Source: a phage. Taken from it: 64,000 bases of DNA. The notes below the pieces were generated by a model. The model ran no database searches and was not told where the DNA came from. It saw only the letters and a list, made by a program, of their open reading frames with translations. The stretch lies in the sequence record PQ478073.1. One strand, 5' to 3'. Positions 1 to 64,000 of the stretch are shown here, piece after piece. Positions within the stretch are counted from its first letter, which is position 1; every line of letters starts with the position of its first letter. A program made the translations under genes and the position numbers.

Positions 1-131
1 CTGAACACACATATAGGAACACGACAAGAAATGAAAATGTTGCTAACGATTCGAATATTATCGAAGATGTTGAATTCATAAACACAATTTTTGATCGTTG
101 TTCTAAGGATTTAAAAAAAGTATACATGTAA

Positions 132-160
132 TGGGACATTATATGTTCCAATGATATAAT
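132..160 (+). promoter_or_regulatory. promoter-like site, class A (TGGGACA-N-TGaTATAAT)
   Basis: TGGGAC at 132-137, 17-nt spacer, TG-extended TATAAT at 155-160; same architecture recurs at 11231 and 30242. Confidence 0.55.
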
Positions 161-656
161 GTATATAGAAAATGACAACGGACATTGAAAAATGGACACT
201 GAGAACCTACTTCTCTTGAAAATGTAAAGGATAGATGAGCTTTACCGTTGTAGCGAACAGCAGAAGAAACCTGTTAGAGTACTGGCATTCAAACAAACAC
301 GATGTAAGACCACGAATCACGGCGACACGGCTGTATAAAGAACTCCGATAAGCATACAGAGAGTTCCTAGATAGATGTATAAGGTTCGCACCTTACCAGA
401 TTTGCTAAGGGAGTTCAAGGATAGCGGACGCAATTTTTACAAGAAAGTTGCGTCCAAAATTTGAGAACAAGTACTACTTTGATCGAATAGAGTTAGTACT
501 GAGTGCTGTTGATGAAAAGACCAGCGACCGTTGCATATGACTGCGATAGAGAGAAACCGAGCAACCCGCTTTCGCTCTCTAAATTTTGGTACAAGAAAGA
601 TCCGTCCAAAATTTGAGAAATTCGCAATTCGATAATATCCGATGCCATCATCGTCA

Positions 657-685
657 AGAGAGACTTAATTGTCTCTTTTTTATTA
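657..685 (+). terminator. rho-independent terminator
   Basis: agagagac / ttaatt / gtctct hairpin followed by ttttttatt. Confidence 0.6.
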
Positions 686-821
686 CCTTCATTCCCCTGC
701 GGGGGGATGTAATAGTCCTCAACAAATCCCGTCAAGTTTTTAAAGTACATTATCATTTTCAGAAGGAACTAGTTTACGAAGTAAACGCAGTGACTTCTTG
801 AGTTACGAGAGAACGAAGTGA

Positions 822-1250
822 ATGAGTAACACAACGAAAATATCCGATAAATCCGAATTAACACAAATGTTATTCAAAGAATATTTTGAGTTTCAGATAA
901 AAGACGAACATCAATTACCACAGCAATATTTGAAAAGAATTAAAGATCCGTCAGTAATTACTAAAGAAACTAATTTTTATAATAGTATTTTGGATTTCGT
1001 TAAATCAGTTCATACAACAAGACCTATTGTAGTTTTGTTTTTTGATAAATCTATTCCTTTAGTAGTTCCTGAAAATGTATTTTTTATTTCAGAAACTGAT
1101 TTAAATAATCAAAGTACTGTAAGTAGATTAAGAAATTGCTTACTTGTAGTATGTGATTCTTCTTTGTATAATAACAGAATACTATGGGATAGAAGTAAAC
1201 GCAATGCAGTTTCTGAAATGAATCCTGAAATTACCTTTATTATTAACTAA
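822..1250 (+). CDS. hypothetical protein (142 aa)
   Basis: ORF track; ATG start; first long ORF after terminator 657-685; no recognisable motif. Confidence 0.5.
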   Translation: MSNTTKISDKSELTQMLFKEYFEFQIKDEHQLPQQYLKRIKDPSVITKETNFYNSILDFVKSVHTTRPIVVLFFDKSIPLVVPENVFFISETDLNNQSTVSRLRNCLLVVCDSSLYNNRILWDRSKRNAVSEMNPEITFIIN

Positions 1251-1282
1251 ATAATAAGAGAATAACTCTAAGGAGAGATATT

Positions 1283-1723
1283 ATGGAAGATATTAATGAT
1301 TTACGACACGTAATGGACTTTATCGGTAGTACTGAAGAAGATAATTCGTATGATGAAGTACTATTAACTTTTATTGAAAATAGTTTGTTTTTAAGTTCTG
1401 CTGCACATAACTGGCACTTACAATGTCATTTTTATACAAAGCATTTACAATTAGATGAACTATATAAAGAATTACCAGAATATGTAGACGCATTTGTTGA
1501 AGGTATCATGAATAATCGTGGTGCTTTACAAGTTGGAACTGGTAATAGTTATCGTTTTACACCAATTGAAGATTGTGTACCAATTCTTGAAGAATATGTT
1601 GAGCAATGTAGAGCAATTCATGATATGCTTGAAGAATCAGGTGATTACGGCAGTGTAAACACATTAGAAGATATTATGAGTTTTGTTGAAGGAACACTTT
1701 ACAAACTTAAAGTTTTACAATAA
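1283..1723 (+). CDS. Dps-like ferritin-fold protein (146 aa)
   Basis: SD aaggagag upstream of ATG; segment AAHNWHLQCHFYTKHLQLDELYKELPEYVDAFVEG reproduces the Dps ferroxidase-site spacing H-x11-H-x14-D-x3-E. Confidence 0.6.
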   Translation: MEDINDLRHVMDFIGSTEEDNSYDEVLLTFIENSLFLSSAAHNWHLQCHFYTKHLQLDELYKELPEYVDAFVEGIMNNRGALQVGTGNSYRFTPIEDCVPILEEYVEQCRAIHDMLEESGDYGSVNTLEDIMSFVEGTLYKLKVLQ

Positions 1724-1730
1724 AATATAT

Positions 1731-1760
1731 GGAGAGTCATTGTGACTCTCCTTTTCTTTT
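1731..1760 (+). terminator. rho-independent terminator
   Basis: ggagagtca / ttg / tgactctcc hairpin followed by ttttctttt. Confidence 0.7.
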
Positions 1761-1771
1761 GGAGAAATAAA

Positions 1772-2389
1772 ATGAAATCTCATGATTTAGCAAAATTACT
1801 ACTATCTCAACCAAATCTAGAAATTTATCATTATGATGCAGAGAGTGACTTGCATTATCAGAATTTTGATAATAAATTAATGGTCACCCCATCTGGCATT
1901 TTCACAACGGTAAAACCCACATCAGTTTCTGAAAATGTACTTACACCATACGAAACCCCGCTCTTGGGTCATGTACAAATTTTCTTTAAGGATGGTACTA
2001 TTACTCCAAAATTGGAGGGTTCATCTATTCAAACTGTTCTTAACTTAGAATCTGGGTTGATATTTAACATTCCTTATGAAAAGCCAATTGTTTTATTAGG
2101 TAAAAATCAATCAGCACCATCAGGGAATCAAAATGCTGTTTGGTATACACCCGATGATATTGATTTCATTTCAGTACTGACAGAATATGATCCTAATACT
2201 TGGCATGAAACATGGGAAAATATGTCATATGATGAAGCAATTGAATGTGGTAAAAATTTAGCCAAAATGTTATTTCCACCAAAAAAAGAACTTTCACAAG
2301 AACAAAATGAATCATTTTCTAAAGATTTTCCTGATTCTGAATTCAATGTAAAAGTATCACCTTCTATGATTGATAAAATTGAAAAATAA
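1772..2389 (+). CDS. hypothetical protein (205 aa), paralogue of 3125..3709
   Basis: ORF track frame; start moved to ATG 1772 (SD ggagaa, downstream of terminator); N-terminus MKSHDLAKLLLSQPNLEIYHY matches MKAKDLAALLLQNPEMEVYHEH of 3125..3709. Confidence 0.6.
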   Translation: MKSHDLAKLLLSQPNLEIYHYDAESDLHYQNFDNKLMVTPSGIFTTVKPTSVSENVLTPYETPLLGHVQIFFKDGTITPKLEGSSIQTVLNLESGLIFNIPYEKPIVLLGKNQSAPSGNQNAVWYTPDDIDFISVLTEYDPNTWHETWENMSYDEAIECGKNLAKMLFPPKKELSQEQNESFSKDFPDSEFNVKVSPSMIDKIEK

Positions 2390-2401
2390 AAGAGGTTGAA
2401 C

Positions 2402-2755
2402 ATGAGTGATTACCGCGTAACATCTGGACTAATGGCACGTCTTATTGAAGCAGTTCCTGAAGATGATTATGAAGCTATTTCAGATCGTCTTTTTGACGCA
2501 GATTCTAAACTCCATATTACATATGATGGTGCATTGATTTACAGTACTGATATTGATATGTCTAGTTATGAATTTGAGATTTCTTTTGGTAACAAACTAA
2601 CTACTGAAGAATTCGCTCGAAAATGTGAGCGTGAAGGATTCTGTATTGATATTAGTTCAGTTCAGCCATATACATCACTGTGGTATGATGGTGCTGATAG
2701 TCCAATGTCTACTACATCTTTACAGGATTTTCTAAATGCAAATCAAAAAGATTAA
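2402..2755 (+). CDS. hypothetical protein (117 aa)
   Basis: ORF track frame; ATG 2402 preceded by agagg SD. Confidence 0.5.
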   Translation: MSDYRVTSGLMARLIEAVPEDDYEAISDRLFDADSKLHITYDGALIYSTDIDMSSYEFEISFGNKLTTEEFARKCEREGFCIDISSVQPYTSLWYDGADSPMSTTSLQDFLNANQKD

Positions 2756-3128
2756 ATTCCACCAGCATTGTTCTATACATGAATGTGATGATTGTGGTAT
2801 ACAAATGAGTGACATTTATACAGTTTCCTGTAAAGGTTTCAAATTCACTCACGGTGAACCTGCTTATTGTTATGGTACAGAAGAAGGTGATATCGAAGTA
2901 GTACTGAAAGAATTGTTCCAGTACTTGCAAAGTGTAGGTCATGATGTTACAATACCCACATATTATGAAGATGATTATGATGCACATGTAGAAGAAAATA
3001 CATATTATAATCAATTCGTTTATGGTAATGGTTTTATCACATATCTACATGAGAATGGTATTGAGGTAAAAACTAAGTACACCAGTGATGATTATGATGA
3101 TGATAATTCTATGGAGATTGAAGATTGA
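2736..3128 (+). CDS. hypothetical protein (130 aa), acidic, Cys-containing N-terminus
   Basis: ORF track; 20-nt overlap with upstream gene; start uncertain (alternative ATG 2805). Confidence 0.45.
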   Translation: MQIKKIKFHQHCSIHECDDCGIQMSDIYTVSCKGFKFTHGEPAYCYGTEEGDIEVVLKELFQYLQSVGHDVTIPTYYEDDYDAHVEENTYYNQFVYGNGFITYLHENGIEVKTKYTSDDYDDDNSMEIED

Positions 3129-3709
3129 AAGCAAAAGACTTAGCAGCACTGTTGTTGCAGAATCCTGAAATGGAAGTGTATCATGAGCACATGCACATTG
3201 ATGACATGTGTGACGCTTACTATTCACCAGAAAATGTGTCTGGTATTGAAATTACCCCTAGTGGCGTATTCATCAGTACTGAACGTATTGATTATAATTC
3301 CCAGCAAGAAATCAAAACTCCACATAATAAACCTCGCATTGGTGCTATTGACCTAGTATTTCATCAGGACCGTTTGGTAGAATATGATGAAGAAGATGGT
3401 ACTACCCGAACTGATGTTGAGAATGTAGTTTTTCGTTTTTATAATGCATACGAAGACCCAACTACTGGAGAAGATTTCTTCCGTGAGCTATTAGAGGATG
3501 GAGAAGTTTATGGTCAGGATGGTACGGTTTTTGTACTGGACCCTAACTATGAGCCAGATCACAATACATGGCAATTCTATACACCAGAAGATGTAATGGA
3601 AGTTAAAGTACTTACTGATCTTGACGATAAATGGAATCCTATGTATACTTCAATGACATATGAAGAAGCCAAAGAATACTTCGTTTCTAAACTAAACATT
3701 ACAAAATAA
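3125..3709 (+). CDS. hypothetical protein (194 aa), paralogue of 1772..2389
   Basis: TTG start overlapping upstream stop, GGAG SD 7 nt upstream; shares N-terminal motif and TPSG[IV]F / NTW motifs with 1772..2389. Confidence 0.55.
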   Translation: MKAKDLAALLLQNPEMEVYHEHMHIDDMCDAYYSPENVSGIEITPSGVFISTERIDYNSQQEIKTPHNKPRIGAIDLVFHQDRLVEYDEEDGTTRTDVENVVFRFYNAYEDPTTGEDFFRELLEDGEVYGQDGTVFVLDPNYEPDHNTWQFYTPEDVMEVKVLTDLDDKWNPMYTSMTYEEAKEYFVSKLNITK

Positions 3710-3726
3710 TAAGGATTCACAAATTT

Positions 3727-4008
3727 ATGAAAATTGTTGCAAGTGCATGGATGAAACTACCAGATGGTACAACTGCTTTTGAAGAATATGGCTTTGTTGA
3801 AAGTGTCGATGAATTAAAGCGTTTCAAGAGTGAAAATGATGATGATGTTTTTGATATTGTATTTGTATATCATCATATTCCTAATGATACTGATTATGAA
3901 CATTATTATTATCATCCTGATTTGTTGGAAACACTTGTATGCGACAACTATCATGAAATTGATGAAAATACAGCTTTACTAATGTTGAGTACCGTATCTC
4001 CGGTATAA
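3727..4008 (+). CDS. hypothetical protein (93 aa)
   Basis: ORF track; SD-like aaggattc upstream. Confidence 0.5.
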   Translation: MKIVASAWMKLPDGTTAFEEYGFVESVDELKRFKSENDDDVFDIVFVYHHIPNDTDYEHYYYHPDLLETLVCDNYHEIDENTALLMLSTVSPV

Positions 4009-4016
4009 GGAGTAAT

Positions 4017-4496
4017 ATGTATAATCTTATAATTATCCGCGAACCATATGAATCTGACAACAGTTCAACTGATGGTGAGGTTTTAGTATATCAAAGTTAT
4101 GAACAAAGTGGCATTGAACATGAATTAAAAGATTATTTACGTCAACATATATATCTATATCGTACCGAACCACGTGAACAGTATGGAGATATAATGTTTA
4201 TCGTAACTCATAATGGTGCAGTAATTGAACATGTAAATATGACAAATAACATGTATTTTCATAATTACACTGACACGTCTAAAGAATTAGGAAACGATTT
4301 CAAGTCTGTTTTCGATGCATTGCGTATCAATTTTTTTAAAAATGACAAATTCTGTACTGATATTAGATTAGAAGAAGCAAATACAAAAAAGAAACTTTCT
4401 CGAAAATACGAGAGTGATAGAAAAAAAGAACAAGAGATTCAGCGTTTACATGAATTGATGAAAAAATACCCTAATGAGGTACAACATGGCTCTTAG
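4017..4496 (+). CDS. hypothetical protein (159 aa)
   Basis: ORF track; aaggag SD upstream. Confidence 0.5.
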   Translation: MYNLIIIREPYESDNSSTDGEVLVYQSYEQSGIEHELKDYLRQHIYLYRTEPREQYGDIMFIVTHNGAVIEHVNMTNNMYFHNYTDTSKELGNDFKSVFDALRINFFKNDKFCTDIRLEEANTKKKLSRKYESDRKKEQEIQRLHELMKKYPNEVQHGS

Positions 4497-4824
4497 AGGT
4501 TCAAATCAATATAAATGTATTGCAGAGATCAGGAAGAAAGATGGAACACTTGTAGACCGAGCATTGAAGCAAGAATATAAAGAATTACGTGATGTGGTAC
4601 ATAATGATAGTTATGGTGGGATGCGTCGTCAAAAAATTTATGAATATCTAAAGAAAGGTTTAGAAATTCAGGTTAATGGTCTTCATTGCATTCAAACAAA
4701 AAACGATCCTGATATTCTACGTTTGTTGAAAGAAGATAAGATTGAAATGTTTAATGTTCCTATTTCATTCTATGGTAATAAACTAAAATGTAAGCATACT
4801 TTCTTGAGGATTAAAAATGGTTGA
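4474..4824 (+). CDS. hypothetical protein (116 aa), basic
   Basis: ORF track; overlaps upstream gene end. Confidence 0.45.
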   Translation: MRYNMALRGSNQYKCIAEIRKKDGTLVDRALKQEYKELRDVVHNDSYGGMRRQKIYEYLKKGLEIQVNGLHCIQTKNDPDILRLLKEDKIEMFNVPISFYGNKLKCKHTFLRIKNG

Positions 4825-5041
4825 TTCATTTATGAAAAAAATCTTTAAAAAATTACTATCTGGATTTGAAAAAGCAGTAAGTCTTATTTTCAGTTCAGTT
4901 GTAATGGTTATTACAGTACTGGTGTTTTCTCTAGTACTGCATTTTGTACCATTCTGGTTAATCTTTATTGTACTTATTGCTCTGCTAGGTGCACATGTTT
5001 ATTATGTTTACCGTGACGCATTGGATGATGATAACGATTAA
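4817..5041 (+). CDS. small membrane protein, holin-like topology (74 aa)
   Basis: GAGGA SD 6 nt before ATG; two predicted hydrophobic helices (VSLIFSSVVMVITVLVFSLVL, FWLIFIVLIALLGAHVYYVY) and acidic C-terminus DALDDDND. Confidence 0.45.
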   Translation: MVDSFMKKIFKKLLSGFEKAVSLIFSSVVMVITVLVFSLVLHFVPFWLIFIVLIALLGAHVYYVYRDALDDDND

Positions 5042-5049
5042 ATGTATTT

Positions 5050-5074
5050 GACCTCACTATGTGGGGTCTTTTTT
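5050..5074 (+). terminator. rho-independent terminator
   Basis: gacctcac / tat / gtggggtc hairpin (one mismatch) followed by tttttt. Confidence 0.5.
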
Positions 5075-5086
5075 AAGGAAAATTAT

Positions 5087-5539
5087 ATGCTTATAGAAAC
5101 AGAAACATTTAAGCGTTTTATTGACGTATGTCGTGATACGTGTTTTTGTTATCTTTCATCACAAGAACAGTTCGATGCAATGAGTGATGTGTTAGGTTAT
5201 CGCCGTTCGGTATTGATGTATTTTGATGGTCCTTTGATTGAAGTTCATGATGATGTGTATTCCCTACAATATGTATCAATTAACAATGCGTTCATTTTTA
5301 TTGCTGACTCGTACTCAATTGTAGTTGAGGAACGTGGTAAAGGTATACCAACAACACACTATATTGATTGTCAAAGAACTGATTGTGTTTATAGTTCTGG
5401 ACTAATACAAACACCAATTCCATATCCTAGCATTTATATAAACACACTCCATCAAGAAATTATTGAGTACTGTAATAGTATTTCTGATACAGATACACAG
5501 TATTTTCCTATTGTATTATTGAAAGGAGTTAGAACATGA
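5087..5539 (+). CDS. hypothetical protein (150 aa)
   Basis: ORF track frame; start placed at ATG 5087 downstream of terminator with aagga SD. Confidence 0.5.
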   Translation: MLIETETFKRFIDVCRDTCFCYLSSQEQFDAMSDVLGYRRSVLMYFDGPLIEVHDDVYSLQYVSINNAFIFIADSYSIVVEERGKGIPTTHYIDCQRTDCVYSSGLIQTPIPYPSIYINTLHQEIIEYCNSISDTDTQYFPIVLLKGVRT

Positions 5540-5925
5540 GATGGCGTAAACGACACGTAAAAAGATTTGATAAAATAATCAAAAAATATTACTCACATAA
5601 GTTAGATCCAATCATACTTCAACTAAGAAGTAGTATGTTTGATAGACGTTTTCCACAGTGTTTAGAATCGTACAGTCGTAAACGTTACAAGAATGAATAC
5701 CTGGTATATCGTTATGATTTATCAGAATTCTTTTTGAATACTCGTGTATCTGTACCCATCAGACTGTACTCAAGGGTAAAACGAAGTAGGGTTCAAGATA
5801 TTACATATGGATATCTTATGATTGAAATCGACGACCTGAATGAAAAAACTGGCAGAAATTACAGTACTTTATGTCTGGAAAACCATGATTCAATAAAAAG
5901 AATCATAGAAGAGTTGGGAAAGTGA
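5536..5925 (+). CDS. hypothetical protein (129 aa), basic
   Basis: ORF track; start overlaps upstream stop (ATGA). Confidence 0.5.
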   Translation: MRWRKRHVKRFDKIIKKYYSHKLDPIILQLRSSMFDRRFPQCLESYSRKRYKNEYLVYRYDLSEFFLNTRVSVPIRLYSRVKRSRVQDITYGYLMIEIDDLNEKTGRNYSTLCLENHDSIKRIIEELGK

Positions 5926-5954
5926 GATTTTTAGTGCTATAATTGGAGATGAGT

Positions 5955-6299
5955 ATGAAATACATCGATAAAGGTACAGTGGAGACACAGTACTGGAATA
6001 TCCATATTGCTGGTGATATTCAAACAGCAAGAGAATACACAAGAAAATTTGCGTTTAAGCATGGCTTTTGTGTACAATTAATTCCCTGTGAATATATCTA
6101 CACTGGTGGTCTTGAAAGTGGGATGTGTGCTCGTATTATTCAGTACCCACGCTTTCCAAAAGAAGAAGTATATCTCAACCGAGATGTATTAAACTATGCA
6201 AAGGGTTTAGCTGAAGAGTTGTGTCAAAAGAGCTTTACTATAGAGCGAAATAATGATACAATTTATTATGAAAGTGATGAACCTTTACACAAGAAATAA
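5955..6299 (+). CDS. hypothetical protein (114 aa)
   Basis: ORF track frame; ATG 5955 six nt after GGAG. Confidence 0.5.
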   Translation: MKYIDKGTVETQYWNIHIAGDIQTAREYTRKFAFKHGFCVQLIPCEYIYTGGLESGMCARIIQYPRFPKEEVYLNRDVLNYAKGLAEELCQKSFTIERNNDTIYYESDEPLHKK

Positions 6300-6310
6300 A
6301 AGGAAAATAT

Positions 6311-6442
6311 ATGAATGGACTAAAGAAATTTGGTAAAGATTTTCTAAAATGCATACGCTACACATATGATGCAAATCCAGAAATGACTGCCATTGTGGGT
6401 GTGTTTATTACACTCGTTGTATTAAGCTTTATTGTGGTGTAA
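6311..6442 (+). CDS. small hydrophobic protein (43 aa)
   Basis: Below ORF-track cutoff; aaggaaa SD, ATG, C-terminal hydrophobic stretch AIVGVFITLVVLSFIVV; fills gap between neighbours. Confidence 0.35.
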   Translation: MNGLKKFGKDFLKCIRYTYDANPEMTAIVGVFITLVVLSFIVV

Positions 6443-6445
6443 AAT

Positions 6446-6649
6446 ATGATTGAAATTAATGCTGATATATATTGTAGTGCATCACCCAATTACTTCATTT
6501 ATGCACTAAGTACATTTGGTGAAACTGAAGGTGAAACTTTTGTTTTAGTAGAGAATACTACATGGTTCAAAACAAGTAATAAAATTCCGAAAGATGTTTT
6601 GGAAACATATGTTCGTATTGAAAATAAAAACATATATGTAATTTTATAG
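6446..6649 (+). CDS. hypothetical protein (67 aa)
   Basis: ORF track. Confidence 0.4.
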   Translation: MIEINADIYCSASPNYFIYALSTFGETEGETFVLVENTTWFKTSNKIPKDVLETYVRIENKNIYVIL

Positions 6650-6656
6650 GTAACAT

Positions 6657-7067
6657 ATGATTGAAATGGAAGGAACTCTGGTGTATGATCCAGATCGTGG
6701 CACTATGAAAAAGAAGAAGGACTTCTGGTTAGTACTACAACTTCCATTACAGTTGGTTCGATACTACCAGTACTTCATCAGAACTGACTTACATATTGAT
6801 ATTAAAGACCCACAATGGGGAGCACATGTCAGTATCGTTCGTGGTGAAGTGCCACCAAATCCAGAGTACTGGAAAAAGTACGATGGAATGAAAGTAAAGA
6901 TAAAGTTCAATCCTTGTATTGAGATAGTAAAAGATAAAAAGAATCCAGGTTCATTCTTTATCATTGAATTTGAAGATGATTTCATCACACATATTAGAAA
7001 TGAACTAGGACTACCAACCAAGTACTTTAAATATCACATCACTGTAGGTAGAACTTACTACGATTAA
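6657..7067 (+). CDS. 2H phosphoesterase superfamily protein (136 aa)
   Basis: Two H-x-[TS]-x motifs with hydrophobic fourth residue (AHVSIV and YHITVG) about 70 residues apart, the hallmark of the LigT/2H fold. Confidence 0.55.
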   Translation: MIEMEGTLVYDPDRGTMKKKKDFWLVLQLPLQLVRYYQYFIRTDLHIDIKDPQWGAHVSIVRGEVPPNPEYWKKYDGMKVKIKFNPCIEIVKDKKNPGSFFIIEFEDDFITHIRNELGLPTKYFKYHITVGRTYYD

Positions 7068-7235
7068 TGTGGTTTTTACAGTAAATATGTCTTGTAATAA
7101 AATAAAAATATGCTATACTACTTAAACATTTGAAAAGAACGTTTTTGTACTGTAGAAAGTCCGATGAGGCTTTTGCAAATGGCCTCTTTGCCATCTTTGT
7201 GATTGCCCATCTTAACAATCAACAAAGGAGGCGTT

Positions 7236-8162
7236 TTGAAACAAGCGAAAAAAGCACTGAAAACTAAGACTACTTATGGTGTTCTAGTTTGCACAGTACT
7301 TGTCGCTGCGATTGGATTTTATGGTTTTTCTCAAAATGATCGTGTATCATCATCGGACGAAAGTCAGGTACACAATTTAAAACCACAAGTTACGCAAATT
7401 CAAAAGCAGGAATTACCAAAGGTAGAAATATCAAAGGATGTTCCACGCGGCGAGAAGCATTATACGGTTCAACCTGGTGATAGTTATTATTCTATTGCTA
7501 AAAAGTTTAAACCTAAAAATGTACAACTTGAAGAGTATGTTATTTTGTTGAAAAATATCAATTTAAATGCTACTCTTCATACTTCTCAGGGTATCTTTAT
7601 CCCAACAAAAGAGGATTTGAAGAACGTATTGTTACCAGATGTGACTGTACTGTTTGATTATAATGATCCAGAAATTGTCAATCACATCAAAGAAGCTGAA
7701 GGTTCAATTGAATTTCAGTCCAAGAACAAACGCCGTTTACTTGGTGGGAAAGTCGGAGTTCCTTTCCACAATTCTAAATTTCATCCCTACAAGGACATGA
7801 AAGGTAATTATACAATAGGTTATGGGCATTATTTGGGTAGAAAAGAATCTGATGCGATTAAGTACAGAAACGGTATTACCAAAGCTCAAGCCAATAAACT
7901 TTTAATGCAAGATATGAAAAGAACATATAATGACTTTTTATTATTGATGCAGAAAAAAGAAGCAGTAAATCTGACCAAAGAACAACAACGTATTCTTTAT
8001 GAAATGTCCTATACAATGGGTGTTGATAAATTAGCAACGTTTAATAAACTTTGGAAAAGTGTGAAAAATGATAACCCTAAGAAATTTAAAAAAGAAATTA
8101 TGAATTCCTTATGGTATCGTCAAGTTACAAACCGAGCAGATTTGTTGTTAAGTTCACTCTAA
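7236..8162 (+). CDS. membrane-anchored LysM + T4-lysozyme-family (GH24-like) protein
   Basis: Perfect SD aaaggagg then TTG 7236 (ORF track starts 7203); N-terminal hydrophobic helix VLVCTVLVAAIGFYGF; LysM-like YTVQPGDSYYSIAKKF; lysozyme motifs YKDMKGNYTIGYGH, GITKAQANKLLMQDM, SLWYRQVTNRADLL parallel T4 lysozyme. Confidence 0.7.
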   Translation: MKQAKKALKTKTTYGVLVCTVLVAAIGFYGFSQNDRVSSSDESQVHNLKPQVTQIQKQELPKVEISKDVPRGEKHYTVQPGDSYYSIAKKFKPKNVQLEEYVILLKNINLNATLHTSQGIFIPTKEDLKNVLLPDVTVLFDYNDPEIVNHIKEAEGSIEFQSKNKRRLLGGKVGVPFHNSKFHPYKDMKGNYTIGYGHYLGRKESDAIKYRNGITKAQANKLLMQDMKRTYNDFLLLMQKKEAVNLTKEQQRILYEMSYTMGVDKLATFNKLWKSVKNDNPKKFKKEIMNSLWYRQVTNRADLLLSSL

Positions 8163-8178
8163 AAAAGGAAGGTGAAGT

Positions 8179-8511
8179 ATGCTAAATCTAAATATTCAAG
8201 GCAACGTTGATATCACTCCAGCAATCCAAGATGCTATTTACAATGAAGCAAAAAGTCTGGATAAGTACCGTACTTCTTCAGTACTAGACATTGGTGTTCA
8301 TGTTAAGAAAGAGCATAAAACTCAATATGCTGTAACTTTAACTGCTGGTAGTAAATCAGTAACTGCTGATGATGCTGATTTGTATAAAGCAATTGTTGAA
8401 TCTTTTGATAAGATGGAAACTGTATTCAGTAAAGACAAAAGCATTAAATTACACCGCAGAAACCATCCAGAACACCCAGTTCTTGATGATTTGACAGAAA
8501 ACGAAGAGTAA
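8179..8511 (+). CDS. hypothetical protein (110 aa)
   Basis: ORF track; aaggaaggtg SD. Confidence 0.5.
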   Translation: MLNLNIQGNVDITPAIQDAIYNEAKSLDKYRTSSVLDIGVHVKKEHKTQYAVTLTAGSKSVTADDADLYKAIVESFDKMETVFSKDKSIKLHRRNHPEHPVLDDLTENEE

Positions 8512-8521
8512 TATATACTAA

Positions 8522-8550
8522 AGGGACAGATTAATTCTGTCCCTTTTCTT
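8522..8550 (+). terminator. rho-independent terminator
   Basis: agggacaga / ttaat / tctgtccct hairpin followed by tttctt. Confidence 0.7.
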
Positions 8551-8564
8551 ATGGAGTTTTAATT

Positions 8565-15896: not shown

Positions 15897-18560
15897 ATGG
15901 CAGGAGATCTACTCTCACCTGGCGTTTCCATTTCAGTAACTGATGAAAGTATGAGTACCGCTGCTGCTCCTGGCACTGTACCACTATTTGTAATCGCTAC
16001 TGCTGAAGACAAACTTGTCCCAGGAAGCAGTGCAATAGCTGCGGGAACTACTAAAGCAAACGCTGGAAAACTACAGCTTCTAACATCACAAAAAAGCTCA
16101 CTTGATACCTATGGTACACCAATTTTTCAAATGAATAACGGTTCTGTTGTTCAAGGTGATGAACTAAACGAATATGGCCTACATGCAGTATATTCTTATC
16201 TAGGCATTACTAACCGTGCATATGTAATTCGTGCTGATATCGATCTAGCACAACTAGCACCAAGTGCTGAAGCACCAACTGGCCCAGTATCCAATGGTAC
16301 TTTGTGGTTTGATACCGCACAATCACAAGTAGAAGCGTATGTAGCGAAGAAAGATAGTCCAAGCAGTTTTTATGATTGGCAACTTAAGCCAGTAACTATT
16401 GTAAGTGCTGAAGAAGTTGAAGATGTAAGTCTAGTAGGTTTAAATGTTGATGATTTAGTTCTACGTTACAAACCAAGCAATGGTCAGATGCTAATGTATA
16501 AACGTTCTGCTTCTGGGCTAGTGCAAATGGAAACTTATCTATCACCAATTAACAAAGTTCCAGTTGGCTCAACTGTAGAAAAAGGTAACATTTGGATTCG
16601 TGATGGTTACACCCAAAATGGTTCAAACTATTTTGGTACTCGTTTTGTTATTAAACGTTATGCATCCCTAACTCAAGTTTGGAATATTGTACCAGCATAT
16701 ACTGGTAATTCATTCCAAGAAATTGAAGCGAAAAGTGGTGTACTAAACAATAGTTATATCGCATCTCGTTTTGATGAAGATAGTAAGAGTTTCTCTTTCT
16801 ATATTCAAAGTGCAAAACTAACAACAATTAGTGCTCCTGCTTTGCCACTTGGTGAAACTATTATTGAACAAGCAGGTGCTGATAGTTATATGACTTTTGT
16901 TTATTTGAATAAATCAGTTAAAGTACTAGCAGTTCCACAAGGCGGTGTTATTAATACCCAAACTATCATCAATAATCTAAATGCAAATGCTGAAATTATT
17001 AACGATGGTTTTAAATTTAAACGTGAAACTAATGGTGGTTTAGTTGTTTCCAATACAAAAGGTTACAGTTTCAAAATCACACAAAGTGGTGATGATATTT
17101 TTGCTGAATCTGAACTACAAAAACTAACTGTAGATAGTAACAACTACTCTCTAATTAACGTTAATAACTTCCGTGTTAGTTATTCAGTACCACGTAGTGT
17201 AGCAAAAGAAGGAACTCTCTGGTATGATTTCGGGAACTCCGATAATCTAACTGTAACTATGTATGTTGCTGATGTTGCTAATGATGAATGGGATCTAGTA
17301 CAAGAAGAAAACAAATATGTACAAGTTGATGAACCAGCGGCTGACCGTTTAATTTGGGTTTGTCCTTTGTCTCAAGGCATTGATGGTTATGATTTCTATC
17401 GTAACGTTGATGGTGAATGGGTTAAACTTGACAGTACTGATCAAAGTACACTAAATGGTATGATTTTCCAAGACTTTAATTTCCCAAGCCAAGTTCCTGC
17501 TGCGGCATTGTATCAAAATGGTATGCTTGCAGTTGACCTAGGTAACACTGAAGGTGTTGTTAAGAAAATGGTTAATGGTCAATGGGAAGTTGTTAGTGGT
17601 GTAAGTCTTGATGGTGCTGGCCTATTTGGTCGTGCTGCACAACGTCAACTAGTAGTTGAAGCACTAGCTGCTGTTATTATTGGTAATGATGACATTCGTT
17701 CTGAATTTATTGATTTTAACCTAATTTGTGTACCTGGTTACGTTGAAACACTTGATGAATGTGTAACTTTAAACACTGATCGTAAAGAAACTGCATTTAT
17801 TGTTACTGACGTTCCAGCACGTTTGAATCCAACTGGAAACGGTAGTGCTGTACAACAATGGGCTACTAATGCTAACAATGCACCAAGCAACGGTTCAGTT
17901 GGTCGTACAACTGCTTATGATTATGCTGCTCAGTATATGGGTTGGTGTCTAAGTACTAACGTTGATGGTGAAGAAGTTGCAGTTCCTGGTAGTACTATTG
18001 CAATGCGTACATATGCATACAGTGATAGTGTTAGTTATGTATGGTATCCACCTGCTGGTACAACTCGTGGTGTTGTAACAAACGCTGCAAGTACTGGTTT
18101 TATCAACAGCGAAGGTGAATATCAACCAGTAGTATATAACCAAGGTCAACGTGACGTTATGTATACTAACAACATTAACCCAATTGCAATGCGTCCTAAC
18201 CGTGGTTTGCTTGTTTATGGAGATAAAACTCTATCTGCTAATCAAACTTCTGCACTAAGTCGTGTTAACGTTGCTCGTTTAGTTGTTTATATTCGTCGTC
18301 AACTAGAAATTATTTCCGAACCATTCCTATTCCGTTTGAATACTCCAAGTACTCGTCAGGAATTTAGTGGTGTAGTTAATAGTTTCTTGGCTGAAATTGT
18401 TCAACAACAGGGTCTTTATAACTTCGCAGTAGTTTGTGATGAAAGTAACAATACCGCAGAGCGTATTGACCGTAATGAACTTTGGATGGATATTGCAATC
18501 CAACCAACTAAGAGTATTAACTTCATTTACGTACCAATCCGTATCGAAAAAACTCAATAA
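15897..18560 (+). CDS. tail sheath protein (887 aa)
   Basis: GGAGGA SD; N-terminus LLSPGVSISVTDES and C-terminal block VNVARLVVYIRRQ...FAVVCDESNNTAERIDRNELWMDIAIQPTKSINFIYVPIRI parallel T4 gp18; codon usage less AT-rich than neighbours. Confidence 0.85.
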   Translation: MAGDLLSPGVSISVTDESMSTAAAPGTVPLFVIATAEDKLVPGSSAIAAGTTKANAGKLQLLTSQKSSLDTYGTPIFQMNNGSVVQGDELNEYGLHAVYSYLGITNRAYVIRADIDLAQLAPSAEAPTGPVSNGTLWFDTAQSQVEAYVAKKDSPSSFYDWQLKPVTIVSAEEVEDVSLVGLNVDDLVLRYKPSNGQMLMYKRSASGLVQMETYLSPINKVPVGSTVEKGNIWIRDGYTQNGSNYFGTRFVIKRYASLTQVWNIVPAYTGNSFQEIEAKSGVLNNSYIASRFDEDSKSFSFYIQSAKLTTISAPALPLGETIIEQAGADSYMTFVYLNKSVKVLAVPQGGVINTQTIINNLNANAEIINDGFKFKRETNGGLVVSNTKGYSFKITQSGDDIFAESELQKLTVDSNNYSLINVNNFRVSYSVPRSVAKEGTLWYDFGNSDNLTVTMYVADVANDEWDLVQEENKYVQVDEPAADRLIWVCPLSQGIDGYDFYRNVDGEWVKLDSTDQSTLNGMIFQDFNFPSQVPAAALYQNGMLAVDLGNTEGVVKKMVNGQWEVVSGVSLDGAGLFGRAAQRQLVVEALAAVIIGNDDIRSEFIDFNLICVPGYVETLDECVTLNTDRKETAFIVTDVPARLNPTGNGSAVQQWATNANNAPSNGSVGRTTAYDYAAQYMGWCLSTNVDGEEVAVPGSTIAMRTYAYSDSVSYVWYPPAGTTRGVVTNAASTGFINSEGEYQPVVYNQGQRDVMYTNNINPIAMRPNRGLLVYGDKTLSANQTSALSRVNVARLVVYIRRQLEIISEPFLFRLNTPSTRQEFSGVVNSFLAEIVQQQGLYNFAVVCDESNNTAERIDRNELWMDIAIQPTKSINFIYVPIRIEKTQ

Positions 18561-18567
18561 AATACTA

Positions 18568-18592
18568 AGGGAACCTTTTGGTTCCCTTTTTT
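18568..18592 (+). terminator. rho-independent terminator
   Basis: agggaacc / tttt / ggttccct hairpin followed by ttttttatt. Confidence 0.75.
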
Positions 18593-18955
18593 ATTGTTTA
18601 AAATTAAATACCTTTATATTGATGTTATAAAGGGACATTATGGATATGGAAGAAATACTAAAAAGAACAATACAAGATGTCAGTAAAATAGTTTTAACTC
18701 AGTTAGAATCAATACACATACTAAATATATTTTTAAAAAATTTAGAAGATTGTCGGTATAATTGAAAAATACGAAGTATACACAAATGGAAAATGGTCTA
18801 TATCAGTAAACTATATTGACCACACTAAACGAAAAAGATACTTATATTGTGTTAATATTAATTGGTTCCCTGTTGATGACACTTTAGTTAATTAAAAATA
18901 TACTTCCAGATAGATAAATAATATAAAGATGTCATTCCATAATAGGAGAATATAA

Positions 18956-19642
18956 ATGGCTACAATGCTTGATCGATATGGCGTACCGCTCGCTGGCGGT
19001 GGTCGTATCTCTATGAAACAACCAAAAGCAAAATACAAATTTCGTGTTATTTTCTTTGGTTTTGGTACTAATGATGATGGTAATATGATTACACTAGACA
19101 CCAATACCGTTGGGGCAGTATCTGTATCACATGAAAACGTCACTGTTCATAGTTACAACAGTTCTGCACACTACAAAGGGAAATACACTTGGGATACAAT
19201 TGATGTTGCTTTCCGTGACTCTGTAGGTAATGCTTCTGCTAAAGCACTATACAACCAAATGCGTAAAGAATTTAACTACTACAGTCAAGAATCTCGCATG
19301 ACAGATTCACAATTTAAATTTGAAATGTGGATTCAAGAGCTTGATGGTTCTAATAGTGAAAATACAACAAACTTGTTTGAAGGAACATTGAGTACTTGGG
19401 TATGTCAAGGTTGCTTTATTGAATCCAGCAACTTTGGTGATTGGGATTATTCCTCAAGTGAAGCACAAGTTATTTCAATGACTGTTCAACCAGATGGTTG
19501 TGCTAAATTGGGTCCAAATGGCGAAGCGTTCGGTGATGAAGTTAGTGGCTTCGGTAATCCATCAACTGCTACCTCTATTTCTGGTGCACAAACTAATATT
19601 AGTAGTACTACTCTACCAGATAGTAACTTCTACGAAAATTAA
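18956..19642 (+). CDS. putative tail tube protein, paralogue 1 (228 aa)
   Basis: Immediately downstream of sheath; N-terminus YGVPLAGGGRISMKQPKAKYKFRVIFFGFG shared with next gene. Confidence 0.5.
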   Translation: MATMLDRYGVPLAGGGRISMKQPKAKYKFRVIFFGFGTNDDGNMITLDTNTVGAVSVSHENVTVHSYNSSAHYKGKYTWDTIDVAFRDSVGNASAKALYNQMRKEFNYYSQESRMTDSQFKFEMWIQELDGSNSENTTNLFEGTLSTWVCQGCFIESSNFGDWDYSSSEAQVISMTVQPDGCAKLGPNGEAFGDEVSGFGNPSTATSISGAQTNISSTTLPDSNFYEN

Positions 19643-19662
19643 TTTTATTTAAACTTAATATA

Positions 19663-19691
19663 TAGCCTCGAATCTATTCGGGGCTTTTTTT
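19663..19691 (+). terminator. rho-independent terminator
   Basis: agcctcgaa / tcta / ttcggggct hairpin (one mismatch) followed by ttttttt. Confidence 0.6.
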
Positions 19692-19736
19692 ATGCTAAAT
19701 AAAGTATAATGCCTTATAAAATAAAAAGAGGTTGCT

Positions 19737-20513
19737 ATGGCAAATAACATGATTAATAAATATGGCGTTCCTTTACCATCGGGGCGTAATCGTTCAATGC
19801 TACAACCGAAAGCAAAATACAAGTTTCGTGTTATTGTGTATAATTTCGGTACTGATATAGATGAACGTGATCACATCGCATTAGATGTTGATAAAATTGA
19901 TAGACCTACTGTAACATTTAGTACTCATAAACTATATCAATTTACTACTAATACTTCCTATATAGGTAGTCATGATTGGGAACCAATTACTATATCTATA
20001 CGTGATTCAGTTGGAAATGCATCAGCAAAAGCATTATCACGCCAACTACAAAAACAACTTGACTTTCAACGCAGAATAACTTCAAGAAATGACCAAGATT
20101 ATGGTTCTTATAAATTTGGTTTAGTTATACAGATGTTGAGTGGTCGTAACTCAGATGATACACTAGAAAATCTAGGAAGAGATACACTAGTAGATGCTGC
20201 AACTGCTGCAACAAATAATGCTGGCTTAGTAAATGCAGTAGATCAATTTATTGGTGGTTCTTCTTATAACAGTGCTGGTGTTATGGAATACTTTGTTTTA
20301 ACCGGATGTGTTATTCAAAACATATCATACGATTCATTAGACTATAGTTCAAGTTCTCCAGTTGAAATGGTAGTGACTATCAAACCAGATAATTGTATAC
20401 AATTTGATAACATTGAAGAAATGTATAGTACCAGAATTAATTCACTTTTACCTGAAAATGTCAATCAAGGTTTAGATATCATTGATCGTGTTTTTGGTAG
20501 TGTAGGATTTTAA
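19737..20513 (+). CDS. putative tail tube protein, paralogue 2 (258 aa)
   Basis: N-terminus YGVPLPSGRNRSMLQPKAKYKFRVIVYNFG; C-terminal motif VEMVVTIKPDNC similar to paralogue 1 ISMTVQPDGC. Confidence 0.5.
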   Translation: MANNMINKYGVPLPSGRNRSMLQPKAKYKFRVIVYNFGTDIDERDHIALDVDKIDRPTVTFSTHKLYQFTTNTSYIGSHDWEPITISIRDSVGNASAKALSRQLQKQLDFQRRITSRNDQDYGSYKFGLVIQMLSGRNSDDTLENLGRDTLVDAATAATNNAGLVNAVDQFIGGSSYNSAGVMEYFVLTGCVIQNISYDSLDYSSSSPVEMVVTIKPDNCIQFDNIEEMYSTRINSLLPENVNQGLDIIDRVFGSVGF

Positions 20514-20524
20514 GGAGATAATGA

Positions 20525-22632
<2,108 letters not shown>

Positions 22633-22659
22633 CTTAAACGACCTTATGGAGTTATTAAA

Positions 22660-23196
22660 ATGAATAGATTACAACAAATCCTAACTGAAAAAAAACCAGT
22701 TTATGAATACCGAGTTAAGTTTGCAGTTGAACCATCACCGGAACAACTTAGTAAAGTAACACAGCGACTAATGGACCGCTATGATGCATTTGAAATTGGT
22801 GCACTTAAGAAAACAATTTTTATGGAAAAACCATTAGATTTCTATGAATTAGATTGTGGTGAAATTTGGATGTTTGATTTTAAATGTCATCGTGGTGTTC
22901 AATCAAACGTACTAATGTATGAAATCGGTAATTTACTAAGTATGACCGAAGCACTGATTCGTGTACGCAGTAAAGATGAACCTCGTCAAATTGAAATGAC
23001 TGACCTAGAAGATGATATCGATTTTGATGATGTTGATGAGCCAATTATTGGTGTAGATTTTGGTAAACCAGAAGACAGTTATGATTTAGCTGGTCAACAA
23101 CGTGCTGAAACAGCAGTTGATGATGCAATTGAAGCATCTAAAAAAGACAATAAATACTCTCAATATATGAGTGCTGGTTTTGGTAAAAAGGATTAA
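22660..23196 (+). CDS. hypothetical protein (178 aa)
   Basis: ORF track. Confidence 0.5.
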   Translation: MNRLQQILTEKKPVYEYRVKFAVEPSPEQLSKVTQRLMDRYDAFEIGALKKTIFMEKPLDFYELDCGEIWMFDFKCHRGVQSNVLMYEIGNLLSMTEALIRVRSKDEPRQIEMTDLEDDIDFDDVDEPIIGVDFGKPEDSYDLAGQQRAETAVDDAIEASKKDNKYSQYMSAGFGKKD

Positions 23197-23199
23197 CAC

Positions 23200-23742
23200 A
23201 TGAGTATACTTAATGAAATGTTAGATTATGAAGACAATGAGTTAAATGAAGCTCGTCCTTATAGTCGTTCACAAAGTGCAGTTGATAGTGCAAAAGGAAA
23301 AGTAAAAGGCTTTTTTGGTAGTGGACAGATAGAACAAGGTGCACAAGAGGTTGGTGCTGAAGCTAACCGATTGTGGGCCGAGTTTAAACGATATGTTGGA
23401 CGTAAATATGGTAAAGCTCAACCATCAGTACCTTACGCTGATGTGGCACAGTTTTTTAAAGGTAACAATCTTGATATTAAACATTTAGGGAACAATCCTC
23501 GTCGTTCTTTTACACCAAAAGATGTAGGTAGTGCTCTATTAAATGCGGCTCGTGATTTAATGAATGATTACCGTGACCAACAAGGCGGCGAAGAAAGTTC
23601 AGAATCACAACCATCACAATCGACCTCAACTGAGCAACCAGCACAACAAGAACAACCAAAAGCACAAGGTTCCAGTATCCCTGATGCTCTACAAAAATTA
23701 AGTCCAGAGCAACGCGACCAACTGTTACGTATGCTTTCTTAA
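23200..23742 (+). CDS. hypothetical protein (180 aa), Q/E/S-rich low-complexity C-terminus
   Basis: ORF track. Confidence 0.5.
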   Translation: MSILNEMLDYEDNELNEARPYSRSQSAVDSAKGKVKGFFGSGQIEQGAQEVGAEANRLWAEFKRYVGRKYGKAQPSVPYADVAQFFKGNNLDIKHLGNNPRRSFTPKDVGSALLNAARDLMNDYRDQQGGEESSESQPSQSTSTEQPAQQEQPKAQGSSIPDALQKLSPEQRDQLLRMLS

Positions 23743-23755
23743 GGAGAATCAACAC

Positions 23756-25273
23756 ATGGATAATTTTTTCAGTACTGAAACTACCACAGTTCCTAATGGA
23801 TATGTATATACGTCACATACTGGTGCAAAATATGTATTTCTTGAAGGATTCTGGTTCAATGACAATAATATGTTAATGGTAGACCCTAGAAAATACCCAT
23901 CCATGTACGCAAGTGCTCGACAACAGATTGTCGAGCACAATCTAGCTTCAAATGAATATAAGATTGGTAACAAATATATTGTTGAAGGTAAAGAGTGTAC
24001 ATTTATTGGTGAAAACCGTTTCAATTCAAAAGATGGAATTCTATTAACTGAAAGTGAATTCATCACTGAATTAATGGCAGATGATCATCGAGTATATAAT
24101 GTTTCTAAAGAAACACTACAAAAAGAATGGAATGCATTAAAATTTTACATTCTTCCACCATATGCTGATGATATATCAATTCCAGCAGGTATGGAAGTAA
24201 GTGGATTTAAATTTGTGCCAAAGAATCACCGTTTTGTTGATATGAAATCAGGACGAGCAGTTGATCCAGCAATGACCCGTAAACTATCAGATGAAGGTAT
24301 GCGTATTGCTCGTCAGTTAGCTTCTAAAAATAAACTAATTCCAATCAAATCAACCTTAGTTCAAGGAAATACACGTTGTGAGTGGAATGGTAAAGAATTT
24401 TGTGATAATGATGGTAATGTAGTAATTCCAGAACAAAATGCACATGCAATTATTAATGCATATCAGCAATTTGTTAAGAATAACCCAAGTGATTTTCCAA
24501 CATTAACGGGTGAACAAGAACATAGTGAGCAACGTTTTGGTTCAGGTGAAAAGCCACAACAAGCTTCACAACCTGCTAAACAGCCAGTATTTGCAACTAA
24601 AGAATCAATTAATGAAGCAGATGAAGAAATTGAAGAATTTGAAAGTATTACTGTTCCTGACGGTTATAGAATGACTTCTTCTAAAGGAAAAACATACGCT
24701 AAGAAAAATAACTTGTGGTATGATATCGAAAGTAAAAAGCAACTTAACACAAGTGCTTCTAAAAGTGTTGAACGAGCAGCACAGCGTGATATTTTCCGTC
24801 ATAACAATTCCGGTGCTATGAAAATCGGTACAAAAGTTAAATCCAAACAAGGCAAAGAATATTCGTATGTTGGTGGTGACAGATTCATTAGTGCTGATGG
24901 TAAGTTTATACCAAAAGCAACTGCTGCTAAATTACTTGCCAAATATGAACAAGATAAAGAAGTTAAAAGTGATGAAACACCGGAAGTAGACTCTGGTACT
25001 GAGCAAATTCAATCAAAAGAAGAACCTAAGAAAGAACCAGAATCTGAACAAAAACCAGACGAAGTTCCTGAACCAGAAACTAAATCTGAAACAATTGCTG
25101 GTGATGATGTACAATCATTAGCTTCTAAAATTAAAGAGTCACCTTATGCTAAAAAAATCACAGTACTACTAACTCGTGGTGATGAGGTTTCTCTACTTGC
25201 TGCTGACATTTTACTTTCAGGTAAAAAGGATGAAACAGTGCAAATTTTAAAATCATTAAATAATAATGATTGA
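23756..25273 (+). CDS. hypothetical protein (505 aa), K/E-rich low-complexity C-terminal third
   Basis: ORF track; aaggagaa SD. Confidence 0.55.
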   Translation: MDNFFSTETTTVPNGYVYTSHTGAKYVFLEGFWFNDNNMLMVDPRKYPSMYASARQQIVEHNLASNEYKIGNKYIVEGKECTFIGENRFNSKDGILLTESEFITELMADDHRVYNVSKETLQKEWNALKFYILPPYADDISIPAGMEVSGFKFVPKNHRFVDMKSGRAVDPAMTRKLSDEGMRIARQLASKNKLIPIKSTLVQGNTRCEWNGKEFCDNDGNVVIPEQNAHAIINAYQQFVKNNPSDFPTLTGEQEHSEQRFGSGEKPQQASQPAKQPVFATKESINEADEEIEEFESITVPDGYRMTSSKGKTYAKKNNLWYDIESKKQLNTSASKSVERAAQRDIFRHNNSGAMKIGTKVKSKQGKEYSYVGGDRFISADGKFIPKATAAKLLAKYEQDKEVKSDETPEVDSGTEQIQSKEEPKKEPESEQKPDEVPEPETKSETIAGDDVQSLASKIKESPYAKKITVLLTRGDEVSLLAADILLSGKKDETVQILKSLNNND

Positions 25274-25295
25274 TAACTAAAAGGATTTATTTAAA

Positions 25296-26276
25296 ATGGC
25301 TAAAAAAATTAATGAAGCACAAGTTAAAATCGATATCGCAGGTTTAGAATCTGATGATTTGGAAACACTATCACGTATGTTAGCACTTGCTGGTCAAGCT
25401 GAACGTCAAGACCCAGTTGTTGCTGCTCCAGTACCATCAATGGGGTCTATGACTCCATCTCTTCCACCTATTGCTCCACTAGATCTAGATTCTATTGGTG
25501 CTGAAGAAGAAATTGGTGGAATTGAAACTTCAGTTGAAGACCCACTAGCAGCGGCAGTTGATGATCTTTCCGCTGATGTTGGTGATTTTGGTGCTGACTC
25601 AGATGAAGTTAGTATGGATGCTGAATTTTCAGAACCAGGTGTAGAAGGTGAAGAAGATTTTTCTCTTGACCTTAGTGGTCAACCTCAACTAGAATCAGTT
25701 GAAGAAGACGATGAGGAAGAAGAAGAAATTATTGAAGAAGAATTCGATTTTAGTCGTATGCTATCCCTTGCTGGTATTAACGAAGAAGAAGACGAAGATT
25801 TTTCCGTAGAGGGTAATCCTGCTACCGATAAAGAAATGAAAGATACCCAATTTCTACCAGATCTAAGTATCTCTGAAGATGAAGAACCATCTAACAGTAC
25901 TGATTATGGTCCATATGAAACAGAAGCTGATGCCGTTCGTGATGGTCAACTAAAGACTAATGGTGTTGAAGGTGACCATTTTGTTGTAATTGCAAAAGGC
26001 AATCAATTTTATTGGAGACGTGTTGTAGATGAAGATCTTGACAATCGTCCAGAACCTGAGTATTATGATAATGAAGGGAACGAAAATCGTGTTCATAAAT
26101 TTGAACCAAAATTCCCAGGCACTGCATTAGGAGATAACCCACTAAATGTTAATGAAAGTGAAGAAGATGATTCACCTGAAGGTAACATTGACTTGGAAGA
26201 TGATTCTGATGAAGAAGTAGAAGATATTTTTGAAAGTCTCCAAGAAAAATACAAGAAATTTTTAGGAGACAAATAA
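25296..26276 (+). CDS. highly acidic protein (326 aa)
   Basis: ORF track; long D/E runs (EEDDEEEEEIIEEEFDF). Confidence 0.55.
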   Translation: MAKKINEAQVKIDIAGLESDDLETLSRMLALAGQAERQDPVVAAPVPSMGSMTPSLPPIAPLDLDSIGAEEEIGGIETSVEDPLAAAVDDLSADVGDFGADSDEVSMDAEFSEPGVEGEEDFSLDLSGQPQLESVEEDDEEEEEIIEEEFDFSRMLSLAGINEEEDEDFSVEGNPATDKEMKDTQFLPDLSISEDEEPSNSTDYGPYETEADAVRDGQLKTNGVEGDHFVVIAKGNQFYWRRVVDEDLDNRPEPEYYDNEGNENRVHKFEPKFPGTALGDNPLNVNESEEDDSPEGNIDLEDDSDEEVEDIFESLQEKYKKFLGDK

Positions 26277-26277
26277 T

Positions 26278-26673
26278 ATGCAATATAATTATCGTGAACT
26301 AGTTGAAGCGTTAGACGAAATTACCGGAAGAGATGAAGACGAAAGTTTTTCAGTTGAAGTTGAATCCGATGTTGTAGCAGTTGATGTTCTTAAGGATATT
26401 ACCAAATGTCTTATTAACATTGTTGATAAGATTAAATCTGGTGAAGACCAAAAAGAAATTGTAGATAAACTACAAAAAGCCTGTGACATTTTGTCTGATA
26501 TTCGATATAATGATGAAAGTACTGAAGTTGCTGATGATGAAGTGTTGGAAGCCATTGCAGGTTGTTTTGGTACTGAAGGTATGGGACCAACAATTGACAA
26601 AGAAGGTGTACAACACTATAATGAACCTGGTGCACCATCTTATGCTGCACGTCAAGGTTTTGTTGGAGACTAA
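26278..26673 (+). CDS. hypothetical protein (131 aa), acidic
   Basis: ORF track; start overlaps upstream stop. Confidence 0.5.
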   Translation: MQYNYRELVEALDEITGRDEDESFSVEVESDVVAVDVLKDITKCLINIVDKIKSGEDQKEIVDKLQKACDILSDIRYNDESTEVADDEVLEAIAGCFGTEGMGPTIDKEGVQHYNEPGAPSYAARQGFVGD

Positions 26674-26676
26674 TAT

Positions 26677-27057
26677 ATGTTTCCAGAACCATCACATAAC
26701 AGTACTGAATATCAAAATAATGTACTTTCCAAAGTTAGGGAAGTACATGAATCAGATTCAGAAATAACAGACCGTATGCTTCTGATGTCAATTTTTGAAA
26801 ATTTCAGAACTGGCGGTGGTTTACGTCTTAGTAAGTTTGGATATGGAATTTGTAAAGAAAATAATCTTTATGAATTTACAAAAATCCCCTTGCAAAGAGA
26901 ATTTAAAAGTTCTATAATGTTTACATCACTTGACAGAATATGTACTTCACCTTACTATGTTGAAGGTCAGTACATATATCTGACAGATGCAATGATAATA
27001 ACTGAATTAACATTGTGTTGTGATGATTTTAAACAGTTATTTTCTATTCATATGTAA
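26677..27057 (+). CDS. hypothetical protein (126 aa)
   Basis: ORF track. Confidence 0.5.
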   Translation: MFPEPSHNSTEYQNNVLSKVREVHESDSEITDRMLLMSIFENFRTGGGLRLSKFGYGICKENNLYEFTKIPLQREFKSSIMFTSLDRICTSPYYVEGQYIYLTDAMIITELTLCCDDFKQLFSIHM

Positions 27058-27080
27058 GAAAAATGAGTTAAAAATAAATG

Positions 27081-27108
27081 TTGACAAGATAGAATGATGT
27101 GATATAAT
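27081..27108 (+). promoter_or_regulatory. sigma70-like consensus promoter (class B), upstream copy
   Basis: TTGACA 27081-27086, 16-nt spacer, TG-extended TATAAT 27103-27108. Confidence 0.65.
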
Positions 27109-27173
27109 AAGCATCAGACATAAAGTTTTCAAGCGTCACAAGATGTGAGTTTGAAAAAAAGAAAAAAAAGTGA

Positions 27174-27201
27174 TTGACAAGTTGAAACGATGTGATATAA
27201 T
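27174..27201 (+). promoter_or_regulatory. sigma70-like consensus promoter (class B), downstream copy
   Basis: TTGACA 27174-27179, 16-nt spacer, TG-extended TATAAT 27196-27201; core TTGACAAG...GATGTGATATAATG nearly identical to upstream copy. Confidence 0.65.
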
Positions 27202-27262
27202 GTTCACATCAAGACAGCAAAGAGATTTACCTTTTAAACACACGGATGATTCATGAAGTAAC

Positions 27263-27303
27263 AAAGGAACTGATAAGTTAAATTATTTTAACACAGTTCC
27301 TTT
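27263..27303 (+). promoter_or_regulatory. 5'-leader hairpin upstream of MoxR-like gene
   Basis: 10-bp perfect inverted repeat aaaggaactg ... cagttccttt with 21-nt loop. Confidence 0.45.
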
Positions 27304-27370
27304 ACTTTTGCCCACGGATTGGCTATAATAGAAACTTAAACGATTTTATCCAACAAAAGGAAATATATAC

Positions 27371-28696
27371 ATGACTACTCAAAACGATATCCTGAACGTT
27401 AAACTGACTCCAAAGAAAGCTAAAGAAGCAATGGCACTAGCTGACATGATTCAAGATAGCCTGATGATTTGGGGTAGCCCAGGTATCGGTAAGTCTGCAA
27501 TCGCTCGTCAATACGCTGATGAAAATTACCCACTGCGTAAAGATAACGTAGCTAAAATCGAGTTCATGAAACAACAAATCGAAGCTGACCCTGAAAATGC
27601 TGATCAGCTACGCCGTGAACTGGTTGCATTTGAAGCAAAACTAATCGACCAAGATACTAACTTTATCGATTTCCGTTTGTCTCAAATCGAACCAAGTGAC
27701 CTTCGCGGTATCCCTGTACCAGAGAAGCTTTTCCGTAAAACTGACGGTTCTCTTCTCAAAGAATCTGAGCTTGCTGAAGCAAAAGATTATGTGGCTGAAA
27801 CTGCTGTAGTATGGGCTGCACCTAAAGTACTGAAATTGTCCGAAGATTGGAAAGGTGTTATTCTGTTTGACGAAATTAACTCTGCAATGCCTATTGTTCA
27901 GGCAGCGTCTTATCAGCTAATCCTCGACCGTTGTGTTGGTGAGATGAAGCTACCTAAGACTGCACTGATTCTTGCAGCAGGTAACCGTGAAACTGATGGC
28001 GGTGTAACGTTCTCTCTTGCTACACCACTGCGTGACCGTATGACTCACATTGAGATGATTCCTTATCATCAAGATTGGATTAACGATTATGCGATTGCAA
28101 AACGTTTGAACCCAGCAACTGTTGCGTTCATCAACAACACTGGTTCTAAGTACTTTAACACACTTAGCCCACAAGATCCTTCTCACAGCGGTGGTACTTC
28201 TCCACGTTCATGGGAAGCAGTAGCACGCTACGAAGATCTCAAGAAAAATAAGACAATTGATAAAGAAGTGTTCCGTGCAATGATTGCTGGTCGTGTTGGT
28301 GAAGGTGTTGCGACTGAATACATTGAGTACGTTGAGAACGTTGCTAAACTACCAGATACTATGTCTATTCTGTCTGGTGAAATCAAAGAAATCGACGCAA
28401 CGCTGGATATTTCTGCGAACTACTTTATCACTCTGAACTTGGTTTATAAAATTATCGACCTGTTCAATGAGAAGCAAGAACAACGTCTACCAGTGGAAGA
28501 ATGGGGTAAACTGTGTAACAACTTCATCACCTTCCTAGACCATAACTTCTCTGCAACTCAAGCAGAACTGGCAGTACTGGCAATTCGTACCATCACGCTT
28601 CATAAGGTTGCGATTTCCATTAAAGATGTACCAGCGTTTAAAGATTTCATCGCTAAGTACTCTGAACTTGTACGTAAAGCACGCTCTCTTGGCTAA
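27371..28696 (+). CDS. MoxR-like AAA+ ATPase (441 aa)
   Basis: Walker A GSPGIGKS, Walker B VILFDEIN, ILAAGNRE sensor-1-like, SPRSWEAV sensor-2-like; aaggaaa SD; G/C-richer codon usage than neighbours. Confidence 0.75.
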   Translation: MTTQNDILNVKLTPKKAKEAMALADMIQDSLMIWGSPGIGKSAIARQYADENYPLRKDNVAKIEFMKQQIEADPENADQLRRELVAFEAKLIDQDTNFIDFRLSQIEPSDLRGIPVPEKLFRKTDGSLLKESELAEAKDYVAETAVVWAAPKVLKLSEDWKGVILFDEINSAMPIVQAASYQLILDRCVGEMKLPKTALILAAGNRETDGGVTFSLATPLRDRMTHIEMIPYHQDWINDYAIAKRLNPATVAFINNTGSKYFNTLSPQDPSHSGGTSPRSWEAVARYEDLKKNKTIDKEVFRAMIAGRVGEGVATEYIEYVENVAKLPDTMSILSGEIKEIDATLDISANYFITLNLVYKIIDLFNEKQEQRLPVEEWGKLCNNFITFLDHNFSATQAELAVLAIRTITLHKVAISIKDVPAFKDFIAKYSELVRKARSLG

Positions 28697-28717
28697 TTAA
28701 CAAAGAGTTGTTGACAA

Positions 28718-28750
28718 GAAGGATGCCTAATGGTATCCTTCTTTTATCTT
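28718..28750 (+). terminator. terminator-like hairpin overlapping a TTGACA -35-like hexamer
   Basis: gaaggat / 10-nt loop / atccttc followed by ttttatctt; TTGACA at 28711-28716. Confidence 0.5.
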
Positions 28751-28770
28751 AACTAAACGAGGAAATATAC

Positions 28771-30195
28771 ATGTCAGATAACAAATCTACTTCCAGATTT
28801 AATGAAGTATCTCCGGCACTCCAGAAAGAATGTCAAGAACGTCTGGTTCTGGCTCGTACATCTTTGATGTTAACTGCACCATTCTTTGGTGTACTCGCTT
28901 CACGTTTACGTCCAGTTCCTAATAATACATGGTGTCGTACTCTAGCAGTGGATGGTAAACATCTATTCTACAACGTAGAATTTGTAATGGGTATTCAAGA
29001 CCCATCTAAAAAGAAAGAATATGAAGAAGCTATTCGTGAAAAGCACCCTGAAGTTACAGACGAACAATTAAAAGAAATGACTGAAGGTTTGACTGATGAA
29101 AACCTTGTTGCAGTAATTTGTCATGAAATCCTACACTGTGCTTACGATCACTTCCTTCGTCGTGGTATGCGTGATCCACAACGTTATAACCGTGCAGCGG
29201 ATTATGCCATTAACCAAATCATCGTTCGTGAGAAAATTGGAAAAATCCAAAGTTCATGGTTGTATGATAAAAAATATGAAGGTATGACCGCAGAAGAGAT
29301 TTACATTCTTCTTGAAGAAGAAGAAGAAAAGCAAGATGGTGAAGGACAAGGACAACCACAAAGCGGTGGTGGTGAAGGTGAAGGTAAAAATCGTGGAACT
29401 TTTGGTGATATTAAAGATGGTAAGGGTAAACCAAAAGGTACTACAATTGACCAACATGACGTTCCACAAGAAGGTCAAGAAGGTGGTTCTAGTGAACAAC
29501 AAAAACGCGATTATATGGATGATTTCAAAACAGCAATGATGAATGCTGCACGTGCAGGTGGTACACCAGCAGAAATCGCTCGTATGATTAACAACTTCAA
29601 AGAACCAAAGATTGACTGGCGTTCAAAACTTCAACGTACTCTTCGTAGTTGGTTGAAGTCTGATGCAACTTATCAAAATCCAAATCGCCGTTCATGGGGT
29701 GCTGGTTTTGGTTCTAATGGTTCATTCTATGGTAATCCAATTTACCCAGGGATGAAACCAGATGATGATATTGATATTGCGATTGCACTAGATGCTTCTG
29801 GGTCTATTTCTGAAGATATGCTTCGTGATTTCATTAGTGAAGTTCTTGGCATCACTAAACAATTCAAACAGTTTAAGATTCGTATCATGACTTTTGATAC
29901 TGAAGTTTATACTGTAAAGGATTACAAAACTGGCGAAGAACGTAAGATTCTGGAATATCCAGTAAAAGGTGGTGGTGGTACTGACTTTGAAGCAGTATGG
30001 GTTCATATGAAGAACGACAACTACAAGCCTAAACAGCTTGTAATGTTTACTGATGGTGAACCGTGGCAGTCATGGGGTGATCCAAACTACTGTAAAACAC
30101 TGTTCGTGATTCACAGTAACCCAAATAAAGTTGCACCATTTGGTGAGACTGTACACTACGAATATGAAGCTGATAAAAAGCGTCAACGTAGTTAA
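28771..30195 (+). CDS. HExxH putative metallopeptidase domain + von Willebrand factor A (VWA) domain protein
   Basis: VAVICHEILHCAYDH (HExxH); Gly-rich linker; MIDAS-like DIAIALDASGSIS and downstream FTDGEP. Confidence 0.7.
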   Translation: MSDNKSTSRFNEVSPALQKECQERLVLARTSLMLTAPFFGVLASRLRPVPNNTWCRTLAVDGKHLFYNVEFVMGIQDPSKKKEYEEAIREKHPEVTDEQLKEMTEGLTDENLVAVICHEILHCAYDHFLRRGMRDPQRYNRAADYAINQIIVREKIGKIQSSWLYDKKYEGMTAEEIYILLEEEEEKQDGEGQGQPQSGGGEGEGKNRGTFGDIKDGKGKPKGTTIDQHDVPQEGQEGGSSEQQKRDYMDDFKTAMMNAARAGGTPAEIARMINNFKEPKIDWRSKLQRTLRSWLKSDATYQNPNRRSWGAGFGSNGSFYGNPIYPGMKPDDDIDIAIALDASGSISEDMLRDFISEVLGITKQFKQFKIRIMTFDTEVYTVKDYKTGEERKILEYPVKGGGGTDFEAVWVHMKNDNYKPKQLVMFTDGEPWQSWGDPNYCKTLFVIHSNPNKVAPFGETVHYEYEADKKRQRS

Positions 30196-30206
30196 GTACT
30201 AAATAA

Positions 30207-30237
30207 TGAGAACGGAATTTTCCGTTCTCTTCTTTTA
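30207..30237 (+). terminator. rho-independent terminator
   Basis: gagaacgg / aatt / ccgttctc hairpin followed by ttcttttat. Confidence 0.7.
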
Positions 30238-30241
30238 TAAG

Positions 30242-30270
30242 TGGGACAACTTATAAAAATATGATATAAT
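30242..30270 (+). promoter_or_regulatory. promoter-like site, class A
   Basis: TGGGAC 30242-30247, 17-nt spacer, TG-extended TATAAT 30265-30270. Confidence 0.55.
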
Positions 30271-30304
30271 AGTTAATGTACCAATATACATGGAGAGTAT
30301 TAAA

Positions 30305-30550
30305 ATGGAACAAGAAAATAATCAAATTCAACTAACCCTTCTAGACCTAATCAATGCTGCAAAAATCATGGAAGCTGCTGTTGCACGAAACACCTTTAAA
30401 GTTGAAGAACTCGTTGAGGTTGCTCCAGTTGTATCTAAATTTGTTTCTTTTGCAAATGTAGCTCTTGAAGATATTAAAGCACAAGAAGATGCAGCTAAAG
30501 AAGAAGCTGAATCACAAGATAGTGAAACTCAAGAAGATAAAGGAGAATAA
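30305..30550 (+). CDS. hypothetical acidic protein (81 aa)
   Basis: ORF track frame; ATG 30305 six nt after GGAGAG. Confidence 0.5.
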   Translation: MEQENNQIQLTLLDLINAAKIMEAAVARNTFKVEELVEVAPVVSKFVSFANVALEDIKAQEDAAKEEAESQDSETQEDKGE

Positions 30551-30552
30551 TT

Positions 30553-31209
30553 ATGGCAGCTATTCGTCATGTTGGTGTAATGCGTAATACAGGTTCTCGT
30601 GTTTTTGTTGTTTGGCGTTCACTACCAGATGATCCTGAACACTGCCTTATTGTTTATCGTGATTCACTACCAGAAGCATATGTTCACGCAGTAACTGATA
30701 TTGTTATGGGTCATGGTCAATCTAATATTGATTTGTGGGAAGTAATGCATAAAATTGGTTATCTCGATGGACGCAAAATGCTAGATGTTCTACACAATAT
30801 GCAGCATCTACGTCGCGTTCGTACTTGTGACATTGATATGCACACTGGTGGTAATAATAAAATTTCTCTTGATGTTCTAAACAAAGCATTAGATGAAAAT
30901 CAAGCAAAAGTACAAGAAGATGGTAAAGTAAAAGACTTTAACCCATTCAATCCACAAGAAGCGGACACTAAAGTAGAAGAAGCTACTATTGTAGAACAAC
31001 TTCTCACTGATGCACAAAAATATGAAAAACTGGCTAAAGAACATTATGAACGTGCATATAATTTAGAGCCAAGTTTGCGTCCACAAACACAAGTTGTTGA
31101 ACAACCGAAAGATAGTAAAACAATTTATCTAGAAATTCCAGAAGGTATTTCACAGACTAAAGCTATTGAGAAAGTAAAACAACTATTTGCAGAACGTAAA
31201 GCAAAATAA
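30553..31209 (+). CDS. hypothetical protein (218 aa)
   Basis: ORF track; aaggagaa SD. Confidence 0.55.
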   Translation: MAAIRHVGVMRNTGSRVFVVWRSLPDDPEHCLIVYRDSLPEAYVHAVTDIVMGHGQSNIDLWEVMHKIGYLDGRKMLDVLHNMQHLRRVRTCDIDMHTGGNNKISLDVLNKALDENQAKVQEDGKVKDFNPFNPQEADTKVEEATIVEQLLTDAQKYEKLAKEHYERAYNLEPSLRPQTQVVEQPKDSKTIYLEIPEGISQTKAIEKVKQLFAERKAK

Positions 31210-31212
31210 AAT

Positions 31213-31806
31213 ATGAAAAAGAATGAATTAGATGAAGCAATAAAAGGTTTATCTAATGTATGTTTTAGTGGCGGGGCAGCAGGTGCTGACCGCCTTTTTT
31301 CTATCTATGCAAAAAATAATGGATTTGAAGTTATTAATTTTTCATTCAAAGGTCATGAGCATAGTGTAGATGAAAGTACTATATTAGAAATACCATCCAA
31401 TATTCTATCTGATATTTCTATATTAAATCAACTAAACATTGCATGTTACTCGTTACAGCGAAAAGTACCGAAGCCTGGTTCTTATGTTTACAACTTACTT
31501 GCAAGGAATAGTTATCAGATACTTAATACAGAAAGAATATATTGTATTGCAAATATCACATCACCAACTAAGGTAAGTGGTGGTACTGCATGGGCAGTAC
31601 AGATGTATATGGATTCAGTTGAAAATCCTGAAATTTATTGTTATGATATGAATTCACGTTCAGTATTTTATTTCGATACAGTACTGAAAGAGTTCACACA
31701 AACATTCGTCGTTCCAGCACCACATGGTAACTGGACTGGTATTGGTTCACGCAATGCCACCGAAAAACATATGGAACATTTTATTACATTTTTCAAGGAA
31801 GAATAA
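31213..31806 (+). CDS. SLOG/Rossmann-like nucleotide-binding fold protein (197 aa)
   Basis: Gly-rich motifs CFSGGAAGADRLF and TKVSGGTAWAV resemble the two glycine loops of the DprA/LOG/YpsA-type fold; translationally coupled to thyA. Confidence 0.35.
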   Translation: MKKNELDEAIKGLSNVCFSGGAAGADRLFSIYAKNNGFEVINFSFKGHEHSVDESTILEIPSNILSDISILNQLNIACYSLQRKVPKPGSYVYNLLARNSYQILNTERIYCIANITSPTKVSGGTAWAVQMYMDSVENPEIYCYDMNSRSVFYFDTVLKEFTQTFVVPAPHGNWTGIGSRNATEKHMEHFITFFKEE

Positions 31807-32735
31807 TGAAACAACTACAAGAACTATATCAAAAAATTCTAGATGAAGGCGTAGAAAGCGTTGACCGTACTGGTGTTGGGACAATCAAACTTATCGGTCA
31901 ACAAATGCGTTTCGACCTTAACGATGGTTTCCCAGCAGTGACGACAAAACGTCTAGCTTGGAAAGCAATGACTTCAGAATTACTATGGTTTATTGAAGGT
32001 TCCCATGATGAGCGTCGCCTTTGTGAAATTTTGCATGGAACTCGTGATACCGAAAAGAAAACAATTTGGACAGATAATTACCTAAATCAAGGCGTTGCTC
32101 TTGGTTATACTGGTGGTGAATTGGGTCCAGTGTATGGTAAGCAATGGCGTGAATGGGAAGATTATAAATTTAGTTCCAGTACTGAAGAAATTCAAGAATT
32201 AAAAGATAAAGGATACAAAGTTATCGATTATACTGGTTCACATGGTGTTGTTATGAAACGTACAACTGACCAATTACAAGAACTAATCAAAGGTATAAAG
32301 TCCGATCCATATGGTCGTCGCCACATTCTAAGTGCATGGAACGTTGGTGAGCTTGATGATATGACGTTGCCACCTTGTCATAGCTTTGTGCAATTTTGTG
32401 TAGTACAAGGGAAACTAAGCTGCATTCTACATCAACGCTCCGCTGATCTATTTTTAGGAGTTCCATTTAATATCAGTAGTTACTCACTACTAACTCATAT
32501 GATTGCACAAATTACTGGTTTAGATGTTGGTGAATTTATTTGGAATGGTGGTGATTGTCACATTTATAAAAACCACGTTGAACAAGTAAAAGAACAACTA
32601 CAGCGAAAACCTCGTGAATTACCTGAATTGTGGCTTGATCCTACAATTACTAATATTGAAGATTTCACAATGGATTCTTTCAAATTAGTGAATTACAACC
32701 CAATGCCAACAATTAAAGCACCGATGGCTGTATAA
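31806..32735 (+). CDS. thyA: thymidylate synthase
   Basis: DRTGVGT, FPAVTTKR, LGPVYGKQWR, SAWNVGELDDMTLPPCHSFVQF, GKLSCILHQRSADLFLGVPFNISSY, IKAPMAV closely parallel ThyA. Confidence 0.95.
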   Translation: MKQLQELYQKILDEGVESVDRTGVGTIKLIGQQMRFDLNDGFPAVTTKRLAWKAMTSELLWFIEGSHDERRLCEILHGTRDTEKKTIWTDNYLNQGVALGYTGGELGPVYGKQWREWEDYKFSSSTEEIQELKDKGYKVIDYTGSHGVVMKRTTDQLQELIKGIKSDPYGRRHILSAWNVGELDDMTLPPCHSFVQFCVVQGKLSCILHQRSADLFLGVPFNISSYSLLTHMIAQITGLDVGEFIWNGGDCHIYKNHVEQVKEQLQRKPRELPELWLDPTITNIEDFTMDSFKLVNYNPMPTIKAPMAV

Positions 32736-32739
32736 ACGA

Positions 32740-32769
32740 AAAGGGAGAACTAATGTTCTCCCTTTTTTT
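32740..32769. terminator. bidirectional rho-independent terminator at convergent gene ends
   Basis: A-run, gggagaac / taat / gttctccc hairpin, T-run. Confidence 0.75.
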
Positions 32770-32770
32770 A

Positions 32771-34735
32771 TTATCTAATTGTTACCAATGTTCTTCCGTC
32801 GAAACGTACATCAGGAGTTGAAGGTATACTAAACACTACGTTAGTGCCGTTAAACGTAACGCTATCGACCTCAACACGAGTATAGACACCAGGACTAACC
32901 TGTTCCTGTATCTCTGCTGTGACGATGTTTGAGGCTGTTACAGTAAGGGTGTAGTAGTTACCACTTAATACCCAAGATGAAATGGTAAAAGCATCGGTTC
33001 TCACTGAACCTGAACCAATCGGAACCCATTGACCTTGAACTTTTTGCATTGAAGTACGCTCGGTATTTGAGTATGCAATCATACCATCAACGCCAACAGA
33101 GTTATCAATAGTTGCTAGTACTGGTAATTGGATACCATATCTATTAAAACGTGTTCTTATAGTTCCATTATCATAGATACTTACATCAGCATAATTACCC
33201 ATTGATAGTTTTAAATCAGAACTAACTAATTGGATTGTACTTTGATTAGTAGTACTTTCTAATGTAATTATACCATTAGCTAATAGATTTATATTTTTAA
33301 ATTTATTAGTTGTTCCATTGAAATTAGTGTTTGCTGTAAACGTACTAACTCCATTAACTGTAATTGTATCTGATGCAGCATCGCCTAATATGGTATTACC
33401 TTGAATGTTCAAATTACCACTAGCAGTGATATTACTAGCTGATGTATCACCAGTCAATGTGCTTGTACCATCAACCACAATATTACCATGAAACGCACTT
33501 TCACCATTTTTAAATTCAACTTGTACTTTATTCATTGAACTAAATGAAATAATATTACTACTAGCACTTAGTCCAACATTAGTATTGGTTGCATTATCAA
33601 ATCTTAGTACTGGGGTTGATGCTGGGGTTGAGGTTGTTTGGTATAATGTTAATGTTGAATTATTAATTCTAATACGTTCAGTTCCCGCAGTACTGAAACC
33701 AATTGCATCATCTGCTGGATGAAACATACCAGTATTAGCGTCTGACCATTTTGCAGGATCATTACCTGGGTTATTGGTTGGATCAAATGGATTGTTATTA
33801 AATGTCAATGCTGGTGCTGCTGCACTACCATACACCACACCAAAACGCCCTGAGCCGCTTGTTCCATCATTATACATGGAATCACCAGTTCTACGTAAAC
33901 ATTCAATCACAACGTTATCTATGGATGTTTGTACGGTTCCTGCGTTCGTTCTAAATTGACGATGGTTTGCAATCATTACTGTATTGTCATATAATACAGA
34001 AGCAGCAGAAATGCTTGTTCTTGACTGGCGTAGACGTATGTTTTTATCTTCAGTTATAATGATCCAATCACCATCTGATAGTGCGGTTTGGTTCATTGGA
34101 ACGCCTGAAGCAAATGGTTTGGTTAAGTCAGCATCTGTTGCTAAATTTTTAAGACCATCATGACCAGTACTAGGTATGGAAGCAGTAATAATTCTAGCAA
34201 ATGCATAAGTGACAAGTTTTGCACCTGAAACATTTGGATTTGAATCAACATAATAAAGGATTTCAATCCAGTTTCCCTGACCAGTTGGGTTGGTTGGTGT
34301 AAATGTAACCGGACTTGTTTGTGGGTTATTTGCTTCAAAGTGTGCTTGTGCTGCATCCATAATACCACGAACAACATAATAATCACCATTAAGTGATGCT
34401 GAAGGTGCAGGGAGCGGTGTTTGTGCCAAAGGTGGATCGATGTCGTCAGGGATTGGATTATATGTACCTACGAACTGCAAACCACTTGTTACCGAATCTG
34501 GTAATTGTGAAGTAAGGAGTTTGCCATTGGCATCTAAGTTTGCAAAACGACGATATGCCATTGTACCATCTTCAAAATCCAAAACACCTTCAAATGATTT
34601 CCATTCTTTATTGTACCTAATCATCCCTGAACGTATTACATCAGCGGTTTCTTTAGATGGTGCTTTCGGTAACTCTAAAAAAGATTTACTATCTATGATA
34701 ACACCACCATCACCTCTAATTCGATTTATACTCAT
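32771..34735 (-). CDS. tail fibre / receptor-binding-type structural protein (654 aa)
   Basis: ORF track; GAGGAA SD; T/S/N/G-rich beta-rich composition; located in fibre gene block. Confidence 0.5.
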   Translation of the reverse strand: MSINRIRGDGGVIIDSKSFLELPKAPSKETADVIRSGMIRYNKEWKSFEGVLDFEDGTMAYRRFANLDANGKLLTSQLPDSVTSGLQFVGTYNPIPDDIDPPLAQTPLPAPSASLNGDYYVVRGIMDAAQAHFEANNPQTSPVTFTPTNPTGQGNWIEILYYVDSNPNVSGAKLVTYAFARIITASIPSTGHDGLKNLATDADLTKPFASGVPMNQTALSDGDWIIITEDKNIRLRQSRTSISAASVLYDNTVMIANHRQFRTNAGTVQTSIDNVVIECLRRTGDSMYNDGTSGSGRFGVVYGSAAAPALTFNNNPFDPTNNPGNDPAKWSDANTGMFHPADDAIGFSTAGTERIRINNSTLTLYQTTSTPASTPVLRFDNATNTNVGLSASSNIISFSSMNKVQVEFKNGESAFHGNIVVDGTSTLTGDTSASNITASGNLNIQGNTILGDAASDTITVNGVSTFTANTNFNGTTNKFKNINLLANGIITLESTTNQSTIQLVSSDLKLSMGNYADVSIYDNGTIRTRFNRYGIQLPVLATIDNSVGVDGMIAYSNTERTSMQKVQGQWVPIGSGSVRTDAFTISSWVLSGNYYTLTVTASNIVTAEIQEQVSPGVYTRVEVDSVTFNGTNVVFSIPSTPDVRFDGRTLVTIR

Positions 34736-34817
34736 TAAATATTTCCTCAGAATAGATTATATATGATGTATTTATTTTAGTTAAAAGAAAAGGCCAACCA
34801 TAGTTGACCTTATAATA

Positions 34818-35597
34818 TTAACGAGTACGTTCAGGAATTTCAATACCTTCATATACCCAAGTTGCAGCTTGTTGTGCTTTATAAATTGCATCAGGATCTA
34901 AATCATCAACTGCATCAATTGCAGCACACTGACGATCACATTCTGCAAACAACTGTTCTACCATAGCAAATGCTTCAGTATATAGTTGTGTCATTTCAGC
35001 AGCAGATAGTTTAACTATTGCATCATCGAGAAATATAGAGACAGTTTCAGCACCAGAAGTTACTTGAGTATAATAGTTAAGTAACATTTGACGACCAGCT
35101 AGATCAGTACTATAACGTTGTCCTTTAAACAAATAACCACGATTAATACGTTCACCACGTTCTGCTACAGTTCTGGATTTTAAATCATATTTCACATCAG
35201 TAATATTCATATCAACGTAATGGTATGTTTTCAGTACTGTTAGTGCTTTATACTCTGATGTAGCTTCTTCAATAAATTCAACAACTGGTTGATTATCATC
35301 TTTTAACTTAATAAACTCCAATGGTTGTTCAATAGCATTAACATTGCCAATATTTTTATACACTAACCACCAAAAACCTTCTTCTTTTCTAACAGCATCA
35401 TTAGGTTCCACTGGAGAACCATCTTTACTTGAAATACCATAAAGAGTTCTAATATCACTATAAAGATAACGATAGGTTTGTGGATCTTCTGGTGTAGCAC
35501 CTGGACGTTCTTTCAATCCTTTTACACCAATTGGGTTAGAAATAATGCTACCCAATTCATAATTTTCTTTTGAATTTCCTTTCACATATGTGAACAT
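34818..35597 (-). CDS. hypothetical protein (259 aa), possibly fibre-associated
   Basis: ORF track; GAGGT SD; position between fibre genes. Confidence 0.5.
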   Translation of the reverse strand: MFTYVKGNSKENYELGSIISNPIGVKGLKERPGATPEDPQTYRYLYSDIRTLYGISSKDGSPVEPNDAVRKEEGFWWLVYKNIGNVNAIEQPLEFIKLKDDNQPVVEFIEEATSEYKALTVLKTYHYVDMNITDVKYDLKSRTVAERGERINRGYLFKGQRYSTDLAGRQMLLNYYTQVTSGAETVSIFLDDAIVKLSAAEMTQLYTEAFAMVEQLFAECDRQCAAIDAVDDLDPDAIYKAQQAATWVYEGIEIPERTR

Positions 35598-35660
35598 ATA
35601 ACTACCTCACTTGTTATGATGGTGTCACCCAAAAGAGTGACACCTTTATTATTATAATTA

Positions 35661-38600
35661 TTAAGCTGTACGTTGTGCAATAAACATATCTACAACTGGA
35701 CTTACACCATCATAAATGACTTGGTAAATGGTCACAGAGTTTGCAGTTTTGTTTAGAGTGCCATCAACAACCGCATAAGTACCATCAGTAGTAAAGTTTC
35801 TGTTACCAGTTGCATCTTGTTTCACATAAATGTATACTGAAGATGCTTTACCACCACCGATTAGACCAGTGATTGGTGCTAGAGTTGTATCTTGATCAAG
35901 GGTGATAAAGTATACGTTGCTAGTACCATCAGGAGTCCAAGTACCAGTTGGTGCAATAACAGAAGAAGTTACTTGATTAGGAATAACATCATATTTTTTA
36001 GTAGTTACAGTAGTAGTAGTTAAATCAGCATTAGTTGTTGTTAGTTGACCAGTAACTGTTACATTTTTGTCAAACACAGCATTTTCTTTGAAAGAAGATG
36101 TTGCATTAACAGTTAATGTATCAGCAGCAGCGTCACCTAGAACAACACTACCATTTGCAGTCATTAAACCAGTAACAGTTAAAGTACCACCTACGGTTGC
36201 TGCACCAGTTACAGATGCACTAGCAAGAGTAGCAGCACCAGAAGTAGTAATTGTAGTTACAGAAGTAGCAGCAAGGGTAGCAGTACCAGTTGCAGAAATA
36301 TCACCACCGACAGTTAGGTTACCAGAAGTAATACCAACAGTTCCTGTGATATTCGCACCACTTGACATAGTAACTGCACCACCGAATGAACCAGTAGTAG
36401 TTACTTCAAGAGTGTTACCTTTTAGTAAACCAGTTGCAGTAATGCTTGTTCCTGCGGTAATACTAGTACCAGCAGCAACACTGTTAGTTGCAGTTAAAGA
36501 TTTAACAGCCACATCAGAGTTAGCTTGGTTTAGCGTTGCGTTTAGAACACCAGTTACTGTAAAGTTACCATTGTTAACTACGTTACCATTGATGGTTAAG
36601 TTGTTGTTTTGTGAACCAACATCACCAATAGTTGCAGATTTAGAAATCAATTCTGCACCAGATGTGATATTACCTGCTGCACTAATAGTATCAGCAGCAA
36701 CAACAGCATATGGTTCGATAGTTTGACCACTAACATCGATATCAGCGTTGATACCACCGTCTACACGCAAGGAACCTGCGATGTAAGTGTTAGGGAAAAT
36801 CTGAACTGTTTCTGGTTGATCACCAATTTTTGTACCAATTACAACGTTCGCACCAGTTTTAACTGCACCAGATGTTGTTAGTGAACCTAAAGTTGCTTCA
36901 CCAACTACACCTAATGTACCACCTACGGTTGCGTTATTAGTAACTGCCAAAGCTGTTCCTTCACCGTTAAGGGTGATAGATGGAGCAGTCGCTGCACCAG
37001 TTACGCCTAATGTACCACCTACGGTTGCGTTGCCATCAGAATGTAGTGTAGTAGCTACAGAAAGACTGTTTGCAACTACATCAGTACTTGCAAGATCCAA
37101 TGCACCTGGTGTTAATGTACCAGTAATGTTAACATTATTACCAAAGGTTGCTGCACCAGTAACATCTAGAGTTGTACTAAATGTACCAGAAGTTGCAGAA
37201 ACAGCACCAGAATCTAGTGAACCTACAGTTGCTTTTCCAGTTACACCTAGTGTACCACCTACAGTTGCGTCGGTTGTTACACCTAATGTACCAGTACTAA
37301 CTTCTTGAGCGGTTGCTTTACCAGATGCAGTAATAGTTGAAGTAGATACTCCCCCAGTTAATGTGCTTGCACCAGTTACTGCTAAAGTTGTTGCTGCTGT
37401 TACGCTGTTCACGTTAAGGTCAGCACCAGCTAGGTTCAAACCACCTTCAGGAATAAATTCACCCTTCACTGTTAGTTTTTGTACTGTACTATCACCAGTG
37501 ACTGCCAGTGTAGATGCAGTTAAACCACCATTCATACTAGCTGCACCAGTTACACCGAGTGTAGTGGTTACAACAGCACTATTAAGAGTAGCAGTGTCGG
37601 AAATATTAGCACTTGGTGCAGCAATAGTCCCAGCATCAACTTGAATACCACCAGTAACAACTTGGATACCACCAGCATTAACAGTGAGTTTACCAGCAGT
37701 GTTTAAGGTATTTGATACAGTTGTAGCACCAGATAGTGTACTTGTACCAGTAACACTTAGATTACCAGAAATTATTGGGCTACCAGTTACATTACCAGTT
37801 GTTAGAATTAAATCAGTACCTACAGTTGTAGAACCAGTACTTTCTAATGTTACACCAACAATGTTAGAAGAACTTAGGTTAATTGAACCTGTTACAGTCA
37901 AGTCACCATTAACAGTTGCGTTACCTAGTGAATTTAATGATTTCACTGAAACATCAGTAGTGCTAAGGTCAATTACACCCGCAGTTAATGTACCAGATAC
38001 AGCCAAATCACCAGTGATTGCAGTGTTTTTAGTAATAGAAACACTTTCAGCAGCAGAAGTTAGAGAACCAACAGTCAAAGCACCGCCAACAGTGGCGTTA
38101 TTAGTAACGTTAAGTGCAGTACCAACACCAGATAGTGTTGCAGACGCACCATTAACAGCACCAGAGATATTTGCATTTGCAGCAGATACATCACCTGAAA
38201 CAACCGCAGTTGTTGCATTTACTGTAGTTGCAGTAATATCAGTACTTTGTACTTTTGGTAGTAGGTTAACACCTTCAGCACTACTAACAGTGATGATTCC
38301 AGCACTTGTTAGAGATTTTACTGATACATCAGCAGCAGATAGGTCTACAGTACCAGAAACAACAAGGTCACCACCAATATTTGCACCAGCAGTTGTTGTG
38401 ATTGATTTAGCATTAACATCAGTTGTTGTTAAATCAATAGCACCTGGTGTTACTGTACCAGAAACTGTTAGGTCACCAGTAATAGATGTATTATTAGCAA
38501 TAGATACACCCGCAGTATTACCAATGGTTGGAACTTCAATAGAAACTGCTGTAACTTTACCAGAAGATGTTACATCAGCAACAGAAGTTGCACCAGTTAC

Positions 38601-41186
38601 ATTCAAATTAGTAATATTCGCAGTAGTAGAACCTAGAGTTGCAATTGTCGCATCAGTACTTTGTAGTTTAGGTAGAACACTACTAATAGTTGATTCATTA
38701 CTAACGATTGCACCAGTACTGGTTAGAGATTTAACTGTTACATCAGCAGCAGTTAGGTCTACTGTACCGTTAACGGTTAAGTTTCCACCAATTGTTGCAC
38801 CAGCAGTTGTTGTGATTGATTTAGCGTTAACATCAGTTGATGCTAGGTCGATAGATCCAGGAATCACAGCACCACTAACAGTTAAGTCACCAGTGATAGA
38901 AGTATTATTACCAATTGTAACACCAGTTACATTGGAAATAGATGGAGTAACTAGAGATGCAGTTGTTGTTTCACCACTTACATTTAAAGTTGTTCCGACT
39001 ACAACATCAGCACTTGTACGAACAGATGCTAGATTAGATGGACCTGTTACCGCAAGTTCAGTTGCATTAACAGTATTAATTGTTGCAGTAGTACTATTAA
39101 GTACTGGTAAAACGTTGGCATTAACCAAATCATTACTTTTAACAATACCAGAAGTTGTTACAGATTTAACGTTAAGATCAGCGGCTGATAAATCAAATGA
39201 CCCTTGAACAACTAAATCACCACCAATTGTTGCACCAGCAGTTGTTGTAATAGAGTTTGCATTAATATCAGTAGTGCTTAGATCTAAAGAACCTACAGTC
39301 AAACTACCAGTAATATCAACGTTTTCAGTAAAGTTAGTATTTCCAGTAATAGTTGGAGCAGAAAGACTTGTAGCACTAATAGTTGTACCATTAATAGTTC
39401 CACCACTTAGTGTACCACTTGCAGTAATAGTTGGAGCACTTACTTCAGTGGAAGCAGTAATAGATGGTGCAGATACAGATGTTGTACCAGTAATAACACC
39501 AGCATTAATAGAACCAGCAGATAATGCACCAGATAGATTTGCAGTAGTACCTGCAATATCACCAGTAACGGTTAGTTTAGCACCTACGGTAGTATTTCCA
39601 GTACTTTCAAGAGTTGCACCTTTCACGTTTGCAGCAGCTACAACAGAGTTAGGAGTTAAGTTTTGACCACTAACATCAACAGTTAGGCCAGTAACAGTAC
39701 CAGTGAAATCAACATCATTAAGAATAGTTTTACCACCAACTTGTAGGAATGGTGTACCTGGGGCTTGTGTTTCATTACCAGTGATAGTTAGGTAATCTAG
39801 TTTGTTAAGACCGTTACCAGTAATACCATAGGTAGATAGTGAAGCATTACCAAAAGTTGCGGTTTTTAGAACATTCAATGTTGCAGGTGAAACAACTTCT
39901 GATTGAACTTCGTTAGGTAAAATAACAGTTGGGCGTTGGCCTGGTGCTGTATATCCAAATCCTAATTTAACTGCTGCATCTTGACTGTTTTGACCCAAGC
40001 TAATGGATTTGAAAGAAGCAGTACTATTAAAGCCAGTGATATTTGAACCTAAAGTTACTGCACCAGTTAGTGAAGATGTACCAGTAACATTCAATGAAAC
40101 TGCATTAATATCGTCAAGTTGGAATGTACCACCAAGTAGACCAGAAACGTTAATGTTATTAAAGTTTGCGGTTCCTGTACTTTCAATATTAGGAATAGTT
40201 GCTGTGCCAGTAACTTCAAAGTCAGCAACTTTGGTTTTACCCTTTTGAACTTCCAATAGTGGGGTGTCTGGGGATTGAGTATTGTTACCAGATACAGTTA
40301 GGTAATCTAGTTTGTTAAGACCATTACCTGTAATACCATAAGAAGAAAGAGAAGCGTTACCAAATGTTGCAGATGTCAAAACTGTTAAATTTGCAGGTGA
40401 CATTAATTCAGATTGAATTTCGTTTTGAAGAACTACAGTAGGACGTTTACCTGGAGCACTGTAAGGGAAGCTTAGTCTGAAGGTTTGAGATTCAGAGTTA
40501 GAACCAATACGAATATCTTTGAATGTAGCAGTACTGTTAATACCAGTTACGTTTGCACCAAAAGTTACTGCACCTTGTTGGTTAGATGCACCAGAAACGT
40601 TCAATGTTACTGCATTCAAATCTGATAGATTAAATTGTCCACCAAGTGTACCACTAATAGTTACATCGTTAAATGTAGCAGTACCAGTACTACTAATATT
40701 GGTTGTACTTACATTAGTAATTTCTGCGGTATTAGCAGTAATTTTATCAAATGCAGCAGTAGTACCAACATCAGCAGTAATATTACCTTTAAATGCTGTT
40801 GTTTCAGCAACTTCTAAGTTTTTAACTTTAGTTGCTTGTAGAGTGGTTGTACCAGCAGTTTGTGTAAAATCAGAACCAACTGATACAGTACCGTTAAAGG
40901 TAGCGTTTGAATTAATTGTTGCTGTATCAGACCCGACAACTGCACTACCGATTGTAGTATTACCCTCAACACCAAGACCACCAGAAAGTGTTGCTTTGCC
41001 ACCAACATCTAAAGTAGATGTAATGTTGGCAGTTGATGATTCAATGGCAGTAAAAGTTGCATTTGCAAAAGTTACAGTACCATTTACAGTTAGGTTATTA
41101 TTGAAAACAGCATTTCCTTTGACTAAAAGATCCTTACCAACCGTACCAGCACCAGTAATATCTAAGTCAGTTTTTATTGAGTACAT
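35661..41186 (-). CDS. giant repetitive tail fibre-like protein (1841 aa)
   Basis: ORF track; Thr/Gly/Ser/Ala/Val-rich with tandem repeats of about 170 and about 150 aa; SD ggaggg. Confidence 0.65.
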   Translation of the reverse strand: MYSIKTDLDITGAGTVGKDLLVKGNAVFNNNLTVNGTVTFANATFTAIESSTANITSTLDVGGKATLSGGLGVEGNTTIGSAVVGSDTATINSNATFNGTVSVGSDFTQTAGTTTLQATKVKNLEVAETTAFKGNITADVGTTAAFDKITANTAEITNVSTTNISSTGTATFNDVTISGTLGGQFNLSDLNAVTLNVSGASNQQGAVTFGANVTGINSTATFKDIRIGSNSESQTFRLSFPYSAPGKRPTVVLQNEIQSELMSPANLTVLTSATFGNASLSSYGITGNGLNKLDYLTVSGNNTQSPDTPLLEVQKGKTKVADFEVTGTATIPNIESTGTANFNNINVSGLLGGTFQLDDINAVSLNVTGTSSLTGAVTLGSNITGFNSTASFKSISLGQNSQDAAVKLGFGYTAPGQRPTVILPNEVQSEVVSPATLNVLKTATFGNASLSTYGITGNGLNKLDYLTITGNETQAPGTPFLQVGGKTILNDVDFTGTVTGLTVDVSGQNLTPNSVVAAANVKGATLESTGNTTVGAKLTVTGDIAGTTANLSGALSAGSINAGVITGTTSVSAPSITASTEVSAPTITASGTLSGGTINGTTISATSLSAPTITGNTNFTENVDITGSLTVGSLDLSTTDINANSITTTAGATIGGDLVVQGSFDLSAADLNVKSVTTSGIVKSNDLVNANVLPVLNSTTATINTVNATELAVTGPSNLASVRTSADVVVGTTLNVSGETTTASLVTPSISNVTGVTIGNNTSITGDLTVSGAVIPGSIDLASTDVNAKSITTTAGATIGGNLTVNGTVDLTAADVTVKSLTSTGAIVSNESTISSVLPKLQSTDATIATLGSTTANITNLNVTGATSVADVTSSGKVTAVSIEVPTIGNTAGVSIANNTSITGDLTVSGTVTPGAIDLTTTDVNAKSITTTAGANIGGDLVVSGTVDLSAADVSVKSLTSAGIITVSSAEGVNLLPKVQSTDITATTVNATTAVVSGDVSAANANISGAVNGASATLSGVGTALNVTNNATVGGALTVGSLTSAAESVSITKNTAITGDLAVSGTLTAGVIDLSTTDVSVKSLNSLGNATVNGDLTVTGSINLSSSNIVGVTLESTGSTTVGTDLILTTGNVTGSPIISGNLSVTGTSTLSGATTVSNTLNTAGKLTVNAGGIQVVTGGIQVDAGTIAAPSANISDTATLNSAVVTTTLGVTGAASMNGGLTASTLAVTGDSTVQKLTVKGEFIPEGGLNLAGADLNVNSVTAATTLAVTGASTLTGGVSTSTITASGKATAQEVSTGTLGVTTDATVGGTLGVTGKATVGSLDSGAVSATSGTFSTTLDVTGAATFGNNVNITGTLTPGALDLASTDVVANSLSVATTLHSDGNATVGGTLGVTGAATAPSITLNGEGTALAVTNNATVGGTLGVVGEATLGSLTTSGAVKTGANVVIGTKIGDQPETVQIFPNTYIAGSLRVDGGINADIDVSGQTIEPYAVVAADTISAAGNITSGAELISKSATIGDVGSQNNNLTINGNVVNNGNFTVTGVLNATLNQANSDVAVKSLTATNSVAAGTSITAGTSITATGLLKGNTLEVTTTGSFGGAVTMSSGANITGTVGITSGNLTVGGDISATGTATLAATSVTTITTSGAATLASASVTGAATVGGTLTVTGLMTANGSVVLGDAAADTLTVNATSSFKENAVFDKNVTVTGQLTTTNADLTTTTVTTKKYDVIPNQVTSSVIAPTGTWTPDGTSNVYFITLDQDTTLAPITGLIGGGKASSVYIYVKQDATGNRNFTTDGTYAVVDGTLNKTANSVTIYQVIYDGVSPVVDMFIAQRTA
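37850..39340 (-). repeat. intragenic tandem repeats, 3-4 units of about 0.42-0.45 kb
   Basis: Protein repeat IDL[AST]TTDVNAKSITTTAGA[TN]IGG[DN]L.V.GTVDL[ST]AADV.VKSLTS.G recurs; matching DNA strings near 38401 and 38815. Confidence 0.6.
39700..40700 (-). repeat. intragenic tandem duplication, 2 units of about 512 nt
   Basis: gttaggtaatctagtttgttaagacc at 39785 and 40297; encodes two 170-aa repeats (TATFNDVTISG... and TANFNNINVSG...). Confidence 0.65.
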
Positions 41187-41282
41187 TTATACCCTCCATT
41201 ATAACCTTGTTAATATGTATATATTTAGTTTTATTATGCTGTTATCCAACAATTAATACATTATTTGACAAAAGCAAATATA

Positions 41283-41320
41283 ATAAAAAAACCAGACTTA
41301 TTTAGAACAAAGTCTGGTTA
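41283..41320 (-). terminator. rho-independent terminator
   Basis: aaccagact / 12-nt loop / agtctggtt hairpin with U-run on the minus strand (A-run 41284-41290). Confidence 0.65.
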
Positions 41321-41325
41321 ATTTT

Positions 41326-42222
41326 TTACTTACCGGAGATAACAATCTTACCACTGAAAGAAATATCAGAAGTGAAGATTACATCACCAGTACTACTAAT
41401 TTGTGTATCAGTCACTACCAACTCGAATGGAGATGACGCAACACTCCCAGGTGTTTTATTTGCATAAATTGAAATATACAAATTATCTGGGGTTTGATTG
41501 TGTTCGGATGCTGGAATAGTGATTGTGAAATCACCAGCACTAGAAACCCAATCTGCTTGGTTTACTAATTTACTATAAGGTACTGTCATTGTGGTTGCTC
41601 CTATAATGTTTACTTTAACACTTGCATAATCTGTGATTTGACCAATCACATCAATTGTTATATCCCCAATACCACTAACTGTTACTGTGGTTTGGAATAC
41701 TGATTCCAATGCAACATTACCTGGGTCACCTTGTAGTTGAATCATAATATCAGAACCTCTACCATGAACTGATTCTGGTAGTGTGTAAGTATAATGATCA
41801 GTAGTATCTGGTACTAATGTAAATGCAGAAACAGGAACTATTTCAGTAGTTACATATGAGCTATCAGTTCCAGGTGAGCTACCTTTAAATGGTTTCCAAA
41901 TACCAAGATCTTTAATATAAATTTGAAGAACATTAGTACTATCAACCAAAAAGTAAACGTCACCATCTAGACCAATAGAATCGGATGGTGCTGTTGTTCC
42001 ACGTAAGATACCAGAACTACCACCACCACTGTGTGCGTTTAAATATCCCAATGTAACCAAGTGTGTGTTTGCAGTTGGTTCACCTGCTGAAATTGGAAGA
42101 AGTTGTGTTCCTGAGTAGTTTTGAATTTGCACAACACTACCATTTGTGGTAATCTGTGCACCATTCTTCCCAAGAATGAAGGACTTCTTCATGGTTCCTT
42201 CTAAATTAGAAAAAACTGCCAT
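41326..42222 (-). CDS. tail fibre/spike protein with conserved N-terminal anchor (298 aa)
   Basis: AAGGAG SD; N-terminus MAVFSNLEGTMKKSFILGKNG shared with 42239..44380. Confidence 0.55.
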   Translation of the reverse strand: MAVFSNLEGTMKKSFILGKNGAQITTNGSVVQIQNYSGTQLLPISAGEPTANTHLVTLGYLNAHSGGGSSGILRGTTAPSDSIGLDGDVYFLVDSTNVLQIYIKDLGIWKPFKGSSPGTDSSYVTTEIVPVSAFTLVPDTTDHYTYTLPESVHGRGSDIMIQLQGDPGNVALESVFQTTVTVSGIGDITIDVIGQITDYASVKVNIIGATTMTVPYSKLVNQADWVSSAGDFTITIPASEHNQTPDNLYISIYANKTPGSVASSPFELVVTDTQISSTGDVIFTSDISFSGKIVISGK

Positions 42223-42238
42223 TTTAATATAATCTCCT

Positions 42239-44380
42239 TTATGGTAGGGTTATGTAAGTTACGGGTTGGGCGGCTTTTAATGCTGCACCAGCGGCAGTTG
42301 CTGTTATGATAGGATCTGCAATATCAATTCTATATACGTTGTTTACAACATACACTGCACGAGTTATATACGTTCTCAAATCACCACCATTTTCACCAGC
42401 ACCAGATATAATAATCTCAGTACCAGCAGCTTTTGCATATTGGTTTTCACCCCATGACACACCCAATGCTTCTATATATGTTTGTCCTACTACGGTTTGT
42501 CTAATAGTGTCGTATTTTCCGAAAAAAGAACCACCAACGGTCACAATATATTTTCCACCAGATTGCTTATGTATAATAGTACCTTCTGGGAAATAACGAC
42601 CACCCGGAAAAGTGTCGTAGGGAATATAATATTGTTCAACTACTGGTATCAGTACTGGGCCACGGTGACCTGTACCATCGATTGCAGTTGTAACTTTAAA
42701 GTTATTAGATGATTGGTCTATTCTGTCTACATACATTTTAGAAAAACTATATTTTGAAACATTACAATCATCTTGAACAACACAGTTAGTCCAATTAGTA
42801 TAAGTATATTTAGAGCGAGTATAGATACCACCACCTTCGCCTTCTGTAGAGAGATGTTGACCAATTACATCTAATTCTTTAGTTCTAATATCACTAAATT
42901 TAGATGATGATGGCAAACCACGCCAAAGGATTTTAGAACAAGTGATATTGCTCAATTCTGTATTATTTAACCAATTATCAGAACCGGAAGTATAAACAAG
43001 TATAGAAGACTCAGGAATATAGAGATTAGAAATTTTAAAGTTTCTAGGTGGCCCAGCAAAACGACCAGAAGTTACACCCCAGTTTATTGAAACCATTCTA
43101 TTTGTGATAGAAGGATCATTAAGCAAATGACCAGTCAACCCATCAATAATGAATTCTTTAGAACCATAAGTTATAACACCAGCAGTGGTTAATCCAGTAC
43201 CGACAGAAACTAAAGATGATGGATAAACTTCATTATTAAGTATTTTAAAGTCCATGCCTAATTCAACGTGGATACATTGTCTAACATTATATAGTCTGTT
43301 ATTTTTAATAACAAAGTTTCTGACATATTGTGTATCTGGTGCATCTAAACCATAAGGACCAGAACCAGCAACACCAATACCAATACCCCAGTTTGAAAGT
43401 GGGATTGGAGCGTTAGAACCATCAACGTTTTCAATTATGTTCCCTTCAATAACAAAACCATCAGGATAGTGTGAGTTAATTACGTTTAGTTCAATTGCAT
43501 CACCATATATATCATGTATGTGGTTATATGAATATCTACCAACCTTCATTTTCTCACCAGTACCTTGTTGAAGAACACCATACTTACATTGGGTCATTTC
43601 ATTAAAGCAAAAATCTATTGTACCTGGTTGTGTCATGCCTTGCATTAAAAATGCAGCAGTACTTGTGATGTTTATAAATTTATTAAAATAAAACTTACCA
43701 TCGCCACCGAAGAATTTTAAATAACATCCAGTAAGTGTTGCAAATTGTATTTGGGAATTAATAACGGATACCATAGTACCACCGTTACCAGTAATAGTTC
43801 CCCCAAACCAAGTTACATCTTCCAGATATATTGCCGTTTTGATACGGTAATTACCACCAGCCTGAATTTGTATTTTATTTTCTTTAGCATACGCAGCACA
43901 TAAATTTACAGCAGCAGTGTCATCAGTTTCGCCATCACCTTTAGCACCAAATTCTTCTGGTGTTATATAAAACTGTGCCTGTTGAACTGTACCTCCAGTA
44001 ATAAGTCCGATGAAATCCCCACCATTTTTACTGGATAGAACTTTTTTATTAATGTATAATGATTTTACCCATGTACCATTGCTTTTTGCAAAAATATCAA
44101 CAATACCATCTTCATCAATTTGAAAATACGTATTATTGTTCTTTCCTATATCATCGGTAGGTGGTACAACACCAAATAATGCATTAGGGTTATCTTCAAG
44201 ATATTTTACGTTAACTGCTGAATTAGGATCAGATGAAGTTCCTACCTTCAGTGGTAGGAACTGTTCTCCTAGATAATCTTTTATAGAAACTGAATCATTG
44301 ATAAAATTTATTGAAGCACCTTTTTTCCCCAATATGAATTTGGGCTGCATAGTTCCTTCAAAATTAGAAAATACTGCCAT
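42239..44380 (-). CDS. tail spike protein, putative beta-helix (possible depolymerase), shared N-terminal anchor (713 aa)
   Basis: GGGAGGA SD; N-terminus MAVFSNFEGTMQPKFILGKKG; central region with repeated short beta-strand/Gly-Asn turns typical of right-handed beta-helix. Confidence 0.5.
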   Translation of the reverse strand: MAVFSNFEGTMQPKFILGKKGASINFINDSVSIKDYLGEQFLPLKVGTSSDPNSAVNVKYLEDNPNALFGVVPPTDDIGKNNNTYFQIDEDGIVDIFAKSNGTWVKSLYINKKVLSSKNGGDFIGLITGGTVQQAQFYITPEEFGAKGDGETDDTAAVNLCAAYAKENKIQIQAGGNYRIKTAIYLEDVTWFGGTITGNGGTMVSVINSQIQFATLTGCYLKFFGGDGKFYFNKFINITSTAAFLMQGMTQPGTIDFCFNEMTQCKYGVLQQGTGEKMKVGRYSYNHIHDIYGDAIELNVINSHYPDGFVIEGNIIENVDGSNAPIPLSNWGIGIGVAGSGPYGLDAPDTQYVRNFVIKNNRLYNVRQCIHVELGMDFKILNNEVYPSSLVSVGTGLTTAGVITYGSKEFIIDGLTGHLLNDPSITNRMVSINWGVTSGRFAGPPRNFKISNLYIPESSILVYTSGSDNWLNNTELSNITCSKILWRGLPSSSKFSDIRTKELDVIGQHLSTEGEGGGIYTRSKYTYTNWTNCVVQDDCNVSKYSFSKMYVDRIDQSSNNFKVTTAIDGTGHRGPVLIPVVEQYYIPYDTFPGGRYFPEGTIIHKQSGGKYIVTVGGSFFGKYDTIRQTVVGQTYIEALGVSWGENQYAKAAGTEIIISGAGENGGDLRTYITRAVYVVNNVYRIDIADPIITATAAGAALKAAQPVTYITLP

Positions 44381-44394
44381 TATGACATCCTCCC

Positions 44395-45510
44395 TTAAAT
44401 ATTATCTTGAATCGGTTGGATAGGAGCTTGCCATGAAAGAGTACAAATAATTTCCATTTTTCCATAAGGACTGTTGTTAACAGAATCGTTGAATACACAT
44501 GAAATAATTTCATCAACATCGGATGCTGCATGATTAGTTTCATTAACAATAAAACGCATCTGACGATTGATATCAAAGTAGGAAGTTGGTGCAATTACAG
44601 TCCCACCAATATCTTCTTGTGCTTCACCACCAAAACGTACAAACATATCAGTTACAGGAAGAGAATAAGGTTGTATAACGTTTACATCAATATTAGAAAC
44701 TACATATCCAGCAGGACACGTACCAATAACTAATAGTGCGTTAGTCCATGAGCTATCTATAGTATTTCTAATAGAAATTGTATCTTTACCTGGTGCACCT
44801 GGTTCGCCTTGTATACCTTGAATACCTTGCTGACCTTCTTTACCACGGAATAGAATACCATCACTCCACTCTTTTGAAGGAGGGGTAGTTGTAGTTACTT
44901 CATCAACATAATATAGTTTTCCATCAGTGTTGTTATAAAAACAATAATCAACTGGAAGATTTTCAATACTTGGAAATTGATCACCACTGCTATCAATATG
45001 GAAACGACCACGCGGACCTTGTTCACCACGGAAAGGGATACCATCACTCCAAGTGGCAGTTACACTTTGATAGAAATAAATCTTACCATCTTGAGTATTA
45101 TAAAATGTATAGTTATTAAAAAGACCAGTTGTTGGGAAAGTAGTTCCAGCACTATCAATGTGGAACGGCTTACCCGCTTCACCCGTATCACCTTTACCAA
45201 ACTCAACACTAATCCATGTACTTGTCGGATCTTGTGCATCATTTGATTTAAAGTATAGAGTACTGGTATTGTTAGCCAAGCTTAAGTAGCACCACCCAAG
45301 TGGTTCACCAACTTTAAATTGTTCGGAAGGAATTTCAAAACCAATCTCATTAGGATAAAAGTTTTTACCATTCTCGCCATTCTGTCCTACAACAAGACCT
45401 AAATCTTGAATTGTGTTATCTGCATAGGTTACAATTAAATGCCCAGCACCATTAATAACTAGACTTTTGATGCCGGAGTTATTACATGAACCATTAAATG
45501 AAATTGTCAT
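44395..45510 (-). CDS. tail fibre-like protein with collagen-like G-X-Y triplets (about 371 aa)
   Basis: ORF track frame; start placed at ATG 45510 (AAGGGA SD); GEQGPRG, GKEGQQGIQGIQGEPGAPGKD; internal repeated FHIDS.G..FP motif. Confidence 0.5.
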   Translation of the reverse strand: MTISFNGSCNNSGIKSLVINGAGHLIVTYADNTIQDLGLVVGQNGENGKNFYPNEIGFEIPSEQFKVGEPLGWCYLSLANNTSTLYFKSNDAQDPTSTWISVEFGKGDTGEAGKPFHIDSAGTTFPTTGLFNNYTFYNTQDGKIYFYQSVTATWSDGIPFRGEQGPRGRFHIDSSGDQFPSIENLPVDYCFYNNTDGKLYYVDEVTTTTPPSKEWSDGILFRGKEGQQGIQGIQGEPGAPGKDTISIRNTIDSSWTNALLVIGTCPAGYVVSNIDVNVIQPYSLPVTDMFVRFGGEAQEDIGGTVIAPTSYFDINRQMRFIVNETNHAASDVDEIISCVFNDSVNNSPYGKMEIICTLSWQAPIQPIQDNI

Positions 45511-45620
45511 AATATTTCCCTTGTATGAGTTAATGTCATATACCAATATTTATCAGTACAAAATACATTTCGTTATCATTAATAAATAAATGAAAGTTCA
45601 CTACTAAAAGGGCTTAAACA

Positions 45621-46118
45621 ATGGCATTAAGATCAAAAGACTTTCTCTTCAGAAGAAAAACAAAAGATGGTTCATGGCAAGATTTTCCTGAATCTGATAG
45701 CTGGTATCCAGCTAACTTGGATTATCACTGGAATGAACAAACGTTACCACTCGCAAGTGGTGGCTACTATGGCTGTACTACAGGTTTACATACTATTTCA
45801 TTTACACTACGTAATTTTATTGGTAGAATTTATGTATTAGCTACATTAGCTAGTAATCCTACTGATGATGATTGGTTTCCAATTAAATTCACTGAAAGTT
45901 GTAATTATTATCTTGAATTTACTGATATGGTTATTTTAAATCCAAATGGTGGGGATTTAATTAGACAACAAGGAACTACCGGAACATTTGCTGAAACAGT
46001 AACTGGTAATTTTACTTACCTTAAAGTTGGTATAGACCGTGATTATATTAGTAAGTATCCATCAGATGTCCAAAAAAGTTTAGCTGGGAAGTTAGAACAA
46101 ATTTTAATTAACTACTAA
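45621..46118 (+). CDS. hypothetical protein (165 aa)
   Basis: ORF track. Confidence 0.5.
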   Translation: MALRSKDFLFRRKTKDGSWQDFPESDSWYPANLDYHWNEQTLPLASGGYYGCTTGLHTISFTLRNFIGRIYVLATLASNPTDDDWFPIKFTESCNYYLEFTDMVILNPNGGDLIRQQGTTGTFAETVTGNFTYLKVGIDRDYISKYPSDVQKSLAGKLEQILINY

Positions 46119-46127
46119 GGATTAGAA

Positions 46128-46736
46128 ATGAAATTAGAAACAGAACAACCAAAACTATTTGTTAAAGGTCATGTCCTAATTACTGACGTTACTGATCCAT
46201 CAAATCAAAAAATCGTTTTAGATAAATCTAACGCTATTCACCCTGAAAATATGAGTACTGCCATTGCTAATGCGTTAGCATATAATCAAGACAGTACTGG
46301 TATTCCTATTGGTTCTATTAGCGAGATGCGTTTTGGTAATGGTGGTACAGTAGTTTTAAGTACTGGTCGTGTTACTTATAAAAAACCACGTGTTACATCA
46401 TTCGGTGGTTTGTATTCACAAACATATTTGAAAAAAATCAACCCACGAATTACGGCAGGTATTGATTCACAATACAATAATATTACAACTGTACATATAC
46501 CAGGACAGTCCTATACTGATATTGTATGTATTTGTACTCTAGGGTTAGGTGAACCATCCGACCAAGGTGTAAGCTCAGGGACAAGCATGGATGGAACTTA
46601 TGTATTTGATGAATTGGGATTGTACACGGATGGCGATAGTGGTATTCCTTTAACCCATATCATTTTTCACCCAGTTGAGAAAAGTGCAAACCGTGTCTTA
46701 CAAATTAAATACACAGTTCGTGTACAATTACAATAA
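46128..46736 (+). CDS. hypothetical protein (202 aa)
   Basis: ORF track. Confidence 0.5.
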   Translation: MKLETEQPKLFVKGHVLITDVTDPSNQKIVLDKSNAIHPENMSTAIANALAYNQDSTGIPIGSISEMRFGNGGTVVLSTGRVTYKKPRVTSFGGLYSQTYLKKINPRITAGIDSQYNNITTVHIPGQSYTDIVCICTLGLGEPSDQGVSSGTSMDGTYVFDELGLYTDGDSGIPLTHIIFHPVEKSANRVLQIKYTVRVQLQ

Positions 46737-46748
46737 TGGGGACATATA

Positions 46749-47849
46749 ATGAGTGTTAATTATACAATTTATAGAAGTAATGGTAGTGTTTATGCTACCA
46801 TTCCAAATAATGTTATTTTAGGACCAAACCAACCCGGAAGTAACCCAGTTCCGTTAAATTTAGTTGGTAGAAATAAAGTAAGTTACGGTCAAGCATGGAA
46901 TGAAAACTTTTTACATTTAGTTGAAAATTTCAGTTCAGCATCTGCACCACGTGGCAACGTCAATGGTCAACTTTGGTATAGAAACACTGGTAGTACTGGT
47001 GAGTTATTGATATCATTAGTTGATAATGCTAGACAACCTGCTGATATGGTAAGTGAAGCTGAATGGGCGTCTATCCCTATGATTACTGTTTTTAACACAG
47101 TACCTGATGGTGAAAATAGTGTTATGGGTCGTATGGTATTAACTAGTAACGGTGATTCTCTTCGTGTGTTAATGAAAAACAAAGAATGGCGTGAAATTCA
47201 AACATCTAGACCAGAAAACAAAGAGTATTCATCATTATTAGATATTAACTATGATAATGGTAAAAAATATATAGAGTTCACACAAAGTAATAGTACTAAA
47301 CCGATTGCGTATTTTAACTTAGGTGGTACTTCACAAGTAGATACAAATAACTGGACAACATTAACTAATGGTACAGGTGTCTTTGAATTTGGTAGCAACT
47401 ATTTCTATGAATTAAAAATTATGATTAGAGAAGTAAATGATTCTTCTGGTGAGATAGTTTCTCTTCCATACAATTCCAAAACCTTTTTTATAAAAGGGCA
47501 ATTTTATGTAGATAATCAAGGAACTTTTGTTCCTGGTTCGGTGGGGGCAAGTCAAATGCCAGACCCACGTAGGATTACACAATTAGAATCCATTAAAGAT
47601 GTTATTACCAGTAGTCGCCCAAACTGGGACGTAAATATTGTTATTAATGGTGTAGATCCATCTATCCCAAATCCTAATGGAACATCTAAAGCTGATTATG
47701 AAAATTGGGTTATCAATTCTCTAAACTCAAATAAAAATTTAGGTTTTCGAGTTGATGGTAGTATTAGTAATCTAACTGCTGGTGAATCCGTTAAACTACA
47801 AGCATCCGTGTTGTTAAATATTACAGGTATTCCGATTATTGGAGTATAA
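46749..47849 (+). CDS. hypothetical protein (366 aa), possibly structural
   Basis: ORF track. Confidence 0.5.
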   Translation: MSVNYTIYRSNGSVYATIPNNVILGPNQPGSNPVPLNLVGRNKVSYGQAWNENFLHLVENFSSASAPRGNVNGQLWYRNTGSTGELLISLVDNARQPADMVSEAEWASIPMITVFNTVPDGENSVMGRMVLTSNGDSLRVLMKNKEWREIQTSRPENKEYSSLLDINYDNGKKYIEFTQSNSTKPIAYFNLGGTSQVDTNNWTTLTNGTGVFEFGSNYFYELKIMIREVNDSSGEIVSLPYNSKTFFIKGQFYVDNQGTFVPGSVGASQMPDPRRITQLESIKDVITSSRPNWDVNIVINGVDPSIPNPNGTSKADYENWVINSLNSNKNLGFRVDGSISNLTAGESVKLQASVLLNITGIPIIGV

Positions 47850-47880
47850 AAAAAAAAGGAGCCACACGGCTCCTTTTTGT
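47849..47880. terminator. bidirectional rho-independent terminator
   Basis: A-run, ggagcc / acac / ggctcc hairpin, T-run, between convergent genes. Confidence 0.75.
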
Positions 47881-47881
47881 T

Positions 47882-48346
47882 TTAATATCTATATGGTAAA
47901 CTGTTGACAAACTGTGTACCTTCACGTATACTTTCCCATAGTGAGTAAAAATCTTTCATTAAGTTTGTGTTAAGTAAAGTATTTTTAGCACCAGGGTGTA
48001 ATGGTTTAGGCCAAGAACCAATTCTAACCCAAGCATAACCAGAGCTTTCATGATTTAAAGTTGGTACAAATTCATTCTCAACTACAATAACAAATGAATA
48101 ATATTTAAATTTACCATTTTTTGTACAAAATACATCAAACGGTATAATATCAATAATGTTAGGTATTGAGTTGCCCAACTCTTCTTTAATTTCTCTCATC
48201 AGACCTTGTAGTGGTGTTTCGTTATGTTCAAGCTTTCCACCAACAAATGCCCAGTTGTTAGAATAGGTACTTCTTTCAGAACGCAAGTTTAACATCATAT
48301 GTCCAGTACTTTTTGATAAAAATATAGCACCAACCGCTTCATTCAT
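47882..48346 (-). CDS. NUDIX hydrolase (154 aa)
   Basis: AAGGAGG SD; Nudix box GGKLEHNETPLQGLMREIKEELG. Confidence 0.8.
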   Translation of the reverse strand: MNEAVGAIFLSKSTGHMMLNLRSERSTYSNNWAFVGGKLEHNETPLQGLMREIKEELGNSIPNIIDIIPFDVFCTKNGKFKYYSFVIVVENEFVPTLNHESSGYAWVRIGSWPKPLHPGAKNTLLNTNLMKDFYSLWESIREGTQFVNSLPYRY

Positions 48347-48359
48347 AACAACACCTCCT

Positions 48360-49703
48360 TTATTTGTCAGTGAAAGTTATTTTCCAATATCCCTGACGAT
48401 ACACAGGCATGATACTTTTATGCCATTTAAATTTGTCATTATATCTATAATAACCATTGTCTTCTTTATTATAAATGTAATTTCGTACAGTAGATGGTTC
48501 AATTAATTGTGCACCGTCATTTGTAATTTTAAACAAATAATTTGATGGGATTTCGGTTTCTTTATAAATGATGTTATGTATACTGTTATTTACATAATAT
48601 TGTTCAGGTAATGCACTTGAAAGTACTGAATCTTTCTGCACAAACCCATGTATAGTGTAATCAACAGTATAATTGGTATTATCAAGCTGTACTATAATTT
48701 TGTTGGCATCTTCATTTTCACCATACGACGCTATATGACCTTTTAGTGGGTTGTCTTCTTCAATAGATTGTTGAAATTTAATCCCTACTTTTTTGTCATC
48801 AAAATTTGGTTCTAGATATTTAAGATATTTTTCCCATGAATATATTCCACCGTTGGGAGAAACCGCAGATAGCGATTGGCTAACCAAGGTAAGTTGGTAT
48901 GTATCAGGTAAATTATACTTGGAATTAGTAATTTCTTCAACTTTAATGCATAAATTCTTGGGTGTAAAAACATCTGTTATTATATCTGAATAATTTCCCA
49001 TTTCAAAATCAAATTCGTCACGAGCACCTTTAATATTTGTAGTAATCTGTTGGATTAATTTTGGTTTTTCAACAATAGCTGGTAAAGAAAACCATATTGT
49101 CGTTTCAAATGTTAAAACCATTATATCCAAATCTGGGTCAGTTCCTTGTGGAAAACCACGAGTAGAAAACTGACAATCTATTAGTTCAACATCACTAAGC
49201 GATGTCCAATCTAACGGGTTATCAGATAATTGAAGTTGTATACTAGGTGCAAACAAAGTTGAGATTTGTTCGAATAATTCCATTTTAGTTTGAGTTTGAG
49301 TTACCCAAATATTCAAATCAAACGTAAAAGTCCAAGGTACTGGGTTATGTCTTACAATTTTGTATTGTGTGTCAAGATCTTTTGTGTACTCATTAATAGC
49401 AGGGGACTTGTTAGACCCCATTACTATAGTTTCGTTGGCATTAGAACGAATATTTTTACGATCCAACTTTAGTTGATTAACACTTATGGTCATTATAGGT
49501 GCTGATGGGAGAACATTTTCACTATTCCCATTTATAATTGCTGCTGCCATTCTTGAAATATCGGCATAGCGACATGGAACCTTTTTGTATTTTGGGTTTC
49601 CATTAGCATCAATACCATTTTGTACTTGAAATTCACCAAAAACTCTGATAAGATGTTTCAGTACTCTGCGAAATTGACCGTCATAATAATAATCTATTTT
49701 CAT
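48360..49703 (-). CDS. hypothetical protein (447 aa)
   Basis: ORF track; AAGGA SD; start overlaps upstream stop. Confidence 0.55.
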   Translation of the reverse strand: MKIDYYYDGQFRRVLKHLIRVFGEFQVQNGIDANGNPKYKKVPCRYADISRMAAAIINGNSENVLPSAPIMTISVNQLKLDRKNIRSNANETIVMGSNKSPAINEYTKDLDTQYKIVRHNPVPWTFTFDLNIWVTQTQTKMELFEQISTLFAPSIQLQLSDNPLDWTSLSDVELIDCQFSTRGFPQGTDPDLDIMVLTFETTIWFSLPAIVEKPKLIQQITTNIKGARDEFDFEMGNYSDIITDVFTPKNLCIKVEEITNSKYNLPDTYQLTLVSQSLSAVSPNGGIYSWEKYLKYLEPNFDDKKVGIKFQQSIEEDNPLKGHIASYGENEDANKIIVQLDNTNYTVDYTIHGFVQKDSVLSSALPEQYYVNNSIHNIIYKETEIPSNYLFKITNDGAQLIEPSTVRNYIYNKEDNGYYRYNDKFKWHKSIMPVYRQGYWKITFTDK

Positions 49704-51205
49704 TCTGTGTCCTTATGTATGCGATAAACAGTATTAGGTTTAACTGCGTCATGTAATGGAACTTTGTTATCACTATTTACAAACTGTGTAAGTGCTAAGT
49801 CTGCACCTTCCCACGGTTTTCTTCCACCATAATCAAAAATAACCCATGAATTCTTAGTTGCATTGAATTCCCATAACGTAACTGGAGTATAATCGGTGCG
49901 ATAGAAATAGTCACCATCTACTGCATCAGTTGGGAACATATTTCCTTCAGGGACTGTACCTCGTGCTGGTGGAATTTTAGGACGATAATCTTGTTGCGAA
50001 TCAATATTACCATATACACAATTGGACGTGAATGGTTCATTGACATAAGTTACCTTTGGTTCCCCCCACTTGTCATCATTATACTGATAAATGTGTGGTT
50101 CTTTATAAAAAATACAAAAATCTTCCACATCTTCTGGTGGAACATCACTGGTAGTATATTCTACATCACAATTTAACCATTTTTTAGCACTTTTATCATA
50201 TTGATACAACGTATAACCTGTCACATCTGCGTCATTTTCTTTAAAGAAGAAGTCACCATCCATTGGTTTTCTGGGAAAGATGGTTCCACGCTTGACTTCC
50301 ACAAAAATCCATGTATCATTAACAAACTCTTTGAGTACTGGGTATGTTTTTTTCAAAAAATACATTCCATCGGCAGGTTCTTCTGGAAAATCATAACCGT
50401 TAAGCATATATTTTGATAAATCTACTGTATCAGGTCGATCATCATACAAATGTTCATTTGTATAATGAATATAGGGTACTTCATCATCAGCTTGCATGAT
50501 GATACGGTTCATGATATCCATTTCATTGCCATAGTTACTGTTTTCCGACGAACCATCATCGGTATTTCCATTACCATTATTAGGGTCATCTGGATTATCA
50601 GGATAATTATTGTTACCGAGTAAATCGGAGTACTCAGGTGAGTCGGTTAGCGGTTTAACTCTAAGTTTATAAATGTGATGTTGCCACGTAACCGAGTATC
50701 CCTCAGATGTACGAAATGCATCTTGGACGACATAGAAGCGGTTTAGACCTGTATCTTTACCCAATACATCAAAATCACGTAAATTTGGTAGTTCTATCAC
50801 ATCCCCTGGCATGATTTTTCTACCTAAACGCTGCATCATTGTATTATAATGGATTGTGATGTCCATAGTGTTGAAATTAAAGAACAATCCTGGGATTTTC
50901 AAGTCTGGAGTTGCTTCTTGAACTTGATAGACACAACTAAGTGTGATAGCTTCAAGGTTGTAGTTTCTGTTTGGTGTGTCACCAAAAATTAAATCGCCAA
51001 TACTTGACACAACTGATCCTGAAGATGTATAATCACCTCCATAGGATAAGTCAGTGTTGTCAGCAACTTGTTTTGGACCGACATATGCATAAAGCCACAT
51101 GTCAACTCCACCAATGTTGTATTGTTCAGCAATGGCAGAATCAATGAACTTGTAATCATTGGTTCTACCTTTTTTCCACATTCTATATGTCATGATTGTC
51201 TCCAA
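49700..51205 (-). CDS. hypothetical protein (501 aa) with three copies of a DG[DM][FY]F...W motif
   Basis: ORF track; GGAGA SD; repeats PMDGDFFFKEND..., PADGMYFLKKTYP..., AVDGDYFYRTDYT... Confidence 0.55.
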   Translation of the reverse strand: METIMTYRMWKKGRTNDYKFIDSAIAEQYNIGGVDMWLYAYVGPKQVADNTDLSYGGDYTSSGSVVSSIGDLIFGDTPNRNYNLEAITLSCVYQVQEATPDLKIPGLFFNFNTMDITIHYNTMMQRLGRKIMPGDVIELPNLRDFDVLGKDTGLNRFYVVQDAFRTSEGYSVTWQHHIYKLRVKPLTDSPEYSDLLGNNNYPDNPDDPNNGNGNTDDGSSENSNYGNEMDIMNRIIMQADDEVPYIHYTNEHLYDDRPDTVDLSKYMLNGYDFPEEPADGMYFLKKTYPVLKEFVNDTWIFVEVKRGTIFPRKPMDGDFFFKENDADVTGYTLYQYDKSAKKWLNCDVEYTTSDVPPEDVEDFCIFYKEPHIYQYNDDKWGEPKVTYVNEPFTSNCVYGNIDSQQDYRPKIPPARGTVPEGNMFPTDAVDGDYFYRTDYTPVTLWEFNATKNSWVIFDYGGRKPWEGADLALTQFVNSDNKVPLHDAVKPNTVYRIHKDTE

Positions 51206-51232
51206 AATAAATCGGGTATATCTTTATTTACC

Positions 51233-51262
51233 TTGTAGACAAACCGTAAGAATGTGATATAA
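51233..51262 (+). promoter_or_regulatory. promoter-like site (class B -10, weaker -35)
   Basis: gaatgTGATATAATg with TATAAT at 51257-51262; TTGTAG/TAGACA -35-like 15-18 nt upstream. Confidence 0.45.
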
Positions 51263-51303
51263 TGTTTATTAATTAGAGTGACGTGAATCACATAGGAGAA
51301 TAC

Positions 51304-53592
51304 ATGAATCTTACTCAATTGTTCAAAAAAAGCGACGAACTGGCAACATCTCTAGGTCATACATTCTTGACTATTGACCACGTAAGTGCCACAGTACTGA
51401 CTATTGATAGCATCAAGAACGTATTTGAAGATATGAACATTGATGCAGACAAACTGCACAACCGCCTGATGAACTATCTTAAAAATACAACAGTTCCACA
51501 TGCACCAAAAAGTGTTAAAGATGAAGACGCGAATCGCACTTCACTTCTAGTGAATCGCGTTGTACATGAGCTTTCTAAAAAATCAGTTATTGAACAACTA
51601 AAAAGTGATGATTTTTCGATTGATGCATATTTTGTTCTATTCGAATGTCTGTCTTTCCCTAACACAGCACTAGAAGCTGCGTTGAAAGAAGAAGGTGTTA
51701 GCTGTACTGAAGCTGCACGTGCATTGCAAAAACACGTTGAGTCACTTGATAAGGGTATCAACTTACAAAGTATTAATGACGAACCGATTGGAGATAAAAA
51801 AGTGGCCCAACAGCAGCAATCATCTAAACAAAAAGGTTTGGAAGACTATACAACGAATCTAACAGCTCTTGCAAAAGAAGGCAAACTAGATCCTATGATT
51901 GGTCGCCAGAAAGAATTGTCTGCATTGATTGAGACTCTTGCTCGCAAAACCAAAAAGAATGCTATTCTTACTGGTGAAGCTGGTGTAGGTAAAACACAAA
52001 TCATCGACGGTCTTGCACAAGCTATTGCTGACGGCAACGTACCTGAACACCTGAAAGACGTTGAAATTCTTTCACTAAATGTTGGTGCATTGACTGCTGG
52101 TACTAAGTATCGTGGTGAGTTTGAAGAACGCATCGACAATTTGCTAAAAGAACTAAAGAAACGTGAAAATACTATTGTTTTCATTGATGAAATTCATATT
52201 ATGGTTGGGGCTGGTTCCGCAAGTAATGGTTCTATGGACATGAGCAATATGCTTAAGCCAGCACTTTCACGTGGTGAGATTCGTGTAATTGGTGCAACAA
52301 CATATGATGAATATCGTAAAAATATCGAGAAAGATAGTGCATTAACTCGTCGTTTTATGAAAATTGATGTAGTTGAGCCGTCAATTGATGAAACTCGTGC
52401 AATTGTTAATGGTTTGAAACCAACTTATGAAAAATTCCATAATGTTGAGTTCACAACTGATGCAATGGATGCTGTAATTTCTCTCAGTGATAAATTCCTG
52501 AAGAATAAGCACTTCCCAGATAAAGCAATTGATCTAATGGACGCTGCTGCTGCAAAAGTTCGTTCACGTGACAACAATAGTAAGCTTATTACTGCCAATT
52601 TGATTCAAGAAGTTGTTGCTGGTATTGCCAATTTGGATATCAACGTGGTTGCATGTACTGAAAGTGATCGTATGCGTAATCTACCAGATGCACTACGCTC
52701 ACGTGTATACGGTCAAGAGGAAGCTATTCAAAAATTAGTTGATAACGTGATGGTAGCTCGTGCAGGTCTGCGTGACAAATCTAGTGTTCAGGGTGCATTT
52801 ATGTTTGTTGGACCATCTGGTACTGGTAAAACAGAAATTACCAAAGCATTAGCAGATGCAACTGGTGCGGAACTGATTCGCTTTGATATGTCAGAATTTT
52901 CTCAAGAACATACTGTTTCTAAACTAATTGGTTCACCTCCAGGTTATGTTGGTCATGATTCTGGTAACGGTTTACTGTTGGATAAAATTGAGCAGTTCCC
53001 TAATGCAGTACTGTTACTTGATGAAATTGAAAAAGCAGATCGTAAAGTACTACTAACCTTCCTACAGGTTTTGGATGAAGGTCGCCTGACTGGTTCACAA
53101 GGTAAAACTGTATATTTTAATAACGTAACTGTTATTATGACTACAAACCTTGGTGCGGCAGATTCAACGAAGCGTAGCATTGGTATGAGCGGTAGTGATA
53201 CTGCACAAGACAAGGCTATTAAAGCATTCTTGCCACCAGAGTTCATTAACCGTATTGATAGTATCGTTACGTTTAAAGACCTAAGCAGTGAAGCTATTGA
53301 CAGCATCATTGATAAGTTCATGGGCAGTTTGAATGAACAAGTCAAAGACCGCAATGTTAAAGTTACGTTGACAAAAGCTGCACGTGAATGGCTTGCGAAA
53401 AATGGGGTAAAAGTTGGCATGGGTGCACGTCCAATGAAACGTACCATTGAACAAAACATTCGTGTACCACTAGCTAAAGAAATGTTGTGTGGTTCACTTG
53501 TGAATGGTGGTAACATTACATTTGATGTTATTGATGGTAAAATCGGTATTAAACCTAAACGTTCCAAAGCTGTAGATAAAGCACTGGCATAA
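51304..53592 (+). CDS. ClpA-like double-AAA+ chaperone/unfoldase
   Basis: Start at ATG 51304 after AGGAG (ORF track GTG 51283); Walker [11 protein letters not shown] and [10 protein letters not shown], Walker B FIDEIH and [22 protein letters not shown] tripeptide (KRSIGMSG) at the ClpA IGL-loop position; no long ClpB-type middle domain. Confidence 0.85.
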
Positions 53593-53628
53593 AAAAAGAA
53601 AAGGAGAGCAACATGCTCTCCTTTTTTA
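53593..53628. terminator. bidirectional rho-independent terminator
   Basis: A-run, ggagagca / aca / tgctctcc hairpin, T-run, between convergent clpA-like and giant gene. Confidence 0.75.
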
Positions 53629-56600
53629 TTATTTAACTAATAATATATTTTTAATATCATTACCACTAACTTGTAGACTATCAGTGTATACTGAAAGATC
53701 TATAGTGTAACTATTTTGTGTGTAACGTTTTAACATATCATAATTACCTAAATTAATTCCATTGAATGAATATGTAGTATTAAGTTTAAAATCATGTTCT
53801 GCACTATACATTACTCCACGGAGTAAATTATTTGCATTTCTAACTTCAACTTTTTCATATCCAATCGATATAATATCATTTATGTTCGCGGCAGAACCGG
53901 ATAAAACATTATTTCTAATACTATAAGGACTTATTGATTTAGGTTGAGAAACATAGGTTGTATTTTCTTCACTAATGGTTGTGATGTTAGTAACCGTACC
54001 ACCAACAACACCGATGTACATACCGTCAACCATTGGATAACCATAAACCCATATACCTTCATTATTTCTAAACGGTTGAATAACACTTGAATCATATTCA
54101 ATAACGTTGATTTCTAAACTATCAGTCATTTTAGTTCTTGCTAATTCACTAAGAACTCCCGCACCAGTAATTGGTAGGTTATAACCGTTGTCGATAGTAA
54201 TTCCATCAACATCAAATATTTCGTTAGAGATTATCCAAACGTCAACGTCATCTGGTGTTATTCCGTCATTGTACTTACCACCATTTAAAGTAGTATCGTA
54301 GAAAACATCATAATTAATTACATCAATTGTGTAATTTCTATTTTGTTCGTACAATTTGATACCATTCTTCACAAATTCTGGGTCAGCAAATGTTCTAACA
54401 CGAACAATGTTCAATGCAAGAGGCTGTACTGGCTCATTTTGTTGTGCAAGAGTGATATTATCATAACGGAGAACTGCACCAGTACTCTCATCAATCAATT
54501 CAATCGTTTCTTTACCTGTATTTCTTACAGTGAATAGGATCGGAGTTGTATTGTTTTTGATGTTAGATACACGCAAGATTGTTTCCCATGTGTGATTTTG
54601 ATATCTCACAAAATCTTCACCATCAGGAGTGAAAATCATCACCTTATCACCATCAGATAGGTCATTGTCAACTATTTCTGCTTCAGTTAAGCTATTAATA
54701 GATCTCACACGATAGAAATATTTTTCATCAAACTTCGATGTTGTTTTATTAATATCATTTTCAATCTTAGCATATGAAGGAATACTAACAATTGCTTCTG
54801 TATGTTTATATGGATTGATAATTGCCATACCTTCAGTTTGATATCTGCTGTTATCACGTAATTGTACAAGAGATACATTGTCAAACCCATATCCATCAAC
54901 TGTAAATCTAATTTGACCAACATCACGCCCAGAAGGGTTTATGTCAGATATATCCACAATATAAGGATCAACTTCATCATCTTTAACTTCCCATTTTATT
55001 GAAGAAGTTTGAGATTCTAATGCTAGGTTATCAAATGCATTCATATCATTGAAGTACTTAGCTTCAGTAATACTATCAAGTATATATTGATAATCTGAAT
55101 ACATTGGGTTATTTTGATCTAGTGGTAAATCATCTAGATTTATTTCAGCTAGTTCAATCATTTCACCATTTGTGATAAAATAATCTTCCATGAAATCATC
55201 AATACTTTGTTCATCAGGTATACTTTGATATACACCGTTAACATTTAAGTAAACATATTTTCGTGGAATCATTGTAATTGCATAGATATCAATTGGGGTT
55301 TTACTAAGAATCTCTTCAGCTTTTTCGTACTTATCAGTAGCGTCTTTGTCGAATAACCCTCTCATACCTGCTAATACGTGAATAGCATCAGTATAGAAAC
55401 GGGTATCACCACCGACTTCATCATAACGATAAACATATACACCATACTCAACTTCAAGTTTAACTTTTACTTCATAGTCTGATGCGTCAGGATTTTTATC
55501 TTTAATTAATGAAATATATTTTTGATACAGTTCACTGCTTATTTCAAAATATCCATAGTTATAATCATTACTAGAAGAAAAGCCTAATGGAAGTCTAGTA
55601 CTAGGATTGTCATTATAAGTAAGTCCACTAAATCCACAACCAACTTCATCGTGAATTTTCTCATCACTTATATCTTTATAAAGTTTCAAACGGTTTGCCA
55701 ATGTGTTATACTGAACATATTGTCTAAGGTCAGTAAACATATCGTTCTGCGTTGATTCTTTATAAACACGCTCCAATGTAGCAGTAAATTCATCAGTTGC
55801 TTCTAAATCTTCCGCATGGTCTTTATACCACTGGTTAACACCATATGCTGTTCCTAATGTTACATCCAATTCTGGATAGTAGATTTGCATTTGATAAGCA
55901 ATAAGAAGATCGAAAGTTTCTTCACTATATTCTGGGAAAGAATATATATAACGTTGTAATTCATAGTTACTAACAGCATCCTTTTCATTGGATTGATATT
56001 TGTTATTAACACTTACTAATTCATTTATGCTTGCTAAATCTGCATTTGGTTTACATTGAATGTTATCGTAATGCATAATAATATCAATTTCTTGGAATCT
56101 TCTATTTGGTGTAATGAAATCACTTGGTAGTGAACCTACCTGTTCCCATTTTTGGGTAATTTCATTAAATTGAGCGTACTCATAATCCCAAATATCTTTT
56201 TCAGTTTTGACCCAAGAACCGTCAACGAAAATATATCCATTAGGATCTAAATCATTACACAGACCTTTTATTAAATCATCATCAGATGTCTTTTGCTCTA
56301 TTTGTGAACGAATTTTAGTTCTATAAGGTTTAACTTCTTCAAAATATTCAACAATTTGATTAATCAAATTATCGTTTGAATAGTTTTGAACTAATGATTG
56401 TTCCAAACCAACAATATAGATATATGATGTTTTAAATACCCAATCCACAACACTTTGTTCAACATGTACATATTTGACCATATCAAAAACAATTTCGCTT
56501 TGATGTAAATCGAAAGAATTTTTGAGTAAAGCTAGTGCTTTACGAACGTTGATTTCACGATTGCTTAGTGAACCATTATCATTATGAACACTATAATCTG

Positions 56601-59600
56601 CGTAAAGCATATCATTGAGTTCAACTGTACTGTTTTCACGACCAATCGCTTTCCAATAAATTGAATCGCGTGATTGTGATTTAATATACAATGTCCAAAT
56701 GTTTTCACTATCGGTAACTCTGATAATATCTCCAACTTGGTAGTTTTTAGTATTAGCATCTTCTAAGCTTGACTCTTGTGTATAAGTCGTGTTACTATCA
56801 TACCCAACATCATACCAATCAGCATATGACCAGTACTGAGTCATGTCCAATGAAGTTCCTAGTGATTCAACATAATCAGATTGTTTAATCATTTTATGTT
56901 GTCCCTCACCTTTGTTCTCTAACGTTATAGTAACAACACTACCCGCGTTTGCTGGACTATTCATTAACTGAATATATCCATTTTCGTCGAAGTGAATAAA
57001 ATAAACAGCACTAGAAGTTAATGGATTTGGTAGATATCCACTAGTACTTAAAATAACAGCGTCATTTTCTTTAAATTTATCACTTTCAACTGCAATAACT
57101 AATTCATTATTGTAAGACAATACACGGAAAGAAACTTCATTCGGGTTAACTTCAGTGGTTTTAACATTAAACACATCTTCCATAACAACACTATTAGTGG
57201 TTATGTTTTGTGACCTATAATAATTATTAGCACTTTCTACAAAGTTTCTACGAGCTTCTATAACATTTTGGAACCAAGTTTTGTTTGAACCTAAACCGTT
57301 ATCAACATCTGGATATAATAAATTAATCACAGAACCTGATTCAGTTGTTTCTTGACCAATTAGTGAGTTCCACATTGAATCCCAAATTAGTGGGTTAAAG
57401 TTATAGCTGTCACCTTCTTTACATAGTTGATACTGGTCATGTTTAACAACTTCAGTACTATCCATGTAATAAGAAACAGTTAAAATACTGGTATCATCAT
57501 TCACTTTAAATTGCATATTACTAAGAATAAACGAGTTTTCATTGATTGGAGCGAACCAAGGAATGTTTAGCTGTGTTGGATCTTTAATAATACGAGCAAT
57601 GTCAGTACATGATTTTGTTCTGGTATGTAGTGGTGGTACATAAATTGTATCACGTACCCAGAAATAGTATTTTGTCACATAACTATCAGTTGAACTATCA
57701 TATTCCAAAAATGTACTATAATTATCTTCAAGTGCAGTTCCACTTGGTAGATACATAGTATTATTTTTGTTTTTCTTAGCAACATCTTTACAGTATTTGT
57801 CCCAGTTATATGGCTCAACTGGTGAACAAACCCACTCTAACACATCAATTGTACTATGTGGTAATAAACGACCCCAGTTGTAACGTTTGTATTCATTGGT
57901 TGCATCAATGTCAACATTACCGTCTGCGTCATAAATTGCACGAGTATAATCCAAATAAAATGCAGTGCTAGTGTTCCACCATACTTGACCAACTTTATCA
58001 GCACCCCAAGCCTGGATTAACTCTCCATTACTATTATACTGTGCAGGATCAACTGGTGAAGTATATGTTACGTTTTGCATAGCCGCACCTGGAATAACAC
58101 CATTAATTGGGTCATAAACGTTTAGATATAGCTCAGTAATGTTAGTACGTTCATCATATGTCGTTGGACGATCAAATAAAGTACTTTGTGGTGCTTTAAA
58201 ACTATATTTCTTGTCAATGTAAGCTTGACGTTCATCAGTACTGGCAAAACGTGATACATAACGATACAAACGTGGACGTGTATCTGGATCAGTAAATTCA
58301 ATATCAATAGAAGTGTCAAATGGAACTACCATAACTTTAGGATCAGAACCAGCAGTATAATATTGACTTTCTACTGTTAAAGTATCTGGCATAAAGTTAG
58401 TTTCATCAACAAAATAATAATAATCACCATCTTCAAGTGGTACATTATCAGTTAAAGTTACTTTACAAAATTGTTCAGCATACACATCGGTATTTTCAAT
58501 AGGTGTTATAGAAACCATTTGAACATTAGTATCAACCAATTCAAAAATGTTCCACAAACCATTACCGTCTTTAAACATCCACACAGATTCAGGATTTTCA
58601 CCTTTACCATTAGTATAAGTTATGCGGTCATTATATGCAGTACTGAAATCTTTTGTTGTGTACGATACTTCATCCAATGTTACTGGACCAATATCTGGAA
58701 GTTGGATATTTTCACTTCTTCCACTACGCATTGGGAATGAGAACTTACCATTTGGACGTGTAATCCAACGAGGATCTTTACCCTGCTCACCGAAGTATAC
58801 AATATGATTACCATTACCATTTGAAGTTGCATTTACATCAAAAGAAACCATTTGAGGTTGTTGTTTAAATTGGTCATTGATTAGTTTAAATTGAAGGTTT
58901 TTCTTACCATCAATATTACCATATGTACCAATTTTAAATGCCCATTCTTGTAATGCTTTATATTCATCAGTGTCATATGATTTAGAAACACGAAGGACAC
59001 GTTCTAAAACTTGGTTAGTACCTTTATCGTGAATGAATCCTTTATAGAAATCAACACGACTAACATCACTACTAATCATACGCTGTAGATAATCACGAGA
59101 TTGATAACCAATCAAATGGTTTGACAACTCTTGTAATTGTACATCACTTACTGGAGTTTCACTATCATAATAATGTTGGAAATCCGACACTAATTTTTCA
59201 AATGATGGTAGTGTTCCAGCTTCCAAGATAATAAATCCAGGAGCTTGTAGGCGACCAGTCCATGAACCAGTAATATATCCATACATTTTAATTAGTTCTT
59301 GAATAGAACCATATGTTGGCTGATAAATGTAATCACCAAAAATAGTTTTATCATCAAAAATAACAGCATGTTCATATGAACACAAACTTAAACGAATCAA
59401 TGCAATGCGTTTATTAGATTCTAAAGTTCTAACAGTGAAGATATTTCCAATACGAGAAGTTTCAATTTCATATTGGCGAATACCTTGGTTATTATCATCA
59501 AGTAATGACCATACACCACCATTATTTTGCGTAATAGATTGTACTGAACCAAAGTCTGCCCCAAATTTAGCGTTTGCAGCACTTGGGGTACAAGAAATAA

Positions 59601-62600
59601 ATTCACCAGTTACTAGAGAATTCTGACTCCAGATCACGAAATCTTTAGCAATAGTGTTCCAATCTTGTTGAGCACCACTATCATTTACATCTTCAAAAAT
59701 CCAACCATGTTCTTTAAGATATTCACCATATCCACAAATAAAAGTATAAACTTCTTGGTAACTATTGAAAACTTTACCATATTCAATTGAAGCTTCAGAC
59801 TTCCATTCATTATAATGAACAACATTACGGTTTTCCAATTTAAGAGTTACTTTTCTACCATTTTTTACGGGAAGTTTATATTTAAATTTAGCACCAACTA
59901 GATCATATCCATCAATCTGATATGCACTACCATTCCAAGTAATTTTGATCGCACTCATTTGCTCATCACGGATATTATTAGAACGAACAAGACCAATGGT
60001 TTGGTTTTCTTGTGAAATAAGACCGAAAGATTTAGCATTGAATGTTAGCTGATCTGCTTTAGTAAATCCTCCAATTTTATGACCAACATTTATATAAGAA
60101 GAACGAACTACATCCCCATACTTGGTGGTAATATTTTTATTTTGATACATCAAATGGTCACTTACAAACATTTGATAACCAATTGTTCTTGTGCTATTTT
60201 CACCATGAACTACTGTATTTTTATCAAAATTAATACGCTTACGTGTATCACCATAAAGGAATTGTGAACCATCAGTGAATACTTCTTTTAAGTTATCATT
60301 GCGGGTATCCCAGAAATAGTTAGCAAATTGTGCTGGTTTAGCTTTATACAAAAGCATCATTTGGTCATATGCAAACAATGTAGTGTTCATGTATGTAAAT
60401 TCCATGTCACCCATATCACCATATGTCCAAGGTTCTGCTCTATGATTTAAAGATCCAGACACTAAACCTAAAATTTCAGGTGCAATATATTCAACCACAC
60501 AAATATCAATACCAGAAGATGTTTTATTTCCAGTTTTTGTAATTTTGAATGGCTGTACACCAAATCTTTTATATTTGTCATATTGACCACGACGATCACC
60601 AAATAAAATAGTTCCAGTACTGCTATCGCCAATACTTCCGTCAATATCCCAAAGACCACTAGGAACTAAATCACCTTGCTCATTCATAACAAGTGCTTCA
60701 TATACATATACAACATCACTATCACGTTCACCAACTTGAACAGCCGTTGGTTCGTATTCTTGGTTCCACCAAGTTGGACGTTGTGTAAAGCCAAACATTT
60801 CCCACGGATGGGTAGCTGGGCGATATGTACCATATTGGTCAGTGTAAATGGCACGCCATGAACCACGTGCAGGAATTTCAGTACTTTGACCATTAACTAC
60901 ATAATAAGTGCCAGTATAGTTCCAAGTTCTCCAATTGTTAGGATCATAATCATGTGTACTATTACTGATACCATTAGTTGCGGTGAAGTTAATGTATCCA
61001 CGTAGTAATAATGTTTGTTTCTCTTCAGCACTATATTCAGTTTTAGTGAAATATGGTGTAGGGAAAAGGTCATCACTATTCAATACTGGTACGTAATCAA
61101 CATCTTTGAATTTATTATCAATACTATTAAAAATTCTATTTTCTAATTCATATACAACATCATCCATTTTATCAACACCATTGATAACACGGTATGCTTT
61201 GGAAATAATACCAGTATGACTGATGTTATAACAGCTTGGTTTACTACCAGCAGTGAGGAATGTCGCTTTTTCTGGTACATATGCTTGAAGAATACCTAAG
61301 AACTGTGGTGTTGGTGGTATAAATGCACGAATGAATCCAGAAGTACTTCCAACATTATCATAATAGAATGGGAATGAACTATCACGTCCCATATTAATAG
61401 TAGTTAAAATTGCATCAACAATGTTTGCAGCACTATTTTGTAAAAAGTCTGATGGATTTTCATCATACATACGAAGCATTTGTGTATTAAATTTATTAAT
61501 GAATCTAAAATATTCAGATTGCATAAACATAGTTGCTTCAAATAAATCAATATCTTCATTTGCAGTATGTGCCATCAATGGAAGCATAGATGCTTCATTT
61601 TGGATAATTTTAGTACCTACGCCATTATTAACCAATCCTTTAGCCAAACGTTCTTCATAGTCATTGAAATCATCAGAAGAACCACGTGTAATGTTCTTTT
61701 GAATAATATCCTGAAAATGTAAAGTGTAGTCACCTTGGTTAATGTATATAATATTAGAATTATATGGGTTATTTTGTAGGTTGATTGGAACTTCATAAGC
61801 ACCTAATTCTTTATCAGGTGTTACAGTACTGCTATAAGTTCTGATTTGAATAACAGAATCTTCATCCAATTCTACAGTACTATCTAGAGTGATGCTTTGT
61901 ACTTGACCTTTTGAAACATTTTTGGTATATTTGGACACATCAACACCATCAACCACAACTTCAATAATATCAGAATCATTATCTAAAACTTTTTGTGCCA
62001 ATTCGAATGTATGGTCATATTTTACAATCTGAACACCATCACCAGTAATTGGATGCCAATCTAGATAAGTTTCTCGGTCAGCTTTATAGTACTGATATGT
62101 TCTATCAACTTCAATAACATATGCATACATACCATCAACTGGTTCTTTAAAAACTTCCATATCATAAACAGTACTGAATACACGATACATATCAGTACGT
62201 TTGACTTGTGGAGTTTGTTTTACAAATTGTTTAGAGTACTCTTCTGAACGAACCCAATCGGTTTGAAGATTCATTTCATTATTTTCATCAATAATGTTAT
62301 AATAGTATAAACCATCAATTTCAACTTCTTTTCCAAGATGGTCATAGGTATAACGTTGGGATTGTAAAAAGTTTTCATAAATGTAATAATTATAATCACC
62401 AAGTTCAATGTTATATCCATATACACTATCAGTTGCATAGTTGTAATTTATTTTAAAACCAAACAACTCTGAACCTTTAAAGTTACTTGATGGATATGTA
62501 GTACTGTTGTCAAGTTTGATACCATTACGATCATAAAGTTGGAATTTAGGGAATACGTTAACACTAGTTTTTGATTGTGCACGAACCCACAAAGAACCAT

Positions 62601-63600
62601 TCCAGTACATAGAACTATTACCATACTCATTACCTTTAGTGATTAGAACAACATCACCATCTTGAGGTTCACCACTTGGGCGTGATTCGGTTTCTTCTTC
62701 TGGATCTAGTGCTAAACCATAAACACGAGTACCATCTTGCATTTTTTTCACATATACATTATAAATTCTATTGTTTTCACCATTGTTACCAATACTGGTG
62801 AATAGAATACGCATTCCATCTTGCGGAATAATACCATCAATACGTATACCACTATTAATATCTTTTTGAACGATATCTTCAGGTTTAATAATATCAGAGA
62901 ACAGATCAACAGTTCCACGGAATTTTGTACCGTAGTTAATTAGCTCAATATTTTTATTATATTCAATAATTGGTGCACGTGCACGAATAAAACGTGAATC
63001 TTGCATTAATTCTTCAGTTAATATTGAGCCATCTTCTAATGTTTCACCTAAAGTATACCAAAAGTTTTGTAGTGACCATGTATTACCATTAAGTGCTCCG
63101 CGTTCCATTACAATGTAATCAGGTGAAGTAATATTATAAGAGTTTTTAGTATCCCAAAGATATGAGCTAAAATTGTTCATTTTATTTGGGTTAATAGCTG
63201 GAGTCCATGCATAAAACTTACCGTTGAACAAACGGCTTTCATTATCGGTTAGTGCTCCATAATGATTCATGTATCCAACTAGATCATCATAAAATTGAAT
63301 TGAACGAATTGTCGAATCATCATTTTTTGAGACGTAAGCAGTGGACAACTGATAAAGTTGACGTGCTACAGTACTTTCATGTAAGAAGATATTACCAGCA
63401 GCGGCAGGAGAACCCATATCACCAATATAGCCGTCAACTAATTCGTTTTCAGCCGGATTAAACCATTGTTGAATAACATCATCACTGACTTTTTGAATAT
63501 CTTCTAAGCCTTGCATCCACTCAGGCAATCTTTTAATAAAAAGCTTCTTCTGTACTGCTTCAGCCATCTGTGTAGGTTGAAACTTAAAATTATTAGTCAT
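53629..63600 (-). CDS. giant protein of unknown function (about 3323 aa; 3333 aa if first ATG 63630 is used)
   Basis: Single uninterrupted ORF of about 10 kb; GGAG SD 7 nt upstream of ATG 63600, none upstream of 63630; Y/N/D-rich, no transmembrane or catalytic motif recognised by eye. Confidence 0.7.
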   Translation of the reverse strand: MTNNFKFQPTQMAEAVQKKLFIKRLPEWMQGLEDIQKVSDDVIQQWFNPAENELVDGYIGDMGSPAAAGNIFLHESTVARQLYQLSTAYVSKNDDSTIRSIQFYDDLVGYMNHYGALTDNESRLFNGKFYAWTPAINPNKMNNFSSYLWDTKNSYNITSPDYIVMERGALNGNTWSLQNFWYTLGETLEDGSILTEELMQDSRFIRARAPIIEYNKNIELINYGTKFRGTVDLFSDIIKPEDIVQKDINSGIRIDGIIPQDGMRILFTSIGNNGENNRIYNVYVKKMQDGTRVYGLALDPEEETESRPSGEPQDGDVVLITKGNEYGNSSMYWNGSLWVRAQSKTSVNVFPKFQLYDRNGIKLDNSTTYPSSNFKGSELFGFKINYNYATDSVYGYNIELGDYNYYIYENFLQSQRYTYDHLGKEVEIDGLYYYNIIDENNEMNLQTDWVRSEEYSKQFVKQTPQVKRTDMYRVFSTVYDMEVFKEPVDGMYAYVIEVDRTYQYYKADRETYLDWHPITGDGVQIVKYDHTFELAQKVLDNDSDIIEVVVDGVDVSKYTKNVSKGQVQSITLDSTVELDEDSVIQIRTYSSTVTPDKELGAYEVPINLQNNPYNSNIIYINQGDYTLHFQDIIQKNITRGSSDDFNDYEERLAKGLVNNGVGTKIIQNEASMLPLMAHTANEDIDLFEATMFMQSEYFRFINKFNTQMLRMYDENPSDFLQNSAANIVDAILTTINMGRDSSFPFYYDNVGSTSGFIRAFIPPTPQFLGILQAYVPEKATFLTAGSKPSCYNISHTGIISKAYRVINGVDKMDDVVYELENRIFNSIDNKFKDVDYVPVLNSDDLFPTPYFTKTEYSAEEKQTLLLRGYINFTATNGISNSTHDYDPNNWRTWNYTGTYYVVNGQSTEIPARGSWRAIYTDQYGTYRPATHPWEMFGFTQRPTWWNQEYEPTAVQVGERDSDVVYVYEALVMNEQGDLVPSGLWDIDGSIGDSSTGTILFGDRRGQYDKYKRFGVQPFKITKTGNKTSSGIDICVVEYIAPEILGLVSGSLNHRAEPWTYGDMGDMEFTYMNTTLFAYDQMMLLYKAKPAQFANYFWDTRNDNLKEVFTDGSQFLYGDTRKRINFDKNTVVHGENSTRTIGYQMFVSDHLMYQNKNITTKYGDVVRSSYINVGHKIGGFTKADQLTFNAKSFGLISQENQTIGLVRSNNIRDEQMSAIKITWNGSAYQIDGYDLVGAKFKYKLPVKNGRKVTLKLENRNVVHYNEWKSEASIEYGKVFNSYQEVYTFICGYGEYLKEHGWIFEDVNDSGAQQDWNTIAKDFVIWSQNSLVTGEFISCTPSAANAKFGADFGSVQSITQNNGGVWSLLDDNNQGIRQYEIETSRIGNIFTVRTLESNKRIALIRLSLCSYEHAVIFDDKTIFGDYIYQPTYGSIQELIKMYGYITGSWTGRLQAPGFIILEAGTLPSFEKLVSDFQHYYDSETPVSDVQLQELSNHLIGYQSRDYLQRMISSDVSRVDFYKGFIHDKGTNQVLERVLRVSKSYDTDEYKALQEWAFKIGTYGNIDGKKNLQFKLINDQFKQQPQMVSFDVNATSNGNGNHIVYFGEQGKDPRWITRPNGKFSFPMRSGRSENIQLPDIGPVTLDEVSYTTKDFSTAYNDRITYTNGKGENPESVWMFKDGNGLWNIFELVDTNVQMVSITPIENTDVYAEQFCKVTLTDNVPLEDGDYYYFVDETNFMPDTLTVESQYYTAGSDPKVMVVPFDTSIDIEFTDPDTRPRLYRYVSRFASTDERQAYIDKKYSFKAPQSTLFDRPTTYDERTNITELYLNVYDPINGVIPGAAMQNVTYTSPVDPAQYNSNGELIQAWGADKVGQVWWNTSTAFYLDYTRAIYDADGNVDIDATNEYKRYNWGRLLPHSTIDVLEWVCSPVEPYNWDKYCKDVAKKNKNNTMYLPSGTALEDNYSTFLEYDSSTDSYVTKYYFWVRDTIYVPPLHTRTKSCTDIARIIKDPTQLNIPWFAPINENSFILSNMQFKVNDDTSILTVSYYMDSTEVVKHDQYQLCKEGDSYNFNPLIWDSMWNSLIGQETTESGSVINLLYPDVDNGLGSNKTWFQNVIEARRNFVESANNYYRSQNITTNSVVMEDVFNVKTTEVNPNEVSFRVLSYNNELVIAVESDKFKENDAVILSTSGYLPNPLTSSAVYFIHFDENGYIQLMNSPANAGSVVTITLENKGEGQHKMIKQSDYVESLGTSLDMTQYWSYADWYDVGYDSNTTYTQESSLEDANTKNYQVGDIIRVTDSENIWTLYIKSQSRDSIYWKAIGRENSTVELNDMLYADYSVHNDNGSLSNREINVRKALALLKNSFDLHQSEIVFDMVKYVHVEQSVVDWVFKTSYIYIVGLEQSLVQNYSNDNLINQIVEYFEEVKPYRTKIRSQIEQKTSDDDLIKGLCNDLDPNGYIFVDGSWVKTEKDIWDYEYAQFNEITQKWEQVGSLPSDFITPNRRFQEIDIIMHYDNIQCKPNADLASINELVSVNNKYQSNEKDAVSNYELQRYIYSFPEYSEETFDLLIAYQMQIYYPELDVTLGTAYGVNQWYKDHAEDLEATDEFTATLERVYKESTQNDMFTDLRQYVQYNTLANRLKLYKDISDEKIHDEVGCGFSGLTYNDNPSTRLPLGFSSSNDYNYGYFEISSELYQKYISLIKDKNPDASDYEVKVKLEVEYGVYVYRYDEVGGDTRFYTDAIHVLAGMRGLFDKDATDKYEKAEEILSKTPIDIYAITMIPRKYVYLNVNGVYQSIPDEQSIDDFMEDYFITNGEMIELAEINLDDLPLDQNNPMYSDYQYILDSITEAKYFNDMNAFDNLALESQTSSIKWEVKDDEVDPYIVDISDINPSGRDVGQIRFTVDGYGFDNVSLVQLRDNSRYQTEGMAIINPYKHTEAIVSIPSYAKIENDINKTTSKFDEKYFYRVRSINSLTEAEIVDNDLSDGDKVMIFTPDGEDFVRYQNHTWETILRVSNIKNNTTPILFTVRNTGKETIELIDESTGAVLRYDNITLAQQNEPVQPLALNIVRVRTFADPEFVKNGIKLYEQNRNYTIDVINYDVFYDTTLNGGKYNDGITPDDVDVWIISNEIFDVDGITIDNGYNLPITGAGVLSELARTKMTDSLEINVIEYDSSVIQPFRNNEGIWVYGYPMVDGMYIGVVGGTVTNITTISEENTTYVSQPKSISPYSIRNNVLSGSAANINDIISIGYEKVEVRNANNLLRGVMYSAEHDFKLNTTYSFNGINLGNYDMLKRYTQNSYTIDLSVYTDSLQVSGNDIKNILLVK

Positions 63601-63648
63601 TTTTGGACTCCATATAATTCGTTCATTCATTTGATTTATTTATGATAT

Positions 63649-63672
63649 AAAAAAGGCGTTCCGAAGAACGCC
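63649..63672 (-). terminator. rho-independent terminator
   Basis: ggcgttc / cgaa / gaacgcc hairpin with U-run on the minus strand (A-run 63649-63654). Confidence 0.65.
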
Positions 63673-63679
63673 CGTTATA

Positions 63680-64000
63680 TTAAGAACCGATATTAATATT
63701 ACTTTTAGCTAGTGAGTTAACAATTTGAACATTTTCAACAGATGCAGTACTCAAGAATATTTGGTCTGAACGTGAAGGGATTTCAAATAGAGAACCAAAT
63801 TTTGAATTTGGATTTTGTGCAACTATAACAATAGTACTAATATGTCTACCTAACTGTGAGTGTATGTAAGTACACAAATCAGTATAATAGAAACTTTCAC
63901 CGAAATCCCAGTTATCAACATTGAAGTATTCATTAGTTAATGCTATGACATTTTGACGAATTTCATCATCACTCATTGTGCTGTTTGGTAATTTCACTAC
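63680..64000 (-). CDS. hypothetical protein, 3' portion (gene probably continues beyond window end)
   Basis: ORF track 63680..63997; reading frame open to window edge. Confidence 0.45.
   Translation of the reverse strand, partial: VVKLPNSTMSDDEIRQNVIALTNEYFNVDNWDFGESFYYTDLCTYIHSQLGRHISTIVIVAQNPNSKFGSLFEIPSRSDQIFLSTASVENVQIVNSLAKSNINIGS

What the first reader, a model, noticed from the sequence alone, without database searches (positions are those of the whole stretch)
132..821. Promoter-to-terminator unit without a long ORF, carrying a duplicated 29-nt element
A class-A promoter-like site (132-160) is followed by about 500 nt that are less AT-rich than flanking genes and end at a clean terminator (657-685). 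No ORF with a convincing SD fills the interval; the six-frame ORFs at 493-756 and 586-801 run through the terminator. There are three mini-ORFs (235-351, 375-464, 512-616), and a direct repeat tacaagaaag[t/a]t[g/c]cgtccaaaatttgaga at 438-466 and 590-618 forms the C-termini of two of them (..NFYKKVASKI and ..KFWYKKDPSKI), the copies differing by an in-frame 3-nt indel. A GC-rich hairpin cccctgcgggggg lies at 697-712. Candidates: structured ncRNA, micropeptide genes, or an origin/packaging-related repeat.
Basis: seen in the sequence. Interest (0 to 1): 0.55.

Follow-up and report, generated by a model that had tools for sequence, protein, structure and literature searches.

The report
New large structured jumbo-phage RNA gene
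The interval is a stand-alone gene for a roughly 520-nucleotide, pseudoknotted non-coding RNA that Rak2-like jumbo phages keep in about three diverged copies and that matches no catalogued RNA family, so it is a candidate new class of large phage RNA whose function is unknown.

Summary
A phage-type promoter (TGGGACA-N13-TGATATAAT, 132-160) is followed by about 520 nt without a conserved ORF. Then come an intrinsic terminator (659-681) and a CCCCUGCGGGGGG hairpin (694-706, not 697-712).

The window is an Asteriusvirus (PBECO4/121Q/JP4) jumbo phage. The unit is conserved at the DNA level across every Rak2-like genus found, while the flanking genes differ. Each well-sampled genome holds about three diverged paralogs; 121Q has them at 192.7, 247.3 and 326.6 kb.

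On 31 distinct copies, about 15 helices and three pseudoknot-type pairings are 89% paired, against 29-47% when the partners are slid. Many changes are compensatory. Rfam 15, ARAGORN and the literature searches give no match.

The mini-ORFs break even in the closest orthologues. The "29-nt repeat" is the 3' strand of two homologous peripheral hairpin modules; other family members replace either one with a short hairpin, often GNRA-capped.

Full-length copies also sit in a few enterobacterial integrative islands that carry defence cargo. These islands share no detected protein with phages.

Best reading: a new family of large, trans-acting structured RNA. An origin or primer RNA and a cis-acting leader are weaker rivals.

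The parts
132..160 (+). Phage-type promoter: -35-like box TGGGACA (132-138), then extended -10 TG-n-TATAAT (152-160)
   Evidence: One search scored it 10/12 with an upstream TG. The motif occurs 3 times in the window, all on the + strand, against 0.54 expected. It is conserved upstream of all family copies as TGRRAC...TGnTATAAT. It is the same type as the 'divergent RpoD-like' TGAAACG promoter described for phages CBB and GAP32 (PMC5259590).
167..681 (+). Predicted RNA body, about 515 nt. The 5' end is inferred from the spacing to the -10 element; the 3' end is inferred from the terminator U run.
   Evidence: DNA-level conservation across Rak2-like genera is confined to about 202-750. MFE is -130.8 kcal/mol, z = -3.27. 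Ends are inferred, not mapped.
183..194 (+). H1: variable 5' hairpin, CAUU-GAAA-AAUG
   Evidence: Read from the sequence. Many paralogs cap this hairpin with GAAA. The columns align poorly, with 53% paired.
207..234 (+). H2: bulged hairpin with a conserved GAAAAYGUA loop
   Evidence: 96% paired; 7 of 8 pairs changed on both sides.
239..254 (+). H3: short hairpin flanked by conserved GAUGA and GAA
   Evidence: 100% paired; 2 of 3 pairs compensatory.
257..334 (+). H4 (257-261/330-334) encloses H5 (271-274/319-322) and a variable insert (275-318)
   Evidence: Both helices are 100% paired. H4 has 3 of 5 pairs compensatory.
325..378 (+). Pseudoknot PK-C: 325-327 pairs with 376-378, crossing H4
   Evidence: 100% paired. 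11/31 and 3/31 sequences carry double changes: AUG/CAU, AUA/UAU, ACA/UGU.
340..366 (+). H6 hairpin: GAACUC...GAGUUC
   Evidence: 99.5% paired; 6 of 6 pairs compensatory.
380..395 (+). H7 hairpin: UAAGG-UUCGCA-CCUUA
   Evidence: Read from the sequence. The alignment here is poor, with 59% paired.
404..413 (+). Junction GCUAAGGGAG, with an invariant UAAGGGA core
   Evidence: UAAGGGA (window 406-412) is invariant in all 31 copies. Its pairing partner is not established.
413..468 (+). Peripheral hairpin module M1. Its 3' strand is repeat copy 1 (438-466).
   Evidence: The module is absent from the GAP32/CBB/XbC2 type, where a short hairpin such as GCCA-GAAA-UGGC takes its place.
470..500 (+). S1: long hairpin whose apical loop (482-487) pairs with the 3' strand
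   Evidence: 84% paired; 7 of 7 pairs compensatory. RNAalifold recovered and extended it independently.
482..633 (+). Pseudoknot PK-A: 482-488 pairs with 627-633
   Evidence: 99.5% paired. 4 of 7 pairs are compensatory, each in 11-15 of 31 sequences.
504..526 (+). S2 hairpin
   Evidence: 91% paired; 4 of 5 pairs compensatory.
530..573 (+). Core H-type pseudoknot: PK-B (530-534/561-565) interleaved with S3 (549-553/569-573). It contains the near-invariant GAGCAACCCGCUUUCG.
   Evidence: Both helices are 100% paired. Independent compensatory changes are seen: C-G to U-A, C-G to A-U, G-C to A-U, A-U to G-C or C-G.
542..626 (+). Long-range helix J: 542-546 pairs with 622-626, contiguous with the PK-A 3' strand
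   Evidence: 100% paired; 3 of 5 pairs compensatory. RNAalifold recovered it.
575..619 (+). Peripheral hairpin module M2. Its 3' strand is repeat copy 2 (590-618).
   Evidence: The base helix 576-579/615-618 is compensatory. The module is absent from the BF/Munch/121Q_b types, which have short hairpins such as UCUA-GAGA-UAGA.
640..653 (+). S4 hairpin: CGAUG-CCAU-CAUCG
   Evidence: Read from the sequence. Variants by eye include CGAUGA/UCAUCG and GCUGA/UCAGC. The formal count failed because of misalignment, with 33% paired.
659..681 (+). Intrinsic terminator: 6-bp stem, 6-nt loop, U run
   Evidence: 95% paired; 4 of 6 pairs compensatory. The hairpin is missing in the 121Q_c and BF_c paralogs.
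689..710 (+). Invariant hairpin UCAUUCCCC-UGC-GGGGGG(A)UGU, with core 694-706
   Evidence: The sequence is conserved in all copies, with no covariation. Its role is unknown.
717..736 (+). Conserved single-stranded block CCUCAACAAAUCCCGUCAAG. It repeats the CGUCA motif found at 652-656.
   Evidence: Near-invariant in the 48 distinct copies aligned, including the chromosomal ones.
772..786 (+). Hairpin GUUUAC-GAA-GUAAAC in the conserved segment downstream of the terminator
   Evidence: Phage A4 has GUUAUC/GAUAAC, with two pairs flipped. In other genera the equivalent segment ends in a hairpin that is 100% paired with 3 compensatory pairs.

Best explanation
The interval is an independent gene for a large (about 520 nt) non-coding RNA that folds compactly. 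It belongs to a previously uncatalogued family carried by all Rak2-like jumbo phages found here (Asteriusvirus, Mimasvirus, Eneladusvirus, Klebsiella and Salmonella Rak2/Munch-like phages), in about three diverged paralogs per well-sampled genome.

**Shown:**
- A conserved phage-type promoter precedes the unit.
- About 15 helices and three pseudoknot-type pairings are kept by compensatory change.
- Peripheral helices are often capped by GNRA loops.
- Two interchangeable peripheral modules, M1 and M2, account for the 29-nt repeat.
- An intrinsic terminator follows the body.

**Inferred:**
- Host sigma-70 RNA polymerase transcribes the RNA from the TGGGACA / extended -10 promoter, possibly helped by a phage factor.
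- Most transcripts end at the terminator.
- The RNA acts in trans through its three-dimensional fold, as a scaffold or partner for proteins or for other RNA copies. It does not act by coding, by long antisense pairing, or as a leader.
- The few bacterial islands that carry a copy took it from such phages, and use it either to exploit or to interfere with them.
For: **Identity and distribution**
- The window is 100% identical to phages JP4, ECO103 4-12-1 and EC22.5-2.
- In distant genera only about 202-750 matches at 66-72%, while the neighbouring genes differ.

**Structure**
- 3' domain: 67 pairs, 88.7% paired against 41-47% when slid. 32 pairs changed on both sides. 0 of 500 shuffles reach the observed percentage paired or covariation score.
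- 5' domain: 38 pairs, 89.4% paired against 29-42% when slid, 26 pairs changed on both sides. 0 of 500 shuffles reach those two measures; 17 of 500 reach the count of further pair types.
- RNAalifold independently recovers S1, J, S3, the M2 base and the terminator.
- Folding energy z = -3.27.
- G+C is 0.42 in a genome region of 0.26-0.30.

**Multi-copy family**
- nhmmer finds 2-3 copies in each genome represented.
- 121Q has copies at 192,750, about 247,300 and 326,602, all on the + strand.
- 33 of 33 metagenome pattern hits are family members.

**Stand-alone unit**
- Copy b lies between endonuclease VII (-) and the baseplate hub (-), with no co-oriented gene downstream. This synteny is shared by 121Q, BF, Munch and Hallingskeid.

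**Not coding, not a known family**
- The mini-ORFs are not conserved.
- Rfam gathering threshold: 0 hits. Rfam E<=10 scans of three copies give only inconsistent chance hits.
- No tRNA or tmRNA.
- No paper in the library contains the conserved strings.

**Chromosomal copies**
- The E. coli and Citrobacter copies keep the promoter, all helices, the terminator and the downstream block.
Against: - There are no expression data. Transcript ends, abundance and timing are all inferred.
- Sequence conservation continues for at least 60-130 nt past the terminator: the CCCC hairpin, the CGUCA block and further hairpins with compensatory change.
- Two paralog types lack the terminator hairpin. The functional unit may therefore be longer, or may act partly in cis.
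- No partner protein was found. The island proteins have no phage homologues.
- The only element that the islands share with the phages is this DNA segment. That pattern is also what a cis-acting site borrowed by a satellite would look like.
- The shuffle control ignores phylogeny. The slid-partner control is the sounder one.
Confidence: 0.62

Rival explanations
1. Replication-origin unit. The promoter makes a structured pre-primer RNA that forms a persistent RNA-DNA hybrid near the terminator and CCCC-hairpin region and primes leading-strand synthesis. This would resemble T4 oriF/oriG R-loops or ColE1 RNA II. The three copies would be three origins, and islands would carry one so that the phage replicates them.
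For: - The promoter is of the class that the CBB paper found mostly upstream of DNA-synthesis genes, so it is middle-like.
- There are three copies, 55-80 kb apart, on a 350-kb T4-like genome.
- Copy b sits where transcription switches strand, as T4 oriE/F/G do.
- An invariant, non-covarying DNA block follows the RNA body.
- The islands share only this element with the phages.
- ColE1 RNA II is a structured primer of about 550 nt (own knowledge).
Against: - T4 R-loop origins need only about 100 bp: a middle promoter plus an A+T-rich unwinding element. They share no motif and do not depend on specific sequence (PMC3016281).
- This unit is G+C-enriched.
- It carries three pseudoknots and about 15 covarying helices.
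- It ends in a canonical intrinsic terminator.
- Nothing here tests replication.
Confidence: 0.14
2. Cis-acting leader or attenuator. The structured RNA senses a ligand or protein and controls read-through of the terminator into the downstream genes (ORF 822-1250 and the Dps-like gene in this window).
For: - Copies a and c precede co-oriented genes.
- The c-type copies lack the terminator hairpin.
- The conserved structured segment lies between the terminator and the next ORF.
Against: - The syntenic copy b faces genes on the opposite strand in four genera.
- Downstream genes differ between copies and between genera.
- The island copies sit in yet other contexts.
- At 520 nt with three pseudoknots it is far larger than known leaders.
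- No riboswitch model matches.
Confidence: 0.08
3. The unit is a selfish or recombination-promoting repeat acting at the DNA level: a mobile cassette, a module-shuffling element like the T4 PeSL repeats, or a packaging-related site. The RNA fold would be incidental.
For: - It is multi-copy, sits in different genomic contexts, and also occurs in integrative islands.
- An HNH endonuclease gene lies about 1 kb upstream in JP4.
Against: - The paralogs fall into types that recur across genera and, for copy b, share synteny. The copies are therefore old rather than recently mobile.
- No terminal repeats or target duplications were seen.
- Compensatory changes show selection on base pairing in a single strand.
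Confidence: 0.05
4. The three mini-ORFs (235-351, 375-464, 512-616) encode micropeptides, and the 29-nt repeat encodes a shared C-terminal peptide motif.
For: The ORFs exist, and some automatic annotations call them.
Against: - In 121Q a 1-nt indel shifts ORF2.
- In Turkey5 ORF1 and ORF3 are truncated and ORF2 loses its ATG.
- In the paralogs and in other genera the frames are broken by indels of +9 to -53 nt, many not multiples of three.
- The repeat is lost from either position in whole lineages.
Confidence: 0.02

Closest known systems
GOLLD and ROOL (large 'ornate' bacterial and phage-associated RNAs of unknown function; PMC12286853)
   Same: It is several hundred nucleotides long and non-coding. 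It has many covarying helices with pseudoknots and GNRA-capped peripheral stems. It is encoded by phages and by integrated elements, and its biochemical function is unknown.
   Different: No sequence or structure match to the Rfam 15 library, in which I expect both families to be present, even at E<=10. The hosts are Enterobacterales jumbo phages rather than Lactobacillales or rumen taxa. There are about three paralogs per genome. It has its own conserved promoter and terminator. Whether it multimerises is untested.
T4 oriF/oriG R-loop origins and the ColE1 RNA II primer
   Same: A promoter of a phage-specific (middle-like) class drives a non-coding transcript. There are several copies per genome. 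RNA II is also structured and about 550 nt (own knowledge).
   Different: T4 origins are about 100 bp with an A+T-rich unwinding element and share no motif. This unit is G+C-enriched, highly conserved, pseudoknotted and terminated. No antisense RNA I-like partner was looked for or seen.
PA5oct ncRNA001 and ncRNA002 (lncRNAs found by RNA-seq in a related jumbo phage; PMC7318152)
   Same: These are ORF-free transcripts of 236-450 nt in a phage related to this clade. Each accounts for up to about 5% of phage reads. This shows that such phages do make abundant long ncRNAs.
   Different: No detectable sequence similarity: nhmmer --max at E<=10 gave nothing. Their structures have not been compared. 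They lie in the terminal repeat.
phi29 pRNA
   Same: It is a phage-encoded, promoter-driven structured RNA that acts in trans as part of a machine and assembles through loop-loop pairing (own knowledge).
   Different: pRNA is about 174 nt and single-copy, and it belongs to a different phage group. T4-like packaging motors are not known to need RNA. This is only an analogy for how such an RNA could work, and it was not tested.
ToxI / pseudo-ToxI (an RNA shared between phages and host defence loci)
   Same: The same RNA gene is found both in phages and in host defence-associated islands (own knowledge of the paradigm).
   Different: ToxI is a tandem 36-nt repeat antitoxin with a partner toxin. 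Here there is no tandem array and no adjacent toxin. The apparent direction of transfer is phage to island, because the copy is A+T-rich with a phage-type promoter.

Membership tests
Any Rfam 15 family (including GOLLD, ROOL, HEARO/omega-RNA, RNase P, group I/II introns, riboswitches) | Match to the family covariance model at or above its gathering score | tested here: not met
   0 matches in the whole window. E<=10 scans of the window, E. coli and GAP32 copies give only different low-score snoRNA, sRNA or miRNA hits that do not recur between copies.
tRNA / tmRNA | tRNA-like domain detectable by ARAGORN | tested here: not met
   0 genes in 64 kb.
Structured non-coding RNA gene (generic) | Helices maintained by compensatory substitutions across homologues | tested here: met
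   88.7% and 89.4% of cells are paired, against 29-47% when slid. 32 and 26 pairs changed on both sides. RNAalifold agrees.
Structured non-coding RNA gene (generic) | Own promoter and terminator; a discrete transcript | tested here: inconclusive
   The promoter motif and the terminator are conserved and the terminator stem covaries. No transcript data are available, and two paralog types lack the terminator hairpin.
Large ornate phage-associated RNAs (the kind, not homology) | More than 400 nt, multi-domain, with pseudoknots, non-coding, and encoded by phages or prophage-like elements | tested here: met
   About 515 nt, three pseudoknot-type pairings, about 15 helices. Found in jumbo phages and integrative islands. 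ORFs not conserved.
Large ornate phage-associated RNAs (the kind, not homology) | Homo-oligomeric assembly, as shown for GOLLD, ROOL and OLE | not testable with these tools
   Needs native gels or cryo-EM.
T4-type R-loop replication origin | Phage middle-type promoter | tested here: inconclusive
   The promoter is of the TGAAACG/TGGGACA class that lies mostly before DNA-synthesis genes in CBB. Its timing and its activator are unknown.
T4-type R-loop replication origin | A+T-rich DNA unwinding element just downstream, with no sequence-specific requirement | tested here: not met
   The downstream region is the most G+C-rich part of the neighbourhood, and it is highly sequence- and structure-conserved. 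The T4 features are taken from PMC3016281.
T4-type R-loop replication origin | Replication initiates at the site | not testable with these tools
   Needs marker-frequency analysis or nascent-strand mapping.
Protein-coding / micropeptide genes | Reading frame and start codon conserved in orthologues | tested here: not met
   Frameshifts, lost ATG codons and premature stops in 121Q, Turkey5, A4 and all more distant copies.
Cis-regulatory leader / riboswitch | Constant position upstream of a co-oriented, functionally related gene | tested here: not met
   Copy b faces genes on the opposite strand in four genera. Downstream genes differ among copies.

The most novel reading that the evidence does not exclude
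This is a new class of large ornate RNA with an activity of its own: catalysis, or self-assembly into a higher-order particle or machine component. Under this reading it matters enough to Rak2-like jumbo phages that each of the few genomes that could be checked keeps about three long-diverged paralogs. A few enterobacterial defence islands would have captured the gene, complete with its phage promoter, as a decoy, sensor or hijacking device against these phages.
Probability: 0.3. Interest if true: 0.9.

Novelty: new variant of a known kind. Interest (0 to 1): 0.76.

Why it matters
**Rarity.** Large, intricately folded bacterial and phage RNAs are rare, and each class found so far (RNase P, group I/II introns, tmRNA, OLE, GOLLD, ROOL) has opened new biochemistry. 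This one lies in phages that can be cultured on E. coli K-12 and O157 (PBECO4, 121Q, JP4, Sharanji). Genetics, RNA-seq, probing and cryo-EM are therefore directly feasible, unlike for most metagenome-derived RNA classes.

**What the data suggest.**
- Keeping about three paralogs across several genera argues for a core role in jumbo-phage infection.
- Complete copies inside small integrative islands that also carry retron-like or PDC-M45 defence cargo suggest an RNA-level interface between jumbo phages and host mobile elements.

**Practical point.** Current annotations either leave these 0.7-kb gaps empty or fill them with spurious 29-38-aa "hypothetical proteins".

Tried and rejected
- **Known RNA families:** Rfam gathering and permissive scans of three copies, plus ARAGORN, found nothing consistent.
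- **RNase P resemblance:** from memory, E. coli M1 RNA has CGACC..GUGCAACAGAGAGCAAACCG, against CGACCGUUGCA..AUAGAGAGAAACCG here. I rejected this lead. It is at chance level for sequences of this length, it lies in a different position in the molecule, and no RNase P model hit at E<=10.
- **Hammerhead-like GAUGAG...CGAA at 234-257:** rejected, because some copies have GUUGAG at the position that would be essential.
- **Homology to PA5oct ncRNA001/002:** none by nhmmer --max.
- **Extra copies in the window:** none by blastn, by a motif search with 3 mismatches, or by nhmmer.
- **Long antisense targets in the window:** only chance-level matches of at most 19 nt.
- **Bacterial genome scan with a 20-base gapped pattern:** 71 hits, of which 70 were chance matches in G+C-rich genomes and 1 was real (Citrobacter).
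- **Plasmids:** no copy.
- **A partner protein shared by islands and phages:** none. The 118-aa and 165-aa island proteins have no phage match.
- **The RNA as a core part of the island family:** rejected. The Klebsiella and Yersinia islands with the same 118-aa gene lack it.
- **Helices H1, H7, S4 and the middle downstream hairpin:** these could not be confirmed formally because MAFFT misaligns them.
- **Covariance model:** I did not build one.
- **Literature:** searches for the phage names, for jumbo-phage ncRNAs and for the conserved strings found no description of this RNA.
Full report
**1. What is in the sequence**

The window is a Rak2-like jumbo phage of the genus Asteriusvirus. Bases 1-1300 are 100% identical to phages JP4 (from 255,566), ECO103 4-12-1 and EC22.5-2, and 97-99.9% identical to PBECO4, 121Q, phAPEC6 and others.

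- TGGGACA at 132-138 and TG-n-TATAAT at 152-160. The scan scored this 10 of 12, with an upstream TG.
- About 500 nt with G+C of 0.41-0.43, inside flanks of 0.26-0.30.
- A terminator hairpin at 659-676 followed by a U run.
- The three mini-ORFs.
- The 29-nt direct repeat at 438-466 and 590-618, with two matches against none expected.

One coordinate needs correcting. CCCCTGCGGGGGG is at 694-706 and is unique in the window.

As a generic sigma-70 match the promoter is not above chance. The exact motif TGGGACA-N13-TGATATAAT, however, occurs three times in the window, all on the + strand, against 0.54 expected. It corresponds to the "divergent RpoD-like" promoter (-35 TGAAACG, classic -10) reported for phages CBB and GAP32, mostly upstream of DNA-synthesis genes (PMC5259590).

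**2. Conservation pattern**

A sensitive BLAST of 190-760 finds 72 phage records, all from the jumbo-phage hosts listed below. Hosts are Escherichia, Klebsiella, Salmonella, Erwinia, Yersinia, Cronobacter, Pectobacterium, Serratia and Xanthomonas. Most records annotate nothing there.

In the distant genera only about 202-750 of the query matches, at 66-72% identity. The flanking protein genes do not match at the DNA level. The neighbours also differ. The unit lies after gp343 in GAP32, CBB and XbC2, and between endonuclease VII and the baseplate hub in BF, Munch and Hallingskeid. A non-coding stretch that outlasts its coding neighbours points to an RNA or a cis element.

**3. A multi-copy family**

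Two conserved strings were scanned against viral contigs, and the hits were filtered with a profile built from the orthologues. This gave 38 hits, with two or three per genome.

In 121Q the copies lie at 192,750 (c), about 247,300 (a, the window's copy) and 326,602 (b), all on the + strand. BF and GAP32 also have three.

The paralogs fall into types that recur across genera. Copy b has the same synteny in 121Q, BF, Munch and Hallingskeid: recombination endonuclease, endonuclease VII, the RNA, then the baseplate hub on the other strand. The duplications are therefore old.

A stringent gapped pattern scanned against metagenomes returned 33 loci, and all 33 are family members. Only one copy lies in this window.

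**4. It is a structured RNA**

I derived helices from a column-pair scan and by eye. I then tested them on tool-made alignments of 31 distinct copies, covering the paralogs, the orthologues and two chromosomal copies.

| Domain | Window range | Pairs | Cells paired | Paired when slid 1-3 columns | Pairs changed on both sides |
|---|---|---|---|---|---|
| 3' | 466-745 | 67 | 88.7% | 41-47% | 32 |
| 5' | 163-470 | 38 | 89.4% | 29-42% | 26 |

For both domains, 0 of 500 shuffles reach the observed percentage paired or covariation score. In the 5' domain 17 of 500 shuffles reach the count of further pair types.

The long-range pairings are the most telling:
- **PK-A (482-488 with 627-633):** 99.5% paired, with 11-15 of 31 sequences carrying double changes at four positions.
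- **J (542-546 with 622-626):** 100% paired, three compensatory pairs.
- **PK-B (530-534 with 561-565), interleaved with S3 (549-553 with 569-573):** both 100% paired, with independent compensatory changes inside otherwise near-invariant sequence.
- **PK-C (325-327 with 376-378):** 100% paired and crosses H4.

RNAalifold, which cannot predict pseudoknots, independently recovers S1, J, S3, the M2 base, the terminator and the CCCC hairpin. The single-sequence fold is more stable than shuffles, with z = -3.27.

Many peripheral stems end in GNRA loops such as GAAA and GAGA. This is typical of large RNAs that pack by tertiary contacts (established knowledge).

Four helices could not be confirmed formally because their columns are misaligned: H1, H7, S4 and one downstream hairpin.

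**5. The 29-nt repeat explained**

The two copies are the 3' strands of two homologous hairpin modules, M1 (413-468) and M2 (575-619). They are inserted at different places in the fold.
- The GAP32/CBB/XbC2 type lacks M1 and has a short GAAA-capped hairpin there.
- The BF/Munch/121Q_b types lack M2 and have short hairpins, some GNRA-capped.
- Asteriusvirus copy a, the E. coli copy and the Citrobacter copy have both.

The repeat is therefore a peripheral RNA module present once or twice. It is neither a peptide motif nor a DNA iteron.

**6. Not coding**

Translating from the aligned start of each mini-ORF shows the following:
- 121Q has a 1-nt indel that changes the C-terminus of ORF2.
- Turkey5 truncates ORF1 and ORF3 and has ACA in place of the ORF2 ATG.
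- A4 differs again.
- The paralogs and the other genera carry length differences of +9 to -53 nt, many not multiples of three.

Some automatic annotations call these ORFs "hypothetical proteins".

**7. Not a known family**

- Rfam 15 at gathering thresholds gives no hit in 64 kb.
- Permissive scans (E<=10) of the window, E. coli and GAP32 copies give only low-scoring hits that differ between copies.
- ARAGORN finds nothing.
- Papers on these phages and searches for jumbo-phage ncRNAs do not mention the unit. The conserved strings appear in no relevant paper.
- PA5oct, a related jumbo phage, has RNA-seq-defined lncRNAs that each make up to about 5% of phage reads (PMC7318152). They show no sequence similarity to this unit.

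**8. Beyond the terminator**

Conservation does not stop at the U run. The hairpin UCAUUCCCC-UGC-GGGGGG(A)UGU and the block CCUCAACAAAUCYCGUCA are near-invariant in all 48 distinct copies aligned, and they do not covary.

Further downstream there are hairpins with compensatory change:
- In this window, 772-786 is GUUUAC-GAA-GUAAAC, against GUUAUC/GAUAAC in A4.
- In other genera a terminal hairpin is 100% paired with three compensatory pairs.

The 121Q_c and BF_c paralogs lack the terminator hairpin altogether. So either some transcripts read through, or a second short RNA or leader starts after the terminator. A TATAAAT-like late-promoter motif is present there in many copies but not in all. 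This remains unexplained.

**9. Copies in bacterial chromosomes**

Two of 5,426 complete E. coli genomes carry a full-length copy at 75.8% identity.

In strain LR-29-1 the copy lies in an island of about 10 kb next to ffs. The island holds an integrase split by IS3, a candidate defence system (DuOB, DUF488, mSLOG-DUF4326; PADLOC PDC-M45) and a resolvase.

Citrobacter amalonaticus P55 and three metagenome contigs carry another type directly after a large serine recombinase. It is followed by a CI/Cro-like switch and, in one case, a reverse transcriptase.

These copies keep the phage-type promoter, all helices, the terminator and the downstream block. They are A+T-rich relative to the host flank.

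The islands share a 118-aa protein at 73% identity. That protein defines an island family widespread in Enterobacterales, with 212 clusters. Islands of this family in Klebsiella and Yersinia nevertheless lack the RNA. The island proteins tested have no match in phages.

The RNA is therefore accessory cargo of a few islands, most simply acquired from a jumbo phage.

**10. How it most likely works**

*Shown:* an independent, conserved, promoter-led unit that encodes an RNA under strong selection for a complex fold.

*Inferred:* the RNA is a trans-acting structural RNA. It would be transcribed by host RNA polymerase from the extended -10 promoter, possibly boosted by a phage factor acting at the TGGGACA box, and mostly terminated at 681. 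Its function would reside in its tertiary structure, as a partner or scaffold for proteins or for other copies.

Four points support stand-alone, trans action:
- Copy b is convergent with its neighbours.
- Downstream genes differ among the copies.
- No long antisense target was found in the window.
- The chromosomal copies retain the fold.

**11. Rivals**

- **Origin or primer RNA.** It fits the promoter class, the copy number and spacing, the invariant DNA-like block and the sharing with islands. It conflicts with the G+C enrichment, the terminator and the elaborate fold. T4 origins need only a middle promoter and an A+T-rich unwinding element, and they share no motif (PMC3016281).
- **Cis-acting leader.** Contradicted by copy b.
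- **DNA-level selfish repeat.** Contradicted by the old, syntenic paralogs and by the covariation.
- **Micropeptides.** Refuted.

**12. Comparison and novelty**

In kind, this RNA resembles the large ornate phage-associated RNAs GOLLD and ROOL. It is long, multi-domain, pseudoknotted and of unknown function. It fails the only available membership test for them, and for every other Rfam family.

I therefore file it as a new family within a known kind. The islands and the multi-paralog arrangement are the unusual features.

Its function is the main gap, and experiments in culturable E. coli phages could close it.

Noticed in passing
window 11231-11259 and 30242-30270 (+): Two more exact instances of the promoter motif TGGGACA-N13-TGATATAAT. 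All three in the window are on the + strand, against 0.54 expected. They probably mark other transcription units of the same temporal class.
   Followed up: partly
L173 (E. coli LR-29-1, NZ_AP027515) 7,800-18,600: An island of about 10 kb next to ffs. It carries a tyrosine integrase split by IS3, the RNA copy (about 11,870-12,500), the 118-aa family protein, a DuOB/DUF488/mSLOG-DUF4326 trio matching the PADLOC candidate system PDC-M45, a resolvase and DUF2188.
   Followed up: partly
L209-L214 (Klebsiella and Yersinia islands): The same island family (integrase ... 118-aa protein ... cargo such as SLATT_5 ... resolvase) lacks the RNA. It still has non-coding gaps of about 650 nt in comparable positions: L209 8,510-9,213 and L212 6,340-7,006. 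No Rfam hit at E<=1. These gaps may hold other unrecognised RNAs or origins.
   Followed up: partly
L212 about 6,750-6,860 (Yersinia enterocolitica island): Iteron-like direct repeats (AAAGTACAAAGATACTC twice) and many AGTAC(T) motifs lie in the non-coding gap after the integrase. The AGUACU palindrome also recurs in stems of the phage RNA.
   Followed up: no
L202 1,343-2,272 (+): A 309-aa reverse transcriptase (RVT_1, E = 2.5e-23) and an adjacent 299-aa ORF lie in a Citrobacter-type island that also carries the RNA. This looks like retron-type defence cargo. The retron assignment is my inference.
   Followed up: no
L055 / L174 (121Q copy c, 192,750-193,314) and L076 (BF copy c): These paralogs lack the terminator hairpin. 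The S4-GUCAA segment runs through a U run, or directly, into the CCCC hairpin, and a co-oriented gene starts about 40 nt after the unit.
   Followed up: partly
window 737-745 and the equivalent position in other copies: A TATAAAT-like motif resembling the T4/CBB late promoter (ATAAATA) follows the CGUCA block in many copies, for example GAP32 and CBB. It is degenerate in this window (TTTTTAAAG) and in the chromosomal copies.
   Followed up: no
window 404-413: The junction GCUAAGGGAG has an invariant UAAGGGA core (406-412) and resembles a Shine-Dalgarno sequence. No start codon follows it, and its pairing partner was not established.
   Followed up: no
L101 14,452-14,902 (PA5oct ncRNA002): This RNA contains a hairpin, GCUACAAAGG...ACCCCG-CUUUGUAGC, whose loop end loosely recalls the AACCCGCUUUC core of this family. 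nhmmer sees no similarity. It was not tested with a structural model.
   Followed up: no
window 822-1250 and 1283-1723 (+): The downstream genes are a 142-aa hypothetical protein and a 146-aa protein annotated in relatives as Dps-like, starvation-inducible DNA-binding or 'structural protein'.
   Followed up: no
L001 4,711-5,322 (JP4, about 1 kb upstream of the window start): An HNH endonuclease gene lies shortly upstream of copy a in Asteriusvirus genomes. It is not associated with the other copies.
   Followed up: no

Follow-up and report, generated by a model that had tools for sequence, protein, structure and literature searches.

Phage sigma factors such as gp28 of Bacillus phage SPO1 and phiEco32 gp36 redirect the host core polymerase, and the MotA box of T4, (a/t)(a/t)(a/t)TGCTTtA, is centred near −30. 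The redirection of host core polymerase by phage-encoded sigmas is also described in PMC8948821. The closest described counterpart of the sites analysed here is 'Promoter 1' of Pectobacterium phage CBB, a set of divergent RpoD-like promoters predicted by MEME only and with no reader named (Buttimer et al. 2017, PMC5259590); Table S6 of that study lists 29-nt TGAAACG-N13-TGnTATAAT entries, one of which lies before a gp55-like gene. The class was likewise predicted in Cronobacter phage GAP32 (Abbasifar et al. 2014, as cited in PMC5259590), a precedent in both phages that the original prediction for the DNA studied here had missed. Asteriusvirus is not covered by PMC5259590, and promoter analysis is absent from the papers on phages phAPEC6, Sharanji, fEgEco12, EJP2 and RaK2. 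What is new here is the placement of Asteriusvirus as a member of this known, so far only predicted, promoter class.

The window, a 64,000-nt stretch of record PQ478073.1, derives from an Asteriusvirus, a PBECO4/121Q-like E. coli jumbo phage of ~350 kb. Exact copies of TGGGACA-N13-TGATATAAT stand at 132, 11231 and 30242 (Table 1), in intergenic DNA in all three cases and with 16 nt between the box and the TATAAT hexamer, in agreement with the three identically spaced copies originally reported as 'Class A'; the Nudix gene after the second of them, which had been called frameshifted, does have a split reading frame. With up to two mismatches allowed, the 29-nt pattern has four matches in the window, the fourth being TGGGAAA...TGCTATAAT at 5915, whereas shuffles gave a mean of 0.32 and reached four matches in 0 of 100. 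TGGGACA alone was not enriched (6 observed vs 7.1 expected), but TGATATAAT was (10 observed vs 2.1 expected), and therefore the signal lies in their fixed combination. A generic sigma-70 scan of this A+T-rich DNA returned promoter-like matches at chance level (67 vs 65 expected), so that the scan, in which Class A sites score 10/12 with TGn, cannot by itself validate them. A T4-type MotA box was considered as a candidate and rejected, the box here being TG(G/A)GACA and ending 16 nt before TATAAT.

A second architecture, 'Class B', had been proposed from a tandem pair 5' of a MoxR-like gene, and TTGACAAG...GATGTGATATAAT is indeed present at 27081-27108 and 27174-27201. Both sites match the host sigma-70 consensus (TTGACA, 16-18 nt, TATAAT) at 12 of 12 positions, with a 16-nt spacer, TGn and an A-tract upstream, and both lie in a tandemly repeated unit of ~94 bp, which is present twice in the window, in EC22 and in TH47 but three times in SP27; in EC22 and SP27 the −10 of copy 1 reads TACAAT. 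A supposed partial Class B copy near 51252 does contain the motif (51255-51263), but it is a full member rather than a fragment, with GTAGACA at 51235-51241 in a register identical to that of Class A. Moreover, EC22 and TH47 orthologues swap one kind of box for the other (GTAGACA for GTTGACA, TTGGACA for TGGGACA). Because orthologues interconvert in this way, and because register and TGATATAAT are common to both, Class A and Class B are one architecture, and the separation into two promoter types is not supported.

Table 1. Predicted promoters and associated features of the window.
Feature	Position	Strand	Description
Promoter P1, middle-type	132..160	+	TGGGACA 132-138, 13-nt spacer, TGATATAAT 152-160; matrix score 25.5; predicted start near 167, from which it would drive the non-coding unit
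Non-coding unit, structured RNA, downstream of P1	160..790	+	No ORF >38 aa on this strand except one 71-aa TTG-start ORF (586-801)
Variant promoter	5915..5943	+	TGGGAAA-N13-TGCTATAAT; matrix score 22.2; overlaps the end of ORF 5536-5925, directly 5' of the gene at 5943/5955
Promoter P2, middle-type	11231..11259	+	TGGGACA 11231-11237, 13-nt spacer, TGATATAAT 11251-11259; matrix score 29.7; flanked by the genes for the CCA-adding enzyme and, 3', the Nudix protein (ATG at 11301)
Class B copy 1, consensus box	27080..27108	+	gTTGACA-N13-TGATATAAT; 12/12 consensus, TGn
Class B copy 2, consensus box	27173..27201	+	A-tract, aTTGACA-N13-TGATATAAT; ~170 nt 5' of the MoxR-like ATPase gene (27371, matches phrog_1297)
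Intrinsic terminator hairpin	30208..30229	+	9-bp stem with 5 G-C pairs, then T-rich tail; closes the upstream unit, immediately before P3
Promoter P3, middle-type	30242..30270	+	TGGGACA 30242-30248, 13-nt spacer, TGATATAAT 30262-30270; matrix score 31.1; 5' of a small gene at 30290/30305 and the thymidylate synthase operon (SP27 annotation)
Family member	51235..51263	+	GTAGACA-N13-TGATATAAT; matrix score 28.2; 5' of the ClpA/B-like ATPase gene (AAA_2, ClpB_D2-small)

The genome-wide motif search suggested as a check on the original prediction, carried out on a complete genome 99% identical to the window, extended the class well beyond the sites first noticed. [TC]G[GA]GACA stands 13 nt before TGnTATAAT, at −20 from the TG, in 11 of the 95 such sites, and at −21 in two more; it was found at no other offset within −60 to −6, with 0.009 expected per register. 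Every one of the about 26-30 sites recovered by a weight matrix lies on the gene (+) strand, and nearly every one falls between genes, for the most part 10-90 nt 5' of the next; outside the box and the −10 they have no sequence in common. Downstream are genes for a gp32-like SSB, a GyrB-like topoisomerase, a 5'-3' exonuclease, a PD-(D/E)XK nuclease, ClpP, a ClpA/B-like protein, a Nudix protein and a gp55-like late sigma, as well as a tRNA cluster, four structured non-coding RNAs and, behind one promoter, a small regulator-like gene (phrog_639); the gp55-like gene has a class promoter in five lineages. Terminators and an early-promoter array accounted for most of the intergenic k-mer enrichment, which pointed to a separate early class in the same genome, with an A-tract, TTGACA/CTTGCA and GTATAAT, clustered elsewhere in the genome.

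Across 26 orthologous pairs from EC22 and TH47, identity was 0.88 in the box, compared with 0.63 for the spacer and 0.67 for the flank upstream, and 1.00 in TGnTATAAT, the last partly by construction as the TH47 −10 was located by pattern search. Box positions 2-4 strongly favour G, although the genome has a G+C content of 34%. The TH47 orthologue of P1 is CGGGACA-N13-TGATATAAT with a diverged spacer, that of P2 keeps TGGGACA and TGATATAAT with 9 of 13 spacer bases changed, and that of P3 has CGGGACA; the 5915 and 51235 sites correspond to TGGGCAA...TGCTATAAT and to a GTTGACA box, respectively. A dispensable −35, of the kind that accompanies an extended −10 read by host sigma-70, was rejected on the identity of box versus spacer and on the strong G bias. 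Judged by their fixed geometry, conservation and placement, which favour a class over chance and so bear out the dedicated regulatory class first proposed, TGGGACA and the extended −10 form a dedicated, conserved promoter class of middle type; transcription initiation at these sites, and its timing, we infer.

The box itself changes between phage lineages. Within 21 kb of synteny around gp32, where there are six promoters, the Asteriusvirus box was present at 4 of 5 sites in 121Q and 17 of 18 in 7t3-like contigs, but at none of 53 in Mimas/Eneladus-like phages and none of 3 in RaK2. TG[AG]AA[CT]N was confined to the Mimas/Eneladus-like phages (49/53 sites, compared with 0/5 in 121Q and 0/18 in 7t3-like contigs), in which the n of TGn is G at 38 of 49 sites; elsewhere it is A or C. 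The position of P2, located in RaK2 by synteny 3' of the CCA-enzyme gene, has no promoter there, making that locus uninformative. An exact scan of IMG/VR for the 29-nt pattern returned 43 stretches, with more than one match only in RaK2-like jumbo contigs; those with a single match look like chance singletons.

A candidate reader is encoded by the phage outside the window, as a 321-aa ORF (EC22 332205-333170) that matches RpoD_Cterm (1.9e-19), Sigma70_r3 and Sigma70_r4, contains sigma regions 2, 3 and 4, and matches solved RpoD/SigA chains down to 7e-17; an IMG/VR search with this protein gave a match to 121Q only. HMMER alignments to solved E. coli RpoD end at an insertion of 8-10 residues just before the recognition helix. 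The region 4.2 contact residues, at what we take to be the positions of E. coli R584, E585, R588 and Q589, are R,S,H,R in each of four Asteriusvirus variants, despite overall identities of only 59-85%. The 7t3 sigma (37% identical) has R,T,H,R and the same TGGGACA box as Asteriusvirus; the sigmas of CBB, GAP32 and pEa47 have K,A,S,R with TG(A/G)AACG; and the RaK2-like sigma has R,G,H,Y with TGAAC(A/G). This match of residues and boxes is correlative, spans three or four lineage groups and yields no clean one-residue-one-base code. Since the box follows the −35-contact residues of the phage RpoD-like sigma, that sigma is probably its reader. The −35-reading region of sigma-70 is regarded as essentially invariant in Enterobacterales, to which all the hosts belong, and the concerted change of the box across lineages thus makes a phage factor, one of the two candidates first suggested, the best-supported reader. 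The same covariation could arise with some other DNA-binding protein of the phage.

Our preferred interpretation, which we hold to be rather probable, is that these are middle (delayed-early) promoters of Asteriusvirus whose box is read by the phage sigma. Host RNA polymerase with sigma-70 would first transcribe the separate early class; some promoters of this class lie upstream of the phage sigma gene, and canonical TTGACA-N17-TATAAT sites stand 1.2-3 kb upstream of it, making early expression of the sigma plausible. The phage sigma would then displace sigma-70 on the host core enzyme and, through its altered region 4.2 (R,S,H,R), read TGGGACA at −35. Replication and nucleotide-metabolism genes, tRNAs, Clp proteins and the four structured RNAs would be turned on as a result, together with the gp55-like late sigma, which would in turn drive ATAAATA-type late promoters. 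No part of the motif is better conserved than the TG, yet all the phage sigmas are changed at the residues that read it, with V at the sigma-70 E458 position and Y or H at the H455 position; these changes and the perfect extended −10 count against a phage-sigma model.

Host holoenzyme is expected to use a perfect sigma-70 extended −10 without a −35, and the sites could be ordinary host promoters for which TGnTATAAT suffices and no phage factor is needed, the box being a partial −35 (GGGACA, 4/6 to TTGACA, with a 16-nt spacing) maintained below its optimum so as to adjust promoter strength or escape. The scores in the generic scan, the fit of GACA, the 3' half of the box, to a sigma-70 −35, the drift of orthologues to full TTGACA and the missing E458 equivalent in phage sigmas are all consistent with this explanation. 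We nevertheless consider it unlikely: a −35 that was dispensable or only weakened would not keep G at positions 2-4 in so A+T-rich a genome, nor would it change in concert over six syntenic promoters (0/53 versus 17/18) among phages that all infect Enterobacterales. Lineages also differ in the n of TGn, a position at which sigma-70 is indifferent, and the same genome carries a distinct early class with a canonical −35.

Alternatively, sigma-70 might be appropriated as in T4, reading the −10 while a phage activator bound to the box, alone or together with an anti-sigma remodelling region 4, recruits polymerase; the RpoD-like sigma would then serve other promoters. Such a scheme, the established logic of T4 middle promoters, would account for a perfect sigma-70-type −10 and TG alongside a lineage-specific box, AsiA-like proteins are reported in some group 2 jumbo phages (Iyer et al.), and the phrog_639 regulator-like gene lies behind a class promoter. 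However, phmmer searches of ORFs of at least 40 aa with AsiA and MotA gave best E values of 0.96 and 0.42, respectively, a weak negative as single-sequence queries would miss remote homologues; the box ends 16 nt from TATAAT, in the −35 position rather than that of the MotA box; no other promoter class was found for the RpoD-like sigma to serve; and the phages fall into exactly the same groups by region 4.2 residues as by box. We therefore judge appropriation distinctly improbable. That the 29-nt pattern is a trace of a duplicated or mobile cassette without selected function is scarcely credible, for although the Class B unit (~94 bp) is duplicated in tandem with a variable copy number and the four RNA units, promoters included, are paralogous, the sites have nothing in common beyond box and −10, which are retained between lineages while spacers diverge, and they stand at unit boundaries 5' of unrelated genes.

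The non-coding unit behind P1 is one of four paralogues per genome, each behind a class promoter (BLAST). ARAGORN and Rfam found no tRNA and no known RNA in the window, and for the RNA unit Rfam gave no match at gathering thresholds, with chance-level snoRNA matches up to E = 5. In paralogue alignment A1, 81 pairs are predicted, pairing holds in 96.8% of cells and compensatory changes occur at 27 pairs, a count reached in 0 of 500 shuffles, with 1-4 in slid controls. By nhmmer, the unit has no detectable similarity to ncRNA002 and ncRNA004 of PA5oct, known from RNA-seq, and their expression evidence is consequently not transferable to it. 'Empty' intergenic stretches left unannotated, or annotated as spurious small proteins, in >70 phage genomes are a conserved structured RNA family, predicted to be promoter-driven. 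A broader reading, to which we give about even credence, is that RaK2-like phages possess naturally diversified sigma/promoter pairs, distinct from one another, and a clade-wide four-copy RNA family: a fast-evolving RpoD-like sigma would combine host-like −10 reading with a re-coded region 4.2, the ~25-30 middle-promoter boxes per genome would have changed in concert (TGGGACA, TGAAACG or TGAACA by lineage), and four promoters per genome would drive structured RNAs of ~450-600 nt that are absent from Rfam, one copy lying directly after the sigma gene.

For Asteriusvirus, whose PBECO4/121Q-type members are considered for therapy, these results provide a proposed three-tier transcription map with about 26-30 predicted middle promoters. 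The concerted change of box and sigma residues offers a natural experiment on the evolution of sigma/promoter specificity, and could yield sigma/promoter pairs for orthogonal use with E. coli core polymerase.

We treat the Asteriusvirus sites as a lineage-specific variant of the promoter class predicted in CBB and GAP32. As in those phages, a 7-nt box is followed by a 13-nt spacer (±1 here) and TGnTATAAT, DNA-synthesis genes and a gp55-like late sigma lie downstream, and an RpoD-like sigma is encoded; in CBB, the promoters also occupy orthologous positions in the gp32 locus. The box differs, TG(A/G)AA(C/T)G there and TG(G/A)GACA here, with T1, G2, A5 and C6 in common, as does the extended −10, which is TGG there and mostly TGA or TGC here. 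T4 middle promoters similarly combine, at a fixed spacing, a sigma-70-type −10, often with TGn, and a non-canonical element upstream, precede replication genes, tRNAs and gene 55, and fall between early sigma-70 and late TATAAATA-type promoters. The box here, however, is of other sequence and further upstream, in the −35 position rather than at about −30, and T4 has no full RpoD-like sigma of the kind encoded here. With SPO1 gp28 and phiEco32 gp36, the proposed mechanism has in common a phage sigma that takes the place of the host sigma and reads phage-specific elements of the next temporal class, but their promoters are unlike those of the host, whereas here the −10 cannot be told from the host consensus and reprogramming would be limited to the −35 box. 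Finally, TGnTATAAT is a perfect match to the extended −10 promoters of E. coli, which neither need nor conserve a −35; in Asteriusvirus, by contrast, a non-consensus box is conserved and specific to the lineage.

The three Class A sites were described as sharing one spacing, and they do so exactly: each consists of a 7-nt upstream element near -35 (the box), TGGGACA, followed by 13 nt and TGATATAAT. The observation is correct and far beyond chance, as the window holds four matches to the pattern at up to two mismatches (the fourth being a single variant site) against a mean of 0.32 in shuffled sequence, and none of 100 shuffles reached four. TGGGACA by itself was not over-represented in the window, whereas TGATATAAT was (10 found vs 2.1 expected), and the signal is therefore their fixed combination. 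In Class B, before the MoxR-like ATPase gene, both members of the tandem pair are, as described, perfect TTGACA-16-TATAAT promoters with TGn, and each lies in a ~94-bp tandem repeat of A-tract, TTGACA, TGATATAAT and ~45-nt leader (two copies in the window, EC22.5-2 and TH47, three in phage SP27). The division into two architectures did not hold: Class B has the register and TGATATAAT of Class A, orthologous promoters interchange their boxes, and the site before the ClpA/B-like gene, though real, is no partial copy of Class B but carries its own box. Given this common register and TGATATAAT, and the separate box of the last site, all sites are treated as one promoter family in which the first box positions are variable.

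Coordinates of promoter-family sites and associated features
Feature	Location	Sequence or remark
Class A site 1	window 132-160	TGGGACA-N13-TGATATAAT
Class A site 2	window 11231-11259	TGGGACA-N13-TGATATAAT
Class A site 3	window 30242-30270	TGGGACA-N13-TGATATAAT
Variant site	window 5915-5943	TGGGAAA...TGCTATAAT
Class B pair	window 27080, 27173	TTGACA at 27081, 27174
Site before ClpA/B-like gene	window 51235	own box
Class B repeat units	window 27040-27260; SP27 L001:42041-42351
Intrinsic terminator	window 30208-30229	directly upstream of Class A site 3
Frameshifted Nudix gene	window 11301-11400	GHTT / GQNHWDLPKGK
Structured RNA unit	window ~160-790
RNA-unit paralogues	EC22.5-2, starts 89937, 143351, 223155, 333234	L003:39937-40556, L006:23155-23774, L008:33234-33853
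ATAAATA-like motifs	window 15840-15896, 18900-18955, 19700-19736	just upstream of tail sheath and neighbouring structural genes
Early-type promoter array	EC22.5-2 30-50 kb (L002)	outside window
Terminator-promoter fusions	EC22.5-2 340705 (L008), 1951 (L002); TH47 213999-229590	aaaGGTTGACTTCGGTCAGCCctttttTG(C/T)TATAAT
RpoD-like sigma gene	EC22.5-2 332205-333170 (L008:32205-33170)	outside window

By megablast, Asteriusvirus jumbo phages of E. coli (among them SP27, phAPEC6, PBECO4, 121Q and G17) match positions 1-20000 of the window (G+C 34.8%) over the full length at 97-99% identity, and at a greater distance, with 60-80% identity, come RaK2-like phages of Salmonella, Klebsiella, Cronobacter, Erwinia, Yersinia, Serratia and Pectobacterium. 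The whole-genome view was drawn from two unannotated records, EC22.5-2 (EC22; 351,992 bp, the window corresponding approximately to 143,191-207,200) and TH47, which represents a second Asteriusvirus lineage with 76-92% nucleotide identity to EC22 around promoter sites. Among the 95 TGnTATAAT sites of EC22, the box [TC]G[GA]GACA stands exactly at -20 from the TG in 11 and at -21 in two, with 0.009 expected per register by chance and none at any other offset from -60 to -6. A genome-wide search with a weight matrix trained on the 11 exact-register sites gave 32 EC22 matches at the cut-off of at least 14 bits, all on the + strand (as are 484 of 538 genes by rough calls); 23 are intergenic by those calls, most lie 10-90 nt upstream of a gene, and they are spread over 86-343 kb. 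When the 26 sites with a located TH47 orthologue were compared ungapped and anchored on the -10, identity was 0.67 in the upstream flank, 0.88 in the box, 0.63 in the spacer and 1.00 in TGnTATAAT, the last partly by construction because the TH47 -10 was found by pattern search; still, no pair lacked one. Pooled over these 52 sequences, the box reads T (37/52), G (42/52), G (32) or A (17), G (48), A (51), C (45), A (49), and orthologues interchange TGGGACA with CGGGACA or TGGAACA, TTGGACA with TGGGACA, and GTAGACA with GTTGACA.

By Pfam and PHROG scans, the genes that come first behind family promoters encode a gp32-like single-strand DNA-binding protein (here the promoters form a tandem pair), a GyrB-like topoisomerase subunit, a PD-(D/E)XK nuclease, a 5'-3' exonuclease, ClpP, the ClpA/B-like and MoxR-like ATPases, a small regulator-like protein and the late-transcription sigma factor, which is gp55-like (phrog_12791, E = 2.7e-154); further promoters lie before the Nudix gene, a thymidylate synthase operon and a tRNA gene. 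Structural genes in the window instead have upstream ATAAATA-like motifs that match the late-promoter motif predicted for phages CBB and GAP32; exact TATAAATA does not occur in the window. A separate class of ~30 near-identical early-type promoters is clustered elsewhere in EC22. Its members combine an A-tract with either GTACTTGCA or TTGACA, lack TGn at their GTATAAT and share a conserved hairpin; in the array they take the form aaaaaGTACTTGCA...GcGTATAAT or TATTGACA...agtaCTGTATAAT, each followed by gttTACATC and a G/C-rich hairpin. With an early class on one side and a late class on the other, the family is thus distributed as a middle class would be, its timing being predicted. Fusions of terminator and promoter also recur in both genomes, with the -35 hexamer inside the terminator hairpin.

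Two of the regions behind these promoters merit description. The Nudix gene behind the second Class A site is split by a one-base frameshift that the 13%-diverged TH47 has in common with the window, EC22, 121Q and SP27. What few substitutions TH47 has there are silent in whichever frame is in use on either side of the shift, which suggests that the frameshift is maintained, and possibly programmed, rather than a sequencing error. The 'no-ORF unit' behind the first site is one of four EC22 paralogues of ~450-600 nt, each directly downstream of a family promoter. Eight sequences (four paralogues from two lineages) gave an alignment whose columns are on average 66% identical and which contains long invariant blocks, and the RNAalifold structure, derived from the same alignment used to score covariation, has 81 pairs with 96.8% of cells paired. 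Compensatory changes occur in 27 pairs (shuffles 11.8 ± 2.2, 0/500 reaching 27; slid partners 1-4), covariation that speaks strongly for a conserved secondary structure in this putatively non-coding unit. It has no Rfam match, yet BLAST found it in 72 RaK2-like phage records, usually in four to five copies each, at loci either left without annotation or labelled small hypothetical proteins; in Asteriusvirus and RaK2 alike, the sigma gene is directly followed by one copy.

At syntenic promoters the box changes by lineage. Before the gp55-like gene it is TGGGACA in EC22, TH47 and the 7t3-like phage SE_PL, TGGAACG in pEa_SNUABM_47 and CBB, and TTGAATA in RaK2. The 21-kb gp32 locus has six syntenic TGnTATAAT promoters per genome across 31 IMG/VR relatives; in the 13 loci tabulated, the Asterius-type box occurs at four of five sites in 121Q and 17 of 18 in 7t3-like contigs, TG[AG]AA[CT]N at 49 of 53 Mimas/Eneladus-like sites and TGAA[CT][AG] at all three RaK2 sites, each type being absent from the other lineages. 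At 38 of the 49 Mimas/Eneladus-like sites G fills the n of TGn, which is A or C in other lineages. In the 7t3/SE_PL-like lineage (IMG/VR contigs L078, L080, L081), the TGGGAC box is mostly 14 nt, not 13, from the TG.

The hosts of all compared lineages are Enterobacterales, in which, to our knowledge, sigma-70 region 4.2 is essentially invariant, so that this lineage-wide, concerted change suggests that the phage encodes the reader. The one phage protein with a predicted -35-reading domain whose contact residues vary in the pattern of the box is a 321-aa sigma-70-family (RpoD-like) protein with regions 2, 3 and 4, whose gene in EC22 lies 1.2-3 kb downstream of canonical TTGACA-17-TATAAT sites. 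It is fast-evolving (the EC22 and TH47-type versions are 59% identical in amino-acid sequence, vs 95% for the gp55-like protein), and despite this divergence its region 4.2 recognition helix is kept. In every RaK2-like sigma, an insertion of 8-10 residues lengthens the turn of the region 4.2 helix-turn-helix, and the 7t3/SE_PL-like sigma has two extra residues there. Aligned ungapped after this insertion, and numbered on what we take to be the E. coli sigma-70 sequence, residues 584/585/588/589 partition among lineages as the boxes do.

Region 4.2 contact residues and box by lineage
Lineage	584/585/588/589	Box
Asteriusvirus (EC22, TH47, A4, UE-S1)	R,S,H,R	TGGGACA (box checked in EC22 and TH47)
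Salmonella phage 7t3 (sigma 37% identical overall)	R,T,H,R	TGGGACA
CBB, GAP32, pEa_SNUABM_47	K,A,S,R	TG(A/G)AACG
RaK2-like Klebsiella phage	R,G,H,Y	TGAAC(A/G)
E. coli sigma-70	R,E,R,Q	TTGACA

The original prediction had offered a modified host polymerase or a phage factor, and the covariation of box and residues gives a phage factor the best support among the mechanisms, the candidate being the RpoD-like sigma that the phage itself encodes; the function of promoters and reader alike is one that we infer. The correspondence is drawn from just three or four lineage groups, and no simple code emerges from it. Reading by the host alone is possible, since the -10 with its TG is a perfect host-type element and every phage sigma has valine at the position of E458, which in sigma-70 reads TG together with one other residue; it is the concerted box change that speaks for a phage-encoded reader. 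A T4-like activator is likewise possible, as the lineage groups are few and the search that found no MotA or AsiA relative was a weak test.

Neither a promoter analysis nor a transcriptome of Asteriusvirus turned up in our literature search. In phage CBB, three promoter classes were predicted by MEME, and the same was noted for GAP32 (Buttimer et al., PMC5259590): RpoD-like promoters with an UP-like element, concentrated in a region that holds small early genes and also a gene for an RpoD-like sigma; a 'divergent' class in which the -10 is normal and TGAAACG replaces the -35, mostly before DNA-synthesis genes and also before the gp55-like gene; and ATAAATA before structural genes. The divergent sites in their Table S6 are 29 nt long, TGAAACG-N13-TGnTATAAT (PMC5259590), a layout exactly that of the Asteriusvirus family with a different box. 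The Asteriusvirus family is a member of this middle-type class, so far a predicted one in related jumbo phages.

What the first reader, a model, noticed from the sequence alone, without database searches (positions are those of the whole stretch)
1283..1723. Phage-encoded Dps-like mini-ferritin
The 146-aa product reproduces the Dps ferroxidase-centre ligand spacing (H-x11-H-x14-D-x3-E within AAHNWHLQCHFYTKHLQLDELYKELPEYVDAFVEG) and is the right size for a four-helix-bundle Dps subunit. Dps proteins are bacterial stress and DNA-protection proteins; a phage copy is unusual and could protect phage DNA from oxidative damage or sequester iron during infection.
Basis: partly seen in the sequence, partly recalled or inferred. 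Interest (0 to 1): 0.5.

Follow-up and report, generated by a model that had tools for sequence, protein, structure and literature searches.

The report
Phage Dps-like mini-ferritin, T4 RI.-1 family
This gene of a giant E. coli/Salmonella phage encodes a small, very acidic four-helix protein that is a distant relative of the bacterial iron-detoxifying protein Dps; it belongs to a phage-only family that also includes the uncharacterised T4 gene rI.-1, is very common in large phages, and has never been tested biochemically.

Summary
The ORF (1283-1723, +, 146 aa) is real, with a strong RBS and an intrinsic-terminator hairpin after the stop. The quoted H-x11-H-x14-D-x3-E string is present and unique in the window. 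The window is an Asteriusvirus (PBECO4/121Q/phAPEC6-like jumbo phage).

The protein is a clear member of Pfam DUF5856 and PHROG 858. I show that T4 RI.-1 (MobD.6) belongs to the same family. A family profile hits only Dps proteins among solved structures (E=2e-9; hhalign 92.5%). AlphaFold models (pLDDT 81 and 90) are ferritin-like four-helix bundles whose best Foldseek matches are Dps.

Across 149 distant representatives H45, H54, D69 and E73 are invariant. The family motif is therefore H-x8-H-x14-D-x3-E, with a shorter A-B loop than Dps.

"Dps-like" is supported. "Unusual in a phage" is not: homologues occur in over 1,400 phage records, and sister phages already carry ferritin-like or starvation-inducible labels. 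DNA binding by a basic tail is unlikely (pI 4.3, acidic N-terminus).

Open lead: the identical phAPEC6 protein and the CBB orthologue were detected by mass spectrometry in CsCl-purified virions. Function remains untested.

The parts
1270..1277 (+). Shine-Dalgarno sequence AAGGAGAG, 5 nt upstream of the ATG
   Evidence: Read directly from the sequence
1283..1723 (+). CDS of the 146-aa DUF5856 / RI.-1-family Dps-like protein (16.89 kDa, pI 4.3); 100% identical to phAPEC6 gp306c and PBECO4 gp055
1406..1501 (+). Codons for H42-E73 (end of helix A, A-B turn, helix B). Holds the putative inter-subunit ferroxidase-centre ligands H45 (1415-1417), H54 (1442-1444), D58 (1454-1456), D69 (1487-1489), E73 (1499-1501), plus clade-specific H42 (1406-1408) and W44
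   Evidence: Conservation; alignment to Dps ligands; motif positions
1520..1564 (+). Codons for residues 80-94: long B-C connection, predicted non-helical at high confidence (canonical Dps has a short helix here)
   Evidence: DSSP strings; pLDDT of blocks 71-90 is 91-94 in model 2
1649..1717 (+). Codons for G123-L145 (helix D): conserved G-S-x-N-x-L-E-D-I...L-Y-K-L-K-x-L. E129/D130 are acidic in about 89%/80% of the family; Y140 and K141 are nearly invariant. Aligns to the GDYGTANIMDDIM...LW region of Borrelia NapA (a Dps)
1731..1760 (+). Intrinsic-terminator-like hairpin GGAGAGTCA-TTG-TGACTCTCC (9 bp, 5 GC) followed by TTTTCTTTT, starting 8 nt after the stop codon
   Evidence: sequence

Best explanation
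The gene encodes a soluble, very acidic Dps-like mini-ferritin of the phage-specific RI.-1/DUF5856 family.

Shown: it is a four-helix ferritin-like bundle homologous to Dps. It keeps, under strict conservation, the residues that in Dps form the ferroxidase centre: H45 (with H42 in this clade), H54 and D58, which in Dps come from one subunit, and D69 and E73, which come from the two-fold-related subunit.

Inferred: H54 and D69 lie 15 residues (about 22 A) apart on the same helix, so they cannot share a metal within one chain. Their joint invariance implies a Dps-type antiparallel dimer interface, and probably a dodecameric cage. The protein would bind Fe(II) at that interface, oxidise it with H2O2 or O2 and sequester the iron. 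This would lower Fenton chemistry, or buffer iron, in the infected cell during the long replication cycle of large virulent myoviruses.

It is probably not a transcription factor. It probably does not bind DNA in the manner of E. coli Dps. The strong RBS and a dedicated terminator suggest abundant expression.
For: 1. Family membership: PF19174 DUF5856 at 99.8 bits against a cutoff of 34.6; PHROG 858 at E=1.9e-35.
2. Homology to Dps:
- single-sequence phmmer hits to PDB are nearly all Dps (12 of 14), best E=2.3e-4;
- a 98-sequence family profile hits S. aureus Dps at 2e-9, MrgA, Listeria Dps and Dlp-2 at about 2-3e-7, and HP-NAP and NapA; almost all hits with E<1e-3 are Dps;
- hhalign to a mixed Dps profile gives 92.5%, E=4.8e-7 over 92 columns.
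3. Fold:
- AF2 models have pLDDT 80.9/pTM 0.76 and pLDDT 90.0/pTM 0.82, with helices 21-47, 51-79, 95-118 and 122-144;
- the Foldseek top 50 are almost all Dps, TM 0.6-0.73, probability 1.00;
4. Ligand conservation:
- H42, W44, H45, H54, D58, D69 and E73 are invariant in 27 homologues down to 52% identity;
- H45, H54 and E73 are present in all 147 aligned rows (D69 in 146) among 149 representatives of 50%-identity clusters;
- T4 RI.-1 keeps them too.
5. No conserved ExxH-type ligands on helices C or D. This excludes a ferritin/bacterioferritin-type intrasubunit site and fits the Dps type.
6. The motif is unique in the window and rare in shuffles.
7. JGI already named two homologues 'DNA-binding ferritin-like protein'. 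Depositors of sister phages used 'ferritin like protein' or 'starvation-inducible DNA-binding protein'.
Against: 1. No biochemical data exist for any family member. No paper in the searched library contains 'DUF5856'.
2. Scores are below the curated thresholds of Pfam Ferritin (18.6 < 24.5) and NCBIfam Dps (15.4 < 114). Only 4 of 98 family members touch PF00210 at all.
4. The A-B loop is 3 residues shorter than in Dps. The identity of the first His ligand (H42 or H45) is ambiguous between alignments.
5. The B-C connection lacks the short helix that sits on the Dps two-fold axis.
6. D58 is replaced by G, N or Q in more than half of distant members.
7. Oligomeric state, metal binding and catalysis could not be tested.
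8. The only experimental claim for a family member (T4 RI.-1) concerns lysis inhibition, not iron (PMC2962797).
Confidence: 0.6

Rival explanations
1. Virion-associated protein. The Dps-like protein is carried in or on the phage particle as capsid cargo, an inner-body component or a decoration, possibly still as a metal-binding cage. It would act inside the capsid or at the next infection rather than, or as well as, in the cytoplasm.
For: - The identical protein, phAPEC6 gp306c, is among 62 proteins found by ESI-MS/MS in CsCl-purified virions: 6 unique peptides and 65.8% coverage, among the highest coverages in the table (PMC7247149).
- CBB_169, the Pectobacterium phage CBB orthologue, was detected in CBB virions with 3 peptides and 26.3% coverage, and was deposited as 'structural protein'.
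- A protein with the PHROG-858 label gave 26/27 spectra in CsCl-purified T4-like Jiaodavirus virions (PMC13119998).
- The T4 rI operon has a late as well as an early promoter (PMC2962797).
- phAPEC6 has an inner body of unknown composition.
Against: - The same phAPEC6 list contains thymidylate synthase, RecA-like protein, SSB, topoisomerase and PhoH, so abundant non-structural proteins do come through.
- The protein is not reported as structural in RaK2, where it is discussed only as an RI.-1 homologue, and is not flagged in GAP32. That makes 2 of 4 Rak2-like proteomes.
- RI.-1 is not among the classically defined T4 virion proteins (own knowledge).
- A roughly 200-kDa cage, denser if iron-loaded, could co-band with phage in CsCl (inference from ferritin properties).
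- I did not verify directly that the Jiaodavirus protein is a DUF5856 member. T4 RI.-1 homologues at about 62% identity do exist in such Klebsiella phages.
Confidence: 0.2
2. Accessory regulator of lysis timing, as proposed for T4 RI.-1. The protein would modulate holin/antiholin (T-RI-RIII) function, and its resemblance to Dps would be a structural relic.
For: - T4 RI.-1 is a bona fide family member (PF19174 E=5e-33; hhalign 98.7%).
- It sits in the rI.1-rI-rI.-1 operon.
- Overexpression from a plasmid slightly prolonged lysis inhibition, synergised with RIII and relieved RIII toxicity (PMC2962797; reviewed in PMC6832632).
- In PBECO4 an Rz-like spanin gene lies about 3 kb upstream.
Against: - The evidence is overexpression only and the effects are small. 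No knock-out phenotype or physical interaction is reported.
- The RaK2 authors note that RaK2 lacks RI, RI.1, RIII and the T holin yet keeps this gene (PMC3622015).
- The ten neighbouring ORFs in this window are all PHROGs of unknown function, with no rI-like gene.
- The family is also present in Ackermannviridae, Aeromonas, Vibrio and metagenomic phages.
- A pure protein-protein regulator would not need four invariant metal-ligand residues arranged exactly as in Dps.
Confidence: 0.1
3. DNA-binding nucleoid protein or 'starvation-inducible transcriptional regulator', as the RefSeq and pharokka annotation says. It would bind and compact or regulate DNA.
For: - The annotation label in PBECO4 and many other records.
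- Some Dps proteins bind and condense DNA (established knowledge).
- The Jiaodavirus authors listed the protein under 'DNA-associated proteins'.
Against: - The label is simply the KEGG/JGI-style name of Dps carried over by profile similarity. True Dps proteins carry 'starvation-inducible DNA-binding protein'.
- No DNA-binding domain is found.
- The protein has pI 4.30 and net charge about -20. Its first 25 residues hold 9 acidic and 1 basic residue, the opposite of the Lys-rich N-tail used by E. coli Dps. The family median pI is 4.8.
- The closest structural matches include A. tumefaciens Dps, described as protecting DNA without binding it.
Confidence: 0.05

Closest known systems
Bacteriophage T4 RI.-1 (MobD.6, NP_049716.1) and Pfam DUF5856 / PHROG 858
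   Same: Same family: PF19174 gives 99.8 bits for the query and E=5e-33 for T4 RI.-1. Both are small acidic four-helix proteins. The same invariant residues H45, H54, D69, E73 and Y140 are kept; in T4, F replaces Y61 and L replaces K141. Both are found in large virulent myoviruses.
   Different: About 17% identity in the hhalign alignment. T4 RI.-1 is 128 aa and lacks the roughly 20-residue acidic N-terminal extension. It lies in the rI lysis-inhibition operon next to tk, whereas here the neighbours are unrelated genes of unknown function. The function of RI.-1 is itself unknown beyond an overexpression phenotype (PMC2962797).
Bacterial Dps mini-ferritins, closest to the Firmicute type (S. aureus Dps 2d5k, B. 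subtilis MrgA 2chp, Listeria innocua Dps 1qgh, B. anthracis Dlp-2 1jig)
   Same: Ferritin-like four-helix bundle of about 150 aa. The aligned ferroxidase-centre residues are H45/H54/D58/D69/E73, equivalent to Listeria H31/H43/D47/D58/E62. A conserved aromatic residue sits next to the first His, there is a conserved acidic patch at the start of helix D, and there is a conserved aromatic residue near the C-terminus (Y140 against Dps Trp).
   Different: - 15-23% identity, and below the curated Pfam and NCBIfam thresholds.
- The A-B loop is 3 residues shorter, giving H-x8-H instead of H-x11-H.
- Trp precedes rather than follows the His (W44-H45 against H-W).
- No short helix is predicted in the B-C connection.
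- The N-terminus is strongly acidic rather than Lys-rich.
- The family appears phage-specific.
- Dodecamer formation and ferroxidase activity are untested.
Canonical Dps genes already reported in phages (Lactobacillus plantarum myophages; 'Gratiaviridae' and 36 other gut phages; Campylobacter phage CPt10 CPT_0123)
   Same: Phage-borne members of the Dps branch of the ferritin superfamily. All are proposed to limit iron and peroxide damage during infection (PMC6669764, PMC8008677, PMC2853527).
   Different: Those look like recent acquisitions of host-type Dps. For example, CPT_0123 is 30% identical to Helicobacter Dps at 4e-12 by plain BLAST. The present family is an old, phage-restricted and much more divergent lineage that ordinary BLAST does not connect to Dps.
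Ferritin / bacterioferritin (maxi-ferritins) and other ferritin-like diiron proteins
   Different: No conserved intrasubunit E...ExxH...E...ExxH ligands. Helices C and D carry no invariant metal ligands. No significant sequence hits to Ftn or Bfr.

Membership tests
Pfam DUF5856 (PF19174) / PHROG 858 / T4 RI.-1 family | Score above the curated gathering threshold of PF19174 over the whole model | tested here: met
   99.8 bits against a cutoff of 34.6; residues 45-142 cover model positions 1-94 of 94. PHROG 858 E=1.9e-35. All 27 close homologues carry PF19174.
Pfam DUF5856 (PF19174) / PHROG 858 / T4 RI.-1 family | Family-invariant residues H45, H54, Y61, D69, E73, Y140, K141 | tested here: met
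   All are present in the query. Frequencies in 149 distant representatives: 147, 147, 145, 146, 147, 144 and 137.
Pfam DUF5856 (PF19174) / PHROG 858 / T4 RI.-1 family | T4 RI.-1 itself belongs to the same family (justifies the name) | tested here: met
   T4 RI.-1 hits PF19174 at E=5e-33. hhalign to the family alignment gives 98.7%, E=2.2e-16.
Pfam DUF5856 (PF19174) / PHROG 858 / T4 RI.-1 family | Location in an rI (antiholin) lysis-inhibition operon, as in T4 | tested here: not met
   The ten neighbouring ORFs (822-5539) match only PHROGs of unknown function and no Pfam family. The RaK2 authors report no RI, RI.1, RIII or T in RaK2. This is a T4-specific context and not a defining feature of the protein family.
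Dps (DNA-binding protein from starved cells; mini-ferritin) | Ferritin-like four-helix bundle subunit of about 150 residues | tested here: met
   [not shown]
Dps (DNA-binding protein from starved cells; mini-ferritin) | Statistically significant sequence homology to Dps proteins | tested here: met
   The family profile against PDB gives 2d5k at 2e-9, six more Dps sequences at or below 1.3e-6, and almost no non-Dps hit below 1e-3. hhalign to a mixed Dps profile gives 92.5%, E=4.8e-7. It is weak against a shallow enterobacterial-only profile (10.9%).
Dps (DNA-binding protein from starved cells; mini-ferritin) | Passes curated family models (Pfam PF00210 Ferritin; NCBIfam NF006975 Dps) | tested here: not met
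   PF00210 gives 18.6 bits against a cutoff of 24.5. NF006975 gives 15.4 bits against a cutoff of 114. Only 4 of 98 family members hit PF00210 at E<0.01.
Dps (DNA-binding protein from starved cells; mini-ferritin) | Inter-subunit ferroxidase-centre ligands on helices A and B (His, His, Asp from one subunit; Asp, Glu from the partner) | tested here: met
   H45 (or H42), H54, D58, D69 and E73 align to Listeria H31, H43, D47, D58 and E62. They are invariant in close homologues. H45, H54, D69 and E73 are invariant family-wide. Only sequence position was tested, not metal binding.
Dps (DNA-binding protein from starved cells; mini-ferritin) | Canonical H-W ... H spacing of 11 residues between the two His ligands | tested here: inconclusive
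   H42-x11-H54 exists in this clade, but H42 is present in only 92 of about 124 distant members. Two alignments put H45 at the ligand position with a 3-residue deletion, and one puts H42 there. Trp is N-terminal to H45, not C-terminal.
Dps (DNA-binding protein from starved cells; mini-ferritin) | Short helix in the B-C loop lying on the two-fold axis | tested here: not met
   Residues 80-94 are predicted as coil in both models, with pLDDT 91-94 for that stretch in model 2. This is a prediction only.
Dps (DNA-binding protein from starved cells; mini-ferritin) | Assembly into a hollow dodecamer with 23 symmetry | not testable with these tools
   Only monomer prediction was available. Indirect argument: H54 and D69 are 15 residues apart on one helix, so a shared site requires a Dps-type dimer.
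Dps (DNA-binding protein from starved cells; mini-ferritin) | Fe(II) oxidation by H2O2/O2 and iron-core formation | not testable with these tools
   No experimental data found for any DUF5856 member.
Dps (DNA-binding protein from starved cells; mini-ferritin) | Basic N- or C-terminal tail mediating DNA binding (present in E. coli Dps and M. smegmatis Dps1; absent in several true Dps) | tested here: not met
   The first 25 residues hold 9 acidic and 1 basic residue. The whole protein has pI 4.30 and charge -20. This is not a universal Dps feature, so it lowers 'binds DNA' and not 'is Dps-like'.
Dps (DNA-binding protein from starved cells; mini-ferritin) | Acidic residues at the start of helix D lining the ferritin-like three-fold pore | tested here: inconclusive
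   E129 and D130 are acidic in 132/149 and 119/149 representatives and align with the DD of Borrelia NapA 'MDDIM'. The mapping to pore residues rests on my recollection of the Listeria Dps literature.
Ferritin / bacterioferritin (intrasubunit diiron centre) | Conserved Glu / ExxH ligands on all four helices inside the bundle | tested here: not met
   No invariant E or H on helices C or D. Positions 103, 113 and 117 vary freely. No significant Ftn or Bfr sequence hit.

The most novel reading that the evidence does not exclude
RI.-1/DUF5856 proteins are Dps-like iron nanocages, or capsid cargo, that are truly carried with the virions of large myoviruses (T4-like, Rak2-like, Vi1-like). This would parallel the ferritin-like cargo of HK97-fold encapsulins. 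Such a protein could protect densely packed DNA from Fenton damage, or bring or buffer iron for iron-containing virion and replication proteins. The weak lysis-inhibition phenotype of T4 rI.-1 would then be an indirect iron or redox effect. It would give the first function to a conserved T4 gene and add a metal-handling component to phage particles.
Probability: 0.12. Interest if true: 0.8.

Novelty: new member of a known kind. Interest (0 to 1): 0.42.

Why it matters
The gene itself is ordinary in one sense. The exact protein is already in GenBank, belongs to a curated (though uncharacterised) Pfam family, and sister-phage records already carry ferritin-like or starvation-inducible labels.

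What is worth knowing is the family-level picture:
- A phage-restricted, deeply divergent branch of Dps with strictly conserved ferroxidase-type ligands is present in well over a thousand sequenced large myoviruses, including T4 (gene rI.-1).
- No paper I could find connects RI.-1/DUF5856 with Dps chemistry.
- The only experimental claim, an overexpression effect on lysis inhibition, does not explain the conserved metal site or the presence of the gene in phages without the lysis-inhibition system.
- If the protein is an active ferroxidase, iron and peroxide management becomes a general, phage-encoded part of large-phage infection.
- If the repeated detection in purified virions is real, it would be a new kind of virion component.
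- Both questions can be tested directly in T4 with standard genetics and biochemistry.

The current RefSeq and pharokka product name 'starvation-inducible transcriptional regulator' is misleading and should read 'Dps-like ferritin-superfamily protein (RI.-1/DUF5856)'.

Tried and rejected
1. Chance motif: rejected. The pattern is unique in the six-frame window, occurs in 0.15% of shuffles, and is conserved in homologues.
2. Canonical Dps membership: rejected. Scores are below the Pfam and NCBIfam cutoffs.
4. H42 and D58 co-varying as a second metal site: the data show a negative association (odds ratio 0.21, p=8e-4). Phylogeny was not controlled, so I draw no conclusion.
6. Gene neighbourhood: ten flanking ORFs gave only PHROGs of unknown function and no Pfam family. 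No context clue.
7. T4-type late promoter TATAAATA upstream: none in the whole window. The sigma-70-like scan was at background level. Expression timing is therefore unknown.
8. C-terminal extensions of long family members: no Pfam domain.
9. Literature: 'DUF5856' gave 0 papers, and 'Dps-like' plus 'jumbo phage' gave 0 papers.
10. Rfam and tRNA scan of the upstream non-coding stretch: nothing.
11. Not possible: multimer structure prediction, and residue-level superposition of the model on a Dps dimer.
Full report
**1. The observation**

The ORF at 1283-1723 (+ strand, ATG start, 146 aa) is present exactly as described. It has a strong Shine-Dalgarno sequence, AAGGAGAG, at 1270-1277, 5 nt before the ATG. 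A 9-bp GC-rich hairpin followed by TTTTCTTTT lies at 1731-1760, 8 nt after the stop codon. It therefore looks like a well-expressed gene at the end of a transcription unit.

The quoted peptide is residues 40-74, and H42-x11-H54-x14-D69-x3-E73 is there. The pattern occurs only once in the six-frame translation of the whole 64-kb window, and in 0.15% of 200,000 shuffles of this protein.

**2. Where the window comes from**

Bases 800-4500 are 98.5-99.8% identical to Escherichia and Salmonella jumbo phages of the genus Asteriusvirus (PBECO4, 121Q-like, phAPEC6, SP27, UB, SD-15_S21). The gene is PBECO4 gp055, named 'starvation-inducible transcriptional regulator' in RefSeq. It is 100% identical to phAPEC6 gp306c.

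**3. Family assignment**

- The protein matches Pfam DUF5856 (PF19174) at 99.8 bits against a cutoff of 34.6.
- It touches Pfam Ferritin (PF00210) only below threshold (18.6 < 24.5 bits).
- It matches PHROG 858 at E=1.9e-35.
- NCBIfam gives only a far sub-threshold hit to the Dps equivalog (15.4 against 114 bits).
- The 27 homologues in the 5.8-billion-protein index all carry PF19174. Two were named 'DNA-binding ferritin-like protein' by JGI.
- An exhaustive profile search of 1.84 billion cluster representatives finds 750 members at E<=1e-3. Many carry extra N- or C-terminal regions that have no Pfam domain.

RaK2's annotators had labelled their copy 'rI.-1'. I therefore tested T4 RI.-1 (MobD.6, 128 aa) directly. 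It hits PF19174 at E=5e-33 and aligns to the family profile with 98.7% probability. The family is thus the T4 RI.-1 family.

**4. Relationship to Dps**

- Single-sequence phmmer against all PDB sequences returns mainly Dps-family proteins (12 of 14 hits), but weakly (best 2.3e-4).
- A 98-sequence family profile (A2) returns S. aureus Dps at 2e-9. B. subtilis MrgA, Listeria Dps and B. anthracis Dlp-2 come at 2-3e-7. B. brevis Dps, Borrelia NapA and HP-NAP come at about 1e-5.
- Almost all hits below 1e-3 are Dps (one de novo-designed helical protein at 3.8e-4 is the exception), and there is no ferritin or bacterioferritin.
- hhalign against a shallow profile of enterobacterial Dps only is weak (10.9%).
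- hhalign against a more diverse Dps profile gives 92.5% probability, E=4.8e-7, over 92 columns. That profile combined Listeria, S. aureus, MrgA and Dlp-2 sequences taken from the tool outputs with five enterobacterial Dps.
- Two AlphaFold models agree on four long helices at 21-47, 51-79, 95-118 and 122-144. They were built with 28 sequences (pLDDT 80.9, pTM 0.76) and 98 sequences (pLDDT 90.0, pTM 0.82).
- Foldseek against the PDB lists almost only Dps in the top 50 for both models (TM 0.6-0.73, probability 1.00, E about 1e-2).

Conclusion: this is a divergent homologue of Dps, not a canonical Dps.

**5. The ligand pattern, corrected**

In 27 homologues down to 52% identity, H42, W44, H45, H54, D58, D69 and E73 are all invariant.

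Across 149 representatives of 50%-identity clusters the counts are:
- invariant: H45 (147/147 aligned rows), H54 (147), D69 (146), E73 (147), Y61 (145), Y140 (144), K141 (137);
- variable: H42 (92 of about 124), W44 (67), D58 (61; otherwise G, N or Q).

The HMMER and the better hhalign alignments place H45 at the first ferroxidase His of Dps (Listeria H31, E. coli H51), with a 3-residue deletion in the A-B loop. H54, D58, D69 and E73 fall on Listeria H43, D47, D58 and E62. One alignment pairs H42 instead.

Helices C and D carry no invariant metal ligands, which excludes a ferritin/bacterioferritin-type intrasubunit diiron site.

H54 and D69 are 15 residues apart on one helix, so a common site needs a Dps-type two-fold dimer. 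This step is an inference, not a demonstration.

**6. Differences from Dps**

- The A-B loop is shorter.
- Trp precedes the His rather than following it.
- No short helix is predicted in the B-C connection, residues 80-94.
- The protein is very acidic: pI 4.30, charge about -20. The first 25 residues hold 9 acidic and 1 basic residue. The family median pI is 4.8.

E. coli-type DNA binding through a Lys-rich tail is therefore unlikely. The product name 'transcriptional regulator' has no support. It is the KEGG/JGI-style name of Dps ('starvation-inducible DNA-binding protein', as true Dps are named) carried over and distorted.

**7. How common it is**

- tblastn with this protein finds 180 phage records. 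They include Rak2-like jumbo phages of Escherichia, Salmonella, Klebsiella, Erwinia, Serratia, Yersinia, Cronobacter, Pectobacterium and Xanthomonas. They also include T4-like Aeromonas phages, Vi1-like Ackermannviridae, and Proteus and Vibrio phages.
- With T4 RI.-1 as query, 1,441 of 50,697 records match.
- Some depositors already wrote 'ferritin like protein' (Salmonella phages SE_PL and Munch) or 'starvation-inducible DNA-binding protein' (121Q, Serratia BF, Erwinia phages).
- Canonical Dps genes in phages are also in the literature (PMC6669764; PMC8008677; PMC2853527).

A phage copy is therefore not unusual.

**8. What is known experimentally**

No paper in the library contains 'DUF5856'.

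For T4 RI.-1, Golec et al. (PMC2962797) report the following:
- plasmid overexpression slightly prolongs lysis inhibition and synergises with RIII;
- the rI operon has early and late promoters.

Neither that paper nor Abedon's review (PMC6832632) mentions Dps or iron.

The RaK2 paper points out that RaK2 has this gene but lacks RI, RI.1, RIII and the T holin (PMC3622015). In this window the ten flanking ORFs are all of unknown function. A dedicated lysis-inhibition role therefore cannot be the general function of the family.

**9. An unplanned lead: virion association**

- The identical phAPEC6 protein gp306c (16.90 kDa; I compute 16,894.7 Da) is in the table of 62 proteins detected by ESI-MS/MS in CsCl-purified virions. 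It had 6 unique peptides and 65.8% coverage (PMC7247149).
- The CBB orthologue CBB_169 was detected in CBB virions (3 peptides, 26.3% coverage) and deposited as 'structural protein'.
- A protein with the same PHROG label gave 26/27 spectra in CsCl-purified T4-like Jiaodavirus virions (PMC13119998).

Against this:
- the phAPEC6 list also contains thymidylate synthase, RecA-like protein, SSB and topoisomerase;
- RaK2 and GAP32 proteomics did not flag the orthologue;
- an abundant cage of about 200 kDa could co-purify with the particles.

I treat packaging as a rival or additional reading at about 0.2.

**10. Verdict**

Its claim of rarity is wrong, and its exact ligand spacing is coincidental.

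- Most likely mechanism (0.6): a Dps-type inter-subunit metal/ferroxidase site in an oligomeric, probably dodecameric, acidic cage that sequesters iron in the infected cell.
- Novelty: a member of a known but uncharacterised family, which is itself a divergent branch of a well-known kind.
- Interest: moderate. The family includes a T4 gene, is very widespread, has an unexplained conserved metal site, and recurs in virion proteomes. All of this is directly testable.

Noticed in passing
window 130-800: About 700 nt with no convincing ORF, only short overlapping antisense ORFs of 87 and 71 aa. It is unannotated in PBECO4 (the gap between gp057 and gp056). It has a promoter-like GGGACA-16-TATAAT with an upstream TG at 133-160, a hairpin agagagac/gtctctc plus T-run at about 655-685, a direct repeat 'gtccaaaatttgaga' at about 453 and about 603, and visibly higher G+C than the flanks. 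No Rfam hit at E<=1 and no tRNA or tmRNA. It could be a roughly 500-nt non-coding RNA or a leader.
   Followed up: partly
whole window (1-64000), both strands: The octamer TATAAATA, the T4 late-promoter consensus (own knowledge), is completely absent. Dinucleotide-preserving shuffles give 10.2 +/- 3.1 expected. Either the motif is avoided in this presumably early region, or the phage uses another late-promoter motif.
   Followed up: no
window 8179-8511 (+): A phage-encoded HPF/RaiA-type ribosome hibernation factor (PF02482, E=3.3e-10; PBECO4 gp039). This is a second 'stationary-phase-type' bacterial protein, encoded about 6.5 kb downstream of the Dps-like gene.
   Followed up: partly
window 7203-8162 (+): A 319-aa protein with an N-terminal transmembrane-like segment, a LysM domain and a phage lysozyme domain (PF01476, PF00959). 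It is probably the endolysin or a signal-anchored lysin.
   Followed up: partly
window 1772-2389 (+) and 3125-3709 (+): Two paralogous genes, both PHROG 18200 of unknown function, with similar N-termini (MKSHDLAKLLLSQPNLEIYHYD / MKAKDLAALLLQNPEMEVYHEH). They lie just downstream of the Dps-like gene.
   Followed up: no
proteins P0045, P0051, P0056, P0063, P0079 and others (metagenomic): A large DUF5856 subfamily has the Dps-like domain at the N-terminus (MTIEELFGTLQ...W-R-K-H...), followed by 80-270 residues of hypervariable C-terminal sequence with no Pfam match. Others have the domain at the C-terminus of 250-830-aa proteins (P0084, P0121, P0154, P0174). If the domain forms a cage, these would display 12 variable domains on its surface.
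   Followed up: partly
family alignment, query positions 42 and 58: H42 and an acidic residue at position 58 are negatively associated among 124 distant members (36/56 against 24/8; odds ratio 0.21; Fisher p=8e-4). They may be alternative ligands at one spot. Shared ancestry was not controlled.
   Followed up: partly
[not shown]
   Followed up: no
L004 (T4 NC_000866) 6820-7206; L003 (RaK2); L005 (CBB): A thymidine kinase gene lies within 0.6-2 kb of the RI.-1-family gene in T4, RaK2 and CBB. None is annotated within 9 kb downstream in PBECO4. This may be remnant synteny between T4-like and Rak2-like phages.
   Followed up: no

What the first reader, a model, noticed from the sequence alone, without database searches (positions are those of the whole stretch)
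6657..7067. Small 2H phosphoesterase: candidate cyclic-nucleotide or 2',5'-signal degrading enzyme
The 136-aa protein carries two H-x-[ST]-hydrophobic motifs (HVSI, HITV) about 70 residues apart, the defining feature of the 2H phosphoesterase fold. In phages, small stand-alone enzymes of this fold include enzymes that destroy host immune cyclic nucleotide signals (anti-CBASS type), so this gene is a plausible anti-defence factor rather than an RNA repair enzyme.
Basis: partly seen in the sequence, partly recalled or inferred. Interest (0 to 1): 0.6.

Follow-up and report, generated by a model that had tools for sequence, protein, structure and literature searches.

The report
Jumbo-phage 2H phosphoesterase for tRNA repair
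This small gene of a giant E. coli phage does encode a two-histidine (2H) phosphoesterase, but its family and its neighbours in related phages point to repair of cut tRNA ends, not to destruction of bacterial cyclic-nucleotide alarm signals, and such phage enzymes have already been predicted.

Summary

The anti-CBASS interpretation is not supported:
- The protein belongs to Pfam 2H-SAK (the "Swiss Army Knife" RNA-repair 2H domain), not to the Acb1 family.
- It lacks Acb1's C-terminal lid.

Context in relatives points to tRNA:
- In most Rak2-like jumbo phages the order is RNA ligase, Ro60-like protein, 2H, HPF, CCA-adding enzyme, Nudix, YqeY, Macro.
- In Ralstonia phage RsoM2USA a TROVE gene sits directly upstream.
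- One homologue is fused to a YqeY domain.
- In at least three distant lineages the gene sits inside tRNA gene arrays.

The window's phage (121Q/UB-like Asteriusvirus) keeps HPF, an HD-less CCA enzyme, Nudix and Macro nearby. Its close relative 121Q encodes Rnl1, PNKP, RlaP and PTH2 elsewhere.

Most likely function: an RNA 2',3'-cyclic phosphodiesterase for tRNA end healing. This has been predicted in the literature but never tested.

The parts
6657..7067 (+). Gene for a 136-aa stand-alone 2H phosphoesterase of the 2H-SAK family (the homologue of 121Q gene 531)
6825..6836 (+). First catalytic motif, H57-V-S59-I, followed by invariant R62-G63
   Evidence: H57 is invariant in 81 diverse homologues. 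S59 is at least 90% conserved and R62/G63 are invariant in close homologues. The motif lies on strand 57-62 of the model.
7035..7046 (+). Second catalytic motif, H127-I-T129-V, followed by invariant G131-R132; the protein ends 9 residues after H127
   Evidence: H127 is invariant and T129 at least 90% conserved in 81 homologues. The motif lies on strand 126-132 of the model.
8179..8511 (+). HPF/RaiA-type ribosome hibernation factor, 1.1 kb downstream on the same strand (context)
   Evidence: Pfam Ribosomal_S30AE 3.3e-10. It holds this position relative to the 2H gene in most of the Rak2-like loci.
10111..11223 (+). CCA-adding tRNA nucleotidyltransferase without an HD phosphohydrolase domain, 3.0 kb downstream (context; possible functional partner)
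   Evidence: Pfam PolyA_pol 3.1e-18 and PolyA_pol_RNAbd 4.3e-8, with no HD hit. The C-terminal ~200 residues contain no histidine. It is conserved downstream of the 2H gene in Rak2-like phages and in Vibrio phage 2.275.O.
11332..11733 (+). Nudix hydrolase, 4.3 kb downstream (context)
   Evidence: Pfam NUDIX 1.1e-12. Position conserved.
12564..13040 (+). Macro-domain (ADP-ribose-1''-phosphate processing type) protein, 5.5 kb downstream (context)
   Evidence: Pfam Macro E=0.009, below threshold. RefSeq names the 121Q orthologue a macro domain protein. It is homologous to the Macro proteins near the 2H gene in CBB, Atu_ph07 and phage G.

Best explanation
The gene encodes a minimal, metal-independent two-histidine phosphoesterase. 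Its most likely job is to open 2',3'-cyclic phosphate ends on RNA, above all on tRNAs (host and phage-encoded) cut by host metal-independent nucleases. Other phage enzymes can then finish the repair: a phosphatase/kinase and RNA ligase for anticodon-loop breaks, or the CCA-adding enzyme for damaged 3' ends. Shown here: the 2H fold, the conserved catalytic H-x-S/T pair, membership of the 2H-SAK lineage, and the RNA/tRNA-centred genomic context of relatives. Inferred: the substrate (RNA>p), the product (probably a 2'-phosphate, as for LigT and Trl1-type 2H enzymes; established knowledge, not tested here), and the partners. One specific inference concerns the phage CCA-adding enzyme. It lacks the HD domain, which in E. 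coli Cca supplies 2',3'-cyclic phosphodiesterase and phosphatase activity (my own knowledge of the literature). A stand-alone 2H enzyme could supply that healing step.
For: Family: Pfam 2H-SAK is the only 2H family hit for this protein and for all 21 close homologues. UniRef already names the fHe-Yen9-04 orthologue 'Swiss Army Knife 2H phosphoesterase domain' protein. Catalytic residues: H57 and H127 are the only invariant columns in 81 homologues. Fold. Context in relatives: in 15 Rak2-like loci (L012-L026) the order, complete in most, is RNA ligase (PF09414), DUF2828/vWA Ro60-like protein, 2H, HPF, CCA enzyme, Nudix, YqeY, Macro. The Ro60-like gene ends 84-464 nt upstream of the 2H ORF. In Ralstonia phage RsoM2USA (27% identity) a bona fide TROVE protein is the gene immediately upstream, preceded by a tRNA-Thr. 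P0035 is a 2H-SAK fused to YqeY, a domain related to the tRNA-binding tail of GatB. YqeY genes lie 0.4-1.6 kb downstream in Atu_ph07 and in two metagenomic phages. HAD_SAK_2 lies 3.4 kb downstream in L037, and RlaP (faint Pfam hit) 2 kb upstream in L010. The gene lies inside tRNA gene arrays in at least three lineages that share 56% identity or less; the nearest tRNAs are 18-67 nt away in L007, L027, L029 and L035. Toolkit, read from the close relative 121Q (about 96% nucleotide identity to the window over the 3 kb compared): Rnl1, PNKP, RlaP, PTH2 and 8 tRNAs. HD-less CCA enzyme. Literature: Iyer et al. 2021 (PMC7824862) and 2022 (PMC9503650) predict exactly this role for 2H proteins of jumbo phages.
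Confidence: 0.55

Rival explanations
1. The enzyme is an ADP-ribose 1'',2''-cyclic phosphate (Appr>p) phosphodiesterase in an NAD+-linked pathway. It would open Appr>p, made when a KptA/Tpt1-type or sirtuin enzyme removes a 2'-phosphate from repaired RNA, to ADPr-1''-phosphate. The nearby Macro protein would dephosphorylate that, and the Nudix hydrolase would then cleave it. This can coexist with the RNA-end role, as in yeast and plants.
Against: No KptA is annotated in 121Q. The Macro and Nudix genes are never adjacent to the 2H gene. The closest and most recurrent neighbours are RNA-binding or tRNA features: the TROVE/Ro60-like protein, YqeY and tRNA genes. The window's Macro match is below the Pfam threshold.
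Confidence: 0.15
2. One reading: an anti-defence nuclease that degrades host immune second messengers (CBASS cyclic di-/trinucleotides, type III CRISPR cyclic oligoadenylates, 2'-5'-linked or ADPr-derived signals), working like Acb1 or the viral ns2/VP3 2'-5' phosphodiesterases.
Against: There is no PF23474 Acb1 hit, whereas T4 Acb1 scores 2.7e-60. hhalign against T4 Acb1 gives probability 1%. There is no C-terminal lid or E141 equivalent, because the chain ends 9 residues after H127 (PMC9117128). Foldseek ranks Usb1 and LigT first and does not list Acb1. The context is RNA/tRNA repair. BFVD lists a separate protein named Acb1 in Yersinia phage fHe-Yen9-04, which also has the 2H-SAK orthologue; this rests on the label only and was not verified.
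Confidence: 0.12
3. An RNA-processing 2H enzyme of another type: a Usb1-like 3'-to-5' exoribonuclease that trims tRNA or small-RNA 3' ends and leaves a cyclic phosphate, or a LigT-like reversible 2'-5' ligase. It would act in the maturation of the phage's own tRNA transcripts rather than in repair.
Against: All structural scores are weak and do not separate the subfamilies. The ligase, TROVE, HAD_SAK and RlaP contexts are typical of repair rather than maturation.
Confidence: 0.08

Closest known systems
Pfam PF22547 2H-SAK (2H phosphoesterase domain of 'Swiss Army Knife' RNA-repair proteins; Burroughs & Aravind 2016, as cited in PMC7824862)
   Same: It is the only 2H family detected by sequence. 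All 21 close homologues match it, and the 96%-identical P0001 carries a precomputed hit. Both H-x-S/T motifs are shared, with the second motif close to the C-terminus. Relatives show RNA-repair contexts (HAD_SAK_2, RNA ligase, RlaP)..
   Different: This protein scores 25.6 bits, just under the 27-bit cut-off, and only its C-terminal third aligns to the model. Here it is a stand-alone 136-aa protein with no adjacent ligase, kinase or HAD gene in this phage.
Acb1 (anti-CBASS 2H nuclease, T4 gene 57B; Pfam PF23474; PDB 7t27)
   Different: There is no sequence relationship beyond the motifs. There is no C-terminal lid or E141: Acb1 has 39 residues after its second histidine, this protein has 9. 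The genomic context differs. Acb1 homologues found by tblastn are T4-like phages of about 160-250 kb, whereas this family occurs in jumbo phages of roughly 310 kb and above, apart from one 86-kb record.
LigT/ThpR and the Trl1/plant cyclic phosphodiesterase domains (RNA 2',3'-cyclic phosphodiesterases)
   Different: No Pfam LigT-type hit. The protein is shorter and ends right after the second motif, with extra N-terminal strands carrying a conserved G6...Y10-D-P-x-R14 segment. That suggests a rearranged, possibly permuted, strand order, which I could not verify without coordinates.
HD domain of E. coli CCA-adding enzyme (2',3'-cyclic phosphodiesterase, 2'-nucleotidase, phosphatase)
   Same: A functional analogy only: healing of blocked tRNA 3' ends before CCA addition. 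The phage CCA enzyme 3 kb downstream lacks this domain.
   Different: An unrelated fold and a metal-dependent mechanism. The partnership is my inference.

Membership tests
2H phosphoesterase superfamily | Two H-x-[ST]-x motifs, conserved among homologues | tested here: met
   HVSI at residues 57-60 and HITV at 127-130. H57 and H127 are the only invariant columns in 81 homologues, and T129 is at least 90% conserved.
2H phosphoesterase superfamily | Duplicated alpha+beta fold with each H-x-S/T on a strand; structural similarity to solved 2H enzymes | tested here: met
2H phosphoesterase superfamily | Metal-independent phosphodiesterase activity dependent on both histidines | not testable with these tools
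   Needs an enzyme assay with H57A and H127A mutants.
Pfam PF22547 2H-SAK | Score at or above the gathering threshold (27 bits) | tested here: inconclusive
   This protein scores 25.6 bits, E 1.6e-5, aligned over residues 89-136 only. All 21 aligned homologues match at E<0.01, best 3.9e-10. Most homologues, including the 96%-identical P0001, carry a precomputed PF22547 hit.
Pfam PF22547 2H-SAK | Occurrence with RNA-repair components (HAD_SAK phosphatase, RNA ligase, kinase, RlaP) | tested here: met
   Met in relatives: an RNA ligase lies two genes upstream in Rak2-like phages, HAD_SAK_2 is near in L037, and RlaP (faint hit) is near in L010. In this phage type the partners are distant: in 121Q, Rnl1, PNKP and RlaP lie about 50, 49 and 12 kb away.
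Acb1 (PF23474) | Sequence match to the Acb1 family | tested here: not met
   No PF23474 hit in a scan listing matches up to E=10, whereas T4 Acb1 scores 2.7e-60. hhalign of the 81-sequence profile against T4 Acb1 gives probability 1%. phmmer and tblastn with T4 Acb1 find nothing in the window or 121Q.
Acb1 (PF23474) | C-terminal lid (residues 145-152, W147) and base-reading E141 after the second catalytic histidine | tested here: not met
   The protein ends at residue 136, 9 residues after H127. The Acb1 features are taken from PMC9117128.
Acb1 (PF23474) | Cleavage of 3'3'-cGAMP and cyclic trinucleotides; protection from CBASS | not testable with these tools
   Needs biochemistry and phage genetics.
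LigT/ThpR-type bacterial 2',3'-cyclic phosphodiesterase | Sequence match to LigT-type Pfam families | tested here: not met
   The Pfam scan listing matches up to E=10 shows only 2H-SAK and a chance PAZ hit. No PDB sequence relatives were found by phmmer or by profile.
LigT/ThpR-type bacterial 2',3'-cyclic phosphodiesterase | Hydrolysis of RNA 2',3'-cyclic phosphate to a 2'-phosphate | not testable with these tools
   Inferred from superfamily and context only.

The most novel reading that the evidence does not exclude
The least ordinary reading that the evidence leaves open has two versions. In the first, this minimal 2H enzyme ends right after the second catalytic motif and has a conserved extra N-terminal segment. 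It would be a dedicated component of a phage Ro60/TROVE-ligase-type tRNA surveillance module and a guardian of phage tRNA arrays, with a substrate or product unlike LigT's. In the second, despite its RNA-repair pedigree, it has been recruited in Asteriusvirus (which lost the adjacent ligase and Ro60-like genes) to degrade a nucleotide immune signal.
Probability: 0.12. Interest if true: 0.6.

Novelty: new member of a known kind. Interest (0 to 1): 0.3.

Why it matters
If the prediction holds, the gene is one more piece of the large toolkit jumbo phages carry to keep translation running when hosts cut tRNAs. That toolkit includes their own tRNAs, a CCA-adding enzyme, RNA ligases, PNKP, RlaP, PTH2 and HPF. 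The family is large: 1077 clusters at 50% identity in metagenomes. It occurs almost only on very large phage genomes and has never been tested biochemically, so one assay would annotate many genes. The recurrent Ro60-like/TROVE-2H adjacency and the placement inside tRNA arrays are concrete, testable leads on how phage Ro-like proteins work. For the original question, it warns that 'small phage 2H protein' does not mean 'Acb1-like anti-CBASS enzyme'.

Tried and rejected
- Sequence searches of the PDB with the protein and with a 21-sequence profile gave only chance hits: circovirus capsid, PrgK.
- NCBIfam has no model for this protein or for T4 Acb1.
- PHROGs gives only an unannotated family, phrog_12204.
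- The afdb50 fold library was unavailable.
With A1 it returned mostly Rak2-like loci.
- Burroughs & Aravind 2016, which defined the SAK proteins, is not held. Text searches for '2H-SAK' and for 'Swiss Army Knife' with RNA-repair terms found nothing. I therefore rely on its citation in PMC7824862 and PMC9503650.
- The promoter and terminator scan around the gene was no better than shuffles.
- Rfam found no RNA in the window.
- I looked for a second 2H or Acb1 gene in the 121Q genome with the family HMM and with T4 Acb1, and found none.
- Three other 121Q ORFs carry the bare two-motif pattern but have no informative Pfam match: one chance hit at E 0.08, otherwise none. I treat them as chance.
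- The label 'Acb1' on a second fHe-Yen9-04 protein in BFVD could not be verified, so it is used only as a hint.
- The relation of the CBB-type DUF2828/DUF7788 protein to TROVE is shown only for the vWA half, at low confidence (hhalign E 0.0046, probability 7.6%).

Full report
**What is there.** Window 6657-7067 (+) is an ATG-initiated ORF of 136 codons in a long array of co-directional small genes. The window comes from an Asteriusvirus-type jumbo coliphage. It is 99% identical to Escherichia phage UB and 96% to phage 121Q over the 3 kb around the gene. The protein is 97-100% identical to 'hypothetical proteins' of those phages.

**Check of the observation.**
- The two motifs are HVSI (H57, nt 6825-6836) and HITV (H127, nt 7035-7046), 70 residues apart, as stated.
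- The bare pattern is not very specific. It occurs in 4 of 269 ORFs of 100-200 aa from 121Q plus the window, though in only 0.045% of shuffles of the protein.
- Conservation settles the matter. In 21 homologues of 42-96% identity, H57, R62, G63, H127, T129, G131 and R132 are invariant.
- In 81 homologues down to 26% identity, the only invariant columns are the two histidines.
- AlphaFold2 with the alignment gives a confident model (pLDDT 90.1, pTM 0.83). Its two halves are beta-beta-alpha-beta(HxS) and beta-beta-beta-alpha-beta(HxT).

**Which 2H enzyme?**
- By sequence, the only 2H family detected is Pfam PF22547 2H-SAK (E 1.6e-5, 25.6 bits against a 27-bit cut-off). This is the 2H domain defined on 'Swiss Army Knife' RNA-repair proteins.
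- All 21 aligned homologues hit it, best 3.9e-10. Most carry a precomputed hit, and UniRef uses that name for the Yersinia phage fHe-Yen9-04 orthologue.
- PHROGs places the protein in an unannotated family.
- Pfam has a separate Acb1 family, PF23474. T4 Acb1 matches it at 2.7e-60; the window protein does not appear in a scan listing hits up to E=10.
- A profile of the 81 sequences aligned to T4 Acb1 gives probability 1%.
- According to Hobbs et al. 2022 (PMC9117128), Acb1 binds cyclic dinucleotides with a C-terminal lid (residues 145-152, W147) and E141. All of these lie downstream of its second catalytic histidine, H113. The window protein stops 9 residues after H127, so it has no such segment.
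- The structural ranking depends on the method. Foldseek against the PDB puts Usb1 and LigT first (E 0.04 and above, TM at most 0.46) and does not list Acb1 in the top 50.
- Foldseek against BFVD gives an 'Acb1' and a 'Swiss Army Knife 2H' protein at similar weak E-values.
- The fold therefore says '2H' and no more.

**Distribution.**
- tblastn finds the gene in 77 phage records. All listed records are 310-595 kb except one 86-kb Klebsiella phage record. They include Rak2-like phages of enterobacteria, Vibrio phage 2.275.O, Bacillus phage G, Agrobacterium phage Atu_ph07, Ralstonia phage RsoM2USA and a 595-kb uncultured phage.
- An exhaustive profile search finds 1077 clusters (50% identity) at E of 1e-3 or better. 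Nearly all are 130-170 aa stand-alone proteins, and many sit on contigs of 100-370 kb.
- T4 Acb1 homologues, by contrast, were found in T4-like phages of about 160-250 kb.

**Genomic context.** This is the most informative evidence.
- In Pectobacterium phage CBB the order is RNA ligase (PF21189 + PF09414), HNH, a 504-aa DUF2828/DUF7788 protein, a small ORF, 2H, one ORF, lysozyme, HPF, three ORFs, CCA-adding enzyme, Nudix, glutaredoxin, YqeY, three ORFs, Macro.
- A local search over all fetched loci shows this order, complete in most, in the 15 non-Asteriusvirus Rak2-like loci. The DUF2828 gene ends 84-464 nt upstream of the 2H ORF.
- The DUF2828/DUF7788 protein has a C-terminal vWA-like half whose MIDAS motif aligns with the vWA of the RsoM2USA protein (hhalign E 0.0046, low probability).
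- In RsoM2USA the gene immediately upstream of the 2H homologue (27% identical) is a true TROVE/Ro60-like protein (Pfam TROVE 7.4e-8; PDB TROVE protein 9l5y 3.4e-20). It is itself preceded by a tRNA-Thr.
- One representative, P0035 (335 aa), is a 2H-SAK fused to YqeY.
- YqeY genes lie 0.4 kb downstream in Atu_ph07 and 1.1-1.6 kb downstream in two metagenomic phages.
- A HAD_SAK_2 phosphatase lies 3.4 kb downstream in L037. An RlaP-like nucleotidyltransferase (faint Pfam hit) lies 2 kb upstream in L010.
- In L007, L027, L029, L031, L035 and L037 the gene lies inside tRNA gene arrays of 6-18 genes. tRNAs sit 18-67 nt from the gene in L007, L027, L029 and L035.
- These loci represent at least three lineages sharing 56% identity or less.
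- Macro genes, homologous to one another, lie 2.7-6 kb away in the window, CBB, phage G and Atu_ph07.

**The window's own phage.**
- Asteriusvirus has lost the ligase, the Ro60-like gene and YqeY from this neighbourhood.
- Downstream on the same strand it keeps HPF (8179-8511), the CCA-adding enzyme (10111-11223), Nudix (11332-11733) and Macro (12564-13040).
- The CCA enzyme has head and RNA-binding domains but no HD domain, and there is not a single histidine in its last ~200 residues.
- The window covers only about 64 kb of the genome, so the rest of the toolkit was read from 121Q. There, Rnl1 (PF09511 + T4_Rnl1_C), PNKP (kinase + HAD_PNKP), an RlaP nucleotidyltransferase, a PTH2 peptidyl-tRNA hydrolase, a Sir2 plus Nudt16-like Nudix pair and eight tRNA genes are encoded.
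- There is only one 2H-SAK gene and no T4-Acb1-like ORF in 121Q plus the window.

**Interpretation.**
- The best-supported mechanism is a metal-independent 2',3'-cyclic phosphodiesterase acting on RNA ends, principally tRNA fragments or 3' ends produced by metal-independent host nucleases.
- It would feed into PNKP/Rnl1-type sealing or into CCA re-addition by an enzyme that cannot heal ends itself.
- Shown: fold, catalytic dyad, family and context.
- Inferred: substrate, product and partners.
- This is the role already proposed for 2H proteins of jumbo phages by Iyer et al. 2021 (PMC7824862) and Iyer et al. 2022 (PMC9503650).
- An additional or alternative role on ADPr-1'',2''-cyclic phosphate, together with Macro and Nudix, is compatible with the looser linkage to those genes.
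- The Acb1-like signal-degrading role is not excluded by chemistry, but it has no specific support and several points against it.
- I put the probabilities at about 0.55 (RNA-end healing), 0.15 (Appr>p), 0.12 (immune-signal degradation) and 0.08 (other RNA processing). The remainder is unknown.

**Novelty and verdict.**
- The gene is a new, sub-threshold but clear member of a described family with a published computational function prediction. No member of this stand-alone clade has been tested.
- The points that go slightly beyond the literature I could read are the Ro60-like/TROVE-2H adjacency in two very distant phages, the YqeY fusion, the embedding in tRNA arrays, and the pairing with an HD-less CCA enzyme.
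- Interest is modest (0.3).

Noticed in passing
window 10111-11223 (+): The phage CCA-adding enzyme (PolyA_pol head plus RNA-binding domain) has no HD domain, and its last ~200 residues contain no histidine. Unlike E. coli Cca, it cannot heal phosphorylated or cyclic tRNA 3' ends itself.
   Followed up: partly
window 8179-8511 (+): A phage-encoded HPF/RaiA ribosome hibernation factor (Pfam Ribosomal_S30AE 3.3e-10). It holds this position, 1.1-2.2 kb downstream of the 2H gene, in most Rak2-like phages examined.
   Followed up: partly
L006 (Ralstonia phage RsoM2USA) 4154-4225, 4442-5908, 6001-6405: A tRNA-Thr gene, a TROVE/Ro60-like vWA protein and the 2H homologue lie in a row on one strand. 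The tRNA next to a Ro60-like gene recalls the tRNA-like Y RNAs that partner bacterial Ro proteins.
   Followed up: no
L002 (Pectobacterium phage CBB) 5228-6742, and the equivalent genes in L012-L026: A conserved 504-510-aa DUF2828 + DUF7788 protein sits between an RNA ligase and the 2H gene. Its C-terminal half has a vWA-like DxSGSM motif that aligns with the vWA of a TROVE protein. A Ro60-like architecture is likely but not proven here.
   Followed up: partly
protein P0035 (335 aa, metagenomic): A natural fusion of a 2H-SAK domain (residues ~4-154) with a YqeY domain (219-334). Separate YqeY genes also lie near the 2H gene in Atu_ph07, L009, L036 and the CBB-like phages.
   Followed up: partly
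L040 31194-31613 (121Q gene 150, outside the window): A 139-aa hypothetical protein with LHRSV and YHVSI motifs 66 residues apart, a spacing like that in T4 Acb1. It has no Pfam match. It is probably chance, but it could be a diverged second 2H protein.
   Followed up: partly
L043 (121Q 200-243 kb): genes 438, 443, 458, 476/477, 506: The close relative 121Q carries a T4-like Rnl1, a PNKP, a PTH2 peptidyl-tRNA hydrolase, a Sir2 plus Nudt16-like Nudix pair and an RlaP nucleotidyltransferase. This is an extensive RNA-repair and ribosome-rescue set scattered over about 40 kb.
   Followed up: partly
window 1283-1723 (+): A DUF5856 protein with a weak ferritin-like match. The 121Q orthologue is annotated as a starvation-inducible DNA-binding (Dps-like) protein.
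   Followed up: no
window 53629-63630 (-) and 35661-41186 (-): Two very long ORFs of 3333 aa and 1841 aa. The first corresponds to the 121Q virion structural protein gene 582.
   Followed up: no
L041 (121Q 117-131 kb, outside the window): A tandem array of about 14 RCC1-like paralogues on the minus strand.
   Followed up: no
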